Positions 1 through 64,000 are shown, counted from the stretch's first letter. The stretch: DNA of 64,000 nucleotides from Phoronis australis (GCA_002633005.1 NMRA01000178.1:472062-536061), one strand, 5' to 3'. Made by a program: numbers and translations. The notes: generated by a model not told the origin, from the sequence alone.

Positions 1-1319
1 TCTGCGCCGTGACCTGATGCCAAAGCTTTATACACCAAACCAGTTGGAAGTGAAACGATTCAATATTTCACTGCAGAACAAAATTATCTCGTTTGACCTC
101 AGCAACAAGTACAACAAAAATGACCCCGGGATGTAGGTTTCGGACTAGTCCCATCACTCTGTTAAATTTGTAAGCTTTGTCACCCAGCTTACATGCTTAG
201 AGATCATACCATGCTTCCGTTCACTGGGCCTTGACCTTGTGAAGAAAGGATTCTGATGCACGTTCCATGCAATGCTACTTTTGAAAACCATCGTGTTGGA
301 TCCATGCTTTCTATCAAAAATATGTAACTTAGTCCGCTAACCGTTATAAAACGGTCTCATCCTATTCGTTATTTAGGAAAGAAATGAACTCTGGGCTCAT
401 GTTATTTCAGACGAGTCTCAATAAAGTTCAGGCCAACGCGTGTACGTTCACCCCAGTCGAAGCTCGAGATACGTTGGGTTGGTCAAGGCAAACTTATTGT
501 ACTGTATGTAGTCAATTGCACAACTGACGTATGACACAAAAGATAATTAATGCCGTTTTGGATGTGTTAAACGGGCCTATATGAACCGTTAGAAAGCCGT
601 TTTGGGCACGTCACTGCAAATGTTTTTGTCGCTTTAACCCTAAGGGTGTCTGGTTATCACTCAAAAGCACGCACACGGTTCGTTACCAACTGAAATGTAA
701 TCGGCATTTCCACTGCTCATACACTGTACTGCTTTTCCATTGTCGGTACATGTAGCGTTATTTCCACTTGAACGTTTTAGAACACGACGCGTTTGTCAAT
801 TATCAATATCTTGAAGCACTGTTGAACTAGAAGAGTACTGAACCTATAAACGTAACAATTCATGCGCGCCAGATTAAGACATGGACCAGCGGGGTTCATT
901 TATTGTGTCAATTCAACTGAAAGATTCTTCCCTGGCAATTTATTTATTTCAATTCGAAGTTTGCGACTTCGACTTGACTTAACCCTCGTTGCGCAAGAGA
1001 AAATTGGCCCGCAAGCAACGTGAACTTGACCTTCCCATTCTACCAAATGAAGTAAGCTTCGATTTAATTAGTAGACCATCGAAAATTATAAAAGTAGCCT
1101 CGACATGTTCCTTAAACGGATTAAAAATGATTTTAGATCTTGGAAAGAACCAACATTCCGACATTGACTGTGGCCATTCTCGGCGCACAACTTACCAATA
1201 CAGACTGCTTAATACCATGTCCGAGCAAAAACGTTTTTAAAGCTTAAAAACACTTCGAGTCTTAAAAATGATTCATTTTGCCAAAATTTCCGATTGCTTT
1301 GGTCATTTGCGAAATACGT

Positions 1320-4300
1320 TTATCTCTCCCCTGCAGAAACTTTCTGTGTGTTAAGAGCCTTACTCTGGTTTGAGTCTGTTTCACACGAAATGACTTTAAT
1401 GACAACACCGTTCGATTCCGCGGGAGGTGATGGCGGAGAGGTGACGTTCTTTGCAGGCGGGGGACTCGTCAGTTGATTCCTTGGAGAGATGTCACTCCCC
1501 CTAGGACTTGTGTCACTTTTATTAGACGAGGCCGACAGTTTTCTCTGTCGAAACTGTTTCCTTGAAATCATCGGCGACGCGACATGTGACGATATCAGTG
1601 GCGATGTTGGCGGCCACTTAGCGCCATCCAAACTATCCTGTCGTTTCATGGTATTATTGCCCAAGTCTATTGAAATCATGGGACTTTTTCTTCTCATGAG
1701 CATGGGTGAGTCTATTGATGATCGAGTAGAAAGAGCGCTATCTGGTCGATTTCGAGGACTACGACCAGCGTTACCGGCAGATGGAATTCTGGTACGAGGG
1801 CTCAGACTTTGAATGGTCTCGCCGCGCTCGAAGGGATTGCGAGAACTGAAGGACTGTGCGCGGACACGTGAGTGCGAATTTTGAAGTTGACTAAACGCCC
1901 GCAATGTGTCCAGTTGGTCCTGTTGTTGGTCAATTGATTTTCTTGGACGACGAACTGATTTAATATACTCCGGCTCTCCTAGTGTAGTAAGTTGCCGCAG
2001 GGAGGCGGTCAGATTGGTACTTGAACCGGTTCTTGAGCGAAGTTGCCCATCAAGGCCCACGATAGGTGGTAAGAGAAACTTAAACGAGTTTCGTGTTCTC
2101 AAGTCCGGTGGTAGAAGCTTCCCGGTGGCCGTGTGTACATCGAGGTCTTCAAACTCCCTGGACATCCTGCGACCTCTTCTTGCAGCATATTTTTTACCTG
2201 CAAGAAGAGCGTTCAATAAGCATGTGCATGGGCGGCGCACCATAGGGGGCGCTGGGGGTCTATAGCCTCCACTTATTTCAATGCTGCGCCGTCCATGTTA
2301 AAAATATTCCCTTGTCTAGTGAGCTTAAAGAGGCATGGAACGTGAAAACTTGTAAAAAATACCTTTTAAACAAATCGTGGCGAATCTTGGCGATGTTAAC
2401 GTGATAGTTATTCACTTTGAATATTGCAAAACTTTCTAAAAAAAGTCGTCATATTCACTCTTTGAAACAGAGACGTAAAAACAATTCTTTAGTTCCTATA
2501 CAGTTTTCAAATTCTCCGCCACCAACGCATGCGCACAAACAATTCGGACGGGCTGCTGCTTGAAATCATCATTGTTTTGTTTACCTCAAAGGTCAAGTGT
2601 CACATTTTACATTTAAAGGAAATGCGCTACGTTGATGTCTTGACATACCAAATAAGGAGACGTGCTTTGCCGTGTGGTAGAAAAATCGACGAAGTGATCA
2701 GCAGTTGACAGATTGTTTGTTCAAATACGAAACTAGAGGAAAAATGCTTAGACACCAAAGAAATTCAAAATCTTTATGAGCAACCCGTAAAAATACCTCG
2801 TGAGCAGTTTGGTTTCAGTGTCTGTGGTACACAACCACTTTGAATAATGCAATTTAGTCTGTTTTTCACGTTCTATGCCACTTTAATTTACTGCACGCAT
2901 CACAAACAACAACTCCACGGAAAGAACGCTGCTTCCAATATTTGTCGCTACCTCCTTGTTACTGTTGTAGGATTAATTGATTTCAAGGTTTGCGGTCATA
3001 ATTTGCATATGATTAACGCAGCCAGTCGAGACTGAAACTGTCAAGTTGCTATGTAGATCGCATTTATTACGGCGACCATATAGCCTTAGCAACAATGAAC
3101 TCGGGTGGGTAATTTGTATACAACGTAAAATAAGGAACCATGACTCCACCAGATTTATAAAACCTCAAAGTGCATTCCAGACAACGTAATGACGACTTTA
3201 GCGTTGCAGACATGAAAGTCAAGGATTAGAAGCGGCACCTTCATGTGCTTGACATTTGAAATCCTTAAATATTAAAAACATCCAGCTTCAAACAATTACT
3301 TATTTTTTAGATACTTTTCAAAGATACTTGAACTTAGGTAAAATGGAAATGTATACGGGAACAGACAGTTTGGCTTTGGTGCAGTCGTTAAAAATAAGTT
3401 TCAGCCTCAAGCTTTCAGCAAAAAAAGAAACTGCATCAAAGTCATCAAAATCACAAGGAAAACTGTTCATTACAAAAACGTTATGTAACTACATTATATT
3501 TTGTAATTTAATAACCGAGGTGTCTAAACTACATTTAGAAGGTAATTTATATTCTCACACGTCTCGTGTCAATGCAAAATAACCCTATTGGGACCTTTCC
3601 TTTTTCGAAAATCGATCTGTGCTGTTAACGATACCAGTCTTTTTGTGATGGCGTTGAAAAGGTAAGTGAACAACTTTGATTTGATTCGAATATTACAGAC
3701 GATGCTACTCTGTGTAAGTTAACTTACCCATTTTCTCAAAGTCTGTTTCTGCGGTTTTAGCGCCTTTAAAGTTGATCGGAAAAGGATTAACAAACTTGTC
3801 TTCATCTTCCGACTCCGTTAAGCTTCCACTATCACTAGTTGGTTCTGAAAACAACGATCAGAGTTGAGTGGCGGAGACGAAAAAATACCGCGATACAAGT
3901 AGATCTCGCAAAGTCTTGGCCTTACGTGATCTTATGTTTTCGCGAGGTTCTCGCGTCTATGGAACCTACGTCGGGGTCATTACTACCTCGTCTCATTGGC
4001 TTCCGGTGTCGTTACTCTCTTAGATCCCGTGTTGAGACTACGTTGGCTCACTTTCTTTTGGTTGGTCAATGTTGCAAAATGATACTCGCACAATTATCTA
4101 CACTAATGATGTTTAAAGCACACGGAACGCATCCTTTTGCAGATGAGTAGGTGTAAAAGGAACCATTGTCCGGTTTACGGATATTTGAGAGGCCGAGCAT
4201 CTGGTGGAAACATTGAATAACGGGTCAGTGCAGCCTCCCGTTCAGTAACGCTAGGACCACGCTAAAATGCAAGACTTCGCGTGAAATATTGCCGTGTATT

Positions 4301-6268
4301 CTGAACGAGAGCACGTGACTTAGGCTAGATTTAGCTAGGTCCTAGCGTAGGTCCTAGCGTTACTGAACGCACTCCCGGTGTTAACATATAGGTGGAACAC
4401 TAAGCCCGCGGGCTCGCTTTTCTGCTGCACCGCCGCTATAATAAGTACACACGACAAACGCCAGAATATTTCGGGCGTGATGAAGTTTAATTACTGAGTC
4501 AATGAAGTTTCGCACTTTTGAACAGACTACCGTACAATGATAAAAATCACGAAACACGATCCTTCTCAGTTACTTATTTGGTTTCATAACTGCAGTTTCC
4601 CGCTGCGTGGTGAGCTCGTCTTTTATAGGCTAACAGTTGCTCAATAAACAGTTTGTAAGAGGACAGAGTGACTTGTTTGAGAAGTTTATATTTAGAACTG
4701 TGAGTGGTTCAGCGTGCACGGGTTGTGATGAAAATGGTGCACGGAAGTTGTAGGCTATATATGAGCGACTCACTATACAGAATACAGACAGTCACGTTGT
4801 TTTACGAATACCGGTAATTAATCACTCCAAGCTTTATGGCTTTATTATGGACCAGATATCGAGTTGCCAGTGGTAAAATACAGTAATGTATCAAGTACGT
4901 AACGCCAACTCAAGTGGGAACGAGTATTCGATTGCAGTATCTCAAGATGCCACATTTATGGCACAGCCTATACACCGGCCTTATTCATTTTAAAAGTGAA
5001 CCTCTTTTTAGGTTTTAAGAACAATGTAAACGCAAAGCGCGAATTTTTCCTCGTGCCTCGTTATATTTATGTCTCAAATGCATTGTTTTTAAATCTAAAA
5101 AGAGGCTCACTTACTAAAATGACCACTGCGTGAATAGGGTGCATAACGAGTACGCGACTTAATTGAGTTGAAAATTTAAAGCTCATAACACTAACAATTG
5201 TACCGGAAGATGTAGCAGGAATCAAACGAGTGCAGTTACTGGAATCATGGACGGTTGTTGCGTTTTGAAAGGCCAAGTCATTATTTTTTCTAATTTTTAA
5301 AAAGGAGACAGATTCAAATTAATCGTCTCTTAACCAAAACATCAAAAGTCGGATTTGTGAGATCACATTTTGTTAACATAATTAAACCTGTTGCGGCGTC
5401 ACGGCGTCACGCCGTCCCAGCCAGTAATAGTAATTTGATCCAGGTTTGGTGAACTTAGAAGACAGACAGATTAATTAAACCAACTTTTTGCATGTAATGC
5501 ATCGAAACGAAACGTGATCTTTGATCCGGGTACAAAAAATCCTCAAAGCCGCGTGATCGGTGTCTCCAGAAAGCACATCTTGGTAGCAAGACTCACTTTT
5601 AGTGTAAAAGTTTATTTTGTCGGTTAAAAACAGTAAGTGTGCTTGCTGAAAAAAAATCTAACTTTTATGAGAAAAGTCTTGTAGTTTTACCTCAAGGATG
5701 ACGTGTTTAAAAACACTTGTCAACTACATGTTGACAAAATGTAGAGCCAAATGTCGTCTTGTAAAGCTGCCGGGCATGTTCTTGTCCGTTTGTATTCATT
5801 TTCATGTTAAATGCCAACTTATGCATGTATCGAATCTGAGAATTTAAATACTGTGATTCCCCACGGCCACATTGCCTTCGCAACAGCAGTTAAAGTATTG
5901 CGAAGATTTTGGGTATTATATGAAATCGTGTTGAGCTTTCCCTACTTCTAATTTCTAAAAAGCGAGATTTGTTTGCAATACTTCAAAAGCGAATAATTAG
6001 TAGGCTGAAGCACCAAGCACTCTGTACGAGCAACGGACTTACCCTTCAGATCTGTCATTCCGCACACCAACTGGTCCGTTTTCAACTGTTGCAGGTGCGC
6101 CACCATGTCCCTTTGGGCCTTCTCCATCTTACTCCATGCCTGTTTCGCCTCATTATCCAGCCCCACAGCCCTGTGGTTGTGTATCGCCCTCTCCCGTTTA
6201 TTCTTAATTTTCACTCTGTTAAAGCTGCGCGTGGACTCCTTAGTGTACTTTTCGACGTCTTCTTCCAT
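1320..6268 (-). CDS. Three-exon gene, ~406 aa: N-terminal predicted coiled coil, then a long Ser/Pro/Arg-rich disordered region; function unknown
   Basis: Exons 6268-6043 (MEEDVEK...MTDLK, donor g|gtaagt), 3844-3728 (acceptor tgttttcag, EPTSDSGSLTESEDEDKFVNPFPINFKGAKTAETDFEKM, donor g|gtaagt) and 2197-1320 (acceptor ctcttcttgcag, GKKYAARRGRR...SAGER*). Both introns are phase 1; total 1221 nt = 407 codons with no internal stop. Confidence 0.8.
4239..4369. mobile_element. MITE, family with CGTTCAGTAACGCTAGGACC terminal inverted repeats (copy 1 of 3)
   Basis: Left cgttcagtaacgctaggacc, right ggtcctagcgttactgaacg; internal sequence shared with copies at 40200-40343 and 60386-60512. Confidence 0.75.
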
Positions 6269-7689
6269 GCTCAGTCCAATTGCTGGTTTGACAACAGTTC
6301 GTAATTAGTAATTCTTCGGAACAATACACAGGAACGCTCCGCTACTCGATATAATAGCTTGTTATAACTACACCATGAATAGTTCATGAATCCATACGTC
6401 AATACGCGCGCACGTATTTCAACCAGCTATGCTTTTGAACCTATAACCTAACGACGAATGGACGTAAAATACGTCCAAAACTGAAATATAGTAACTATTC
6501 TCAAATGGGCCGTCTGCGGAGTTAAACCTCAAGCCATGACGTCATTCTTCCTCAGGCACCAATACTGGACTTCGACATCAACAGGTTTCTACTTTGATTT
6601 AATCCAATTTAAGAAAATTACCACCCGTCGAGATGGCCCTTTTGTTGAGTCGACAAAACTGCTATATGCTGTCATGTGATACGGTCAATTGGTGATTGAA
6701 ACTCTTTAATGGGCTGAAAATAAAAGATGACAATCTTGGATTCACCTTCGCATTGAACGGTTGTCGTACAAAGATATATTGGATGTATCTTGACGCCAGT
6801 GGCCCAAGGGATATACATGCAACAGAAGGTGTACAGAAATGATCAATTTAAAATTTGCTAAATGCCAATTCACTCAAGCGAACAAGTTCAAAGTTGCGCA
6901 AATACAAAATGAGAGAAAAAGTTCATAGCTACATTTACAATGCAAAACTTGATACTGACCATTGAACACAATAAATGTGGGTGGAATGTCAATCAGCTAG
7001 GATTAAACTCCAGCCTGCTCAACACTCGCAATTAGACAAACACCGTTCCGACCAAGAAGAGAACTTTGGATTTATAGCACTACCGTCATAAAAGTAGTCT
7101 CAACTTGTTCCCAGTTGGGCTGAGGAGTGAGTTTCGGGTTTGAGGCAAAGAACTGACAATTCGTTTATGAGACCGCGCTCGGCGCATAAAATGACACGCC
7201 GTGGCCAGCCAACTCGTAATGCCTGGACTAAAGTAATACGCCTAATGGCTTCAGTTATTTTGAAGCCTTGAAATTCTCTCCTGTTTGACAAAGGGACAAT
7301 TTGAGGACAATTTTAAAACTGTAAGTGTTCTAAACCGGACGTTTTTTGTGTTTGGAAGCTGGCTTGTTGGCACTTTACTGCTTTTCGAAACTTACCTGTT
7401 GGCGGAGTTATTAGACTTGAAACTGCACTTGCATTAGTGAACATATATACTCACAGAATGTGTTCAAATGTCGTCAAACATCCAGTTTTCAAAGAAGTGG
7501 ATTAACTCCGCGTCATCGTAACTAAACCTATTGCCGCAGCTTAGAATATCAATGTCTTATTAAACGTGAGCTTTGGCAGAGAGAAAATTTACTGCTCGTG
7601 TATCCAAGCGCCTGAGGAGATTATCACAAGAGCGGCGATAAAACTTACAAAACCATTGACGATAAGCCTTCGGCGATGTTGATTTTACT

Positions 7690-8535
7690 TTAAAACATCG
7701 AGAAGGTTAATTGCCTCCTCATGAATCGTAACTGCCTTTCTGTTGCTTTAACCTCTGATTTACGTAAAAAGCCCAGTTTCATCTTTTTGCGCGATGTTGG
7801 TGAACAGCGATTTAATTGTATTTTAGGGCCTCCGGATGACATCATCATAAAGANCCTGGCCACTGATCGTGTTGGTTTAGACTCTGTTGCTAATGTGTAA
7901 GAAAAAATGACGAAAGTCATTTAAAAAAACAAGCCACCAATTGAAATAGACTGTCACGGTATAGAGAGTTATGTTTCCTCCACTTTCGGACACTGACCAA
8001 GAGCCAATTTCATCGAAAGCCCTTACACATCGATTGAATTAACTATTTAAACAATTAGTGCGTAGATAAAATATTCCAATAGCTAATATTACGTTAACAT
8101 GGAGATGACGTTATATTAATATACGTTACTCACAAACACTGTGCGATGGCAGACACTACATGTATTACTATACTTCTAAGGACCCATAGCATCAAAATTT
8201 TCTTATACAGAAAACGACGCATCGTCAAAAGTGGGATATTTACAGTCTGTGTAAGGGACGGGAACGGCATCTCTTGTTTGATTTCTATTATTACCGTATG
8301 AGGAGCTGTTTGCTAAGAAGCCAAAAATGACATTGGCTAGAGATTTCGCACGAAATCATGTTGGTCACCTGAGCCACAAACTATTGGATCGGTTTTTACT
8401 AACACTACTTGACGTAAATTTTGATACTCGGAATGGCATCGATAACATAGAAGGCCGACTTGGGCTTCTGTAGTGGTTTACTTGAGATGAGGCCATACAT
8501 GTACACATTATCACAAACATTGCCGTCGTCATCAT
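7690..8535 (-). CDS. Possible small 3-exon gene with a hydrophobic N-terminus (MMTTAMFVIMCTCMASS...)
   Basis: Phase-compatible exons 8535-8369, 8305-8244 and 7889-7690; weak splice sites (gtgacc, gtaaat) and an N at 7854 inside the last exon. Confidence 0.25.
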
Positions 8536-10656
8536 CGTACGCCAAGCCTTATATAAGTTTTAGTACAAGGTACGTGATTTTGAGCAGATGCGGCCCAGAA
8601 CGATTGTTTCAGTCTTTCACCGAGAATTAAGTTAGCACGGAAAGGAAGTTTACGAGGGGACGAAATTCCGTGAAAAGCGACATAATGTATTACTATAATT
8701 ACTAGGTTTACGAAAAGAAAGTTCTACATAAACTATGTTAATGAGAAAACACGCTGTCAGGTGTAATTTTTTCTGTTTGTTAATTGCATTCGCTCTGTAG
8801 TACAGTAGATGCTACATTCTCGTCATTTTTCCTTCGAAAATAATCCATTCTCATTGCTTTCTTTTCACTTCCAGAAGGATAATCATTGTTTTGATGCATT
8901 GCCCAACTGCGCAATCAGTGCATAGTCAGAAACATGTGGATCAAATCGAATCAAAGACAAGCATACCATGGATGTACTCAGTAACTTTGAAGTAAATTTA
9001 ATTTTCCAACTTCTGTAAGGATTATCAGCCATTCAATGGGAAAATATTCATATACGAGATAAACGCATTTGATGGTGGACAAAGAAAATTAATGTGTCGC
9101 TGGGTAGGGAACATCAACTTCCATCAAAAGTTATTTGACACGATATCGAAAAATGTTTAGCGTCCAACACAAACAAATTTAGAACGAAAGTTTTAAATTA
9201 TGAAAAGAAATCCTTAAGGGCATACGCATGCGCACGTGTTTTCCTTCAAACCAGTCAGGTTATGCAGGAACTTCTCCACAAGTCTGCATTTAGTGAAATA
9301 TCTACAAAATTATGAATTTTGACTCAGTAAAATTGCACATTTTGTTAAAGTACAAAGCCTGTAGAATTTGATTTTTAATTGAGTTACGTGACCAAAAAGA
9401 CAGATACATTGATTGCATGACAACGGTACCAATAACACAGCGAAACTTCCTTTCTTATTGATACTCAAAATAAGATCTCAAAAACGTTATCGCAACTTGT
9501 TTCATATTCAATTTGTTGTTCATAATTAAATTACAAAAACGTTGTAGCATCTTTTGTGTTGTTTCAGGAAATTAAAAAACGCGCATTTTGATTGCCCTCT
9601 TATTAAATCCAAACCCTAGCAACGTTTTGGAGACCAGTCCATGATAAAGCAAAGCACCGATAGCGTACATGCATGTGAAAAATTCATTTGAATCAAGTCA
9701 TACAAATCGGAGACATGATGCTACAAATTTTGGACATTATTCTAGGGTCCTACATGACCTTAAACATCCTAATAGTCAGCTTCATTTATCTTACTAATGG
9801 TTGTGTTAGTTAAATGTTTACTGGAAAGTGAGTATCTCGGTTGCCGATTATTTGTCCAGAATTTATAGGTAAACAATGATAACATTCGTCGGTGTAATCT
9901 CAAGACGAGATACTGCGAACCACACGATCTATTGAGCAGCATTGGTGGTACAAGTATGACCGGGTCGCACATGCGCATGTAGTGCGTGCCTATTCAAACC
10001 TCTTTTCCGAGAGTGAAAAAATGATGTTCGCGAGAAACGAGATGTGTTTGTACGAAAGGGTTGCTGTGTATAAGAAAATATTCATGCATGCTGTAATTTC
10101 TGTGATTGATTTTCGTTTTGTATATGAATGTTGCAATTTTTGAATTTCTCGTCAATCGTCCAATGTTAATGATTTAATAATTTGATCAATCCAGAGAAAT
10201 TGAAAGTATTATTTAAAACTTACTCAAGGCAGGTGGCAAATTTTATTGAAGCTTGATTAAAAACGGAGACATTTTACCCACGTCGTCTTTGGTGTCTCAA
10301 GTGACAAAGATGGCCAGTTGGTAGGTATTATTTTACTAGTGTGTTTCTACTTGCGACTTGACTAAATAATTTACTTAGGTTATGACGGTCCCTTGAATGT
10401 ATAAACATAACACAAGAATACAATATGGGGCATAAAGCAGGCCATGTTTGAAATATTTTTCATAAAACTGAGATTACGAATGATCGAAAGAGGTTTTCCA
10501 AGTCTCACTGCTTGCACAAGCTACAGCCTCTTCCCCAAGCCTCAAGATGGCGCTGCTCGGTTTAGAATTCTACATTGACAAGTAATTAGAGGCGAAATAT
10601 GCAGCTTTAACAAACACGCCGTAATTAGATTAATCGTATATAAGGGCGAACGCACA

Positions 10657-10777
10657 TACATGGAACAAGTAGCGGCGATCGAGCAGAGCTGACGTCCTCA
10701 AGTCATAACTAGATACAGTNATACATGGAACGACGATCGAGCAGAGCTGACGTCCTCAAGTCATAATTAGATACAAT
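10657..10777. repeat. ~60-bp direct duplication flanking a single N (probable contig/haplotype overlap)
   Basis: atacatggaac...tcataa(c/t)tagataca repeated on both sides of the N at 10720. Confidence 0.7.
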
Positions 10778-11059
10778 GGCGTATTTAGGGGACCATTCCC
10801 CTAAAATTCTACCAGATACCATTTGGGAGTTCGGGTGCGAATTACTGACTAGCATATGCGAGCAACCAGGGGTCTCGGGGGGTCAATAAACAATGCATAG
10901 GCCCTGAACAAACCCCGTTTACCTCCTTTTTTTAGTCAGCAGGTCCGCAAACCCAAAATTCGAGACCTCCACATTTCAGGCTGAGCGCGCACATCTGCCG
11001 CAATTCTGGTTATTCCTGTGCCCTGACCCCCCTAACTCAAAATCCTGGATCCGCCCCTG
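10774..11059. mobile_element. Non-autonomous DNA transposon, CA..TG ends, 5-bp TSD AGATA
   Basis: Starts caatggcgtatttagg, ends cctggatccgcccctg; agata on both sides; internal sequence shared with 18153-18302. Confidence 0.75.
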
Positions 11060-11698
11060 AGATATATTGGGTTACTCAACTATCACAATGCTCACTTGCC
11101 GACTTTTGTAGAAAAGCGCGTAGATGTACCACACACGGTTAGAATAAGGTACTGGGAAACTGTTGTACAATAATTTGTTTTCCCTCGCTCCCGATAGAGG
11201 TAATCGGCTACGCACGTAGCAGGCACTGTACAAGTGTCACTGGGTTTTGCCACAGTGACAGCGCACACGTCACTGGACCAGTAGCTTTTCTTCCACTCTG
11301 TCGAAAACTGTACGGTGCCACCTTAGGTCACCAGTGTGATTCAGTGGTATAAGCTCCGAACTTATATCCCTGGGCATGATTTACCACTGCCCGGGGTGTA
11401 TCACTATTCATTTGTATGAAAAGCAAATATATGTACTATTTATGATTAATTTAAATGGGAAATTAATAGGTTGTGATGTTCCAAAGTTTATTTTTCAGTA
11501 ACATTTTTGATTTTTGTTCAGTTGTAAACAGGGTCGCCACTCAAGGGACTTTAGCACCGCTTTTATTGAAAATTGAAGGCGTATGCAGCCCCTTAGTTAA
11601 AATTTGCTGAGGGTCTCTTGGTAAAATGGTAAAAGTTTCAAATGAAAATTTTGATCTTTCCTCAAGTAACGTAATTTCGTTGGGACACATCGTGTAGG

Positions 11699-12086
11699 TG
11701 CACCTGTGGCATCTGTCAGACTACCCCAGGTGCTGCTGAACAAATATTCTGCAAAGAAGTTGAAAAGGTTGTGGCAAAGCTTGAAGAAGTGAAGAGTGAC
11801 AACTTGCACGAAAGAAAAATATTGCATCGTGGAGCATGGAGGTTTTAAACCAGTATGCATCAGTTGTGATGTTTTGGGGACTGCACGGCTGCAATACAAA
11901 AGTCAATATCCGGATGGTTACGACGGACCCTCTGATCGACACGTGCAACACGTTGCCTACAAACACTTTCATCGATGAGTACATGGACAATCAGGACGAA
12001 CTGTCTGAGGTTATTCTAGCTTGTGCATTAGAGCTTTTTACCCTCCGTCAGGAAAAGAGGAGGACTTCCATGGAGTTTGTTGCTAG
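11699..12086 (+). pseudogene. Decayed KolX / P2X7-C-terminal-like Cys-rich domain (probable Kolobok accessory gene remnant)
   Basis: CTCGICQTTPGAAEQIFCKEV, a frameshift, then CIVEHGGFKPVC...HVAYKHFHR*VHGQSGRTV*...CIRAFYPPSGKEEDFHG. This follows the WCxCGxC..E..CC / CIxxHxGFxxVCL / AYRxxxRWxxGxLG..R / CIRxxFP pattern of this family as I recall it; two stops and at least one frameshift. Confidence 0.7.
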
Positions 12087-12325
12087 TTTCATCCATTTAT
12101 AGATATCGACAGTTGTCTTAGCCTTGGAATGCCAACTCCCGCGTGTTACTCATGTATTCTATTATTAGAACTTGCGACTCCGAGACTAACCCCGAGTTCG
12201 CACTGTGATTTTCCGACCGCCTCCTCGACTGAGTTTTGATCAAGTGTTGTAGTTATCAAATCAAGCCTAATTTCACTGCTTTATTTTCGTTTTGTCATTT
12301 TTATTCACCAAGCAAGACTCCTGAA

Positions 12326-12552
12326 CAGGGCTTGGAATGACCAATGACAAAAAAGAGGAAACTTTTCCAGGTGAAATATCGTTCCATAAATAAATAGGCT
12401 TGTGTAATAGAAATAATTTTTTGTGTTGTATAATTTAACTGAAATGAATGTTTTTGCATAAATAAAGTTAAAACAATGATAAAAAGAGACAAAAAAGAGA
12501 AAGACGGACATCGAATAAGAGGAAATCGAAACTAAAAAGAGGTAATCTTCTT
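12326..12552. mobile_element. MITE with CAGGGCTTGGAA end (inverted relative to copy at 24116-24350)
   Basis: Starts cagggcttggaat; internal ttccaggtgaaatatcgttccataaataaataggcttgtg is the reverse complement of part of the 24116 element; right end eroded. Confidence 0.6.
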
Positions 12553-14251
12553 AAAAGATGACATTTGATTTCCGAGTGTGGGATGTTTCATGGGGTTCTA
12601 CGTTACCTGGCGCAATTTCGTTTTGTTCATTCTCAGATAGTCAGAGTAATTATTTTACCAGCACATTTTTAAATGTCACTGCATCCTGGATTTTTACTGA
12701 AGAAATTAAGTGTATCAAAAGGTACCAAGGGTCTAAGTGATATAAAAAGTTGTACAATTTCGGATGAATGTCATCAACTGTGAAGGATCCATTTTCTGAA
12801 ATCTTTGTCTGTAACCATAGAAATCTTTTAAATCATTGAAATTATTTCTCTGATGATTTAATTAGTCATATATATTACCACTCTGGTTCATTTCCCTTTT
12901 TATGTTACTATTGCACCCTGTTATTTTTCTTATTTTGGTAAAACTCAGTTTTTAGAATTAAAAAATATTAAATCTGTCAGGTATACGAAACGATTATTAT
13001 TTATGAATTAAATTGTTTATCTTTTGTTTCTGGTGTAACCATACATAAAGAGCTTTCTAATGATGTGACTCTTGTGAAATTCGGTTGTAAAACTAGGGAA
13101 TTACGATTAGTTTTAGTGACAGTAAACTCCATAGCAAAAACCAACAGCGGAACAAACGAATGAAATCAAATTCCATCAAGCGTCATGCAACGTCAGTGGT
13201 GCGAGACTGAAGGTGGTATTCCAGGGCTGATGTTCTACATGTATGGTTTCAGAATGGGAAATAATTGTCATAGTGAACCATTTATTGGAGCTCGACAATC
13301 TGGTTTCTTTTAATAAATGTTCTAGCAGAACACGTCCAACAAGTCTAAGTCTGGATTTACTTTAAGATAATACAAGCTGCAGTATGCAATAGCTTTGGAT
13401 GTCTTCGTATGTAAGACACAACAAAATTATGCATCGCTGGTCTGCACAAGTGTAGGAAGTGGGCAATGGAGAGGGAGAGCTTGCCCCTACTCACACGAAA
13501 ATTGCCAAGAAAACATAAAGTGTAAAATTTCCACAGCAGTGTTGGAATTCTTTGCAACTGTCTGTTCTGTCGTACAATTTGGATGATATTTGGGACACGA
13601 AAAGACTGACGACCCAAACAGGTACCTGTTCACCCCCACTAAAGAAAGTCTTCCTGCACCGATGTTCTGTATGGGACAGCAACATTTTACTGCAAATCAA
13701 ATGTATCTGAAAAAGCAATGCCACACTATTCATAGTCGTTGTATTGAAAAGAATGTTGTAATGCTTCAGTAGAAGGACAAAATGCATTGCATGGTGTATC
13801 TATACAAATCTGATAACCAAATGCCACACACAAAAGCTTTGCACAATTTTCAGCACTGCAGCACTGAGACTATGGACACTCTAGCCTTGGTATAGTGTAC
13901 ACCTCTCAAAAACATAATCTAAAACATTGGTAATGACAGTCTAATATGTGATTAATTTCTTTACTAATGACACCAAAGAAATGCCAGTGCTGTCCAGTGA
14001 CAGAGCAGCCAGTTTGGTCATATTTGTCTGGGTATTGTCTTCTTATCTGTGCCACGGCATTCTCCTCAACAATCAGAATCGGAGGGGCAGCAATTTCCAA
14101 CCTGATTTCTAGATCCAGCTTCTCTTTTGTTGAACACTAAATGCAAGGTGCCATGCTTTGCTTCGTTTACATGGTCTGAAAAGCACAGAAATAGCAATTC
14201 AAAGGTAAAAAAATATGAATCAAAAGTAGTCCATGAATGAAAGTAAAACAA

Positions 14252-14384
14252 AACAGTAACTAAATTGCGAGCTTTCGACTATTAAAATAACTTTCTTCAA
14301 GCAAAAACCAAAACCAGATTTTAGTTCTGGTTTTGATTTGAAGCAGATTACTTCAATAGTAAAAAATTGCAATTAAGTTGCTGT
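14252..14384. repeat. Imperfect inverted repeat (~60-bp arms)
   Basis: aacagtaactaaattgc...ttcaagcaaaaacc pairs with ggttttgatttgaa...gcaattaagttgctgtt. Confidence 0.55.
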
Positions 14385-15926
14385 TATTATATTCATAGCC
14401 TACATTCATTTTAAAACACGTGCATCTTTTGAAATCAGGTTCCACTGATCCAGTTTTTGATTTTATCTATTTATGAGTCAGAGTAAATAAATCATGGCGC
14501 AACAAAATACTGTATACTTCAGAATCAACAGAAATACAAAGCTAAATCGTTCACAGAAAAACGACATGTTTATAAACACTTGAAAAGGCAGTGCAGCTTC
14601 AGACTAATGTAAAAGAAGTTTGTGAGGAGGGGCAGAGGTCCTATTTCGACTGTCAGGGTCTATTGCCTTATTAAAATGAAATGATCGCCAGTTTTAATAA
14701 CTCGGCTATTATTAACCAAGATTGAATAAGAGGCAAAATGTCCGTGCTGTCTTGCCCCTTAATGCATTTTTGACAAAACCTGAAATGACACTGACAAAAT
14801 AAATCATTTACTGTAGGATACATTGTAGCCAATAACGGCTATTACTGTGCTGAAAATGATTATTTGAACACTAAATTAGGGACACAGTTTGACACTCAGA
14901 AAGTGAAAGTGTGAGGCAAGTTCTAACTTGGGACAGATAATGCTTTGCTACGCGATTAGAGCAGTTAAAATCCTCGTTGTACACCACCATCTAACACTGG
15001 ACTGCGAAAACCTCACACAAAACCTTTACTAAATGTTCAAACAAAAAAATGGTCTCTGCTGTCTGGTATTCAGACGTGAACCAGGTGTTAAACTACATGC
15101 TTTTTGGCGGAAGACACTGATTCCTAAAATCTGACATCCTAAATCCTAACTGACACGGTGAGCCCTGACTTTGAGATGAAATTGATTCTAAAAGTGAGTG
15201 AGCATTGTCATGTATTCTACAGTTCAGCTTCCATCAATAGGTGGAGCTGAAGGTTGTGTTCATAGCCGCGACGTGTTGAGCGCGGCGGTCTATGCGGCAA
15301 CAGCCAGACTCAGGTGCTTTGGACATTCGGACTGCTCTATACAGGCCCGTAGCAAGGAAAAAACCAATTTGACTTCGTCAACCTACCCCCTTGCTATAAT
15401 AACCCCAACCCCCGTTCTCTGAATGTCGCCATATTTGTACCGAACCCCACCCGTCACGTCCGCTCTAGGTGGTGGTAATACCGGGGATGCAGCCATTAAA
15501 GACTCACGGAGAGTAAGAATTGGTCTAAGCCCCGAGCGCACTAAACGGGTAGCTGGGAGCTGCCTGAAGTAACTATAGCTAGGTCGAAGGTCAAGGTTCA
15601 TTTTATTATGATCCAGTTTCGGGAAAACCTCATTTCAGTTCTTATGGCCATTCTTTGACGTAATTTTTGGAAAGGTGAGGCCCCGAGGTGCCTGGAATGA
15701 GTGCCTTTGAGGCCATTTCAAAATCCCTTGATGAAACACAGCCGGTAGTCCAGTTTCTGGCTGCTGGGGAAAAGGATACAGAGGGGTGTCCAAAGTGTAC
15801 ACACTTCAACGTATGGAGTTCAAATTCAGTTCCCGTGGGCAACTGAGATTCTAAGCTCTCCTTCTGCATAGTTAGGCCCTACACCTTATTTTTAACGTGG
15901 GTGGGCTTGTCATGACGTGCTCCGTG

Positions 15927-16164
15927 CATGCGCGCACCTGGGGAGGGGGCTCGGGGGGTATCGATGGCAAAGTGGGCAAAAAGGTCCGCCCCAGAGAAAC
16001 AAAAAGTTCGAGAAAAACGACACAAAAGTCCCCTAAAAAGGCAGGATTCGGCGTATGCACAATTCATAGCCCTTAACGAACCCCATATTCATTTTTTTGT
16101 TAGTAAAAGGTCCACATTCTCAAAAATTCGAGCCTCCCTATATTTTAGGCTGGGTGCTCGCATG
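15927..16164. mobile_element. MITE with CATGCGCGCACC TIR, 5-bp TSD CCGTG
   Basis: catgcgcgcacctgg ... ctgggtgctcgcatg, flanked by ccgtg on both sides; second copy at 19549-19805. Confidence 0.8.
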
Positions 16165-18152
16165 CCGTGTGTGTACAGTATGCACGGGAAATGCAGCTTT
16201 GAAAAATAATAATTCATTGCGCAACACTACTGGAATCCAAAAACATCAAAGACAACTTTTCCAAGTTGACGACCAATAAGTTTGATTTTATTTATGTAAG
16301 TACTTATCTTCGTTTTTAATCTACGGTTTGTAAACTTAAACCCAGTAATCTAATTCCTAAGCCAATAAACAATTTATTGCCATTTTAGGACACATTGTTC
16401 AGCTGTCCGAAATTCATCAATTTCCGTGAGACTTATTTCAGATGGACAAAAATCGTTTACCGTGCTTTTATATTGGGGATCTGATGATAGATCGAATTTT
16501 CCCACTGTGTTTTTTGTTTTTTTAATGAATTTCGAATCACAACTTACCTCGTGACTACTTTGCAGTGTCGGATTTACATGTATAGAGGGACAAAGGGACA
16601 TTTCTCTGAATTGCTCCACCGAGAAAGGGTCCCGTCTGAAATGGGACACCTTAATTATGAAAAGCGAAACGACATTAAGCTTGGAAAAGAGTGACAGTTC
16701 ATTCTACCGCCGCGTGGTCAGACGACAGTGCAGGAAGTGATCTTCTTCAATATGAAAGTTGGTTGCACGATTTCACAAGAAAATAGACGTAATCGAGTCT
16801 AACATTTTGGGACCTCTCTCCGTGAGCGTACCCTTAAAAATTTGTTAATAGAAATGCCATCAATGGTATGTGAAAATATCTATATTTTCAAAAATCAAGA
16901 AATGTGCAGCAATTGATGATATATCTGTCAGGTCATCAAATTTTCTCAAGTGATATACATGTACAATCGGAGAAAAAAAGTGACAGTTGTCTCTTTTATC
17001 CCTTGACAGGGAGGGGCCTCGGGAAAAATATGGTTTTGCATTCGCAAAATTGACTTACTGAATTTAAAAATCCAGTAAAATAATACGCTCAGCGAAAGCT
17101 TCGATTTACAAATTTTGTCAATTTTTCGAAATATATGCATGAATCATTACGTGCCCTTTTCCAAGTGCATTTAGACGACCTGTGCTGCGAAAGCGGAGTC
17201 CCCAACAACCATGTCATGGCCAGGGTTCTCAAAAGGTAAACTATGCACTGATACAGACTTATTACTATGTTCTCTTGAGTTTTCTCTCTTATTCGAATTT
17301 AGCAGTCTTTCTTTTCTCGACTGTTCCCACCCAACTCATATGTCGGTTGTCGCGGTTTAACCTTGACGCCTGAAAATTTAGGCCCCCCCCCTCTTCCTAC
17401 GGTCCTGCTATGTGTAATTCTCCATGAGGTTACACCCGCCAGCCCTGGTCAGCGACGCTGTGTTTTCACCAGGACTCTCTAAGTGCTTGTTAATGAAGAG
17501 TTTAAAAACAGAGTCAGTAACGACATTCGAAAACTTATCTCAACGGTCGAGAGAGATGCTGTTCTCTGCAAAATGCTGCGAAGCTTGCAAACGAGTATGC
17601 ACTGCCCCACAAAGCGCGGTCCATGCAAAAGAGTAGAGCCAAGTAAAGTTTCAGTCGACCTGGTGTCAAGAAGGGTAAACCGACTGAAATGCTGATCAGT
17701 TTAGTTCTAGTCAGTCTCCTGGGATAAAGGGTAAACCAAATGGCGTTGTTTGAAAATCAACCGGCAATAACTGAAGACTCATCTTATACTGGGAGGGTGA
17801 TCTGTCACGTAAGAAACCGGGTCACGTTATGTTCGATTGTTGGGCGCTAATCGGGCACTGATTAGCGCCCATACCGGCCAAAAGACCACCGTACTGCATG
17901 TTTGTAAGACATTACAGCTCTCCGCATCCATTTTCGCAACTTTGAACCAAACTCACAAGAACAAATTTGCGACTAACTTTATACATGAACAAGCGTTTGC
18001 GGGGAAAGTTGCAGGAAACTTGAGAATTTAAGAAGTGTTTGGAGAAAGATTGCAATTAAAACTGGGTCTCCAAGGCCTCATTTATATAACTGCTTAGTGA
18101 TTGGCCGCTTGCAAAATTCACAAATATGGAGACTGGGACAGAGAAGTGTGTA

Positions 18153-18302
18153 CAATGGCGGATTTAGAGGGGGGCCAAGGAGGCCATAGCCCCCCTAAAA
18201 TTCTCCCAGATTCCATTTAGTAGTTCGGGAGTGCGAATGTGTGACGAGCAAAATCCNTCTGCCCTTGCGCCCCCCCAACTCAAAATCCTGGATCCGCCCC
18301 TG
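18153..18302. mobile_element. MITE, CA..TG ends, 5-bp TSD GTGTA (contains an N join)
   Basis: caatggcggatttag ... cctggatccgcccctg; gtgta on both sides. Confidence 0.75.
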
Positions 18303-18452
18303 GTGTATACCATCAACTGAGAGTTTTAGATCATAAACATGACCAGGGCTTCTGCACCTGAATTAACAGAAGGGTAAAATATTGTTTTTATTAAATAGTT
18401 TCAGGTGTGCGAAAATTTAGAGTACCGGTGTGAAATCGAAGAGCGATTACCT

Positions 18453-18668
18453 TAGCTGACCCAAGTATCATCACACACAAATGATAATTTCTACTTGACT
18501 CCGCTGGTTGACATTTTGCAAATATCAACTCGCTGACCCAGGTATCACATCATACAAATGCAAATGATGAATTTTACCTGACTCCCCTGCATGGTTGACA
18601 TTTCGCAAATATCAACTAGCTGACCCAGGTGTCACCACACAAATACAAATAATGAGTTCTACCCGACC
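18453..18668. repeat. Degenerate tandem repeat, ~75-88 bp unit, ~2.7 copies
   Basis: gctgaccca(a/g)gt(a/g)tca...caaat(g/a)atga recurs three times; ggttgacatttt/cgcaaatatcaact recurs twice. Confidence 0.7.
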
Positions 18669-18671
18669 CAG

Positions 18672-19398
18672 CCACACCCTTGGCGACCACAAAGAATTAA
18701 GCAGCAAAAGCGTGAGGAAATGCCGCTCTCGGTCGATATGCGCGTGATATCCCAGGTAACCGGCAGGGGCGCTGCGCACTACCACTCCGTTTCCATCGTC
18801 TGCCCCATTGTGTTATGAAGAAAACTACTTCATAATTTTCAAAGTGAACCTAAGCTGAGTGACGATGAAGAAACAGGAGCAGCTGGTAACATGTAAATTT
18901 TTATCGAAGACTTAGCGAATCACTCAGAAACTCATAATTTTCTCTTTGTCAAACATTAACTTAAAGTCGATTTGCAAAGCAAGCGCGTGGTAAATGCCCG
19001 GAACACGAAAAATGGATTTGGTCTTTTGGGCAACTGAAGAGTGTTTTAAACACAACAACGTTTGCTACGAACTGGTTGCGCAAAATACAAAGCGCGGCGT
19101 TGTAGAAGGAAGCGTGCCGGCGCAATGGAAGAGCACGCGCTCTCTGATCAATAGGTTGTGAGTTCGAATCCTTGCAATTTTTCGAATTTTCCATTTTAAA
19201 ATCATCTGGCCAAAGTAGAGCCATCAGGGGCAGATTAAACTTCAGAAGTCAAGGAAAATGCTTGTTTTGAGAGGCAAAAACAAAATTTTCCCCTGGGCGG
19301 AAGGGGCAAACCGCCTCCCGACATCCCCCTTTCGGCGCTGGTGCGCCTCTGCGAGACTAGATGTTGCCCCTCCTTATGATATTCTAGATCCGCCACTG
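18672..19398. mobile_element. Diverged, left-truncated copy of the ~900-bp CA..TG element at 31710-32620, with an internal tRNA-like segment
   Basis: Collinear similarity (ccggcag.ggcgctgcgcactac, ctgagtgacgatgaa, gaatcactcagaaactc, tcaaggaaaatgctt); ends gatccgccactg; tRNA-like A/B boxes at ~19111-19174 (gttcgaatcc). Confidence 0.7.
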
Positions 19399-19484
19399 AC
19401 AAATAGTCACTTCCAGTTATAGAGAACGCTTACCTGGTTTTGTCTCCAATGACACTATGGATGACTGATCTGGCGTTGGGTCCT

Positions 19485-19909
19485 CAGGGGCGATCCAAGA
19501 TTTTGAGTTAGAGGGGACCAAGGCAGAATATTAGCCAGGATTTTGCCCCATGCGCGCACCCAGGGGGGGGGGGGCTCGGTGGTCTCGCCCCCCATTTGGC
19601 GAAGTGGGCAAAAAGGTCCGCCTGTGAGAAAAAAAGTCCGAGAAAATGAGACAAAAGTCCACTAGACAAGCACAAACGCGCAATTCACAGTGGTGCGCCC
19701 GTTTTTTGTTTCTTTTTTTTACACCGACGGCAATTTTCTTACCAAAAGGTCTACGGCGTTAGGAATTCGAGCTCCCCCCCATATTAAAGGCTGGGTGCGC
19801 GCAAGCGCCCGTCACACATTCGTACTCCCGAAAGGCCAAACAGAATCTGGAAGAATTTTTGGAGGGGCCATGCCCCCTTGCCCAACCCCCCCCCTTAAAT
19901 CCGCCACGG
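19485..19909. mobile_element. CA..TG-family MITE with a nested CATGCGCGCACC MITE (19549-19805)
   Basis: Outer ends caggggcgatccaagattttgag / taaatccgccacgg with TSD gtcct/gtccc; inner element has TSD tgccc/cgccc and matches 15927-16164. Confidence 0.7.
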
Positions 19910-21914
19910 GTCCCAACAACACAGAACGTGGTTACCGTTTACAATCCGACTCCATTAACGTACNTGCACATGCGAGAAACGTACCATTGTTACATTTTAC
20001 GAAAGCTACGTCATATTTCATGAGTTTGCATGGTATTTGTCACACGGAGGAAAACCGTTGACACACTTAACGCCTTCTTTCTCGGATTGTGTGAATGAAA
20101 TTCTATCAAATGTGCCAGGTCGACTTGATAGATGTGTCCCTATGTACTTTCCATATTTTTTTTTAAATGTGAGTAGTTTAATGGTATAGCCAAAAATGTA
20201 CAGCGTGCAGTTTCAACTCCACACGAAAGGAGTTTCCAGGATCAGGTAACAAGGCAACAAGTTAAAAAGCGTTCTTGCAATCTTTTGTTGGCGCTCATAA
20301 ACCAGTTGTGTTTCCGACATTACAGTAAACACACTGCCCTTGGTAAGAACAACAATGACATCATCGTATTTGCCTGATATTTATCGCATTTCTTCGAGAA
20401 CGAACGACAATAACAAAAAATATTTCATGGAGAATTCAATTATTTCAGAAGCCAATTTGATAGAAAAACACCAGTTTTGGTTCACAATAGTTTGGTTTAT
20501 TTCGGCCAGTGTTTTATTGCCTTGGAGTCATGGCTAATGCAGTAATTGCCCTGCTTCACACAAAAGGAGCAAAACCAAAGTTTCTGATGCCAACAGGTGC
20601 TGTCTACCACGTTAGTTACGAATCACAATTTCTTAAAGACATTGTGGTGGAAGGAAATAAAAGCACGCATTTATCTGCGGGCAGGTTGACAGATTTTGCC
20701 AAAGCAACAGCAAAATATCGCCTTTGAGAAGGGCGAGTCAATAGTCAAAAAGTGGCGGCATAGTAACGAAAGAAATGTCATTGTTCCTATGATGTCTAGC
20801 TTGTCTGAAGTGGTGGTGGTAACAACAGGTCAAACCAACACGTGTATATGTAAAAATGGGATGCCTAGCTGGGTAAATAGAAAATATTTTGCACTCTGAA
20901 GGGACAAGATCATTTTGCTCAAACCTGATCTAGGTCGATAGTTTAAAGGGGTAATAGTCCAAAAAAGCTGACTGTCGGCCTTTCGGACTATAAAAACATG
21001 CACTTTCTCTTTCCATTATCTTTTATGATAAAATGTGAATTAAAATTGCTATTTGGTCAATGGTCGTTAGTTCAAAGTACATATAAAAAGACAAAGACTG
21101 GACATCCTATTATTAGTCACGTGTATCATGAGGCGCCACTTTTTGTGTTGCATCTCGCAGATAAGGGAATTTGGTGAATTAATCCTTTTTGGTACATTCT
21201 ATTAAATGCTCATATTAAACATCGCTGACTTCGACGTTGGCAGTTTTTGTTCCATGCAATCCTCTTTCAATGAAACCTAGTTCAAATCATTCCGTTAAAT
21301 CACTGTGCTTTTCTAAGAATGTTGGCGACACATAAAATCGTTGCGTGTTTTGTATGTCCGCTACCAGCTATTTTAATGACCCGGTGACCGCAGCCGACTT
21401 GTCGTTAGTTCTCGAAAAATGTTTGCCTCCAGAGTTCAGCTTAACGCAATTTTTGAACTTACACATCATCGTGGAACGATCCCCAGTTCTTTGACAAGGA
21501 ATGTTTTCAACAATAAAGACAATACTGCGGTCTGAATTCAGTTCTTGGTGGCAAACTACATGTGGATATAGTTCATGTAGTTATATTTACAAATAATACA
21601 GTGCTTGCCGATAGTTCAGAAATAATCAATTTTGAAGTTGGTGCACGCCTAAACAAAATTTTAAATCTCAGCCTCCTCATTTCCAAAAAGTAGGCCTACT
21701 CTGCATCCACGGGTGTCAAGACGTTCCTCACAATATCGTTAAAGCTGAACATAGGAGCCCCTTTAAAATCATTTTGAACAGCACTCGCCGTCTACTATGG
21801 AAAGCCTGATGACAACATCGAATCATAAACGAGATGATTTGAAAATAGTTGACGACCATGATGTATTAGCACTTTGCTTAACATGTATTGTGTCCTCAAT
21901 AAATAAATTTAAAA

Positions 21915-22022
21915 ATAATAACAATAACAATAACGAAAACGATAACGAGTAATACTAGTGATAGTAGTGTTAATAGTAGTAACAGTAGTGATAGTAATAT
22001 AATACTAACAAAAATGATAATA
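21915..22022. repeat. Low-complexity AAT/AAC/AGT microsatellite
   Basis: aataataacaataacaataac...agtgatagtagtgttaatagtagtaacagtagt. Confidence 0.7.
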
Positions 22023-22385
22023 GGTAGCCAAATTCATGTCGCGTCAGCCCGTGTCATTCCTAGCTATAGAAGCTGTATACGAACAGTGCGGCCCAAAACA
22101 GTGTTTTCACAGAAAAAATACTCTCCAAAATGGTGCCATTTTCGATAAGAGTATATCTAAAACGTGGCTTTCCTGAATTTCTGGAACAGAAGTGTGCGGA
22201 AATGTGAATGTTTACACAAATTCGTCTCTAAATGGGTTACTTTTTGTTCGAGCCCACTCTAAACGGGTAGGTATTCAATTTTTTCGGGCGGCACTCCTCT
22301 GCTAAAAATATTCCAGTACCCCCCGGCCGTGTCAGATACCACTTATTCGCGATTTTGGTCATTTTCTTTGCAATATGACGTGGGT

Positions 22386-22563
22386 TTCGTAAAATGTAAC
22401 AATGGTACATTTCTCACATGTGCCTTCGACGTGAAATGTAACAACTACGTAAAATGTAACAATTTGTTACATTTTAGGAAAGGCTTAGCAACGTAAAATG
22501 TAACAATGACGTAAAATTTAACAGTTGTTACATTTTACGACATTGTTACATTTTAAGGCGTAT
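22386..22563. repeat. Fold-back array of GTAAAATGTAACA units in both orientations
   Basis: About five forward and three reverse copies; 22386-22421 is also present inverted at ~19967-20003. Confidence 0.65.
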
Positions 22564-22923
22564 CAAAGCACCTCTACAATATTTTTGAGAGAGAGTGCCG
22601 CTAAACAGTCACGTGCCATGTCGACAATCGCTCAATGCCGCTGTAGCAGTCGAGAAACTCTCTGCTCAATGATTATCATTCGAAATGAAGTAAAGAAAGA
22701 GAATCCCTTTAGTCTCCGCACAGACCCTCTGGATTGGTTAAACGTGACGTCAGAGTGTAAGGCCCGGGAACCAGGTTAAGAATCCTTCTTGACAAAACGC
22801 ATGCACGTGACCTAGATTGACTCGTTAACGCATTGTCCCGCTCCCTCGCTGTATAGTCGTCGTTTGACACACCGGCAAAAGCGGTCAGGTTGTGCATTTC
22901 TTCAACATAACTTTTGGGTCAAC

Positions 22924-25211
22924 ATGAATTTAATTCGAGAATTAGGGCATTTGGAGAAGGTGTTCTATGATCGGCTTCAGAACGACACGATGACCATCGT
23001 GTATACTATAGCCATATCATCCGACAAGAAAGTTGAAGACATCCACATGGAAAAGGTGTTGAGAATTATGGGAGAGATATTTCCTCTCTTACGCATGCGG
23101 GTTGTCGATGTAGCAGGTGTCAAGTGGTTTCAAGAAGTAGGTACTGATGTTGTTGACTTCAAGCGAGTTCACGGTGACTGGCGCAATGTTGTCGATGAGT
23201 TGCTCAATCTTGGGTTTCATCATTCTGGTCTTCTTTGGCGAGTGCGTCTTGTCGAATTGGAGGAAATAGGTGGAAATGGACTTTCGGTAACGTACAAATA
23301 CGCCGTTCTGTGTCACTGGGCGCACCTTTTAACGGACGGCATTACGAATATGAAGTTTTGTGCTCGATTAGCCGCAGTCATGGACTCCGTATTGAATAAC
23401 AGAACTGTCGATTGGCGTCCTTTTCAAGTGATGCCGTCAATGGAATCTCTACTCGACAAAAACTTCACTTGGTGTGAGATTCAACCAATCGTTGCAAATC
23501 GTATGAGGACTTTGAAGAACAACCCGACACCTACGTATACATCATGGAGCAAAACGTTTCCACGTAAGTTCAAAAAATAGTGACAGGCCCACAATTTAAT
23601 TGTCCCTTAGAAGCTTACGTTGATTTAGCCAACAGGGAAATTGACCTATCGCCAGGATTATGACGGACGGCTTAATTGACCAATCACAACGCAGCATTCT
23701 TGGCACACCTTCGTCTGCGTTTCCAAGCCGCCATTTTACCCGACAAACCACACGCAGTCGAGTTAAACTTACTTTAGTCTATAGCTCAAGAAATTGTCTG
23801 CTAAGAATGGAGAAACGGTGTTGATATGGCGTGTGTGGCACCGACAGCCGTTATGCTGCTCCAGAATAATATCCCGTCATTTTTTGGCATGTCCTAAGCA
23901 GAAAAATGATGTTGAAAAGCGTAAACTATGGATCAAACTGTACTGCCACACGAGCACCTGAACATAGTGATGGTGCTTGATAACTCGAAGGCCTATAATA
24001 AACACAANCACTCACAAAATTACAATTTAGTCGTTTAAGAGCCATAAGAAATAACTAAATGAAACCTGTTTTCATCAACTGAATATATCGTGCGAATTAC
24101 AATAGGCTGTGAAAGCAGGGCTTGGAATTACCCTCTTTTAAGAGGATTTCCTCTCATTTTACTTTTATTTTGCTCCTAAATTTCCTCTTTTTCCATCTCT
24201 TTTTATCATTATGTAACTTCAGTCATGCAGAAAATCTTTCTTGCAGTTAAGTTTTACAACGCAAAAAATATTTTTATCACATAAGCCTGTTTATTTGTCG
24301 AACGATACATCACCTGGAAATTTTCTCTTTTTGAGTGTTTCCAAGCCCTGGGAACTGATTTTCATATCTCACTTGTCTAAACATAGCGTTAGGCCTAGCC
24401 GGTTTAGTTGTTCTGTGCTTACAAAATAGAATGGTTCGACTTTCTATGATTTATTCAAGCGATCCACAACTCACCAAATAGGCCTGCCATTACAATTTTA
24501 GATAAAGCGGGGCCTGATTTCAGCCGGCTTGCTTATTTCGGTAAGTTAGACGCCCAAGAAACACGTGACCTGATAGTACGCTGCAAGAAAGAGGGCGTTA
24601 AGGTCAACGGTGCACTATCTGCCGCTTTCAATTTGGCGATATACGAGGAACTTAGGAGGGGCGGGATGCAGGAAGACAACGTGTCCGTTTGTGCATTCCA
24701 TAACGTCAACTTACGACGATTCCTGGAAGACGGCGATGACCTTTGTGGATTTTTGACTGGCGGCGTTACTGGACGTTTTCAAATATCCAGTTCAACAGCA
24801 AACAGATTTTGGAATCACTCAAAGGAGGTAACGGAATTCGTTCACGCTGAAATACAAAAAGATGAATTTCTAAAAAGCATCCCCACTGTTGATACAATCA
24901 ATATTCAGCAAGTGCACGAATCACATAAGGATCAATCGCTGTTTTCCTTCGATTACACCTTATCAAACATTGGTGTTGTCGATAAGTACTTTTCAGAAAA
25001 TGGCAATTCTTCGACGCTGGTGGAATGGGTTTCTCGGTCAGTGAGCACCCGTTACATGAATGTAGCGCCATTATGCGTGAGCTCTTCTACATTTCGAGGA
25101 CATGTGTACATTAACGTTGATTATTTATCTAGATCTGTCGAGAGAAGGCGTGCCCTACACATTGCTACTGAGGCAGTGGCCACGCTGAAGCGCGCAATCT
25201 ATGCGTCTTGA
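22924..25211 (+). CDS. Stand-alone condensation-domain / alcohol-acetyltransferase-like protein (CoA-dependent acyltransferase fold), 463 aa, 2 exons
   Basis: Exon 1 22924-23563 (donor c|gtaagt), exon 2 24460-25211 (acceptor ttattcaag); phase 1, 1392 nt. Motifs: RELGHLE, FPLLRMRV, LLWRVRL, catalytic-type AHLLTDG (HxxxDG), ETRDLIVRCKKEGVKVNGALSAA, VNLRRFL, LSNIG. Confidence 0.88.
23640..24007 (+). mobile_element. Decayed THAP-domain DNA transposon end in the acyltransferase intron
   Basis: End attgacctatcgc, seen inverted at ~40764; subterminal sequence shared with 40618-40690. Broken ORF MEKRC*YGVCGTDSRY...PKQKNDVEKRKLWIKL resembles a THAP N-terminus; truncated by the N at 24008. Confidence 0.55.
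24116..24350. mobile_element. MITE with 12-bp TIR CAGGGCTTGGAA
   Basis: cagggcttggaa ... ttccaagccctg; second copy at 12326. Confidence 0.75.
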
Positions 25212-26349
25212 CAAAAGTGGATAATTCTTATCTCAAAAAGAACGAAAGACGAAAAAAATACGCAAAATGTTATCATAACTGCGTAATGTTGGTTTGATGT
25301 TTTTATGAAACTGCATGGACTTAATCTAATCGATTTGAAGTTGGGTGGTTGAAACCAAGTGGTAGGTGCTCATAGAAAACTTAACTTGTTTTGTAATGGT
25401 TTGTATTTGTACTCGTGTATCACGACATTGTTTTTCTGTTCTAAATTGATTTCATTCAGAGAATAGGGGGATATGATTTCTTGCATTTGAGTGCCCGGTT
25501 AATTGATTTACCGAGGAGTGGCCGGATCATACATAATACACGTATTTTTGCGTTTATTTTTATGTTCATAAAATTTGGCTTCACTTACGAGTGCCAGTTA
25601 TAACTTTAAGTAATCAAACTGTTGCCGGTCGTTCCTTTTACGATTTTTGCTCCAACATTTTCGTAGACAGTACCTGGAATTTTCGAAAGAGCCCATATGG
25701 GGCTGGGGAAGGGGGATGTTCTATGGGGAAATTTTTGGATGACTGGTGTTAAAACATGCATAAGGAGCCATTAATTTCTCAACTTGGATCCTTTGCAATT
25801 GTTTTGACGTGTTAAAAAGAACAAAGTCCAGAGACAATTTTATTGAAAATTATTTCAATCTAAGGATTCTGCATAATTATGTTGTGGGAAAAGGCGGAGA
25901 TTCCAGAGAAACTCAACGAAGTGGATCCCTGTCGGTGCTTTTTCACTATGCGAATGGTGTTTCATTTTTCAGACGTTACAAAAGTAAGGGCATTCCGATG
26001 TCCCAGCAGTACCCCCACCCCTACTCTTCAGCAACGAGAGTCGTATGCCCTTCTACGGCACTGCTAATATTATATTTTGCTCCCCGCCCAAAAAGACTTA
26101 TAAATATATGTTACAAAACGTAAGTGATGATAACCGTGGGATGTCATATCGAGATTCGCGATATGCAAGTCTTTGAACGAGGGCGAACATCACTTACGTT
26201 AGAACATATTTAACACACCTGTCCAAGGGACTTTCTAAGGTGCGCATGCGCGGAACTGAGCGGTTTATCGTTTACAGCTCTCTGAATTTTTGATACTTTT
26301 ATGCTTACATAATAAGCTGTTTTTTCAAGTTTCACGGTGCGTACACAAG

Positions 26350-26547
26350 CACAGGCGGATCTACAGGAGGGGGGTTCAGGGGGTTCAACCCCCCCCCTCG
26401 GGACGGGATCAAAAATAAAAATTGAAAAAAAAATCGCCAGAAAAACGAAATCAGCTTATAAAAACCACCACAAATCTTACATGCATGGGAGAGGGGAAAC
26501 CCCCTCCTGACCTTCCTTCCGCTCAGTGCTACGTAGATCTGCCACTG
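26350..26547. mobile_element. CA..TG MITE, 5-bp TSD ACAAG
   Basis: cacaggcggatctac ... gtagatctgccactg; acaag on both sides. Confidence 0.75.
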
Positions 26548-27576
26548 ACAAGAGCAGTAATTGTGAGACTCTGGACATAAGTGATATAACTTTATTGCGA
26601 ACACGTGATTCAGCTTGGTCGCCTTTAAAGTTGCAGCTATATTTTTAACCGCGTTACGTAATGCAGGTTCAATACCTTCGAACCCGGTCAAGGGTGCAAA
26701 ACCCAAAACACATCAGTGTTAGCGCAAACCTTCGACCGAAAACCATCGCTGATTATGCATCGCCTCGACAAGATCTCACGAACAGAGAACTGTTGAAATC
26801 CCTGAACGGCAGATTTGAAACTATGGAAGCCGAGATAAAACCAGTTACGCAATGAATTGGAATATTCAAGAAAAAATGTCATCTTACGTAACACAGTGGC
26901 CACACTTGCCTATATTAAGAATGCAGTTGTCAATTGCTTGCTTTGGGAGGTTTGAATTTGTGAGACGTTGAGGTCTCAACGTACGTGACTGTGCTTTGTT
27001 GGAGAGAGAAACGGGTCCGAGTTGGAGGCAAACTNAGAGGGGAAACCCCCTCCTGACCTTCCTTCCGCTCAGCGCTACGTAGATCTGCCACTGACAAGAG
27101 CAGTAATTGTGGGACTCTGGACATAAGTGATATAACTTTATTGCGAACACGTGATTCAGCTTGGTCGCCTTTAAAGTTGCAGCTATATTTTTAACCGCGT
27201 TACGTAATGTAGGTTCAATACCTTCGAACCCGGTCAAGGGTGCAAAACCCAAAACACATGTTAGCGCAAACCTTCGACCGAAAACCATCGCTGATTATGC
27301 ATCGCCTCGACAAGATCTCACAAACAGAGAACTGTTGAAATCCCTGAACGGCAGATTTGAAACTATGGAAGCCGAGATAAAACCAGTTACGCAATGAATT
27401 GGAATATTCAAGAAAAAATGTCATCTTACGTAACACAGTGGCCACACTTGCCTATATTAAGAATGCAGTTGTCAATTGCTTGCTTTGGGAGGTTTGAATT
27501 TGTGAGACGTTGAGGTCTCAACGTACGTGACTGTGCTTTGTTGGAGAGAGAAACGGGTCCGAGTTGGAGGCAAACT
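26490..27576. repeat. ~545-bp near-identical tandem duplication around a single N (27035); likely assembly overlap
   Basis: 26490-27034 is repeated at 27036-~27576 with only a few SNPs/indels. Confidence 0.8.
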
Positions 27577-27915
27577 TTCACTGAGGCTACAGGGGACAAG
27601 TTTATGTAAAAGAAAAGGCTAGAGATTTAGACAACTAACAGCAATTTAATATTGTATAATGAAGACACAGTTCACTCGTTAACAAACAAGGAACATAAAC
27701 GATGAAGCAGGCTTTGCCCAGTCTAAATCGCATAATACAGTACGTGTATTCATGAGGCCATAAATATTTACACACCAACTGCAGATGTGTTACTACTGCA
27801 CCCGAATAAATAGTATTGGTTACACAGAGGACAGTACGAAAATGACATTGTATTTAAAACATACGCACCTTGTTGTGCCATGCAAAACATCCAAACTGAA
27901 TTAGCACTTGGTCAA

Positions 27916-29447
27916 TTTTTATGCGCCCACATATTTATATTATTCCGTCATCTCTGTCCGTCCGTCCGTCCGTCCGTCCGGGTGGCGTCCGGCGTCCGCT
28001 GCTCTATCTCCAAAACCCTTTGACATACGTTCATGAAATTTGGCACATATGTTCCATTCATGAATGGGACGGCATGTTCGAACTTTCGGACGGATCCGAC
28101 TACCGGTGTGCCCCCTAGTGGCAATTTTAGTTTTTTACGCTTACCTTTGTATCTTCACAAGTCCTTAACGGATTTTCATGAAATTTGGTATGTAGGCACC
28201 TATTAGTGAGGTGACGCTATACTCCCGTTTTCAGATGGATTTGACATAGTTTGCGCCACCTAGTGGCCATTTTTAGTGTTTTCGAGTCTGTTTTTGTGCG
28301 TCCACCCCTCTATCAACCAAACCGCTCAAAGGATGATTGTGAAAATTGGCATGTATATGCTTACTATATAGAGGACGGTTGACGATGATTTTCCGACGAT
28401 TTCGACTACTGTGGCGCCTCCTAGTGGCAGTTTTGTTTTTTTGCGCCTATGGCTGTATCTCCTAAACCGTTCGCAGGATCTTTACAAATTGTGTAAGTAT
28501 ATTTATATGATGTTAACAACGGAAGATGACGACTTTTGGTCGGATCCGACTACCGGTGTGCCCCCTAGTGGCAATTTTAGTTTTTTACGCTTACCTTTGT
28601 ATCTTCAAAAGTATTGAACGGATTTTCATGAAATTTGGTATGTAGGCACCTATTAGTGAGATGACGCTATCCTACTGTTTTCAGATGGATTCGACGTAGT
28701 TTGCGCCACCTAGTGGCCATTTTTACTGTTTTCGAGTCTGTATTTTTGCGTCCACCCCTCTATCAACCAAACCGCTCAAAGGATGATTGTGAAAATTGGC
28801 GTGTATGTGCTTACTATAAGGAAGACAGCTGACAATGATTTTCAGACGATTTGGACTACTGTGGCGCCTCCTAGTGGCAGTTTTGTTTTTTTGCGCCCAT
28901 GGCTGTATCTCCCAAACCGTTTGCAGGATCTTTACTAAATTTAGCAAGTGTATTTATGTGATGTTGACAACGGACGATGACGACTTTAGGATGATTCTGA
29001 TTACCGGTATGCCTCTAGTGGCAATTTTAGTATATGCCTCTAGTGGCAATTTTAGTATTTTACATTGACCTCTGTATTTTCATAGGTCTTCAGGTGTATA
29101 CTTTGTGTTACTTCGTGACTATGAAGGAAAAGTTCCAAGTAGAAATTTGTTTCTGGCATTCTAATGCTGTGCTAATCTCGTATGTTGGTAAATTTGTTTT
29201 TAATTCTATGTTTCTGTGGTGCTTTAAGCAACTGGTGTATAGGATGTGCTTGTATTATGAAGATTACTCACATTTTGCCCCTAGCCTATTGAGGAGACAA
29301 TGACCATGCCTTTCCATTTTGCAAAGTACAACATACAACATGTATGCCCTCTACTGGCCACTTTATGGTACCAATAAACAACCCTAGAAGGATACCGTAT
29401 GCGATGCAATTGTGGGCGCATTTCAACGCTCTGCGTTGCTCTTGTTT
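27916..29447 (+). mobile_element. Non-autonomous Helentron/DINE-1-like element with internal 450-bp (3 x ~150 bp) tandem repeats
   Basis: 5' ttttt-atgcgcccaca sub-TIR, (GTCC)n microsatellite at ~27955-27980, 3' tgtgggcgcat sub-TIR followed by hairpin caacgc-tct-gcgttg and ctcttgttt; internal period 450 bp (28108 vs 28558). Confidence 0.8.
28108..28878 (-). promoter_or_regulatory. Six co-oriented CTCF-type motifs spaced 144-161 bp apart
   Basis: gtgccccctagtgg (28108, 28558), gcgccacctagtgg (28253, 28703), gcgcctcctagtgg (28414, 28864) are reverse complements of the CCACTAG(G/A)(G/T)GGC core. Motif match only. Confidence 0.45.
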
Positions 29448-30872
29448 GATTTAAATGCATTAAAATGCGTTAATGATAACTTCATTTGTTTATAAGCTGG
29501 CGTGTGCGTGACTGAGCTTGTGTTCGTTTACGTGGGTCCGTGCGCGTGCGTGTTTCATGGCGGTAGTGACAAGAAAACCTGTAGAATTTTGATTTTGTTT
29601 TTTTACGAATTTGTAATTAATCGGGTCACGTGAGTGAAAATGGATCAGACCTTAGCAAAAAGGTAAAGGAAAAAAGAAAGGTACTTAGATAACAAGACAA
29701 CGGTGCCAATAACATGGCCAAATTTTGCTTGATATAAATTATAGAACTGCAACGGTCCCACCTTTTCGGTTCGGGTCTGTTCCATTTTTAGCCGCCCGAT
29801 TCTCGGTTCTTACGCTTCAGTTCGAAAATCAGTAGCAATATTTTTACGCTTCCTCCACGTCTCCAGACGGTTCGCTGACGGCTACTATGAAACTCGACAA
29901 AGAGGTGTCCATGAAAGGACGATAACACCTTCCTTTCCATTTTCGGAGAAATGGACGTAATGTATGCCACCTAGTGGCCATTTGTGTTATTTTTTAATCT
30001 AGATTTTGACGTCCGCTTCTCTACTGGCCAAACCATTCGCACTGTGAAATGCATAGTGGCTAACGAAGATTTTCGAACGGGTCCGACTGCTGTGCCGCTG
30101 TGTTGCAGCATTATTCTTGTGGCACAGTACAAGTTTCTGACTGGGTCTTCCGAATATTTGACATGTGCTTCTATTATGGATAGTGCATCTGAGGTCAAAT
30201 CTCACCACTGTGGAGTCCCCTAATGGAACTTTGGTTTTCCTTTGCGTTTGCCTTAATATCTACACGTCGCAAGTTCATTGATAAAGTGTTCTTGAAATTT
30301 TGTGACTATCACGTACACGATAGCATCTGCCCCAATGATACTATAGGCCTAGATGTCGTGTCTATGATCTGTCCTGTTTCAGAAAGATTTGGTCAACGTT
30401 GCGCTCCCAAGTGACCCCTCTTTTGTTCTTGTTTCTTTTTTCGTTTCCATGTAAATTCTTCAAATCTTGCAGAATCATGATGAAAGGTGACAGGTGTGCA
30501 CTCAGTGCGTGTATGTCGACTCTCCGCGGTGCTCTTGTTTTAAGTTTTTATAGATAGAATTCAAAGTGTCCATTTTACCATACCATGAACAATGATAACA
30601 AAATGAACATGAAGCAATGAAATTAGACTCGGTTCTATAACAGTACTTCCACTCTCGCTCAAAACCCAGTCGAGCAGGCAGCCGGAAATTATAAGTGCAA
30701 ATTATAACGGCTAGTCTCAGCACGGGAGCTTAATTACCCTCACCTTTTCGTTTAATCTTCATAAGAGATAAAGGGTGTATAACGCTCATTCACTCCGTGT
30801 TGAATCGTCAGGTCTCGTCACTACGAGTCGTGGTTCTCAAAATTACTAGCGCCGGTCTTGCGATCGTGAATT

Positions 30873-31262
30873 GCTTTGATTGGATACTATCTGACCTTCC
30901 GTTGGGTCATGCTGGAGCTCATTTCTTGCCGGTTGCGTCAGAGTTTCTATCACTATCACTATCACCATCATTTTCAATTTCAGCTGATGAGTATACTGCT
31001 CACTAGTAGTGTACTCAAGTCTAATGACAATAAATGAACATCTGTCAACTGAACAAGATCTGCAAATTTAAACACTGCCGAGTCAATTACCATGTAGCAC
31101 TAGGCACATTTTTTTAACAGATAAAGTAACCCTATACTCACAGATCGCTGAGAAAGATCACATGATTTATCGGGACTTCATCCCCAGAATCTTTGACACA
31201 ACCTGCGGGAAATGAGCTCCAAAATGACGTCGACTGACGGTCACATAGTAGCCAACCAAAGC
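30873..31262. repeat. Inverted pair of diverged 75-bp coding-like segments
   Basis: 30947-30873 (-) reads ETLTQPARNELQHDPTEGQIVSNQS; 31187-31262 (+) reads ESLTQPAGNELQND[+1 nt]STDGHIVANQS. Confidence 0.6.
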
Positions 31263-31709
31263 GAGAAGCCTGTTCTGAGAGCCGCTCCGGCTGTAGGGAC
31301 ACCTAAGCACAAATCTAGATTCGATCAACGCAAAATTCACTCCCACAGAACAAGAAAGTAAACCTGTGTCAGAATTGACCTACGCTTAAACAATTTTGAT
31401 TATAATCCATTTTGATAAAAAATATCAACATCAGTCAAACATTATTTCACAGAAAGTTTCTAATAGATTATAAATGTACAGATCAGTATTAAACCCGGCC
31501 GAAGCACTTCTTTACCCGGGCTATTCTTGCCTGGTTTTCTTATTTCACAAAAACTGTTTTGATTAATTTGTGCGAAAAGATTAGCACTGGACGAGGTTAC
31601 TAGTATTCTGTGGTTCACTGGCATAACCAGACCTACGTTCCGTAGTGTTTCACGACTAAAAACTCCCGGGCCCGTGCCATAGCCAAAGGTTCACGACTCC
31701 TACCTGGTG

Positions 31710-32620
31710 CATTGGCGGATTTAGGGGGGGGCCCGCTGGGCCCCCCCCTTGGCCCCCCCCCTTGGCTGCCGCAAAAAATAAAACAGCAAGAGCGTAGGGA
31801 AATGTTGAATTTATTAATTAACCCCAGTAATTAAAATTATACGGATGAAAAAAGATTTAAATGTGTGCAGTTTTAGTGTTGGGGGGGGGCTCAAATCCAA
31901 TTTCAAGCGTCAAATTCGGAACACGGCGCATTCGCAACGGAACTATGGCTAAGTATAGGCTCTCCCGCGATATCCCAGGGGACCGGCAGTGGCGCTGCGC
32001 ACTACGACTCCGTTTCCGTCGTCTGCTCCACTGTGCAATGAAGAACATTTACTTCATTTTTTAAAGAAAATGGAACCTGAGTGACGATGAAAAAACAGAA
32101 GCTGCTGGTAAGATGTGAATTTTAATCGAAGTCTTAGTGAATCACTCAGAAACTCGCAATACTGTCTTTGTCAAACCTTATCTTGAGACGATTTCCAAAG
32201 CAATCCGGTCATTATTGCCAACAAGAAAAACGGATTTGGTCTTTTGGGCATTCGAAGACTATTTTAAATACGACTATTTTGTTAAGAATCGATGGCACAA
32301 AACGTGTAATGAGCATTACAAAAAGAAGGAGGTTTCGCGCGCAAACGCTGTGGACCATAAACAAGTAGGTCTCTCAGTAACATCATGATGAGTTAAAGCG
32401 CGGTGGTGCAGTGCCGGGTAAAGCACGAGCGCTCTGTCCGCCTGGTCGTGAGTTCGAGTCTGTGGTACAAGCAGTTTTTCCTCTATGACACTTTCTCCGT
32501 TTTTTCCTTTTCTTTTTTCTTGGATAATACTTCGGGAATCAAGGAAAATGCTTGATTTTTAGAGGAAAAAAACGAAAAATGTCTTGGGNNNNNNNCCCCC
32601 CCTTGTGATATCCGCCACTG
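31710..32620. mobile_element. ~900-bp non-autonomous CA..TG DNA transposon, 5-bp TSD TGGTG, with an internal tRNA-like segment
   Basis: cattggcggat ... atccgccactg; tggtg on both sides; tRNA-like tggtgcagtg...gttcgagtc at ~32398-32462. Confidence 0.8.
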
Positions 32621-33812
32621 TGGTGACTCAGTGATAATCATTAATATGATGATTGCAATTATCTACATGAAGTTGGTATTATATATCAGTCTTTTTTCGG
32701 ATATTACTTTTTTGCAAAAACAATGACTCAACGCCTACAATACAAATCGGTTCGCCTGTCAGCCGGCACCGTTGCCAGGCCCTTCCGGTAACTGGTTCAT
32801 GAACCCAATTCGTGCATTCTCATGACCACCACTGGGAGCGCCAGCATGCGTGTAACGTTAGTGCTACAAATGGGTGTTGTTCAACATTCACCATTCTGCG
32901 CCTCGCAGAATGAGGCACATGACTACATGTAGCTGTGAGTCGCTTGCTAGAGGATCACCAATAAAACGATGATCATTCAGTAACCAATCCACAAATACTG
33001 AAGTATCGGAAAACTGTCGTAGTTTAAATGGCATAGATCAACAAATGGATACAGTGCAACTTATAACTCATTACAAAGTTTCAACAAAAAAGCCAAAGTG
33101 CGAAATTTAAGTTCCAACCCAGGAAATGGTCTAAAACTGAAAATGGGGCGCAATAATATACAGCCAAATAAAATGTCGTTAACAACTTTTGAATGCTGAT
33201 TTCCAAATACGACATGCTTGTTTCGTTATAAATTTACAACCCTTTTCCACAGAGACAATACCACTGATATCTAACAAATATTCATTCCACAATGAAACTT
33301 TCGAGTAACACTACTAAGTTTAGTTGAGAGCAATGCAAAAATACATGATGTGACGCTTTTCTCAGATAACAAATAATTCATTACTAATGGAGTTATGTCG
33401 TCAACAATACACTGCGTAGTTTCCGTCGCATGAATCATGTGACCGCTGCGTGCAAGAATAAATCGGGGATTTTGGTACGCTTTCCCCGGAAAACCTACAC
33501 TCGTGCAGGCCTTCGAGAAATGGCGAGCAACCCACTATGTATTTGGAATTTCCAGAAGTGAAATCAGGTGTCAATGTTACGAAACATACGCCATCACGGA
33601 CGTCGAGCCACAGTCAAAGATCTGCATCAGTTAGTCGCAGTAGGTTCACAGATTCGAGATAGTTGCCCCAGGATTCCCCCAGCACCGAACAAGGACTCTC
33701 ACTCGGCTCTACACGAACTTAGAAAACATTGTGAACAGCGGAAACTACGAAGAAGATTAAGACATCGACTGCAGTAGGGCCTTCTCCAAACTATGTAAGC
33801 ACTAGAACCGTA

Positions 33813-34734
33813 ATGAGTTCCATAAGATCTCGTCACAAAAACAGGAAACCACATCAGAAAACTTCGAAGTCCAAGAAAAAGAAAGCGAGAAAATCGAGAT
33901 CAAGGCATGGAAAGCACAAGAATAAAAGTGCCAAACACATACTCTACAAGATACTCTACTCACATTTAAAAAACGCTATGCGTTATCAAATGCTTCAAAA
34001 TATGTACACGGGGTGCCCACTGTCGTGTATGCAACCTCTGTTTTCAGTACCTCCGATCATGTACCCCCACTTGATGGGCATGCCATACCCGCCATGTGGA
34101 CTGTCATGTGGACCGCCGTGTGGACCGTCATGTGAATCGCCGTGTGGACCCTCATGTGGACCGCCGTGTAAGTGTTGATTTCAATTTTTGATATTCACCT
34201 ACCATCGTTTTCAAAAACATTGTCTGTTCGTATGCAAGTTGTGAACCAAAAACTTAACCAAGCATTGCATATTTTTCTAGCTCATCTATTAGTAATTTAC
34301 ATTGTCGAATACAGTCGCGGACGAAAGCATCGTTTTCGTGAGATTTTTTAGAACGATTCTACTTCTCCCTTATGTAATTTTACGATGGTTTGTGAACACG
34401 TACATTCTGATCAAGACATATCAGTAGGCCCTACACGTCAAGTACGCGTGGTAAGACTACATCATCTACTACACATTCCCACCTGTACTAAGGCTCTTTC
34501 GTACTTTCAGGCGCCATGCCTCCAGCAAGCTGCTACCCACCAGCGTGTGTTCCTCCGAACGTAAGCGAACCCCCGATTGCATGCGACTGCTACTGCCACC
34601 AACCGTGCTGTCCATCTTCGATTACACCTACGTTTTACCAAGGACCTCCTTTATCAGCAATCCGATGCGTTTCAAGACCGATTAACAGACCTCACATTGG
34701 CCCCCGTTTCTCAGATGCAATGAGTTTGATTTGA
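33813..34734 (+). CDS. Cluster gene A, 192 aa: Lys/Arg/His-rich N-terminus plus CGPP/CGPS repeats and a Cys/Pro-rich tail
   Basis: Exon 1 33813-34167 (donor t|gtaagt), exon 2 34511-34734 (acceptor tactttcag); phase 1, 579 nt in frame. Confidence 0.8.
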
Positions 34735-35023
34735 TGGAAACGAATGAAACACCCAGTTTGTGTTAACTGGAACGTTATCATCGGTTTCTTTTTGTAGTTC
34801 AGCGTTATGTTGCAGAATGGAATCGGCACTAAAATCAGTAAAATAGTTAGCTTCTTGTGTGAGTATGTCGTCAACAAAGGAACACGTGACCCTGCACATT
34901 CCAAACCTAAATCTATAGTAGACCAACTACACGGTATTCTGAAATGATGTGAGGAATCGCTCATCATCTTTGCCAGGCGGGTGGTCATCGAATGGGGATG
35001 ACGGTAAAAGTTTTCCAGTAATC

Positions 35024-36301
35024 ATGAGGAGGGGGGTGCAGCTTGAAGACAAAGCTGTTAAAAGGTATCAAACAATGCAGTCGTTTAAAACATGTGACAC
35101 AGCAAGAAGAAAAAGCAGAACCAAGGAAAGGACGAAGAAAAATAGGAGCGGAAGAAAAAGACGTACTCGGTCTTGCCGCACGCCCTCTATCGTATCGATT
35201 AGTCGTCATGAGACTGATTCCTTCCTGCCCACTATAACTAGCTGGCTATCGAAATCTCACTCTGCGCAAGGACAGAGAAACTGCAGACTGAAAAGGAAGA
35301 AGAAGAAACAGAAGTCGGGGAAAGGAAAAGGTAAAGAAGTCCAAGCAAGGTAATACAACTAAAAGCTTGAAAGTTTTGAGGTACATGTAACGAAATACAG
35401 AAAATTGAATCAAATACCGGATTTTGCTTACTTGAGTTAGCGACGTTGCGTCTGAATAAAACGCCAGTTATGAACTAGAACAATAACAACGCTAGCTAAA
35501 CTGAAGTCCGTGAAAGACGGTTGCAAATTTCAGTATTTGATTCAATTTTTCTGCATCTTGTAAGACAACAAACTCATTCACCACTGAGGTAATGAGCCAT
35601 GGGCGTGACAAGTGTATTTTGAATAACACAGAAAGGATTATCAACCAAAGAAGGCAAACCTGTTTGTACGCTAACTATCTGTGTCCTGAATCTTTTTGTT
35701 TCTAGTATTTGCATTCATCATCCCTTTAAATAGACAAACCCTTGACATCAAACAATTTGCAAAATAAAGACACATTTTATTGCAGCAAGCCAAAAAGTAA
35801 CAAAGGAAGAGACCTTCTGAAATGCATAAGCAAAATCAAGAATGGATCTAAAAAATCCCGAAAGAAACAGAAAGCTAAAAAGGTCTCTATTAAAGATGCC
35901 CCAGCAAGACGAAGCCTTCGCCGTGCTAAGCCTAAGATCGTTCATCGTTTTATTGACCGATCCAAATACACCCTTGCCGGACAAACACGGGACCGTATTG
36001 GTAACATGTTCAAGTTGCCGCAACGTGTAAGAGCGTACAGGGCCAGCAGGCATTACACGATACCAAGAGTTAGCGGTCAGAACGTCCAAAACGCCCAGAA
36101 CCTGCAAAACGTACACCAAAACGTTCAGAACGTCCAGAACGTCCAGAACGCCGAAGTTGCTAAAGGTTCGTGTAGGAAGTGTTATACTGAATAATGCCGA
36201 GTTATATATTGTAACTTTGACCATTTTCAGATGTGGCAGACATTTGGGTGTCTGATCAGAAGGCATGTGCTGGTTCCGAGGTTGGCGAACAAGACGGCTA
36301 A
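35024..36301 (+). CDS. Cluster gene B, ~255-269 aa basic protein with YRASRHYTIPR motif and QNV repeats
   Basis: Exon 1 35024-35330 (g|gtaaag), exon 2 from 35734 (ccctttaaatag|ac). It ends either at stop 36194 or via a 65-nt phase-1 intron (36166-36230, ccattttcag) into 36231-36301. Start codon uncertain. Confidence 0.65.
35387..35567. mobile_element. MITE-like inverted repeat in gene B intron
   Basis: cagaaaattgaatcaaatac pairs with gtatttgattcaatttttctg. Confidence 0.6.
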
Positions 36302-36588
36302 AAGTCAAATTAGTACACCGAACTCTTAGTATATTATACATGGAAACTAATCATCATTGATGTGAGTACACAGAAACCCCGAAGCCATGTGTCCTTATAT
36401 TCTCAACAACAATCGCGAAAAAAATAATCGGGGTCCTCCGGAAAAATCCGGTACACGGAACAAAAACCTTGGTGGAAACGCCCATTTAATATGAATTTTA
36501 GCCGCCTCATTCCTGCCACTTCAAAACAAGCGTGATAAGCACAACACTAAATTAAGAATCCTAATATTCAGGGTCGAACACGTATCAT

Positions 36589-37299
36589 CATGTGGGACCG
36601 GGCGGGCAGCCGAATGCGTAACCAAAAATGACGTCATTGGAATGCAGACTAGATAGGTCTGCCGTATGATTTGATGTTAATCAATAACAAACCAGATCAA
36701 ACGTCTGACGTCTAATACGCTGATCTAACGACATGTTTACGCCATAACAAGTGGTTATCATTTCAAGCAAAAAAGCTCGGGGTTCTTTCAAGTTTGCTCA
36801 CTGTTGTGGGAGTCAAAACTGCTGTTCGATAAAATCTTCCGAGTCAGTTAGAGTAATCAAACGTTGAAACACTCACGAATGAGGGCAGTTTTTTTCCTTT
36901 TCGTTTCCCAAAATTCATTTTAAACCCGAACCTTAAAATTAACNCATGTGGGACCGGGCGGGCAGCCGAATGCGTAACCAAAAATGACGTCATTGGAATG
37001 CAGACTAGATAGGTCTGCCGTATGCTTTGATGTTAAACAATAACAAACCAGATCAAACGTCTGACGTCTAATACGCTGATCTAACGACATGTTTACGCCA
37101 TAACAAGTGGTTATCATTTCAAGCAAAAAAGCTCGGGGTTCTTTCAAGTTTGCTCACTGTTGTGGGAGTCAAAACTGCTGTTCGATAAAATCTTCCGAGT
37201 CAGTTAGAGTAATCAAACGTTGAAACACTCACGAATGAGGGCAGTTTTTTTCCTTTTCGTTTCCCAAAATTCATTTTAAACCCGAACCTTAAAATTAAC
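36589..37299. repeat. 355-bp near-identical tandem duplication around a single N (36944); likely assembly overlap
   Basis: 36589-36943 equals 36945-37299 with about 2 substitutions. Confidence 0.85.
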
Positions 37300-37600
37300 G
37301 CGTAAGTAAATAACGACATTTCTTTCCAACGTTTCGGTTCATTACTCTAAACCATTCTCAAGGAAACAGTTCACAGACTCAAAACAGGCGACACAGCTAG
37401 GTGGAGAAGAGACTGTACAGGTACACGCCAAAATGCATTGTGAAGGGGAGAAACCAGAAATCAAAACAGTTGGAGCTCAAATGATCCAATGTTTCTATTG
37501 AGGTAACACTAAGCAGGATTCCTTTATGAGGAGCCTGAAGGTGGTTATCCTTTGTCTAGGTTCTGAACACCAGAGCAATCTATGTGACAACTGTTCTGGC
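37300..37600 (-). mobile_element. Penelope-like retroelement 3' remnant
   Basis: Minus strand reads RLLIKES...LNRNIGSFELQLF* (typical GIY-YIG C-terminus, frameshifted), followed by cttgagaatggtt...aaccgaaacgttg pseudo-LTR-type motif. Confidence 0.55.
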
Positions 37601-38113
37601 CTAAATCAATTGTGATCATTTTAAACCCCACTAATGCAAATAAAATGCACTCACCAGCATCGCATTAGTGAACTGATTTTTATTTTTGGAAATTCAAAAG
37701 TCTATAATTAGTTCAACATTCGCAATATTTGTTCTCAAAAATATAACCGGTAGGTGTGTTGAAACTAAATTTGGTTGGTTTCCTTTTAATGTCGTTTCTC
37801 AAATCATTACGTTAACTTTTCAGTAGAGACACTTGATAAAAGGTGTGGGAAACAACAGGTTTGTGTAGAACACGATGATGTTTCTGCATTTTCTGGCGAC
37901 GTCTTTCACCACCAGACTCTTTCTGTATTCGTTAGTAACCGCTACTATATTTTGACTCATCCCAACTATCTCAGACAATATTTTGATTTAGAAAATTAAG
38001 CACGAATGTGTTCCAGCTACCATTGCCGGCGTGTCTGTAAACAATTATTTACAGTCAGGTCACGTGTCTAACAGTTTGCTTACGGTATCAGGTCCGTCAC
38101 GCAGATTTAGATT

Positions 38114-38395
38114 ACAATGCTTGTCACGCACGTTTAGCTGACAATGCCTGTCAGGCACATTTAGGTGGCAATGCCTGTCACATACATTCAGCTAACAATG
38201 CCTGTCAGGCACATTTAGGTGGCAATGCCTGTCACATACATTCAGCTAACAATGCCTGTCAGGCACATTTAGGTGGCAATGCCTGTCACATACATTCAGC
38301 TAACAATGCCTGTCACGCACATTTAGCTGGCAATGTTTGTCACGCACATTTAGCTGACAATGCTTGTCACGCACATTTAGCTGACGATGCCTGTC
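38114..38395. repeat. 27-bp minisatellite, ~10.4 copies, with an alternating A/B dimer in the middle
   Basis: Consensus (a/g)caatgcctgtcacgcacatttagctg. Confidence 0.9.
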
Positions 38396-38929
38396 TGTGT
38401 TGGCTGTTGTTTGGGAATGCCGTCAGAGCTTAAAGGCTAGACATATACAGATAACCTAGGGTAGTGTTGTTAAACAGTTGTGGGGGTTAATTGACAGAAA
38501 TCGCCATACCTTGTTAGTGAGTGCCATTAGCTTCTCGATTAGGCCTATTCAGTCAGTTATCGATAACTCGACTGCTGGTTTATTTAGGCGCGTCAGTCGT
38601 GTGGATTCTCCGTGAAGACGGAGTGGTTGATCCCGGGACCCTCCCAGTTAGAATAATTGCAATTGGATTATCCCCTATTGGTCTATTATGTCAATCATCT
38701 GTCCGACGCCTGCCCAGGTCATTTGAGTGTCATAATGATATCGTGGACTCTCTCAGACTCCTCCTTCGCTCGAAAATTATCTGTACTCCGGCGTCGGCTG
38801 AGTTCTGAGGATCCTGGCCAGAGCAATTTACTTTAATTTTAATTTTAATTTGCGTACTGTCTGTTATTTATCTCGTTCTCCCTTGAGGATGTCTTATAAT
38901 AAACAAATTCATAAACAAACTTTTTCCAG

Positions 38930-39372
38930 CAGCCAGCTCTAAAACTTCCAACGAGTCGGAATCTGAAATTGAAATCACGAATATCGTGTTTGCCCCTGGC
39001 GGACCTTCCTCGAACTGTAGCTGTTACGATTGCCGCAAGGGAGGCTGTGGTGCGTCGTGCTGTGACGAAGCTCAGGCTGCTGCGTGGATGTCGTATTTAG
39101 CACCAATATGCAATGCAACCGTATGCAACGCCATGATGGCCGGACGTTCAAAGCCCCCTCCTCTCCGACCACCACGACCTCCAGAAAACCCTGCCATGGG
39201 TCAGCTGAAACAACACGTGTTAGCATCACTTGCTAAAGAACTCGTTCTCGACAAATGCGTTGGCAACCAGTTCCTCATGAATGCTGCTAGAAATAGATTG
39301 GGTAAAATAATTTTTAACGATATGTTGGGGAAAAATTGTAAGCCTGGAGACTTCAGAAGAAGGCGTTACTGA
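38930..39372 (+). CDS. Cluster gene C terminal exon (~147 codons), Cys-rich then Pro-rich; upstream exon unresolved
   Basis: Acceptor ctttttccag, phase 1; ASSKTSNESESEIEITNIVFAPGGPSSNCSCYDCRKGGCGASCC...FRRRRY*; AATAAA at ~39380. Candidate first exon 36387-36450 (weak donor) or gene B exon 2. Confidence 0.7.
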
Positions 39373-39459
39373 CAGGATTAATAAACGTTTTATGTTTTAT
39401 GTACAATGGATGTATGTTTTGATGGCAGTGCTAAGGCCTCAGTACACGTGCTCTCGTAG

Positions 39460-39775
39460 CAGTCTCGGATTATCCGTAAGCTAATTAAGCTACAGTTTGT
39501 GGACCCCGAGCAAAATTGGGGACCAACACTTCTCCACAGGGGCTATTCCATGGGGCGACCGAGGGTGGCTATCCATTAATCTAACAAAACGGCTTGAAAA
39601 ATATGAGGAAGAGTAGCGGAAATTAGGGCCTGTCATGTCGCTGCAGGGGCCCCTCGAAATTTGCGACTATGGAGGTGGAGGCCGTCCAAAAATTGTGGCA
39701 AAAGGGGGCATTGTGCAATTAAGGGCCCTAGACTTTTTATAGCTTGGGACCCCGACAAATTTTAATCCGGCACTG
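39460..39775. mobile_element. hAT-like MITE
   Basis: cagtctcggatta ... taatccggcactg; flanks tctcgtag / cctcggag (6/8 match, possible 8-bp TSD). Confidence 0.5.
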
Positions 39776-40199
39776 CCTCGGAGATGATGCCAAGTGAGTG
39801 GTCGCATCTGCTTATTTTCTCACTGAATACAATTAAAATTGTATTGTTTAGCGGTTTATTCCAAAAGTGATGAATGCTTGAGAGAACTTTCGTTGTGTGA
39901 CACTCTACGTTGGACACTGGACATAATTTTGGGTTGGAATGTGTATTGGCGCTAAACAGTTAACATCTGTCGCAGGATTGTTTGATGACCACAGTTATCC
40001 TGTCTCTAGCGTGTATTATTTGGTTGGGAGGATTATCCACTTCATGTTTCACTATGTAGTAAGCCAAATCACAATCAAATATATATGTCGTCTGACGTCC
40101 CACATTATTTCAAGTGTTTTCCACTTCAGTGTGCCGATTGCGTACGCACAAACATCTGGCCTATCTCCATACTTGCATCTACGTTTCAGACCCTCCTCC

Positions 40200-40343
40200 C
40201 GTTCAGTAACGCTAGGACCTCGCTAAAAAGCAAGACTTCACGAGATTACGAGGTGAGACGTTGCCGTGTATTTTAAATGAGAACACGTGACTTTGACTAG
40301 GTTTTAGCTAGGTCCTACCGTAGGTCCTAGCGTCTACTGAACG
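40200..40343. mobile_element. MITE, CGTTCAGTAACGCTAGGACC family (copy 2)
   Basis: Same TIRs and internal sequence as 4239-4369. Confidence 0.75.
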
Positions 40344-40596
40344 CACGCCCTATTTGCAGTGCTGTAGTGGTAGAATTAGTGTTAAGTAGGCGCCCAAAGC
40401 CCACCGTATCACCTTGAGCACTGAACGTAACTTACGGTGCGTAGGCGCTACGTGCCAATTAAAAGGTGGTTGGCTGCGCCTACATGCGCCTACGCCCCAC
40501 TACTGATTATCTGCTGTCAAATATCCTCCCATATGTAGAGAGTGCAGAGACTGCATACTGAAACTAATTCCCAAGCATACGATCACATACCAAGAA

Positions 40597-40776
40597 TTAA
40601 CCTATTTTGAGTGACGCCTTAACTGATCAATCAGAACACAGCATTCTTGACACACCTTCGTTTCCAAGCCCCTATTTTACCCGACAAGCAACACGTTGTC
40701 GGGTAAAAACCTATTGTTTGTTTGTCTTTGTGTCACGTGACCTTTTGCAAAGGGACGGAGCTTGCGATAGGTCAAT
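40597..40776. mobile_element. Short non-autonomous derivative of the THAP element at 23640
   Basis: Shares caatca.aac.cagcattcttg.cacaccttcgt...ttttacccgacaa; ends attaacctat / ataggtcaat. Confidence 0.5.
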
Positions 40777-41948
40777 GGTGCGATGACACCTGGCTTACAC
40801 ATTGGGACAACTATGTTGCATACTCAGCAGAATTAATGCCAAGCAGAATATTAGCCACTTTGCTCAGAAGTTTTAAGTTGTGATTGTCACATTTCTTGTC
40901 CGATTTTCAAAATTCAGATACCAAACCAGGAGTTTGTTTCACGAACTATTCAAATATGCTTTTCAAAAACATTCAAGACAGAAATTTAAAAAATACTATT
41001 GTAGCTCCCAGTGTGTTAATGATGGGTCTCATTATCTATAGAACGCTAACTTCAATAGTCTGTGGCGTCCACAGGCGACGTAATTGCCTACACTGGCCTG
41101 CGTGGTTTCTTTGAGATTGGCGGCGGATTTCAAGCCAAGCAATTAACGTGTCGAGTTGAGCAATTTCGACCGGTGAGGGTGTCAACTGAGGATTCACGTC
41201 ATGCAGTTAAGCTAAAATATCTCCGCAGAAAGAAACATATAACATTTTGCCAAACGAGGTTATTCTGCGTTGTAAATGCAATTCGAATAGCCTTTTCAGC
41301 ATTTAGAATCAGAGGTCGAGTGGTTGGTGCAACTGCCATAAGCTGCTTCCATGTACCTGTTGAGTAACCTACCATGGCGTCAGAAAATGCGCCAGTAGAT
41401 GTGAGCCTACATGGGCGGGTTTCCAGCTTCTAACATCAAAAAATAGCTTACATGTAAAATTAATATTCTAGTAAAGCAAACAAGGTGTATACAATAAAAT
41501 GCAGGTATGACAACAAAAATTGATGTGTGGTCGAAGTGTGTATCTGTGCGAACATTTTTTATCGAATGCTTAGACTCGGACACTAATCAAGTATTAACAG
41601 TTGAGTGTAAGGTTCCATGGGAGTAGTGCTTTCTTATTGACATTGCCGTTTTACCGATACTTGTCTCAGATATGAGTGCCTGATCAAACAAAATCTGTCG
41701 CCTCTTGGCGTTGGCTTCCTGGCGGCAGCAATTTCGTACTCGTTATATGTCAGTCAACACTAAAGAGAATCAGCGGCAATAATTAATAGTGAATGGTGAA
41801 GTTTGTGAAACGAGACATGCAAAAAAACCTCATTCTGGAGCATTTAAGGAAAGATACGGGGCCCGCTCCAGGGCATTTCCTGTCTGCACGGGAGACGACC
41901 TCGTTGGGACTTTAGTAGTAAAGGCATATGTCAAAACTCAATTCCCAC

Positions 41949-42537
41949 CCCGCTAGTTCCTTGCGTGTCCGCCAGAAGGTAAAGAACACGCAGGTATCAT
42001 TCAGTACCACGCGCTTGATCACTGCTGAATGCATCCTCGGCAGTCATTGGTAATTAGCTTTACAACAAAGAAAGAAAATGGCGGACTGTGAACGATTTCT
42101 AGTCTTGTGCGTAACAGTAAATATTTCTTACGGTTTCTACAGTAATGTTTAATAGATGCGAGTTTGAAGCAAAGCAAACACATCTGGCCCATTTAACCGG
42201 TATGTTATTTACACTGCGTGAATACAGGACAACAACGCAAACAAAAGTCAGCGACAGTAGAAAAATGCACACCGAAAAAGCACAACCACTACTTTCCGAT
42301 TCACACTTCTTGTACATATCCCAATTAAGCACCGATTTGTCTGTACACCAGACCACAAACTATATCCACATAATACACTTCCTCCATCAGTCATTTGCCA
42401 GTTTGTTTACGTAAAGTGCTACCTGTTGGTAATTCGACCAGCCAATCAGAAACGTTGGTGCAAAAAATTTCCCTAGGAAAATTAAATGAGATCTGCGTGT
42501 TCTCCACCCCCTAACGGACACGCAGGGAACCAGCGAG
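41949..42537. mobile_element. Non-autonomous Mutator-like (MULE) element: ~45-bp TIRs, 9-bp TSD AATTCCCAC
   Basis: cgctagttccttgcgtgtccgccagaaggtaaagaacacgcag vs ctgcgtgttctccaccccctaacggacacgcagggaaccagcg; aattcccac at 41940-41948 and 42538-42546. Confidence 0.8.
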
Positions 42538-43095
42538 AATTCCCACATGCAAGACAGGCAATCCACCTAAAGCTCAAGGAGCGCCCCCAGTTGGAGGAGA
42601 ACGTTAGTCATCGTCTACTCAAAGTATTTGTGTGAGGTCAGAGCCACCACAAAATGTTCGATATAATCATGAAACGTAACTGCTTGATGTTTTAACGTAC
42701 TTTAGTTGTAAGCTCTAATTCGTTCAATTCGTAACTCCATCTAAGGCTGCTCCTGGATAACCGTGTACCCCTTTGTGAGATCGTACACCGACCAGTAGAC
42801 GTACATGTAGCATTTAGTGCGTTTTTTTGGGAACGACCCCAGTCATGTCTATTTACACTGTCGATTTGTTGTAGACTAAAACCATGTAGTTTAACCCATT
42901 CAGAAAAAACTTAGGAATAATATATCTTGCCTCCAGCTAACCAAGTTCATGCGTGTCTTCATTCAGAGCAACTTCTTTTTTGTGAAGATTTCTGTTGATT
43001 GCGTAATTATTACATTACAATAATTGAACATGTATGAAGCAACAGTACAAATAAGGCCATCTTTTTGAAAGTATGGTTATGAATTTTTTAGGGAA

Positions 43096-44175
43096 ATGGT
43101 TGAAAGCAAAACATCACAAACAGTCGGGAATAAAAAGTCAAGTACAGCACTGAATGGAGAAGCCGAGCGGAAAGAAAGTGTGTCGCAAAATGGTAAAAGA
43201 AAACAGAATACACACAAAGCAAAGTTGCGATCAAAAAGCAAGAAGAAAAAATCCGGCACAAAGACTAGGTCAAGGTCAAAACTAAAAGTAAAGAGAAAGT
43301 CGCAAAGCAAGAAGACCAGAACAAAAAGCAAAAAAGGGAAAAAAACCCGTCGCAGGTCAAGAGGCAAAAGTTTGAGCTCAGGAACACCATCTGGAAACGA
43401 ACAACTTTCTTCAGCCCTCGCGCTTTTGGACAAACTCCGGTCAAGATCAAATCAAGATTGGGCAGAGGCAATAACGAATGAATCAAAGTCATTTGGCGAA
43501 CTCAAAGGGAGTTCCAACGTGGGTATTACAACGACTACGACGACTGACATGCTCAAACCTCCTGGAAAAGAAAACAGGAGAAAATCTTCATCTCTTCAAA
43601 CACGTTCCAGATCAAGCCACGAAAATACAAAGAGTTCAGTATCTGTCAAAGTTGACTCTGCATCAAAGGAAGATAAATTTTTCAATAATAATTCAAAAAC
43701 AACTACTACTAAACGTGCCAGCTACGTATCACGTTCGAGATCCAGTCTGAAACGACGACCTATTTCCAACAATGCGACGATCTCGTTGTTAGACGATAGT
43801 GACGATGAGCACGATTCAGTGTGTGGAAGCAGCAGCCGCAGCCGAAGCAAGGGCTCCAGCCGCTCCACCTGTAGTCAAATGAACAAAAAGAGAAAGAGAA
43901 AACGTAAAAAGAAAAAAGGGGGGAAGCGCAGAAAGAGGAGAACAAAGAAAAGGAGACGCAAACGAAGGAGAAAAAAGAGAAAAATGGTAATTTGCAAAAA
44001 AGCAGCCCTGAGGGTGTTCGGAAAAACAGGTCCTTGTTATGCCGGTCTGCGACCAGCGAAAATGCCAGGTTTCGGAAACGCGGGTAGAATGAAGACTATT
44101 CCAGAACATATTGCAGATCTGCAGTTTTGTATTGTGAAAGGAGGTGGCCCGTGTGAGTATTACCGTCGTCATTGA
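43096..44175 (+). CDS. Cluster gene D, 359 aa, intronless protamine-like Lys/Arg/Ser-rich protein with Cys-containing C-terminus
   Basis: Uninterrupted ORF, gaaATGG context, ~35-residue K/R tract, motifs ISNNATISL and KMPGFG; AATAAA at ~44298. Confidence 0.85.
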   Translation: MVESKTSQTVGNKKSSTALNGEAERKESVSQNGKRKQNTHKAKLRSKSKKKKSGTKTRSRSKLKVKRKSQSKKTRTKSKKGKKTRRRSRGKSLSSGTPSGNEQLSSALALLDKLRSRSNQDWAEAITNESKSFGELKGSSNVGITTTTTTDMLKPPGKENRRKSSSLQTRSRSSHENTKSSVSVKVDSASKEDKFFNNNSKTTTTKRASYVSRSRSSLKRRPISNNATISLLDDSDDEHDSVCGSSSRSRSKGSSRSTCSQMNKKRKRKRKKKKGGKRRKRRTKKRRRKRRRKKRKMVICKKAALRVFGKTGPCYAGLRPAKMPGFGNAGRMKTIPEHIADLQFCIVKGGGPCEYYRRH

Positions 44176-45952
44176 TTGTTGTCTTTCTGAATGCAATTTT
44201 GAAATCTTGTTAACAAAGAAGTTGCCAGTGAAACTTTCACGACAGAATTCGTCTGCCGAGGCAAGTCAAATGATTGTAAAAGAACAGAACGCGATGAAAT
44301 AAAAATGAAGTCGTTTTTTACACCAGAACATGGTTCACTGCGGGTTAAAAGATGACTTGTTTAGGCTCAAACACAACTGGGAAGGATTAAAGGGGGTTCG
44401 CCACATGATGCACGCAATTTCCCGGATCACGCCAGATTTTTCCCCCTCCTCCGCCATCATCGGATTGTTCCAACGAACGCCCGCCGTTGCGAAGATCCGC
44501 TAGTGCAAAGTCAATATGTGGTCTTCGTAAGCCTCCTATTGCAGCGGATCATTTTTATTTTATGGAACACTTAAATAAAGGTGGGGAAACTATTCTCAAG
44601 CATCTAAAATTTACGTGGTTACCACTGGTGGTCAAGTGGCAAAGACTTTGGTTGGTGTTTCTGTAATTATGTTAGCCTGGCATCTACAGTTATAGTCTCC
44701 ACGTTTAATTGTTAATTCACACATAAGTTTATGTGCGTAAACAGCCTGAACAAACCTTTCGCGCTATTTCACAAATCCGTCCACCCGTGTATAAGAACAG
44801 TGTCACTGTTTTTCTTCTGGCTTCTGCGTTCAAAATAAACTGCGTGTCTCAAAAATTGATGCTGATACTCCGCTCAAGGCTTCCATAATTCAGATGCTTG
44901 GTAAGAAGTTGATAGAACAATTACCGTGAACTATGGGGTGTTACTTGAGCCGGGGCTCTCTAGTGCCTGGCTCTAACTCCATATGTCTTCTTTTTACAAC
45001 CAGTAAAGAAATCAACGTTGAACGCTATAGGAAACCATGGAAAAGCTTAACATAATTTGAGGCTCAATTTTGAGACGGTATCTTCTCTTCCTACTGCTAG
45101 ATTACAACATTTTCACAAAGTTGCTTTGCTTTGTAACTTCTTTTATAAATTATGTTTCGACGCCAACTCCGTGATTCAAGTGTTAAACACTCTGACTCTA
45201 ACATGCTTTACTGCTAACAAGCATTTCAAACTGCATATCATAACATTTCTAACATTAGATATTTTGAAAATTCTTAAGTGATATTGCCGTGTTATTCTCA
45301 GAAGTATGTGTTCTTCCTTGTTCTACTTTAGCAGCAACACTTGAAACATTTAAATCAAATCGTAACAAGTATTTACACAATTTGTTGAGAATGTATTCGA
45401 TTTTTTCCATTCGTGGAAACTCCAAGTCTTTGAGCCGTTAGCTAGAGTAGGTAACATTGAAGCATCTGTCTTACCGTCACCGGCTATCGCAGAACTTCAG
45501 CATATGTGTTTGTTGTACAGGGTAGGCCTACTTTTGATGTATTTGTGATACTTTTCTTGTGCCTCGCTTAACATTTCCATATTTAACTCTGCGATGCTTT
45601 CAATTCGTACACAACCAAAAACAAGTTTTCAAATTGACGTAAAATGCCACTATTCTTACCATTTGCTTGCAATTTCCTCTTCCCACAATAGGACTCTAGT
45701 TCGTTAAAGAGTCTGCATGGTTTTGCTGCCGAAAACCTCGTTTTGGAGTTGCTGCTGAATGACATCTTGAAGTTATTGGCTTTGACCAGGGCCACAAAAC
45801 CAAAACCGTCGTGATTTTGTGATTTTATTGCAAATTGCCAATTCTTGTCGTTGTCTGCCAAACATTCGTTTAAATCAAGGGCGACGTCTTGACCACTTAA
45901 ATACGCTTAATATATCCCCCTACTCTAGGACTATACTCCCAGCTACATTTAA

Positions 45953-47251
45953 AGGCGAAGGCAACATTTTTCCATGTCATTTTGAGCTAAAATAAGGTTG
46001 GTTGGTTATCCTAGACATATTTTTCACTTAATTACAGCTTTTCGTAATTTTATTAATTACTCGTCCGCTTTTCCGGAAGTGACGTTTTAGGAGGCAAGCG
46101 CTTCCCGCCACTTGGTTTTGCGTTGAGCTTACTGTGCGACTCTGTTCTATTCTACTTTTGTTTTGTGCTATTTTTCACCAATTGTCGCCACCACTTTCCA
46201 TCGGCGAGTATTCTGCGGCAAGATAGGTTAGTAGAGAACTCAACTGCGTTGGATTTAGGGATTGTTTAGTGTGTTGTAAGCTGAAAATGGCTGGANACTG
46301 CTTACATTGTGTCGTGTGACTCCCTCGCCACACACCTGGCACCTTCTAAATAGCTCCAACACTTTAGACAAGTCCACAATAAACTTATCAAAGTTTGGCT
46401 CACCGATCTGTTCACTGGACGACGAACTGTCCTCTTCACTGGGTGTCGAACTGGGCCTGTAATCACTCCCACTACTCAATATCGCTGCAGGGCTGCTTAG
46501 AGGCTCTGGGCTGGAGAAAACAGCACAGGGCGAATCACTACTGGTTCCAGGAATTGCACGCTCTGGGGTACGTTCGGAGGCACGGGTGACAGTAGATGAA
46601 GTGCCTCCACTGGCTCCAGTCACTGTACTGGCCACAGCTCGCGAGGCTTCTCGCTTCAAAAACGCACTTCTCGGGGGTGGCGACGGGGCACTGCCGGGAA
46701 TCAACACAGACGGAATGGCATCCTTCTTCAAGCGTTGTTTCGCGGGGACCTTCATCAGTTCAGCGTACAAATCCCTTTCGTAATCGGACGGCAGAAAGTG
46801 CTTGCCACACACACGGTAATTCTCCACTGCTTTGTACGTTGCGTGGACGGGTAACGCTGCGTTCTTCACACGAACGAGCCAAGTACGGCGAAGTGTGTCA
46901 TCCATCGCATAGCGATGCAAAGACACTCCCAAAGCGCGCGTGAGCCGATAATTACTACATCCCGGTACGCAGCAACAGTGTGGCATGTTGACTGACTAGT
47001 AAATGAAAGCGAACGACGAGGGAACTTAACACAACCGAGGTAGAACAATGACTGACTCGGCAGCTCTCACAGTCAGACTATGTGAAAAGAAATTGGCGGG
47101 AAGCGCTTGCCTCCTAAAACGTCACTTCCGGAAAAGCGGGCGAATAATTAATAAAATTACGAAAAGCTGTAATTAAGTGAAAAATATGTCTAGGATAACC
47201 AACCAACCTTATTTTAGCTCAAAATGACATGGAAAAAGGTTGCCTTCGCCT
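45953..47251. mobile_element. Kolobok-type DNA transposon (middle collapsed at N 46296)
   Basis: TTAA on both sides (45949-45952, 47252-47255), AG...CT termini, ~158-bp near-perfect TIRs (45953-46110 / 47094-47251), internal THAP ORF. Confidence 0.85.
46297..46986 (-). CDS. THAP-domain transposase N-terminal part (truncated by assembly gap)
   Basis: MPHCCCVPGCSN...SLHRY...RRTWL...RVCGKHF...DY...LKKDAIPSV is a C2CH THAP signature; a Ser/Pro-rich linker follows, then KFIV...LELFRRCQVCG; reading beyond the N is unreliable. Confidence 0.88.
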
Positions 47252-47260
47252 TTAACGTGT

Positions 47261-47331
47261 GGGATTTGGCTCAGCGGCTGAGCGTTCGGCTGCTACTGCG
47301 GTGACAATGAGGTCGATTCCGCGGTACTGCT
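47261..47331 (+). mobile_element. tRNA-derived SINE-like head
   Basis: A-box tggctcagcgg and B-box-like ggtcgattcc at tRNA-like spacing; no clean cloverleaf. Confidence 0.35.
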
Positions 47332-48110
47332 AATTTCTCGCTGAGAACGATCTTTAATCAGTTTTTCCTGCCAACTGCAGTATGTTAGCCAATACCAACA
47401 TACAGAAGTTCAATAGTCGAATATTAACACGTGATTCGCTGTTCGTCTTCAACGCTTTTTCTAAGTCAACAAACATGAGAAAACAAAAAGTGTAGAGCTG
47501 ACATACTTGTCTAACTCCTGCCGTTCCAGTTACACAACCTGTCTCTCTCATTAAAACATACTTCTTCACGTCTTCGTAAATGTGTTTCAAAATGTCATAC
47601 TGCTGTACGTTGTAGTAAATCACTTTGTATTTCAAGCCCTCGATCTGTTTTTACAATCAAACGCCTTTTGACAATCGACAAATAGACAAGAAACACGGCC
47701 TCTTCGTTGACTGAGGTATTTCAAAACAAACTAACATATTCTATATTGTTGAAGAACCTTTGATGAACCCCTCTGCCCACGTATTCAAAAGATTACACAG
47801 TTAACTTCAACAGTGCAATACCAGACTTAAATTGGACTAATTGTCCCAAGGCTCCACTGAGACGGATATGAAAACGCCAGTTCCGATCATGCACGGCGAA
47901 GACCTTCACCCTTTAGGACTGCTAGGTTATGCATAATAAAAAGCCGTCGTCTTTAGAAAACACCAGGCTTGAATACATGTGACACCTTTGTTAACTGTCC
48001 GTAGAGCCACTGAACACACTTAGAGATATACGACTCGAGTGTAAATGAACTCTTCTTAAATCAGCTGCAAAATAAACCGCAATATTTTGCCTCTCAAGGA
48101 GGTTTGGCGA

Positions 48111-49177
48111 ATGTCTCATTTGAGTTCTTTTCCTGGTGAGCGTAAATCCTCACGGTATACGACGAGCAAGGCGAGCTTGTCGATTACGTTGACTACTACG
48201 AGTCTAATTCAGGTCAATGAGCACTTTGCCTGGGTGTGCGCAGGTACATGTAACCGCGTTGAGCAATAGTTCACTTGAGGCAGTCAGATGAGTTCGTAGC
48301 TCTCCGTCTGCCGGTGGCCCTTAGAAAGTATTCCTTATATTTAACGATCAGTTGATCGGAGGAAAGGGGCTCAGGGTGAACAACAATAAAACATTGCTTG
48401 AAATTATTTTCAATCCCTTCGCTAAGACGATGCCTCGTTTTATGTACAGTATAGATTGCAAATCCTCCTGTAGCCAAAGCTTAAGTTTTATGCAAGTGTG
48501 TGCACATAGCCTACCATCTTTAGGTGGATGACCTCGAGATGAAAACAGGGTCACCTAGAAATTCTCCAGGAACAGGAACAGTGTTTGCGTGTAACAAGGT
48601 ATTACGACTTCGTGATTGCATGCATGTTCAGTCTTACGGAATGTGTGTCCAGAAATGTATAATACTCCCGTTGAAGAGCCAGACTCAACACTAAATGGGG
48701 GAGGTGCATTTAAATATAGACTTGTACCAATTTCTCAATCATTTTGTCAACGAAGGTGATTGTTTTGATACTTATTTCTAATTAAGACAAGGCATTTAGT
48801 ATTGAAAAGTATACAGGGTTTGCGATAAACAACCAAATTCTTGGACGAAACATCATCTCTTTAAATTCCCGGGAGCGGCAAAATGCCAGACGAAAGTGTT
48901 CATCCAATTTTTTCTACCGACGTTGGATACAACTGTGATTTTGGTTTGTCAGTAAAAAGCAATATTGGTTTTACTTTCAGTACAATACGGAGCTTTCTGC
49001 CCAGGAATGATTCCAAAATTAGCAAAGAAGAAAGTAAGAATGTGCAAATGTAAGCATGGAAGATGCAAGAAAGAGAAAAGGCAGATGAACATGTTTGGAG
49101 GTGGTGGAATAACCGTGGCGACACCTTGCTGCCAGACTGCATGTACCCCGGGTATGATGTCAAATTATATGAACTAG
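48111..49177 (+). CDS. Cluster gene E, ~73 aa small basic Cys/Met-rich protein
   Basis: Terminal exon 48981-49177 (acceptor ttttactttcag, phase 1: QYGAFCPGMIPKLAKKKVRMCKCKHGRCKK...PCCQTACTPGMMSNYMN*), AATAAA at ~49267; candidate first exon 48111-48135 (MSHLSSFP g|gtgagc). Confidence 0.6.
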
Positions 49178-49775
49178 ATGCAGTGGCATAACGCAGACGT
49201 TCATTTGTTGGTAATAGGTGGGACGCAGTAGGAAGTGACCAGACTATCTATGCAAATGTTTAGGCTAATAAATTTAGAAACTCGAAACAATCTGCGTCGT
49301 TGTTTTGAAACTGCAGAAGTGTAACCTGCATTGCACATGGGAATTAAAATAAAGATCTCATCTCCAGTCATTCACTTCGTCACAGACTAACTGTTCGCAT
49401 CAGAGTTTTCTACTCCTTTTTTCCATAAATCATACTTTATGCAATAGAAGCGGAAGTCTACAAATCCTCCACAGAACAATGCAGAAACGTCAGCAATAAG
49501 ACACGTGTGCAAGTATTTGGCTCTTACTCGCACTTGAACATTGCATCTTTCGTTCACACAGTTTCTGAAAATTGCTCCAAAAATCAGTGTTCTATAACGA
49601 TACACTGTACCCAGCATATTGATGGTTTCGTCATGGAGCTTTAAGGGCATTATAATTAGAAATACTGAGAAAATATTTGCAAAACGTGAACATCAAGCGC
49701 TAATGAATCAACAGATACCTGAGCAAAATGATGAGACGGTGATGACTCCCATCGATTACGATCAGCTCTTCTGGA

Positions 49776-50190
49776 ATGTCATGTAAACGGAAGAACTCTG
49801 CTTTGAGAAATAGTAGCAATAAGAGACGGAGATTCAACATTACATCAAACAATAGCAAGCTTCTGGGAGAAACAGTAAGAAGGTCTATTACATTTAACAG
49901 TGACGATGAAGATATTCCTTCTAGCAGCTCTTTAACAAACCCAAGCACCAGACGAAGTTGTTTGAAAACGAAGAAGGAAAAGAAATCGAAGTCTAAAGGA
50001 GGCAATAAATCAAACGAGAGGGCGAAGAGCAAAAAGTCAATAAAGAAGAAACGCAAAAAGAAAAGAAAGAAACATCATAACTGTGTGGTGAAAACATGCA
50101 GAGTAGGCTGGCCCCCGTGCGTGTCTCCTTTCGTTGTTCCCGGCTTTGGGACCCCCAACACTGGCGCCCCCACAGGGGGACAGTCTACAG
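49776..50190 (+). CDS. Cluster gene F basic exon (Lys/Arg/Ser-rich, VVPGFG motif)
   Basis: ATG 49776, strong phase-1 donor acag|gtaaga at 50191. It can join 50756 (312-aa fusion with the Cys-repeat exon), 50298-50344 (short tail) or 50712 (immediate stop). Confidence 0.78.
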
Positions 50191-50742
50191 GTAAGAAAAC
50201 ATCCATCCTAAGGTACCAGAGTAAAAATGCCCAAAGATTGGTACGTTCGATTTGCAGATATACTTAATTCATGACCGGAATCTCTCGGGTGGTTCAGATG
50301 TTGGATCGTATTGCAAACGGATGATAAATCAAAAGAAAGACTAGGGCCTTGCGTCCTTGTGCTACAGCGACGCGACTCACGCTTGGTGACATATCTGATT
50401 TAGGAAAGCTAGTTTTGATCACGCCTTAGGGTATGGCAATTAAAATCTATTTAGGCTTCCCGAGCGCTGGTATTAGCTTGTGGAAGTACGGGAAAATGGC
50501 ACTTCTGACTACTTCAAAATAGAGTTCACCAGGTACACATTGTCTAACAATTCGGAAATTCGTTTTCATGTTGATAGCAGTGTTCACATGAATTTCCGTT
50601 TCATGACCACGCATGAGCAAATATCCGGGACTACTCTTCCGGCCAGTTTTTGTGTTGTTGTTTACAAATACAAGTTTGTTTCACCGCCAGAGGTCCACTT
50701 CTTTTCAACAGGGAAATGATGATAGTGAAGTACGAGTAAAAA

Positions 50743-51279
50743 ATGTTGTCTTCAGGTAAAGGAAAAGGGAAGATAAAAGTAACTAACTACGTAAACCTGA
50801 TACCGCCAGAAGTCTGCGGCTACCCATTTCAACCTTCGCCATTTGGAATTGCCAATCGCATGAGCTCGTGCTACGACACCTGCGACCCCTGTTGCTCTAC
50901 CGGCAGCCCGTGTTGTCCTAGTCCAATCCCGTGTTGTGCCAACAACTGTGGACCATGTTGTTCTAACAACTGTGGACCATGTTCTTCTAACAACTGTGGA
51001 CCATGTTGTTCTAACAACTGTGGACCATGTTGTTCTAAAAACTGTGGACCATGTTGTTCTAAAAACTGTGGACCATGTTGTTCTAACAACTGCGGGCCAT
51101 GTTGTTCTAAAAACTGCGGGCCATGTTGTTCTAACAACTGCGGGCCATGCTGTTCTAACAACTGCGGACCATGTTGTGGCAACGACTGCTTCTGTGGATC
51201 CTGCTGCAACCCATGTGCTTCTTGTTGTCCTCCTCGATACGGAGACTGCTTCTCGCCTTCTCCGCCCTGTGCACCCTAA
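50743..51279 (+). CDS. Cys-rich CCS(N/K)NCGP-repeat polypeptide (exon 2 of gene F from 50756, or a separate 178-aa gene from ATG 50743)
   Basis: ORF with 10 octapeptide repeats; unique Cys/Pro-rich flanks in the same frame; synonymous variation between units (tgt/tgc, gga/ggg). Confidence 0.82.
   Translation: MLSSGKGKGKIKVTNYVNLIPPEVCGYPFQPSPFGIANRMSSCYDTCDPCCSTGSPCCPSPIPCCANNCGPCCSNNCGPCSSNNCGPCCSNNCGPCCSKNCGPCCSKNCGPCCSNNCGPCCSKNCGPCCSNNCGPCCSNNCGPCCGNDCFCGSCCNPCASCCPPRYGDCFSPSPPCAP
50932..51171 (+). repeat. Coding 24-bp tandem repeat x10
   Basis: tgttgttctaa(c/a)aactg(t/c)gg(a/g)cca. Confidence 0.95.
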
Positions 51280-52117
51280 TGATCGTGTTCACATCTGTCT
51301 CAAGTCAACAAAAATATCTTCGTCTGCATCTACTATTTCGAGGCATATCCGTTCGGCATCTACTGCGTCTAAAACATTTAAATCCATAAAACTGTGAAAT
51401 CTCCCAGTGCTATTTAGTATGTTTATGTCCTTGTATTACCATTGCAATACTGTATATTAACATTGGAATCTAGAGCTAAGCTCCGCAGAGACAAGAAATT
51501 GCAAGACCTTGCATGTCTTTGCACAAAGTATTACTCTAGGTGGTGACATTGTTTTCATGCGAGCGTCTCGGGTCCACACAGACACAGTCTTAACGTCCGA
51601 AATCTCGCAACTTCACGGATGCGCCAAGTCGTCTCCTCCAATGAGATTATTTCCATTTCGGTTTTCTTCTCTTTAAAATGCTTATCTGCAAAAACAAAAT
51701 GATCTATGCAAGAATTCACTTAAATAACATTCAAACAGCAATGTAGAATGACTTGTTGAAATGAGACGATTGTACGAAATAGCCCCTAAATTTCCAGTGC
51801 ATTTGTAGATTTTACTTCAATGAAAATGAATAAGAACTAAGTCCTTAAAGTAGGGAATTTGTTTCAAAAACTAAAATATCACTTGGTAAGTGAGCAACAC
51901 TGGTCGTAGACAGTTTCCTTCCTCAAAAATGTTAGGTTAAAAGGGTGTTTATTACAATTACATTTGTTTTGAGTGAAATATTAGCATTTGCGTAGTGTAC
52001 GTAACCCTATATTTTAATTTGTGCTTATTTTCGAAGTACGGCAGATATGCACATGAATGTTGCGCTTTTTATTTTTTCTCTTTGAGTTGATTTAGTAAAT
52101 CAACTAACTCTCAGTAG

Positions 52118-55100
52118 CATGCTATGAACAGTCCCACTAAATAACATTGGTCCTAACCCCGGTCGTCAAGGTAAACGGTGGGGTATGGAAAATTGAACTA
52201 GACCGTATTTATCCACCTTTGCTGAATCGCGCTCGGCTCACGATCAAAGGGATGCCGCCAAGCTGCTCTATTCATCGAGTCACGAGCGAGAATAATTGGC
52301 TTCGCTCATGCGGATAGGATCAGCTGATAACAATCTACCTAGCAGACTGTACTTTTTATGGAGAGAGTTACAAGTAGTTTTTACTGTAATATTTGAAAAG
52401 AGGAGCGAAAACAAATATGAGTACAACTTTGGATTTTTCAAATCGGCCCAGGATAAGAGAATTTGCAACACAGCAACACTCACGATTCCTTTCAATCGGC
52501 GCGCACGAATACAAAAATATAGGACCCAAGATATTTAGATTTTGGAACACATGCATTGCAATATTCAAAATACGTTTATTATGAATCTTACAAGTTGTAA
52601 AACGACGTTGTTTAATTTCATTGTGCTCATTCATTGTCATCCGTCAAATCTGCAATTTACGAGATGTGATCTGCAGCGTGCGCGTATGTGTACAAAACAC
52701 GTGATTGTTATGTTCCTGAAGTACGAAAATCAAGAAACTTTAGCATGCCGTTATTATTGACAGGGACACGATAAAACGAATTTGGATTTTGACTATAGTC
52801 TTGATAGAGCGAGCAGGCTGACCACTGCGTCAGTGTCTCTGTAAAGCTATGGTCACAACCCGCCGTGCGTGTTTATTGTTCGTACGTTTTCTGCGGACGC
52901 CACGGGCACCACGTTTTTCTGAAAACGTGAGTAGGGAGTGGCAAGCGCAGGGAGGACGTACGTCAACGCACGTCACCCGTAAGGTGTAAGTGCGTGACAC
53001 GTACGGCACGCCTGGCCGTGGGCGGCAGCTTTCAGCATACGTTGCGCACGTGGTAAGTGAGTTGTGCGTGCGTGTATCGTGCTTACCACGTACAATCTCC
53101 GTGCGATTGCCACGTTGTCGTACGGAGGCCGTACGTACACATGCAGCTGACGCACGCTTTCCTTACTCACTCGTACGTTGTAAGTGCGTGCAAGTACAAT
53201 GAACGTGAGTTTTTTTTCGCTTGCTGTCGGGTAGGTATATATAGGTCAATCTTCCGAGGTTTTCTAGATGTCCTAGCTCCTGCTGACTAAAGATGCCGCC
53301 AATTATTTCCAAGAGACTCATAATTCAGATGCTGCAAAAGCAGGTTCAAGTTGCAGCTCATGAAGATGACTTAGTGNNNNNNNNNNNNNNNNNNNNNNNN
53401 NNNNNNNNNNNNNNNNNNNNNNNNNNNNGATTCAGCGACGCATCAGTCGGCAAGTTTTCGCCCTGTGATGAGCACAATTTTTTGAAAAATTATCGTAATT
53501 TAACAACGGAAGTTCTTAGCAATGCACCACAATTTTGTAGAAAGACTGTCATAGGCTAAAAATACGTCACAGAGCGTAAATTTTATGAATCCTAGCTTCC
53601 GATTTTACCCGTTTGGGAAACCGGGTTTCAACTGCCGTAGGCTACAATAAGAATCCCCTCCCCGTGAAATGAATTTTTCTAAGCGTTTGTTAGAGCCAAT
53701 ACAGTATACAGCTTTCCACCAAGGCTAGGTGATGCTACGACATTATTCTTTGTTGCATTCGTAACTGTTCTTGGCTAATTATCATTTTATTGCCTGGTCA
53801 CCCATTCACCCAAAAAGTAGTTCTAGAGGTGGCTTATCAGCCAATTATTCACGCATGCTGACTCACAATAGAAGCCTGATAAGAGTGAAGGTGGATAAAT
53901 GCGGTGTTCCTACAGTTTCTTGTGCTAGTGGATGAGTTCACGAGATGATCATGCTATGAACAATTCCACTAAATAAGATTGGTCCTAACCCCAATGGTCA
54001 AGGTAAACGGTGGTGTTTGGAAAATTGAACTAGACCCTATTTATCCACTTTGGCTGAGTTGCACTCGGCTCACGATCAAAGGGATGCCGCCAAGCTGCTC
54101 TATTCATCGAGTCACGAGCGAGGATAATTGGTTTCGCTCATGCGGATATGATCAGCTGATTACAGTCTAGCCAGCAGATTGTACTTTTTATGGAGAGAGT
54201 TACAAGTAGTTTTTACTGTAATATTTGAAAAGAGGAGAGAAAACAAATATGAGTACGTCTTTGAATTTTTCAAATCGGCCCAGGATAAGAGATTTTGCAA
54301 CACAGCAACACTCACGATTACTTTCATTCGGCGCGCACTAATACAAAATATAGGACCCAAGTTATTTAGATTGTGGAACACATGCATTGCAATAATCAAA
54401 ATACGTTTATTATGAATCTTACAAGCTGTAAAACCACGTTGTTTAATTTCATTGTGCTCATTCATTGTCATCCGTCAAATCGGCAATTTCCGAGATGTGA
54501 TATGCGGCGTGCGCGTATGTACAAAACACGTGGTTGTTATGTTCCTGAAGTACGAAAATTAAGAAGCTTTAGCATGCCGTTACTATTGACAGGCACACGA
54601 TAAAACGAATTTGGTATTTGGCTATAGTCTTCATACAGCGAGCTGGCTGACCACTGCGTCAGTGTCTCCGTTAGACCCAGAAATTTCACACAGCCCGGGT
54701 AGTTCACCTCGTCCCCAACATGTAGATCGAGCCTTGGACTATAATACTCCACGTTGGAGCTAACGACCGTCGGCCTGTGCACACAAAATCTGTGAGTTAA
54801 CCAGCACTCACCTTGCACGTTGAAGCCGTTTAAGTGAAAAACAATCTAGTAAACGCTATTTTCTTGCATAATCCTCGGCCTTTTGTAACAAAAAAATCTG
54901 TCGCAGACGAACTTCAAAACAAACGTCACGTGACAACAACATGTGTGTTCATCCAGAGATTTTTCTCGTGTTGTGGGGTACGATGTAGCGCAGATTTGGA
55001 CTTAATCGCAATTAATCTGGACTCCACATGAACTTTAAAAATTGTAAAACATAAGGAAGATTTCAGGTACTTTGTTGAGTCGAAACTATATTTTTATTCA

Positions 55101-55648
55101 AGAGTTCATGTTTTCCTATTGACGATCGCGATTCAGCGAAGCATCGGTCGGCAAGTTTTCGCCCTGTGATGAGCACAATTTTTTGAAAAAATTTCGTAAT
55201 TTAACAACGGAAGTTGATAGCAATGCACCGCAGTTTTGTAGAAAGACTGTCATAGGCTACAAATACGTCACAGAGCGTAAATTTTATGAATCCTAGCTTC
55301 CGATTTTAGGGCCCATTTGGGAAACCGGGTTTCAACTGCCGTAGGCTACAATGAGCGTCCCCTCCCCGTGAAATGAATTTTTCTAAGCGTTTATTAGAGC
55401 CAATACAGTATACAGGTTTCCACCAAGGCTAGGTGATGTTACGACATTATTCTTTGTTGTTAGTAACTGGTCTTGGCTAATTATCATTTTATGTCCTGGT
55501 CATCCATTCAGCCAAAAGTAGTCCCTGAGGTGGCTTATCAGCCAATTATTCTCGCATGCTGACTCACAATAGAAGCCTGATAAGAGTGAAGGTGGATAAA
55601 TGCGGTGTTCCTACAGTTTCTTGTGGTAGTGGATGTGTTCCAGACATG
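52118..55648. mobile_element. Head-to-tail dimer of a ~1.7-kb element with imperfect CATG..GAACA..CCACTA TIRs
   Basis: Copy 2 spans 53950-55648; copy 1 spans 52118-53947 (52118-52840 matches 53950-54670; 53430-53940 matches 55130-55640) and is interrupted by another insertion at ~52845 and an N gap. Confidence 0.7.
52845..53376 (+). mobile_element. Possible Harbinger-like insertion (left end only, runs into gap)
   Basis: Breaks collinearity at taa|agctatggtcacaa; CGTA/TACG-rich subterminal region; ORF MPPIISKRLIIQMLQKQ... enters the N run. Confidence 0.35.
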
Positions 55649-57273
55649 GATTCTTAGTATTTAGTTACAAAGCTGACATGGCATTGAAATGTAGTGTACG
55701 TACCCCTGTGTAGTGTACGCACCCCGATGTGAACAAATGCCATGAAACAAAAATATTGCACGGTAAGTAAGCAACATTTGTCACAGACAGTTTCCTCCAT
55801 TAAAAATGCTAGGTTAAAAGGGTGTTAATTACAAATACATTTGTTTTGAGTGAAATATTAGCATTTGTGTAGTGTACGTACCCCTATATTTTAACACGTG
55901 CCTGTTTTCAAAGAATGACAGACCGATATGCACTCTTTATTTGTCCTCTTTGAATAGATTTGGTAAATGAACTAACTTTCAATGGATTCTAGGTATTTTT
56001 ATAAACCTGACAAATCATTGAAATGTAGTGTACGTACCTTCAACCTCTATGCTATAAAGTATTGCCCAGAATTATGTTTACATACTGCTGTTCTCATGAG
56101 CAATACTGATATTTCCAAAATAAATCTAGTCTGACAAAAAAACAATGGACATTATCAAATTTTGGGGCAATGAAATGCCACACAGGACTTGGCTAATACT
56201 AAACATCCTAGAAGATACGTCATGTGACAACTGATGTTGCAGAGGCAGGTTCTCTATCTCTCAAGACAACTTGCAATAAACCAACAAGTAGAGGCAACAC
56301 AAAACTCGAGACCATTCCATACATTTGTAACTTAGTCAAAGTTTGAAGTTGATTGACTGTGCGTAGTGTACGTACCCCCCAACCAATACCATTTTTACTG
56401 TTAACAAGTGGAACATTGAGCCTAGTATTGCTTTAACTATTTTAACCAACTGGTGAATGTATTGAAAACTAGACAAATATCACCGATCAATTTTTTGTAA
56501 AAAGTAGTTACTTGTCATTTTCTTTTCGTAAGAATCCTATTACAAGAGAGGAATTTCTCATTATACTGTGTTAAGATGTGCAATGTATCATCATCTAGAA
56601 CAACTTGATCAGCACGGTAATAACTTTTCTTACTTAAGTATGTGATACTTCTTCAATCTGATCAAGAACTGGTTAAATTAACAGCTCCCTTATGAATTTT
56701 TGCATGGTAGAAGTTGGCTGTGACCACAAGTTGTAGTGTAAGTACCCTTTTGTACAACTGTGATGCATTAGGCCATAAAATTTTATTCGGTGGTTCTTGT
56801 GCAAACACATTTTAGATTACAAACGTGGAATGATGGTACTTAAAAATAACCCAGCTTTTACAGTTATATGACAACCTTCATTTTTCACCAAAAGTGGCCA
56901 CCGAATATGGTCCTTGATTGTAAATTGGCCCGTACAGAACTTGTCACATTTAGTAAGAAGTGGTCTGCCGAGCACTAAACATGGTTGGGAGAGAGTGATC
57001 GTTTCCGCAGTAAAACATCTGGATTTTAGTTTGATATAGTGTTTTGTGATACGACAGTCTTACACGCTATCAAGTGCAATACAGGACACTTGCAAATACC
57101 AAGATTTAACTGAACGATTTGTAACATCTACTCATAACAATGGACACTACGTAGACAGAAACGAATGTCATAGAAACATTATCAAACGATAAGCAAATGA
57201 CAGCGCCAGATCGGTTATGAACATTTCCGGTATAGTCCACTTGCCGAATCCCAAAGAGACAGGGTTATAAATT

Positions 57274-58686
57274 ATGGTAAAGCGCAGGAAAACTCCGAAA
57301 CAGAAAACAAAAAAGCAGGCAAAGGGACAAAATACTCGCAGAAGAAAGCGAACACAATCAGCAAGAAGTGGAGCCGGATCACGAGGTAGAAATGGCAAAC
57401 GTTCTCGCTCAAATCCATGTTCCAAACGAGCTCGTCAAAATTCAAAGAGATCGCGCAGCCATTTAAGAAAGCCGGGAAAGAAACCAACTAGACGAACTAA
57501 CAAAAGCAGCAGTGCGAAACGGTGTAAACCAGCAAGTCAATATAGAAGAACTAGAGGCACAAAGTCCTTTAATAATTCAGCTATTATTGACGTAGATGGC
57601 ACGTCATCGAAACATATATCGACGTCATCCGTTACCAGCTCTAGGTCAAGTATTCCATCGAAAAGCAAAGATAAAGGAGACAAAAAAGACAAGGCGAAAA
57701 GACATAAAAAGAAGAACGGAAAATCTAAAAAGAAAAAAGGAGGAAAGGGGTGTTGCGCCAAGAAATCCGGATTCTGTTGTCGACCAAGCCTTATGGTGCC
57801 AATGCCAATGGGAGGTAACGTTTTACAGATTTTCCATTCAAATCATGTAAGGTTCTATACGATTCATTAAAGTTTTAAGGAGCAAAAAATCTTGCGTCAT
57901 GAATCCCAGTAAACTTCAACGAATATGGCATATCACTATTTTCATAGAATCAGCTGTTTTTGTAAAAACGTGTTTTACAGTTTTTGTTGAAAGTAGAAAT
58001 GACGCTTACTCATGTTGAATTAGTTTTTTTTTCTTTCTGGAACCTACATGTACGCCAAATCACCGTCAAGGCACCACATGAGTAGCTTTTGGAAATAATA
58101 TTAGGACGATGGTATGTCAACTAGAAGCGTCAACTGTTACAAATATCACCATTTCATTTCTCCTTATCTCACTTGTTGTTTTCTCTGGTGTCCTAATTCG
58201 TTTACATATCGTCTTTAACTTTCGGATCATAGTTACATCGTTGTTGATTTCATAGTTTTTTGTACATAAAGAAACTAGATGTTGGAATGCCGTGCAGTTA
58301 CCGACGGTTAAGAAGAGTAAAATAGTAAAAGTAAAACGACGAGCGTCGGTACTAAAATATATTAATTGATACATTCCCAACGTTTCGAGCGGTACGCGGT
58401 GACTCAGACTGCCGAATAGATAGATTTATAAAGTAGATGACCGCGTACCTCTCGAAACGTTGGGAATGTATCAATTAATATATTTTAGTACCGACGCTAG
58501 TCGTTTTACAATTGCTATTTTGTACATGTTTCTTGTAACCTGTGTCATGTTAAAGTAGCATGTTTTAGCCTAACTATTTTTAAATTAGGATGTTATGGTT
58601 GCGGGTGCCACCGTCCGCCATGCCGGCCAAGATGTCTTCCCATCCTGACACCAGCATATGTGATCGTCCACCGTTGGTTTTGCTAA
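57274..58686 (+). CDS. Cluster gene G, 212 aa: protamine-like basic exon plus Cys/Pro-rich exon
   Basis: Exon 1 57274-57814 (g|gtaacg), exon 2 58589-58686 (atttttaaattag; GCYGCGCHRPPCRPRCLPILTPAYVIVHRWFC*), phase 1, 639 nt; AATAAA at 58711. Confidence 0.82.
58331..58509. repeat. Long intronic inverted repeat: 70-bp arms, 39-nt loop
   Basis: 58331-58400 is the reverse complement of 58440-58509 with about 2 mismatches. Confidence 0.9.
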
Positions 58687-59255
58687 CAGAAAACTAAACC
58701 TTTACTGACTAATAAAGTAAAGTATGGCGTCAACTTTTGTATTTATTTTTAAACAAACACCGCTTTCATTGAAGCTGTCTCAGAGCAGCCATGCCATCCT
58801 CTAACGCTCTGTACTCATGACCAACAACCAAACATTCCTACCTATTCGTACTTTTGAACGTACGACCACGTAATGGGCATGCGTAGTCTATAACGGTTGG
58901 AAGACTATTCAAAACTGTTTCCACATATAGGGTACGTACCATGCTGACGACACCCTTCGATGCACAGGAGTAGTCGATGCCAGCGTATTCTGGTAGTGAC
59001 GTACATCCTGTAACAAAGACGATAAAATGAATAAATTTATCAATGGTATTCTTGAATGATTAGCATATTAGCATTAATGTTACGCTAGATGAAATACGCG
59101 TACATTGAACCAATTATCTCAACAGAACAATCAGTATCACGTGTACACAGACAATGACATCATTAAGCGAACACAAAACGCATGTTTCGAAATTGGTCTC
59201 TGTGAACAAATACTAGCCGATCACTTGCTGCGTTGTGTATCAGTGTTTGGGCAGT

Positions 59256-61727
59256 ATGCCTAGAAAGAGGAAGTCTTCGCAATCAACCAGTCAGGAAGGA
59301 GTGCGGAAAAGGAAAAGACAGCGTCCCAACACAAGTACGTCCATTAAGTCGACATATGACAACGTCAGTACTTCTTCCAGTGATGTCGTATTGAAGACAA
59401 CTCGGCATAGGTCTTTGGCGTGCGCAAAAAAGGATAGAACCAGAAGTAGGTCCCAAACTTCATCTCGTACAGGACAAAACGGGGCTACAGCACGAGGAAG
59501 CCGTAAAACGCGTGGTGTTTCGAGGCGAAGAAGCGATAAACTGTCAGCAAACAATTCGGCCTTTATTGATGAGTTGTCTTCTTCGGGCAGCTCGATATCA
59601 TCTGGCAGCAGTTACCGGTCGAATGCAAAAAGGAAGAAAAAGAAACAAGAAAAGAAAAGTTCGTTTAAAAACGGAAAAGAAATTAAAATGAAAGGTAGAA
59701 AGAAGGAAATAGCTACAAGAGGAAAAGACATAAGAAGAGCTAAAAGTGAAGGAAGAAGGAAAGGTACGTGTTACAGGAAAAATAAAGCCAAGGCAACATC
59801 CGGTGCAGCAAAAGTGAAAAAAATTCGTGAAAGATATAAAAAAGATAAAAAGAAAAACAAGAAAAAGAAAAATAAGGGTGAAGGTTTCCTAACAAAATTA
59901 AAAAGGCAGTTAAAGAAACTCGGGTTTGGAAAGAAAAAAACACGAAGACGAATAAAGCATATATGCAAACAAAAAGAGTGTAGACGATTCAGAGGATATC
60001 CTCCATTCTTAAAGACACCTTGCGCAGTGACGCAGCTACGAAGTTTATTGACTGGTCATGGCTATAGAATTCAAAACCCAGGCTTAAAGTTGGAGGATTT
60101 CAGATCAGTGATGCCCGGAATTGGAAAAAGTATGTGTTCATTTTTAATCTTCTTACTATTAACGTTTATTTATCTACTACGGATTTGGTCTCTACTGATG
60201 TTGCTTGGATGTTATGCAGCTTCACTGGTGAAAGTACGCAACGTTTCCACACGAGATGGTATGTCAGTTGCTAGTATGTCCGAATTACAGACATCGTCAT
60301 ATAGGGTGTTCTCAGACACTTGTCATGGTCCAAGGGTGAGATCCTAAGAGTGTTATTTGACACAGAAGCAAAAATATTTGGTAGAGTTCAATAGCTATCT
60401 CGCAGCGAGAAAAAGCTAGCCAAAATCACTAGCTCTCAATGAAAATTCACGGCAATATCTCGGGTATACTAGAGACGGCTTGCTTTTTAGCGAGGTCCTA
60501 GCGTTATTGAACTTGTTAATAAGACGTCAAAAATAGACAAGAGAAACCACTTTCAGTTGTTAATGAGCGGCATTCATTTCAAAATTACCATAAACTAGTT
60601 CAACTGACTCCACCACTCACACCAACTTTGGCGGTAGAGCGTTTTTTTCGCTGAACTGACAAACTATGTAATTCTCTTGCTGCAACCTAAAGAACACACA
60701 AAATGAGACTGCTTTTAAACAAATGCTTTGTACTGTTTTCCCTTCCTAATTGTATAGATGGCCTTTCTCACCAGTCTCACGATTTGCAGCTGCTTTATCC
60801 TGCGTCTTTCGTTCAAACGCAATTACATATTACTACGTTAATGCAATGAATTTCATTTTTAATTTATTTGCCTTAACGATGAGTCTGTATACATCAGTGA
60901 GAGTGGCCGAGAGTTCTCAGTCAGACTTAATGAATACAGGGCGGAGGTGGATGAGCTATCTCAGCTGAGGGTCACACGTTAAGAGATGGTCTGAGGTGGA
61001 GAGCACTGTAAACAAATCTGCAGTGGCTGATCGTGGTCTTGGTTTTAATCACGTAATTAACTGGGATGATGCACTTCCTGTTGGGTCAGAGGGTAATCTA
61101 AGATCTAGAGGGATAAGAGAGTCAATCTGGGTCAGGAAAAGTGGTTCAGTCGTGAACAGAGACGACGGAGGTTACATGTTGTCTAAAATTTGGAACAGCC
61201 TGATCACCACGCCACCTAGCGTCCAATAACTTCGAAAGATGGCTGCTGATAGGAGCCGAAACTGTCAAGGTACTCATGTTTTTTCTGGTTGTGAAAATAA
61301 GAAACTTTTACGCATTCTCGATTTATTTTGTGCTGCATATTGTTTTATGCTTCCATTCGTTATGATTTATTTTGTGCATCATTCAAGTGAGCCCTGGGAA
61401 GGACAGCAGTTTTGGCACTAAACTAAAGGTTTCATTTAAATTTTATTTCAAGAAAATCAGAAATACTGCGTCACTAGTTACATCAACGTCTCCACATCCA
61501 GCAGCAGCGACACCTGTTGCAAGAGGTACAGCTCGTGTAGCCGGCAATCGTGCTTCTCGTCGGGACACGCTATCAACCCGCGGGACTGCTGTGACTGTAA
61601 AGGCGACCCCTGTTGTATCAGAGCCCGATGCCGGGCGAAACCACCACATCACGACCCACGACACTGTCCTATAAGATTTCCCATCCCCGCACCACCACCA
61701 GTTATATTCACTGCGAGGTGTATTTAA
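59256..61727 (+). CDS. Cluster gene H, ~382-395 aa: long Lys/Arg/Ser-rich exon plus Cys-rich exon
   Basis: Exon 1 59256-60129 (a|gtatgt), optional 39-nt exon 60220-60258 (ttatgcag / g|gtatgt), last exon 61453-61727 (ttatttcaag; NQKYCVTSYINVSTSSSSDTCCKR...DCCDCKGDPCCIRARC...CI*). All phase 1; AATAAA at ~61773. Confidence 0.8.
60386..60512. mobile_element. MITE, CGTTCAGTAACGCTAGGACC family (copy 3, inverted, diverged)
   Basis: ttgctttttagcgaggtcctagcgttattgaac is the reverse complement of the left end of the 40200 copy. Confidence 0.6.
60985..61310 (+). mobile_element. 5'-truncated Penelope-like element (GIY-YIG endonuclease C-terminus plus pseudo-LTR)
   Basis: KSAVAD....NHVINWD...R.IRESIWVRK....NRDDGGYMLSKIWNSL is the characteristic C-terminus; followed by gatggct...agccgaaac. 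Confidence 0.8.
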
Positions 61728-62131
61728 ACAAACTCCATTATCCTAATTCAGATGTACCAGCAATACACGTGTAATAAATGAGTTTACTTGGATTGTTGAC
61801 TTTGAATCATCATATACAATGACACTCGCGTAATTCATGTAAATAAGTCGAGCAAGACAATTGGACATACGTAACGGACAAAACAAACAGTTATGTAAGC
61901 AATAATATTTAGCGCAATGGCAGGCGACGTTGAAATGTACAACAGTTTACATGTATAAGATGATGGCGAAAATGAAGATAAGTAAGAAAGGACAAACATG
62001 GTTGCAAAACGTTCTTGGAGAACAGAGCAATGCGTACTGTTGGACAGTCCTTCATCGCCCGCCATTAATTGACAATTCTCGAATGTCTGATAAACTCAAG
62101 TTTCACGAAACTACAACGTGAGAAACAGAAC

Positions 62132-64000
62132 ATGGCGGAGGTGGCCCAGTTGGTCAATTCATGGGTTTCAGTGGGTAACAAAAATTCCTATAAGTTAACT
62201 GGAAATAATAACACCAGCAACAAACACGGAAGAAACCAACGAGGTCCAGGCATAACTATGATACGAAACCCAGCCTACGTTTGGGCTGATGCAAGCTTGA
62301 ATACTTATTGTACCAGTGCTCCGGCGGCACACAGTGACATCTTGAAGACATTAGAAAAAAGGGTCCCAACATGGAAACACAGAGGAACTGAAAAGGATAG
62401 AGAAAGAAAGGCACAGAGTGTGATATCTAGAATGTACAATTTAAACGATATCCGCGATCCTGCTTACGTTCCAATGTTCAATTCAAATTCTTTGCCTATG
62501 CCGATGTCTGCTAATAACTCCTCTGAGCAATCCATGATTACGCTAAGTGATAACTTTGTTAGAAAACAGAAGAAAAGATATGAAAAGCGAAACTACAGCA
62601 GCAGAAATAGTCGAATTGGACGAGGCATCCTGAAAGCCAAAGGAAGCGGTGGCTCAGGGAAACGGATTAAACTTCTAATTGATGACTCTGACACGCGAGA
62701 CAGCAGCAAAGATCCAGGGAGAGACGACTCGTCCACCGACGCGTCCGGATATCATCGACAGGCTACACAAAAGAAGAAGAAAAAGAAGGCACCAAAACAA
62801 GTACAACTTGGAGACGACGACAACGAAAAAACTACTAATAAAAAGAAGAAAAAGAAGAAACGTCCGCCGGGAGTCGAAGATGAAAGAATGGGAAATAAAA
62901 GACATTCCCCAGATCACCCAACTGATCCTAAAAGAAAAAGAAAGGGTGGGAAGAAAAAAGGAAAAGGAAAATCGCCTTCTTCTGAGGATAATATAGGGCG
63001 TAAAGGAGGGAAGCCTAAAGGGTCCAAGAGAAAAAGAACGTCTTCCGAAGACAGTGCAAGCAATAAGCCTAAGGAAAAGATGCAACATGGCCGTAAAAAA
63101 GGAAAAACGACATCTGGTGACGGAGGGGACAAACGGCGTGACCGCAAAAAAGGAAGAACATCGTCTGACTACAGTGCAGATAGCACAGGGAGCAAACATC
63201 GTGGCCACAAAAGGGGAAGAACAAAGTCTGATGACAGCGCAGACAGCAGAGGGAGGACACATCGTGGCCACAAAAAACGAAAGTCATCGTCTGATGACAG
63301 CGCAGATAGTAGAGGAGAGAAACGGGGTGGCCACAAAAAAGAAAAGACGTCATCTGGCGACAAGGCAGGAAGCAAGGGAAAGAAACGTCATGAGGTCAAA
63401 AAACGAAAGACTTCCTCTGAGGAAAGTGCAGGCAGCGAACGGGGAAAGAAAAGAAAGAGAAGCATTAAAGAAATAGAAGGTAGCCATGATAGAAAGCGTT
63501 CACAAAGATCGGTCTTAAGTAAATTAAAGGGTAAGAAAACTATTAAAGGAAGAGCGAAGAAGGGACCTGATAAAGGGTCTTCACGAGACAGTGGAATCCG
63601 TAAACATGGAAGCAGAGGGTCATTGAAAGGAGGTCCAGGTGGTAAAGCGAGGGGCAGAGGTAAAGGAAGTCAACAGAGTTTACATGGGCGAGGAAGAGGA
63701 ATGACTGAAGGAGTTGGTCGAGGAAGAGGACGAGGCCGGGGAAGAGGGCGGAAAGGGCTTAGGCAGGGGGATGAAGAAGAGGCTACCCAGAAAATAGGCA
63801 CCGGAAGGCGACTACACGATCTTTATAATATTGGGAAAGGGTTTGTTGGTGATCTACTAAACGTATGGCGACGGGTTGCTTCCTATGAAGGAGAGGGGAG
63901 GAAGAGAGATCCGTCTCATATTCCCAAGTTTGTGAGCAATCGTCCAGGCAAGACCTACCGATCAGGTCGTCATTACACTGTTCCACGAAGTACGAAGGAA
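62132..64000 (+). CDS. Cluster gene I, at least 623 aa, runs off the window: basic protein with 21-aa S-D/E + K/R repeats, RG repeats and YRSGRHYTVPR motif
   Basis: aacATGG at 62132 after an in-frame stop at 62066; I read no stop to base 64000 (so it is absent from the ORF track); MAEVAQLVNSW...IRNPAYV...IRDPAYV...GRGRGRGRGRG...YRSGRHYTVPRSTKE. Confidence 0.85.
   Translation, partial: MAEVAQLVNSWVSVGNKNSYKLTGNNNTSNKHGRNQRGPGITMIRNPAYVWADASLNTYCTSAPAAHSDILKTLEKRVPTWKHRGTEKDRERKAQSVISRMYNLNDIRDPAYVPMFNSNSLPMPMSANNSSEQSMITLSDNFVRKQKKRYEKRNYSSRNSRIGRGILKAKGSGGSGKRIKLLIDDSDTRDSSKDPGRDDSSTDASGYHRQATQKKKKKKAPKQVQLGDDDNEKTTNKKKKKKKRPPGVEDERMGNKRHSPDHPTDPKRKRKGGKKKGKGKSPSSEDNIGRKGGKPKGSKRKRTSSEDSASNKPKEKMQHGRKKGKTTSGDGGDKRRDRKKGRTSSDYSADSTGSKHRGHKRGRTKSDDSADSRGRTHRGHKKRKSSSDDSADSRGEKRGGHKKEKTSSGDKAGSKGKKRHEVKKRKTSSEESAGSERGKKRKRSIKEIEGSHDRKRSQRSVLSKLKGKKTIKGRAKKGPDKGSSRDSGIRKHGSRGSLKGGPGGKARGRGKGSQQSLHGRGRGMTEGVGRGRGRGRGRGRKGLRQGDEEEATQKIGTGRRLHDLYNIGKGFVGDLLNVWRRVASYEGEGRKRDPSHIPKFVSNRPGKTYRSGRHYTVPRSTKE
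62981..63460 (+). repeat. Coding ~63-bp (21-aa) degenerate tandem repeat, ~8 units
   Basis: For example SDYSADSTGSKHRGHKRGRTK / SDDSADSRGRTHRGHKKRKSS / SDDSADSRGEKRGGHKKEKTS / SGDKAGSKGKKRHEVKKRKTS. Confidence 0.85.

What the first reader, a model, noticed from the sequence alone, without database searches (positions are those of the whole stretch)
33813..64000. Co-oriented array of ~9-10 orphan genes pairing protamine-like basic domains with Cys/Pro-rich modules: candidate undescribed sperm chromatin/structural protein locus
Seen: over 30 kb every non-transposon coding unit I found (A 33813, B 35024, C 38930, D 43096, E 48981, F 49776/50743, G 57274, H 59256, I 62132) is on the + strand, shows no obvious signal peptide, and is K/R/S-rich, Cys/Pro-rich or both. 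The usual order is basic block, Ser-rich block, poly-K/R tract, Cys, then a Cys/Pro tail. Known: K/R/S-rich composition typifies protamine-like sperm nuclear basic proteins and cylicins; CGP/CxP repeats typify Drosophila Mst84D/Mst87F and mammalian ODF1. I see no histone H1 winged-helix domain. Inference: a lineage-specific, fast-evolving gene complex whose products could bind DNA and cross-link via disulphides or Zn. The array continues past the window edge.
Basis: partly seen in the sequence, partly recalled or inferred. Interest (0 to 1): 0.9.

Follow-up and report, generated by a model that had tools for sequence, protein, structure and literature searches.

The report
Seven-gene cluster of likely sperm proteins
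In an unidentified animal, likely an invertebrate, seven neighbouring genes (six shown to be spliced, the seventh cut off by the window edge) are switched on together in some samples and silent in another, and they encode strongly basic proteins, six with cysteine-rich tails, that likely help build or pack the sperm cell and match no known family in our searches.

Summary
The array is real, but it holds seven genes, not 9-10. All seven are transcribed on the + strand in runs X2 and X3 and silent in X4, while a neighbouring acyltransferase-like gene is equally low in all three. The products are 192 to 623+ aa, pI 9.1-11.7, with no signal-peptide-like N-terminus. Six complete genes share one plan: basic K/R/S-rich part, phase-1 last intron (6 of 6), Cys/Pro-rich end. 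No homologue was found, but the same database also missed the control neighbour, so 'orphan' is weakly tested. No H1 winged helix, protamine, cylicin or ODF1 domain was detected; only F faintly touches the Mst84D-type MSSP model (E 1.4). The tissues are unknown, so testis expression is inferred, not shown. Best reading: a co-regulated cluster of spermatid structural proteins that bind DNA or the nuclear surface through basic tracts and cross-link through cysteines (about 45%; any sperm role about 65-70%). A new variant of a known kind; interest 0.55.

The parts
33813..34167 (+). Gene A coding exon 1: K/R/S/H-rich N-terminus, then Pro/Met-rich part with CGP repeats (gene A = 192 aa, pI 9.6, 17 Cys)
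   Evidence: ORF; joint 34167>34511 GT..AG in 36/60/0 reads of X2/X3/X4; model
34511..34734 (+). Gene A last coding exon, 12% Cys, 22% Pro
   Evidence: X1 contig at 34564-34741
35024..35349 (+). Gene BC coding exon 1, K/R-rich (gene BC = 382 aa, pI 10.9, 14 Cys)
   Evidence: joint to 35786 in 153/157/0 reads
35786..36165 (+).
   Evidence: joints; motif reached by 0 of 500 shuffles
38930..39372 (+).
   Evidence: joints 105/101/0 and 39/12/0 reads; AATAAA at 39380
43096..44152 (+). Gene DE exon 1: basic, Ser-rich, 13-residue K/R run, Cys (gene DE = 417 aa, pI 11.3); RNA 5' ends pile up at 43040
   Evidence: depth 373/307/0; joint 44152>48981 in 160/155/0 reads
48981..49177 (+).
   Evidence: AATAAA at 49267
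49776..50190 (+). Gene F exon 1: Ser/Asn-rich, then poly-K, then Cys/Pro (gene F = 312 aa, 52 Cys); start codon inferred as first in-frame ATG
   Evidence: joint to 50756 in 44/42/0 reads
50756..51279 (+). Gene F last exon, 27% Cys, about 10 copies of an 8-residue CGP-containing repeat (24-bp period, 50932-51177)
   Evidence: faint MSSP PF03940 hit, E 1.4
57274..57814 (+). Gene G exon 1, the most protamine-like member (gene G = 212 aa, K+R 31%, pI 11.7); RNA 5' ends at 57187
   Evidence: depth 81/63/0; joint to 58589 in 106/81/0 reads and one X1 contig
58589..58686 (+). Gene G last exon, 32 aa, 19% Cys; AATAAA at 58711, read 3' ends at 58728
59256..60129 (+). Gene H exon 1, basic/Ser-rich/poly-K (gene H = 382 aa, pI 11.0, 18 Cys)
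   Evidence: depth 79/66/0; joint 60129>61453 in 33/39/0 reads
61239..61269 (+). Small upstream exon spliced to H's last exon. From the ATG at 61239 it would give a 101-aa Cys/Pro-only form without the basic half; its role as a first exon is inferred
   Evidence: joint 61269>61453 in 15/13/0 reads; in-frame translation
61453..61727 (+). Gene H last exon, 14% Cys, 12% Pro; AATAAA at 61773
62132..64000 (+). Gene I, open ORF of at least 623 aa running off the window; K/R/S/G/D-rich with 21-residue (63-bp) repeats, 1 Cys
33390..33407 (+). 18-nt element upstream of A, nearly identical to 34861-34877 upstream of BC; possible shared promoter element, not significant after 28 comparisons
   Evidence: score reached by 4% of random pairs; X3 5' ends at 33429

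Best explanation
Seven same-strand genes, six shown to be spliced, are switched on and off together, and they likely encode structural proteins of the maturing sperm cell whose basic halves would bind DNA or the nuclear surface and whose cysteine-rich tails would cross-link into a stiff scaffold. SHOWN: exon structure, + strand transcription, joint on/off behaviour across three runs of one study, composition, no hydrophobic leader. INFERRED: (1) the active samples hold testis and the silent one does not; (2) the proteins stay inside the cell and enter or coat the spermatid nucleus, because they have long K/R runs and no signal peptide; (3) K/R tracts neutralise DNA phosphate, tuned by phosphorylation of the many Ser and RS/SR sites; (4) the Cys/Pro last exon forms disulphide or Zn bridges, as cysteines do in mammalian protamines (PMC5175393, passages); (5) the array grew by old tandem duplication of a gene with a basic exon, a phase-1 intron and a Cys exon, then diverged fast. 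The jobs are probably divided: G and DE are the best chromatin candidates; F and A (CGP repeats) are the likeliest tail or envelope cross-linkers; H, BC and I are larger perinuclear-type proteins.
For: Nine GT..AG joints seen in X2 and X3, none of 9 in X4; depth over bins holding the genes' exons about 14-373 in X2/X3 and 0-1.4 in X4. The control neighbour at 22924-25211 has depth 3.5/3.0/3.3 and 4.6/5.7/5.1 in X2/X3/X4. A second study (X1) shows listed pieces or joints for 4 of 7 genes: A, DE, G, I. All spliced models are open in frame, and the last intron is phase 1 in 6 of 6 (about 0.012 for any shared phase using recalled phase frequencies). Cys lie after the most basic 15-mer: 17/17 A, 11/14 BC, 10/12 DE, 50/52 F, 10/12 G, 16/18 H. 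The listed read indels inside DE's coding region keep the frame (4+2 together, 6, 3), while those in the UTRs do not (2, 5). pI 9.1-11.7, K+R 14-31%. F's last exon gives a faint hit to PF03940 'Male specific sperm protein' (E 1.4, 9 bits against a cutoff of 21.2). Known sperm loci combine the same traits: the Prm1/Prm2/Prm3/Tnp2 cluster is co-transcribed in round spermatids (PMC5175393, passages), and Mst84Da-d are needed for axonemal structure (10.64898/2026.10.22.761032, passages).
Against: The tissue and sex of every run are unknown, and no testis marker could be laid as a control (both lay calls used, no genome held). X2 and X3 share variants at similar frequencies (for example 60%/55% at 43075 and 61%/65% at 43698), so they are probably not independent; the on/off contrast is in effect one comparison. 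Depth is 10-203 per Gb read, roughly tens to a few hundred TPM under my assumptions; bulk protamines in pure testis are usually far higher (recalled). At 21-69 kDa with Arg 5-14%, four of seven exceed the 6-40 kDa range given for PL proteins, and none is a protamine (PMC11607694, passages). Only 2 of 21 tail pairs align beyond local shuffles, so paralogy is not shown by sequence. I has no Cys tail inside the window. No k-mer is shared by the seven upstream regions beyond chance.
Confidence: 0.45

Rival explanations
1. The genes are testis genes, but the products build sperm tail or midpiece accessory structures, working like Drosophila Mst84D/Mst87F or mammalian ODF1/SMCP: the basic half would bind acidic tubulin tails or mitochondria and the Cys/Pro half would polymerise by disulphides.
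For: CGP occurs 10 times in F and 4 times in A; A and F tails align (5 of 500 local shuffles reach the score); faint MSSP hit; moderate transcript level. That CGP repeats typify Mst84D and ODF1 is recalled; the term was absent from the one paper read on Mst84D.
Against: CGP is absent from 5 of 7 genes. Long K/R runs (13 residues in DE, 10 in F) look like nuclear import or DNA-binding tracts. No match at E below 0.2 to any solved chain for 3 of 3 pieces tested.
Confidence: 0.22
2. The cluster is a somatic hardening kit, an invertebrate analogue of keratin-associated or cornified-envelope gene complexes, active in one body tissue or stage: intracellular Cys/Pro proteins cross-linked into a tough structure.
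For: Co-oriented cluster, no signal peptides, Cys/Pro-rich; the Atlas lists keratin-associated clusters as weak look-alikes of F's last exon (scores 0.78 and 0.75); tissue unknown.
Against: Those scores are below 0.9 and in the range shuffled proteins reach. The proteins carry net charges of +22 to +102, which such proteins usually lack (recalled). CpG observed/expected 0.95 argues against a vertebrate.
Confidence: 0.15
3. The genes serve eggs, embryos or another stage-specific process as basic RNA- or chromatin-binding disordered proteins with metal-binding tails; the shared timing reflects one open chromatin domain rather than one structure.
For: Sample identity unknown; paralogy weak; low-level reads on both strands in non-coding bins in X2/X3 but not X4 (for example 41277-41943: 2.7/4.8/0).
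Against: The shared gene plan and 6 of 6 phase-1 last introns point to one family. The combination of K/R tracts and Cys is best known from sperm proteins (PMC11607694, PMC5175393, passages).
Confidence: 0.1
4. X4 is silent because the region is missing from that animal's DNA (sex-linked or presence/absence region), not because of tissue control.
For: X4 has essentially no reads in unique bins across the array; no DNA run was available.
Against: X4 has 1.39 depth in bin 35274-35940, though this may be a repeat; silent unique DNA is expected to lack RNA reads anyway; X2/X3 show three or more haplotypes in DE. This rival is compatible with a male function.
Confidence: 0.06

Closest known systems
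Protamine-like (PL-type) sperm nuclear basic proteins of marine invertebrates, such as Spisula PL-I
   Same: Lys+Arg-rich, Ser-rich, intracellular; G (23.7 kDa, K+R 31%), A and F fall in the 6-40 kDa range given in PMC11607694 (passages); Cys occurs sporadically in marine invertebrate SNBPs (same paper).
   Different: No H1/H5 winged-helix domain; Ala only 2-8% (PL proteins are Ala-rich, recalled); dedicated Cys/Pro last exon; four members are 43-69 kDa; seven divergent genes in one array.
Mammalian Prm1-Prm2-Prm3-Tnp2 cluster
   Same: Clustered, co-transcribed genes (Tnp2 has two exons) whose products pair basic tracts with Cys for disulphide or zinc bridging (PMC5175393, passages).
   Different: Much larger proteins (192 to 623+ aa against about 50-100 for Prm1/Prm2), Lys outnumbers Arg (K/R 1.1-2.1), no Pfam protamine or transition-protein hit, non-vertebrate genome.
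Drosophila Mst84Da-d / Mst87F (Pfam MSSP, PF03940)
   Same: Clustered; Cys-Gly-Pro repeats in F and A; faint profile hit for F (E 1.4).
   Different: Hit far below the cutoff (9 against 21.2 bits); here the repeats are fused to a basic exon; 5 of 7 genes have no CGP; the fly proteins are about 50-75 aa (recalled; the Pfam profile has 51 positions).
Mammalian cylicins (CYLC1/2)
   Same: Large, Lys-rich, pI above 10; gene I has internal K/S/D-rich repeats.
   Different: Cylicins are defined by repeated KKD/KKE (PMC10684152, passages); here 0-3 per protein, 1 in I; no cylicin Pfam hit.
Keratin-associated proteins / epidermal differentiation complex genes
   Same: Co-oriented cluster of low-complexity Cys/Pro proteins without signal peptides (family traits recalled).
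   Different: Strongly basic halves, coding region split by an intron, invertebrate-type genome, Atlas scores only 0.75-0.78.

Membership tests
Protamines (P-type SNBP) | 3-10 kDa, highly Arg-rich (PMC11607694) | tested here: not met
   21-69 kDa, Arg 4.8-13.7%; processing from a precursor cannot be excluded
H1-derived PL-type SNBP | Histone H1/H5 winged-helix domain | tested here: not met
   No Linker_histone hit in 15 of 15 exon pieces at E 10; a 17-residue HTH_33 hit in H (E 0.049, below cutoff) is a different family
PL-type SNBP (broad, compositional) | Lys+Arg-rich, 6-40 kDa | tested here: inconclusive
   G fits (23.7 kDa, K+R 31%); A and F fit in size but have K+R about 14%; BC, DE, H and I exceed 40 kDa
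Any SNBP | Present in sperm or spermatid chromatin | not testable with these tools
   Needs proteomics or antibodies
Any SNBP or sperm structural protein | Testis-restricted expression | tested here: inconclusive
   On in X1 (4 of 7 genes listed), X2 and X3, off in X4, but tissues are not given
Echinoid sperm histones SpH1/SpH2B | SPKK/SPRK-type repeats on a histone fold (recalled) | tested here: not met
   0 SP[KR][KR] motifs in 7 of 7 proteins; no histone Pfam hit
Mst84D/Mst87F (MSSP) | PF03940 at gathering score | tested here: not met
   9 bits against 21.2, F only
Mst84D/Mst87F (MSSP) | Tandem CGP repeats (recalled) | tested here: met
   Met by 2 of 7 only: F 10, A 4
ODF1 | Alpha-crystallin/HSP20 domain before the CxP repeats (recalled) | tested here: not met
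   No HSP20 hit in any exon piece
Cylicins | Repeated KKD/KKE motifs (PMC10684152) | tested here: not met
   0-3 per protein
Drosophila HMG-box SNBPs | HMG-box / protamine-like domain (recalled) | tested here: not met
   No such Pfam hit at E 10
Keratin-associated proteins | Keratin_B2/Keratin_matx profile match | tested here: not met
   No Pfam hit; Atlas look-alikes below 0.9

The most novel reading that the evidence does not exclude
An undescribed 'spermatid differentiation complex' in an invertebrate lineage: at least seven genes descended from one ancestor that fused a DNA-binding basic exon to a cross-linking cysteine exon. It would be an independent route to disulphide-stabilised sperm chromatin and envelope, unrelated to histone H1, with an internal start in H that would make a cysteine-only cross-linker.
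Probability: 0.3. Interest if true: 0.8.

Novelty: new variant of a known kind. Interest (0 to 1): 0.55.

Why it matters
Most described invertebrate sperm basic proteins are histones, H1-derived PL proteins or small protamines. A co-regulated array of large proteins that join basic tracts to cysteine tails, with no H1 domain, would be a separate origin of the 'basic plus cysteine' design of mammalian protamines and fly sperm proteins. It gives exact peptides to look for in sperm proteomes and a test case for fast evolution of clustered reproductive genes. If the tissue is somatic instead, it would be an invertebrate analogue of a cornification gene complex, which is also unusual.

Tried and rejected
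No whole genome is held, so synteny, the rest of gene I and further members could not be read. Homologue searches: D exon 1, 0 of 7,813 candidates; BC last exon, 0 hits at E 0.001 in 1.84 billion representatives (no control was run in that library); Atlas, no usable hit for H exon 1 and only sub-0.9 leads for F's last exon; PDB sequences, nothing better than E 0.2 for 3 pieces. Control: the neighbouring acyltransferase-like gene, which has a Pfam hit, also found 0 of 994 and 0 of 655 candidates, so these blanks are weak and the phylum stayed unknown. Exact look-up found 0 of 10 but is uninformative, because most queries were single-exon read-throughs and not the spliced proteins. Three metagenome loci (L001-L003) were rejected: the match centres on one 8-residue word, and in the two loci whose ORFs were listed it lies on the strand opposite a bacterial gene. 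AlphaFold single-sequence models were poor (pTM 0.28 and 0.25) and Foldseek gave nothing below E 3. Rfam 0 and tRNA 0. No shared promoter 6- or 7-mer beyond chance. The His/Ala/Cys ORF at 38041-38433 is a 27-bp minisatellite in BC intron 2 with depth about 2 or less, not a member. The 12 listed coding SNPs are 3 synonymous and 9 non-synonymous, too few and too selected to estimate selection. No RNA holder was on record in the index; X1 is a guessed RNA run. Five look-ups of earlier findings returned nothing. Ten paper searches listed no description of such a cluster; the library lacks most subscription journals, and no supplements were read.


Full report
SETTING. The window is animal DNA with about 41% GC and spliceosomal introns. 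CpG observed/expected is 0.95, which points to an invertebrate (recalled rule). No genome is held, and homologue searches with a neighbouring gene found nothing, so the phylum is unknown.

OBSERVATION. Nine ATG ORFs of 100 aa or more with at least 19% K+R lie in 33,500-64,000; seven are gene exons and two are overlapping frames within I. One hundred Markov simulations gave at most 3, and the left half of the window has 1. Minus-strand ORFs in the region are a THAP transposase, a repeat and three shadows of + strand genes.

GENE STRUCTURE FROM READS. Four runs were laid on 43001-63000 (likeness 88) and 22601-42600 (likeness 92). The listed joints include nine GT..AG junctions, with reads in X2/X3/X4: 34167>34511 (36/60/0), 35349>35786 (153/157/0), 36165>38930 (105/101/0), 36165>38933 (39/12/0), 44152>48981 (160/155/0), 50190>50756 (44/42/0), 57814>58589 (106/81/0), 60129>61453 (33/39/0) and 61269>61453 (15/13/0). 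The tables left out 46 and 121 weaker joints, so minor or non-coding upstream exons are not excluded. The models translate without internal stops: A 192 aa, BC 382, DE 417, F 312, G 212, H 382, and I at least 623 (open at the window edge; start codons are the first in-frame ATG). So there are seven genes, not 9-10. Four of the six complete genes plus H have an AATAAA after the stop as follows: BC, DE, G and H do; A and F do not show one in the stretch scanned. Read 5' ends pile up at 43040 and 57187.

EXPRESSION. First mates lie on the - strand, so the RNA is + strand, in agreement with the GT..AG ends. Depth over bins holding the genes' exons is about 14-373 in X2 and X3 and 0-1.4 in X4. The neighbouring acyltransferase-like gene (PapA_C hit, E 6e-8) has similar low depth in all three (3.5/3.0/3.3), and repeats are covered in all. 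X1, from another study, has listed pieces or joints for A, DE, G and I (4 of 7), including the spliced G joint. Listed indels in DE's coding region keep the frame (4+2 together, 6, 3), whereas UTR indels are 2 and 5 nt. This favours real protein coding, though only the best-supported rows were shown.

PROTEIN ANATOMY. pI 9.1-11.7, K+R 14-31%, 21-69 kDa; no hydrophobic leader or membrane stretch by a Kyte-Doolittle proxy. In six complete genes the last intron is phase 1 (6 of 6), and the last exon has 7-27% Cys and 6-22% Pro. Cysteines sit mostly after the most basic tract. F has 10 CGP and A has 4; the others have none. Short motifs recur among members: an NNS/NNA-x-hydrophobic-D motif in DE, G and H, PG(F/I)G in DE, F and H, and a V/I-T-x-Y/I-V/I motif at the start of the last exon in BC, F and H. 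These were picked by eye and are untested. In a rule-based comparison of tails only BC-I (0 of 500 local shuffles) and A-F (5 of 500) stood out among 21 pairs. A common origin is therefore likely from gene plan but not shown by alignment.

RELATIVES. None were found: Pfam gave nothing above cutoff for any array piece, and searches gave no true relative. The control neighbour was also missed in the word-based database, so this lineage is poorly covered and 'orphan' is only weakly tested. The one pointed lead is F's last exon touching PF03940 'Male specific sperm protein' at E 1.4, well under the cutoff.

MECHANISM. Most likely (0.45) these are spermatid structural proteins whose K/R tracts bind DNA or the nuclear surface and whose Cys/Pro tails cross-link by disulphides or zinc. 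The logic follows mammalian protamines, where Arg and Cys give DNA binding and inter-molecule bridges and the genes sit in a co-transcribed cluster (PMC5175393, passages). The main rival (0.22) is a tail or midpiece role like Mst84Da-d, which are needed for axonemal structure (10.64898/2026.10.22.761032, passages). A somatic hardening kit (0.15), an egg or stage-specific role (0.10) and absence of the DNA in X4 (0.06) remain open. The moderate transcript level (10-203 depth per Gb) argues against bulk protamine status unless the samples are mixed tissue.

COMPARISON. They may work like SNBPs or Mst84D-type proteins but are not members. They are too large and too Arg-poor for protamines and lack the winged helix of H1-derived PL proteins (definitions from PMC11607694, passages). 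They lack the KKD/KKE repeats of cylicins (PMC10684152, passages) and, by Pfam, the HSP20 domain of ODF1 (feature recalled). All other papers were seen as search listings only. Ten searches listed no such cluster; the library is incomplete and supplements were not read.

VERDICT. A real, spliced, co-regulated seven-gene array with a shared basic-plus-cysteine plan, not found in the databases or papers searched. Its sperm role is likely but unproven. New variant of a known kind; interest 0.55.

Noticed in passing
window 45949-47255: THAP-domain DNA transposon (PF05485, E 1e-13, minus strand) with 171-bp terminal inverted repeats (96.5% alike) inside the intron of gene DE. Reads show extra sequence on both sides of the single N near 46296, so the assembly has lost part of the element. 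Multi-copy, read on both strands in all runs.
   Followed up: partly
window 22924-25211: Acyltransferase/condensation-domain-like gene in at least two coding stretches (PapA_C hit, E 6e-8), low expression in X2-X4; no homologue found in two searches. Used as control.
   Followed up: partly
window 27937-29445: A repeat with a 450-bp period has about 1,000-fold, strongly + stranded read depth in X2, X3 and X4 and no long ORF; probably a multi-copy element in abundant transcripts.
   Followed up: no
window 38041-38433: 27-bp minisatellite in BC intron 2 that reads as a His/Ala/Cys repeat ORF (Plasmodium_HRP, E 1e-7, below cutoff); barely transcribed, probably not a gene.
   Followed up: yes
window 44175-44303: Read 3' ends at 44260 in X3 and an AATAAA near 44298 suggest an unspliced, intron-terminated form of D (359 aa) besides the spliced DE form.
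   Followed up: no
window 36589-37299, 26490-27576, 52118-55648: Near-identical duplicated blocks flanking N gaps; the first two (99% alike) look like scaffolding overlaps rather than true tandem copies.
   Followed up: no
window 1320-2297 (-) and 5948-6304 (-): Likely exons of a minus-strand gene (325-aa Ser/Pro/Arg-rich ORF and a 118-aa ORF) with no Pfam hit.
   Followed up: no
window 33390-33407 and 34861-34877: Near-identical 17-18-nt element upstream of A and BC, ending about 20 nt before A's read 5' ends at 33429; not significant across 28 comparisons.
   Followed up: partly
window 30605-31271 and 41277-41943: Low minus-strand transcription in X2 and X3 (depth 2-5) but not X4, in non-coding bins near and inside the array.
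   Followed up: no
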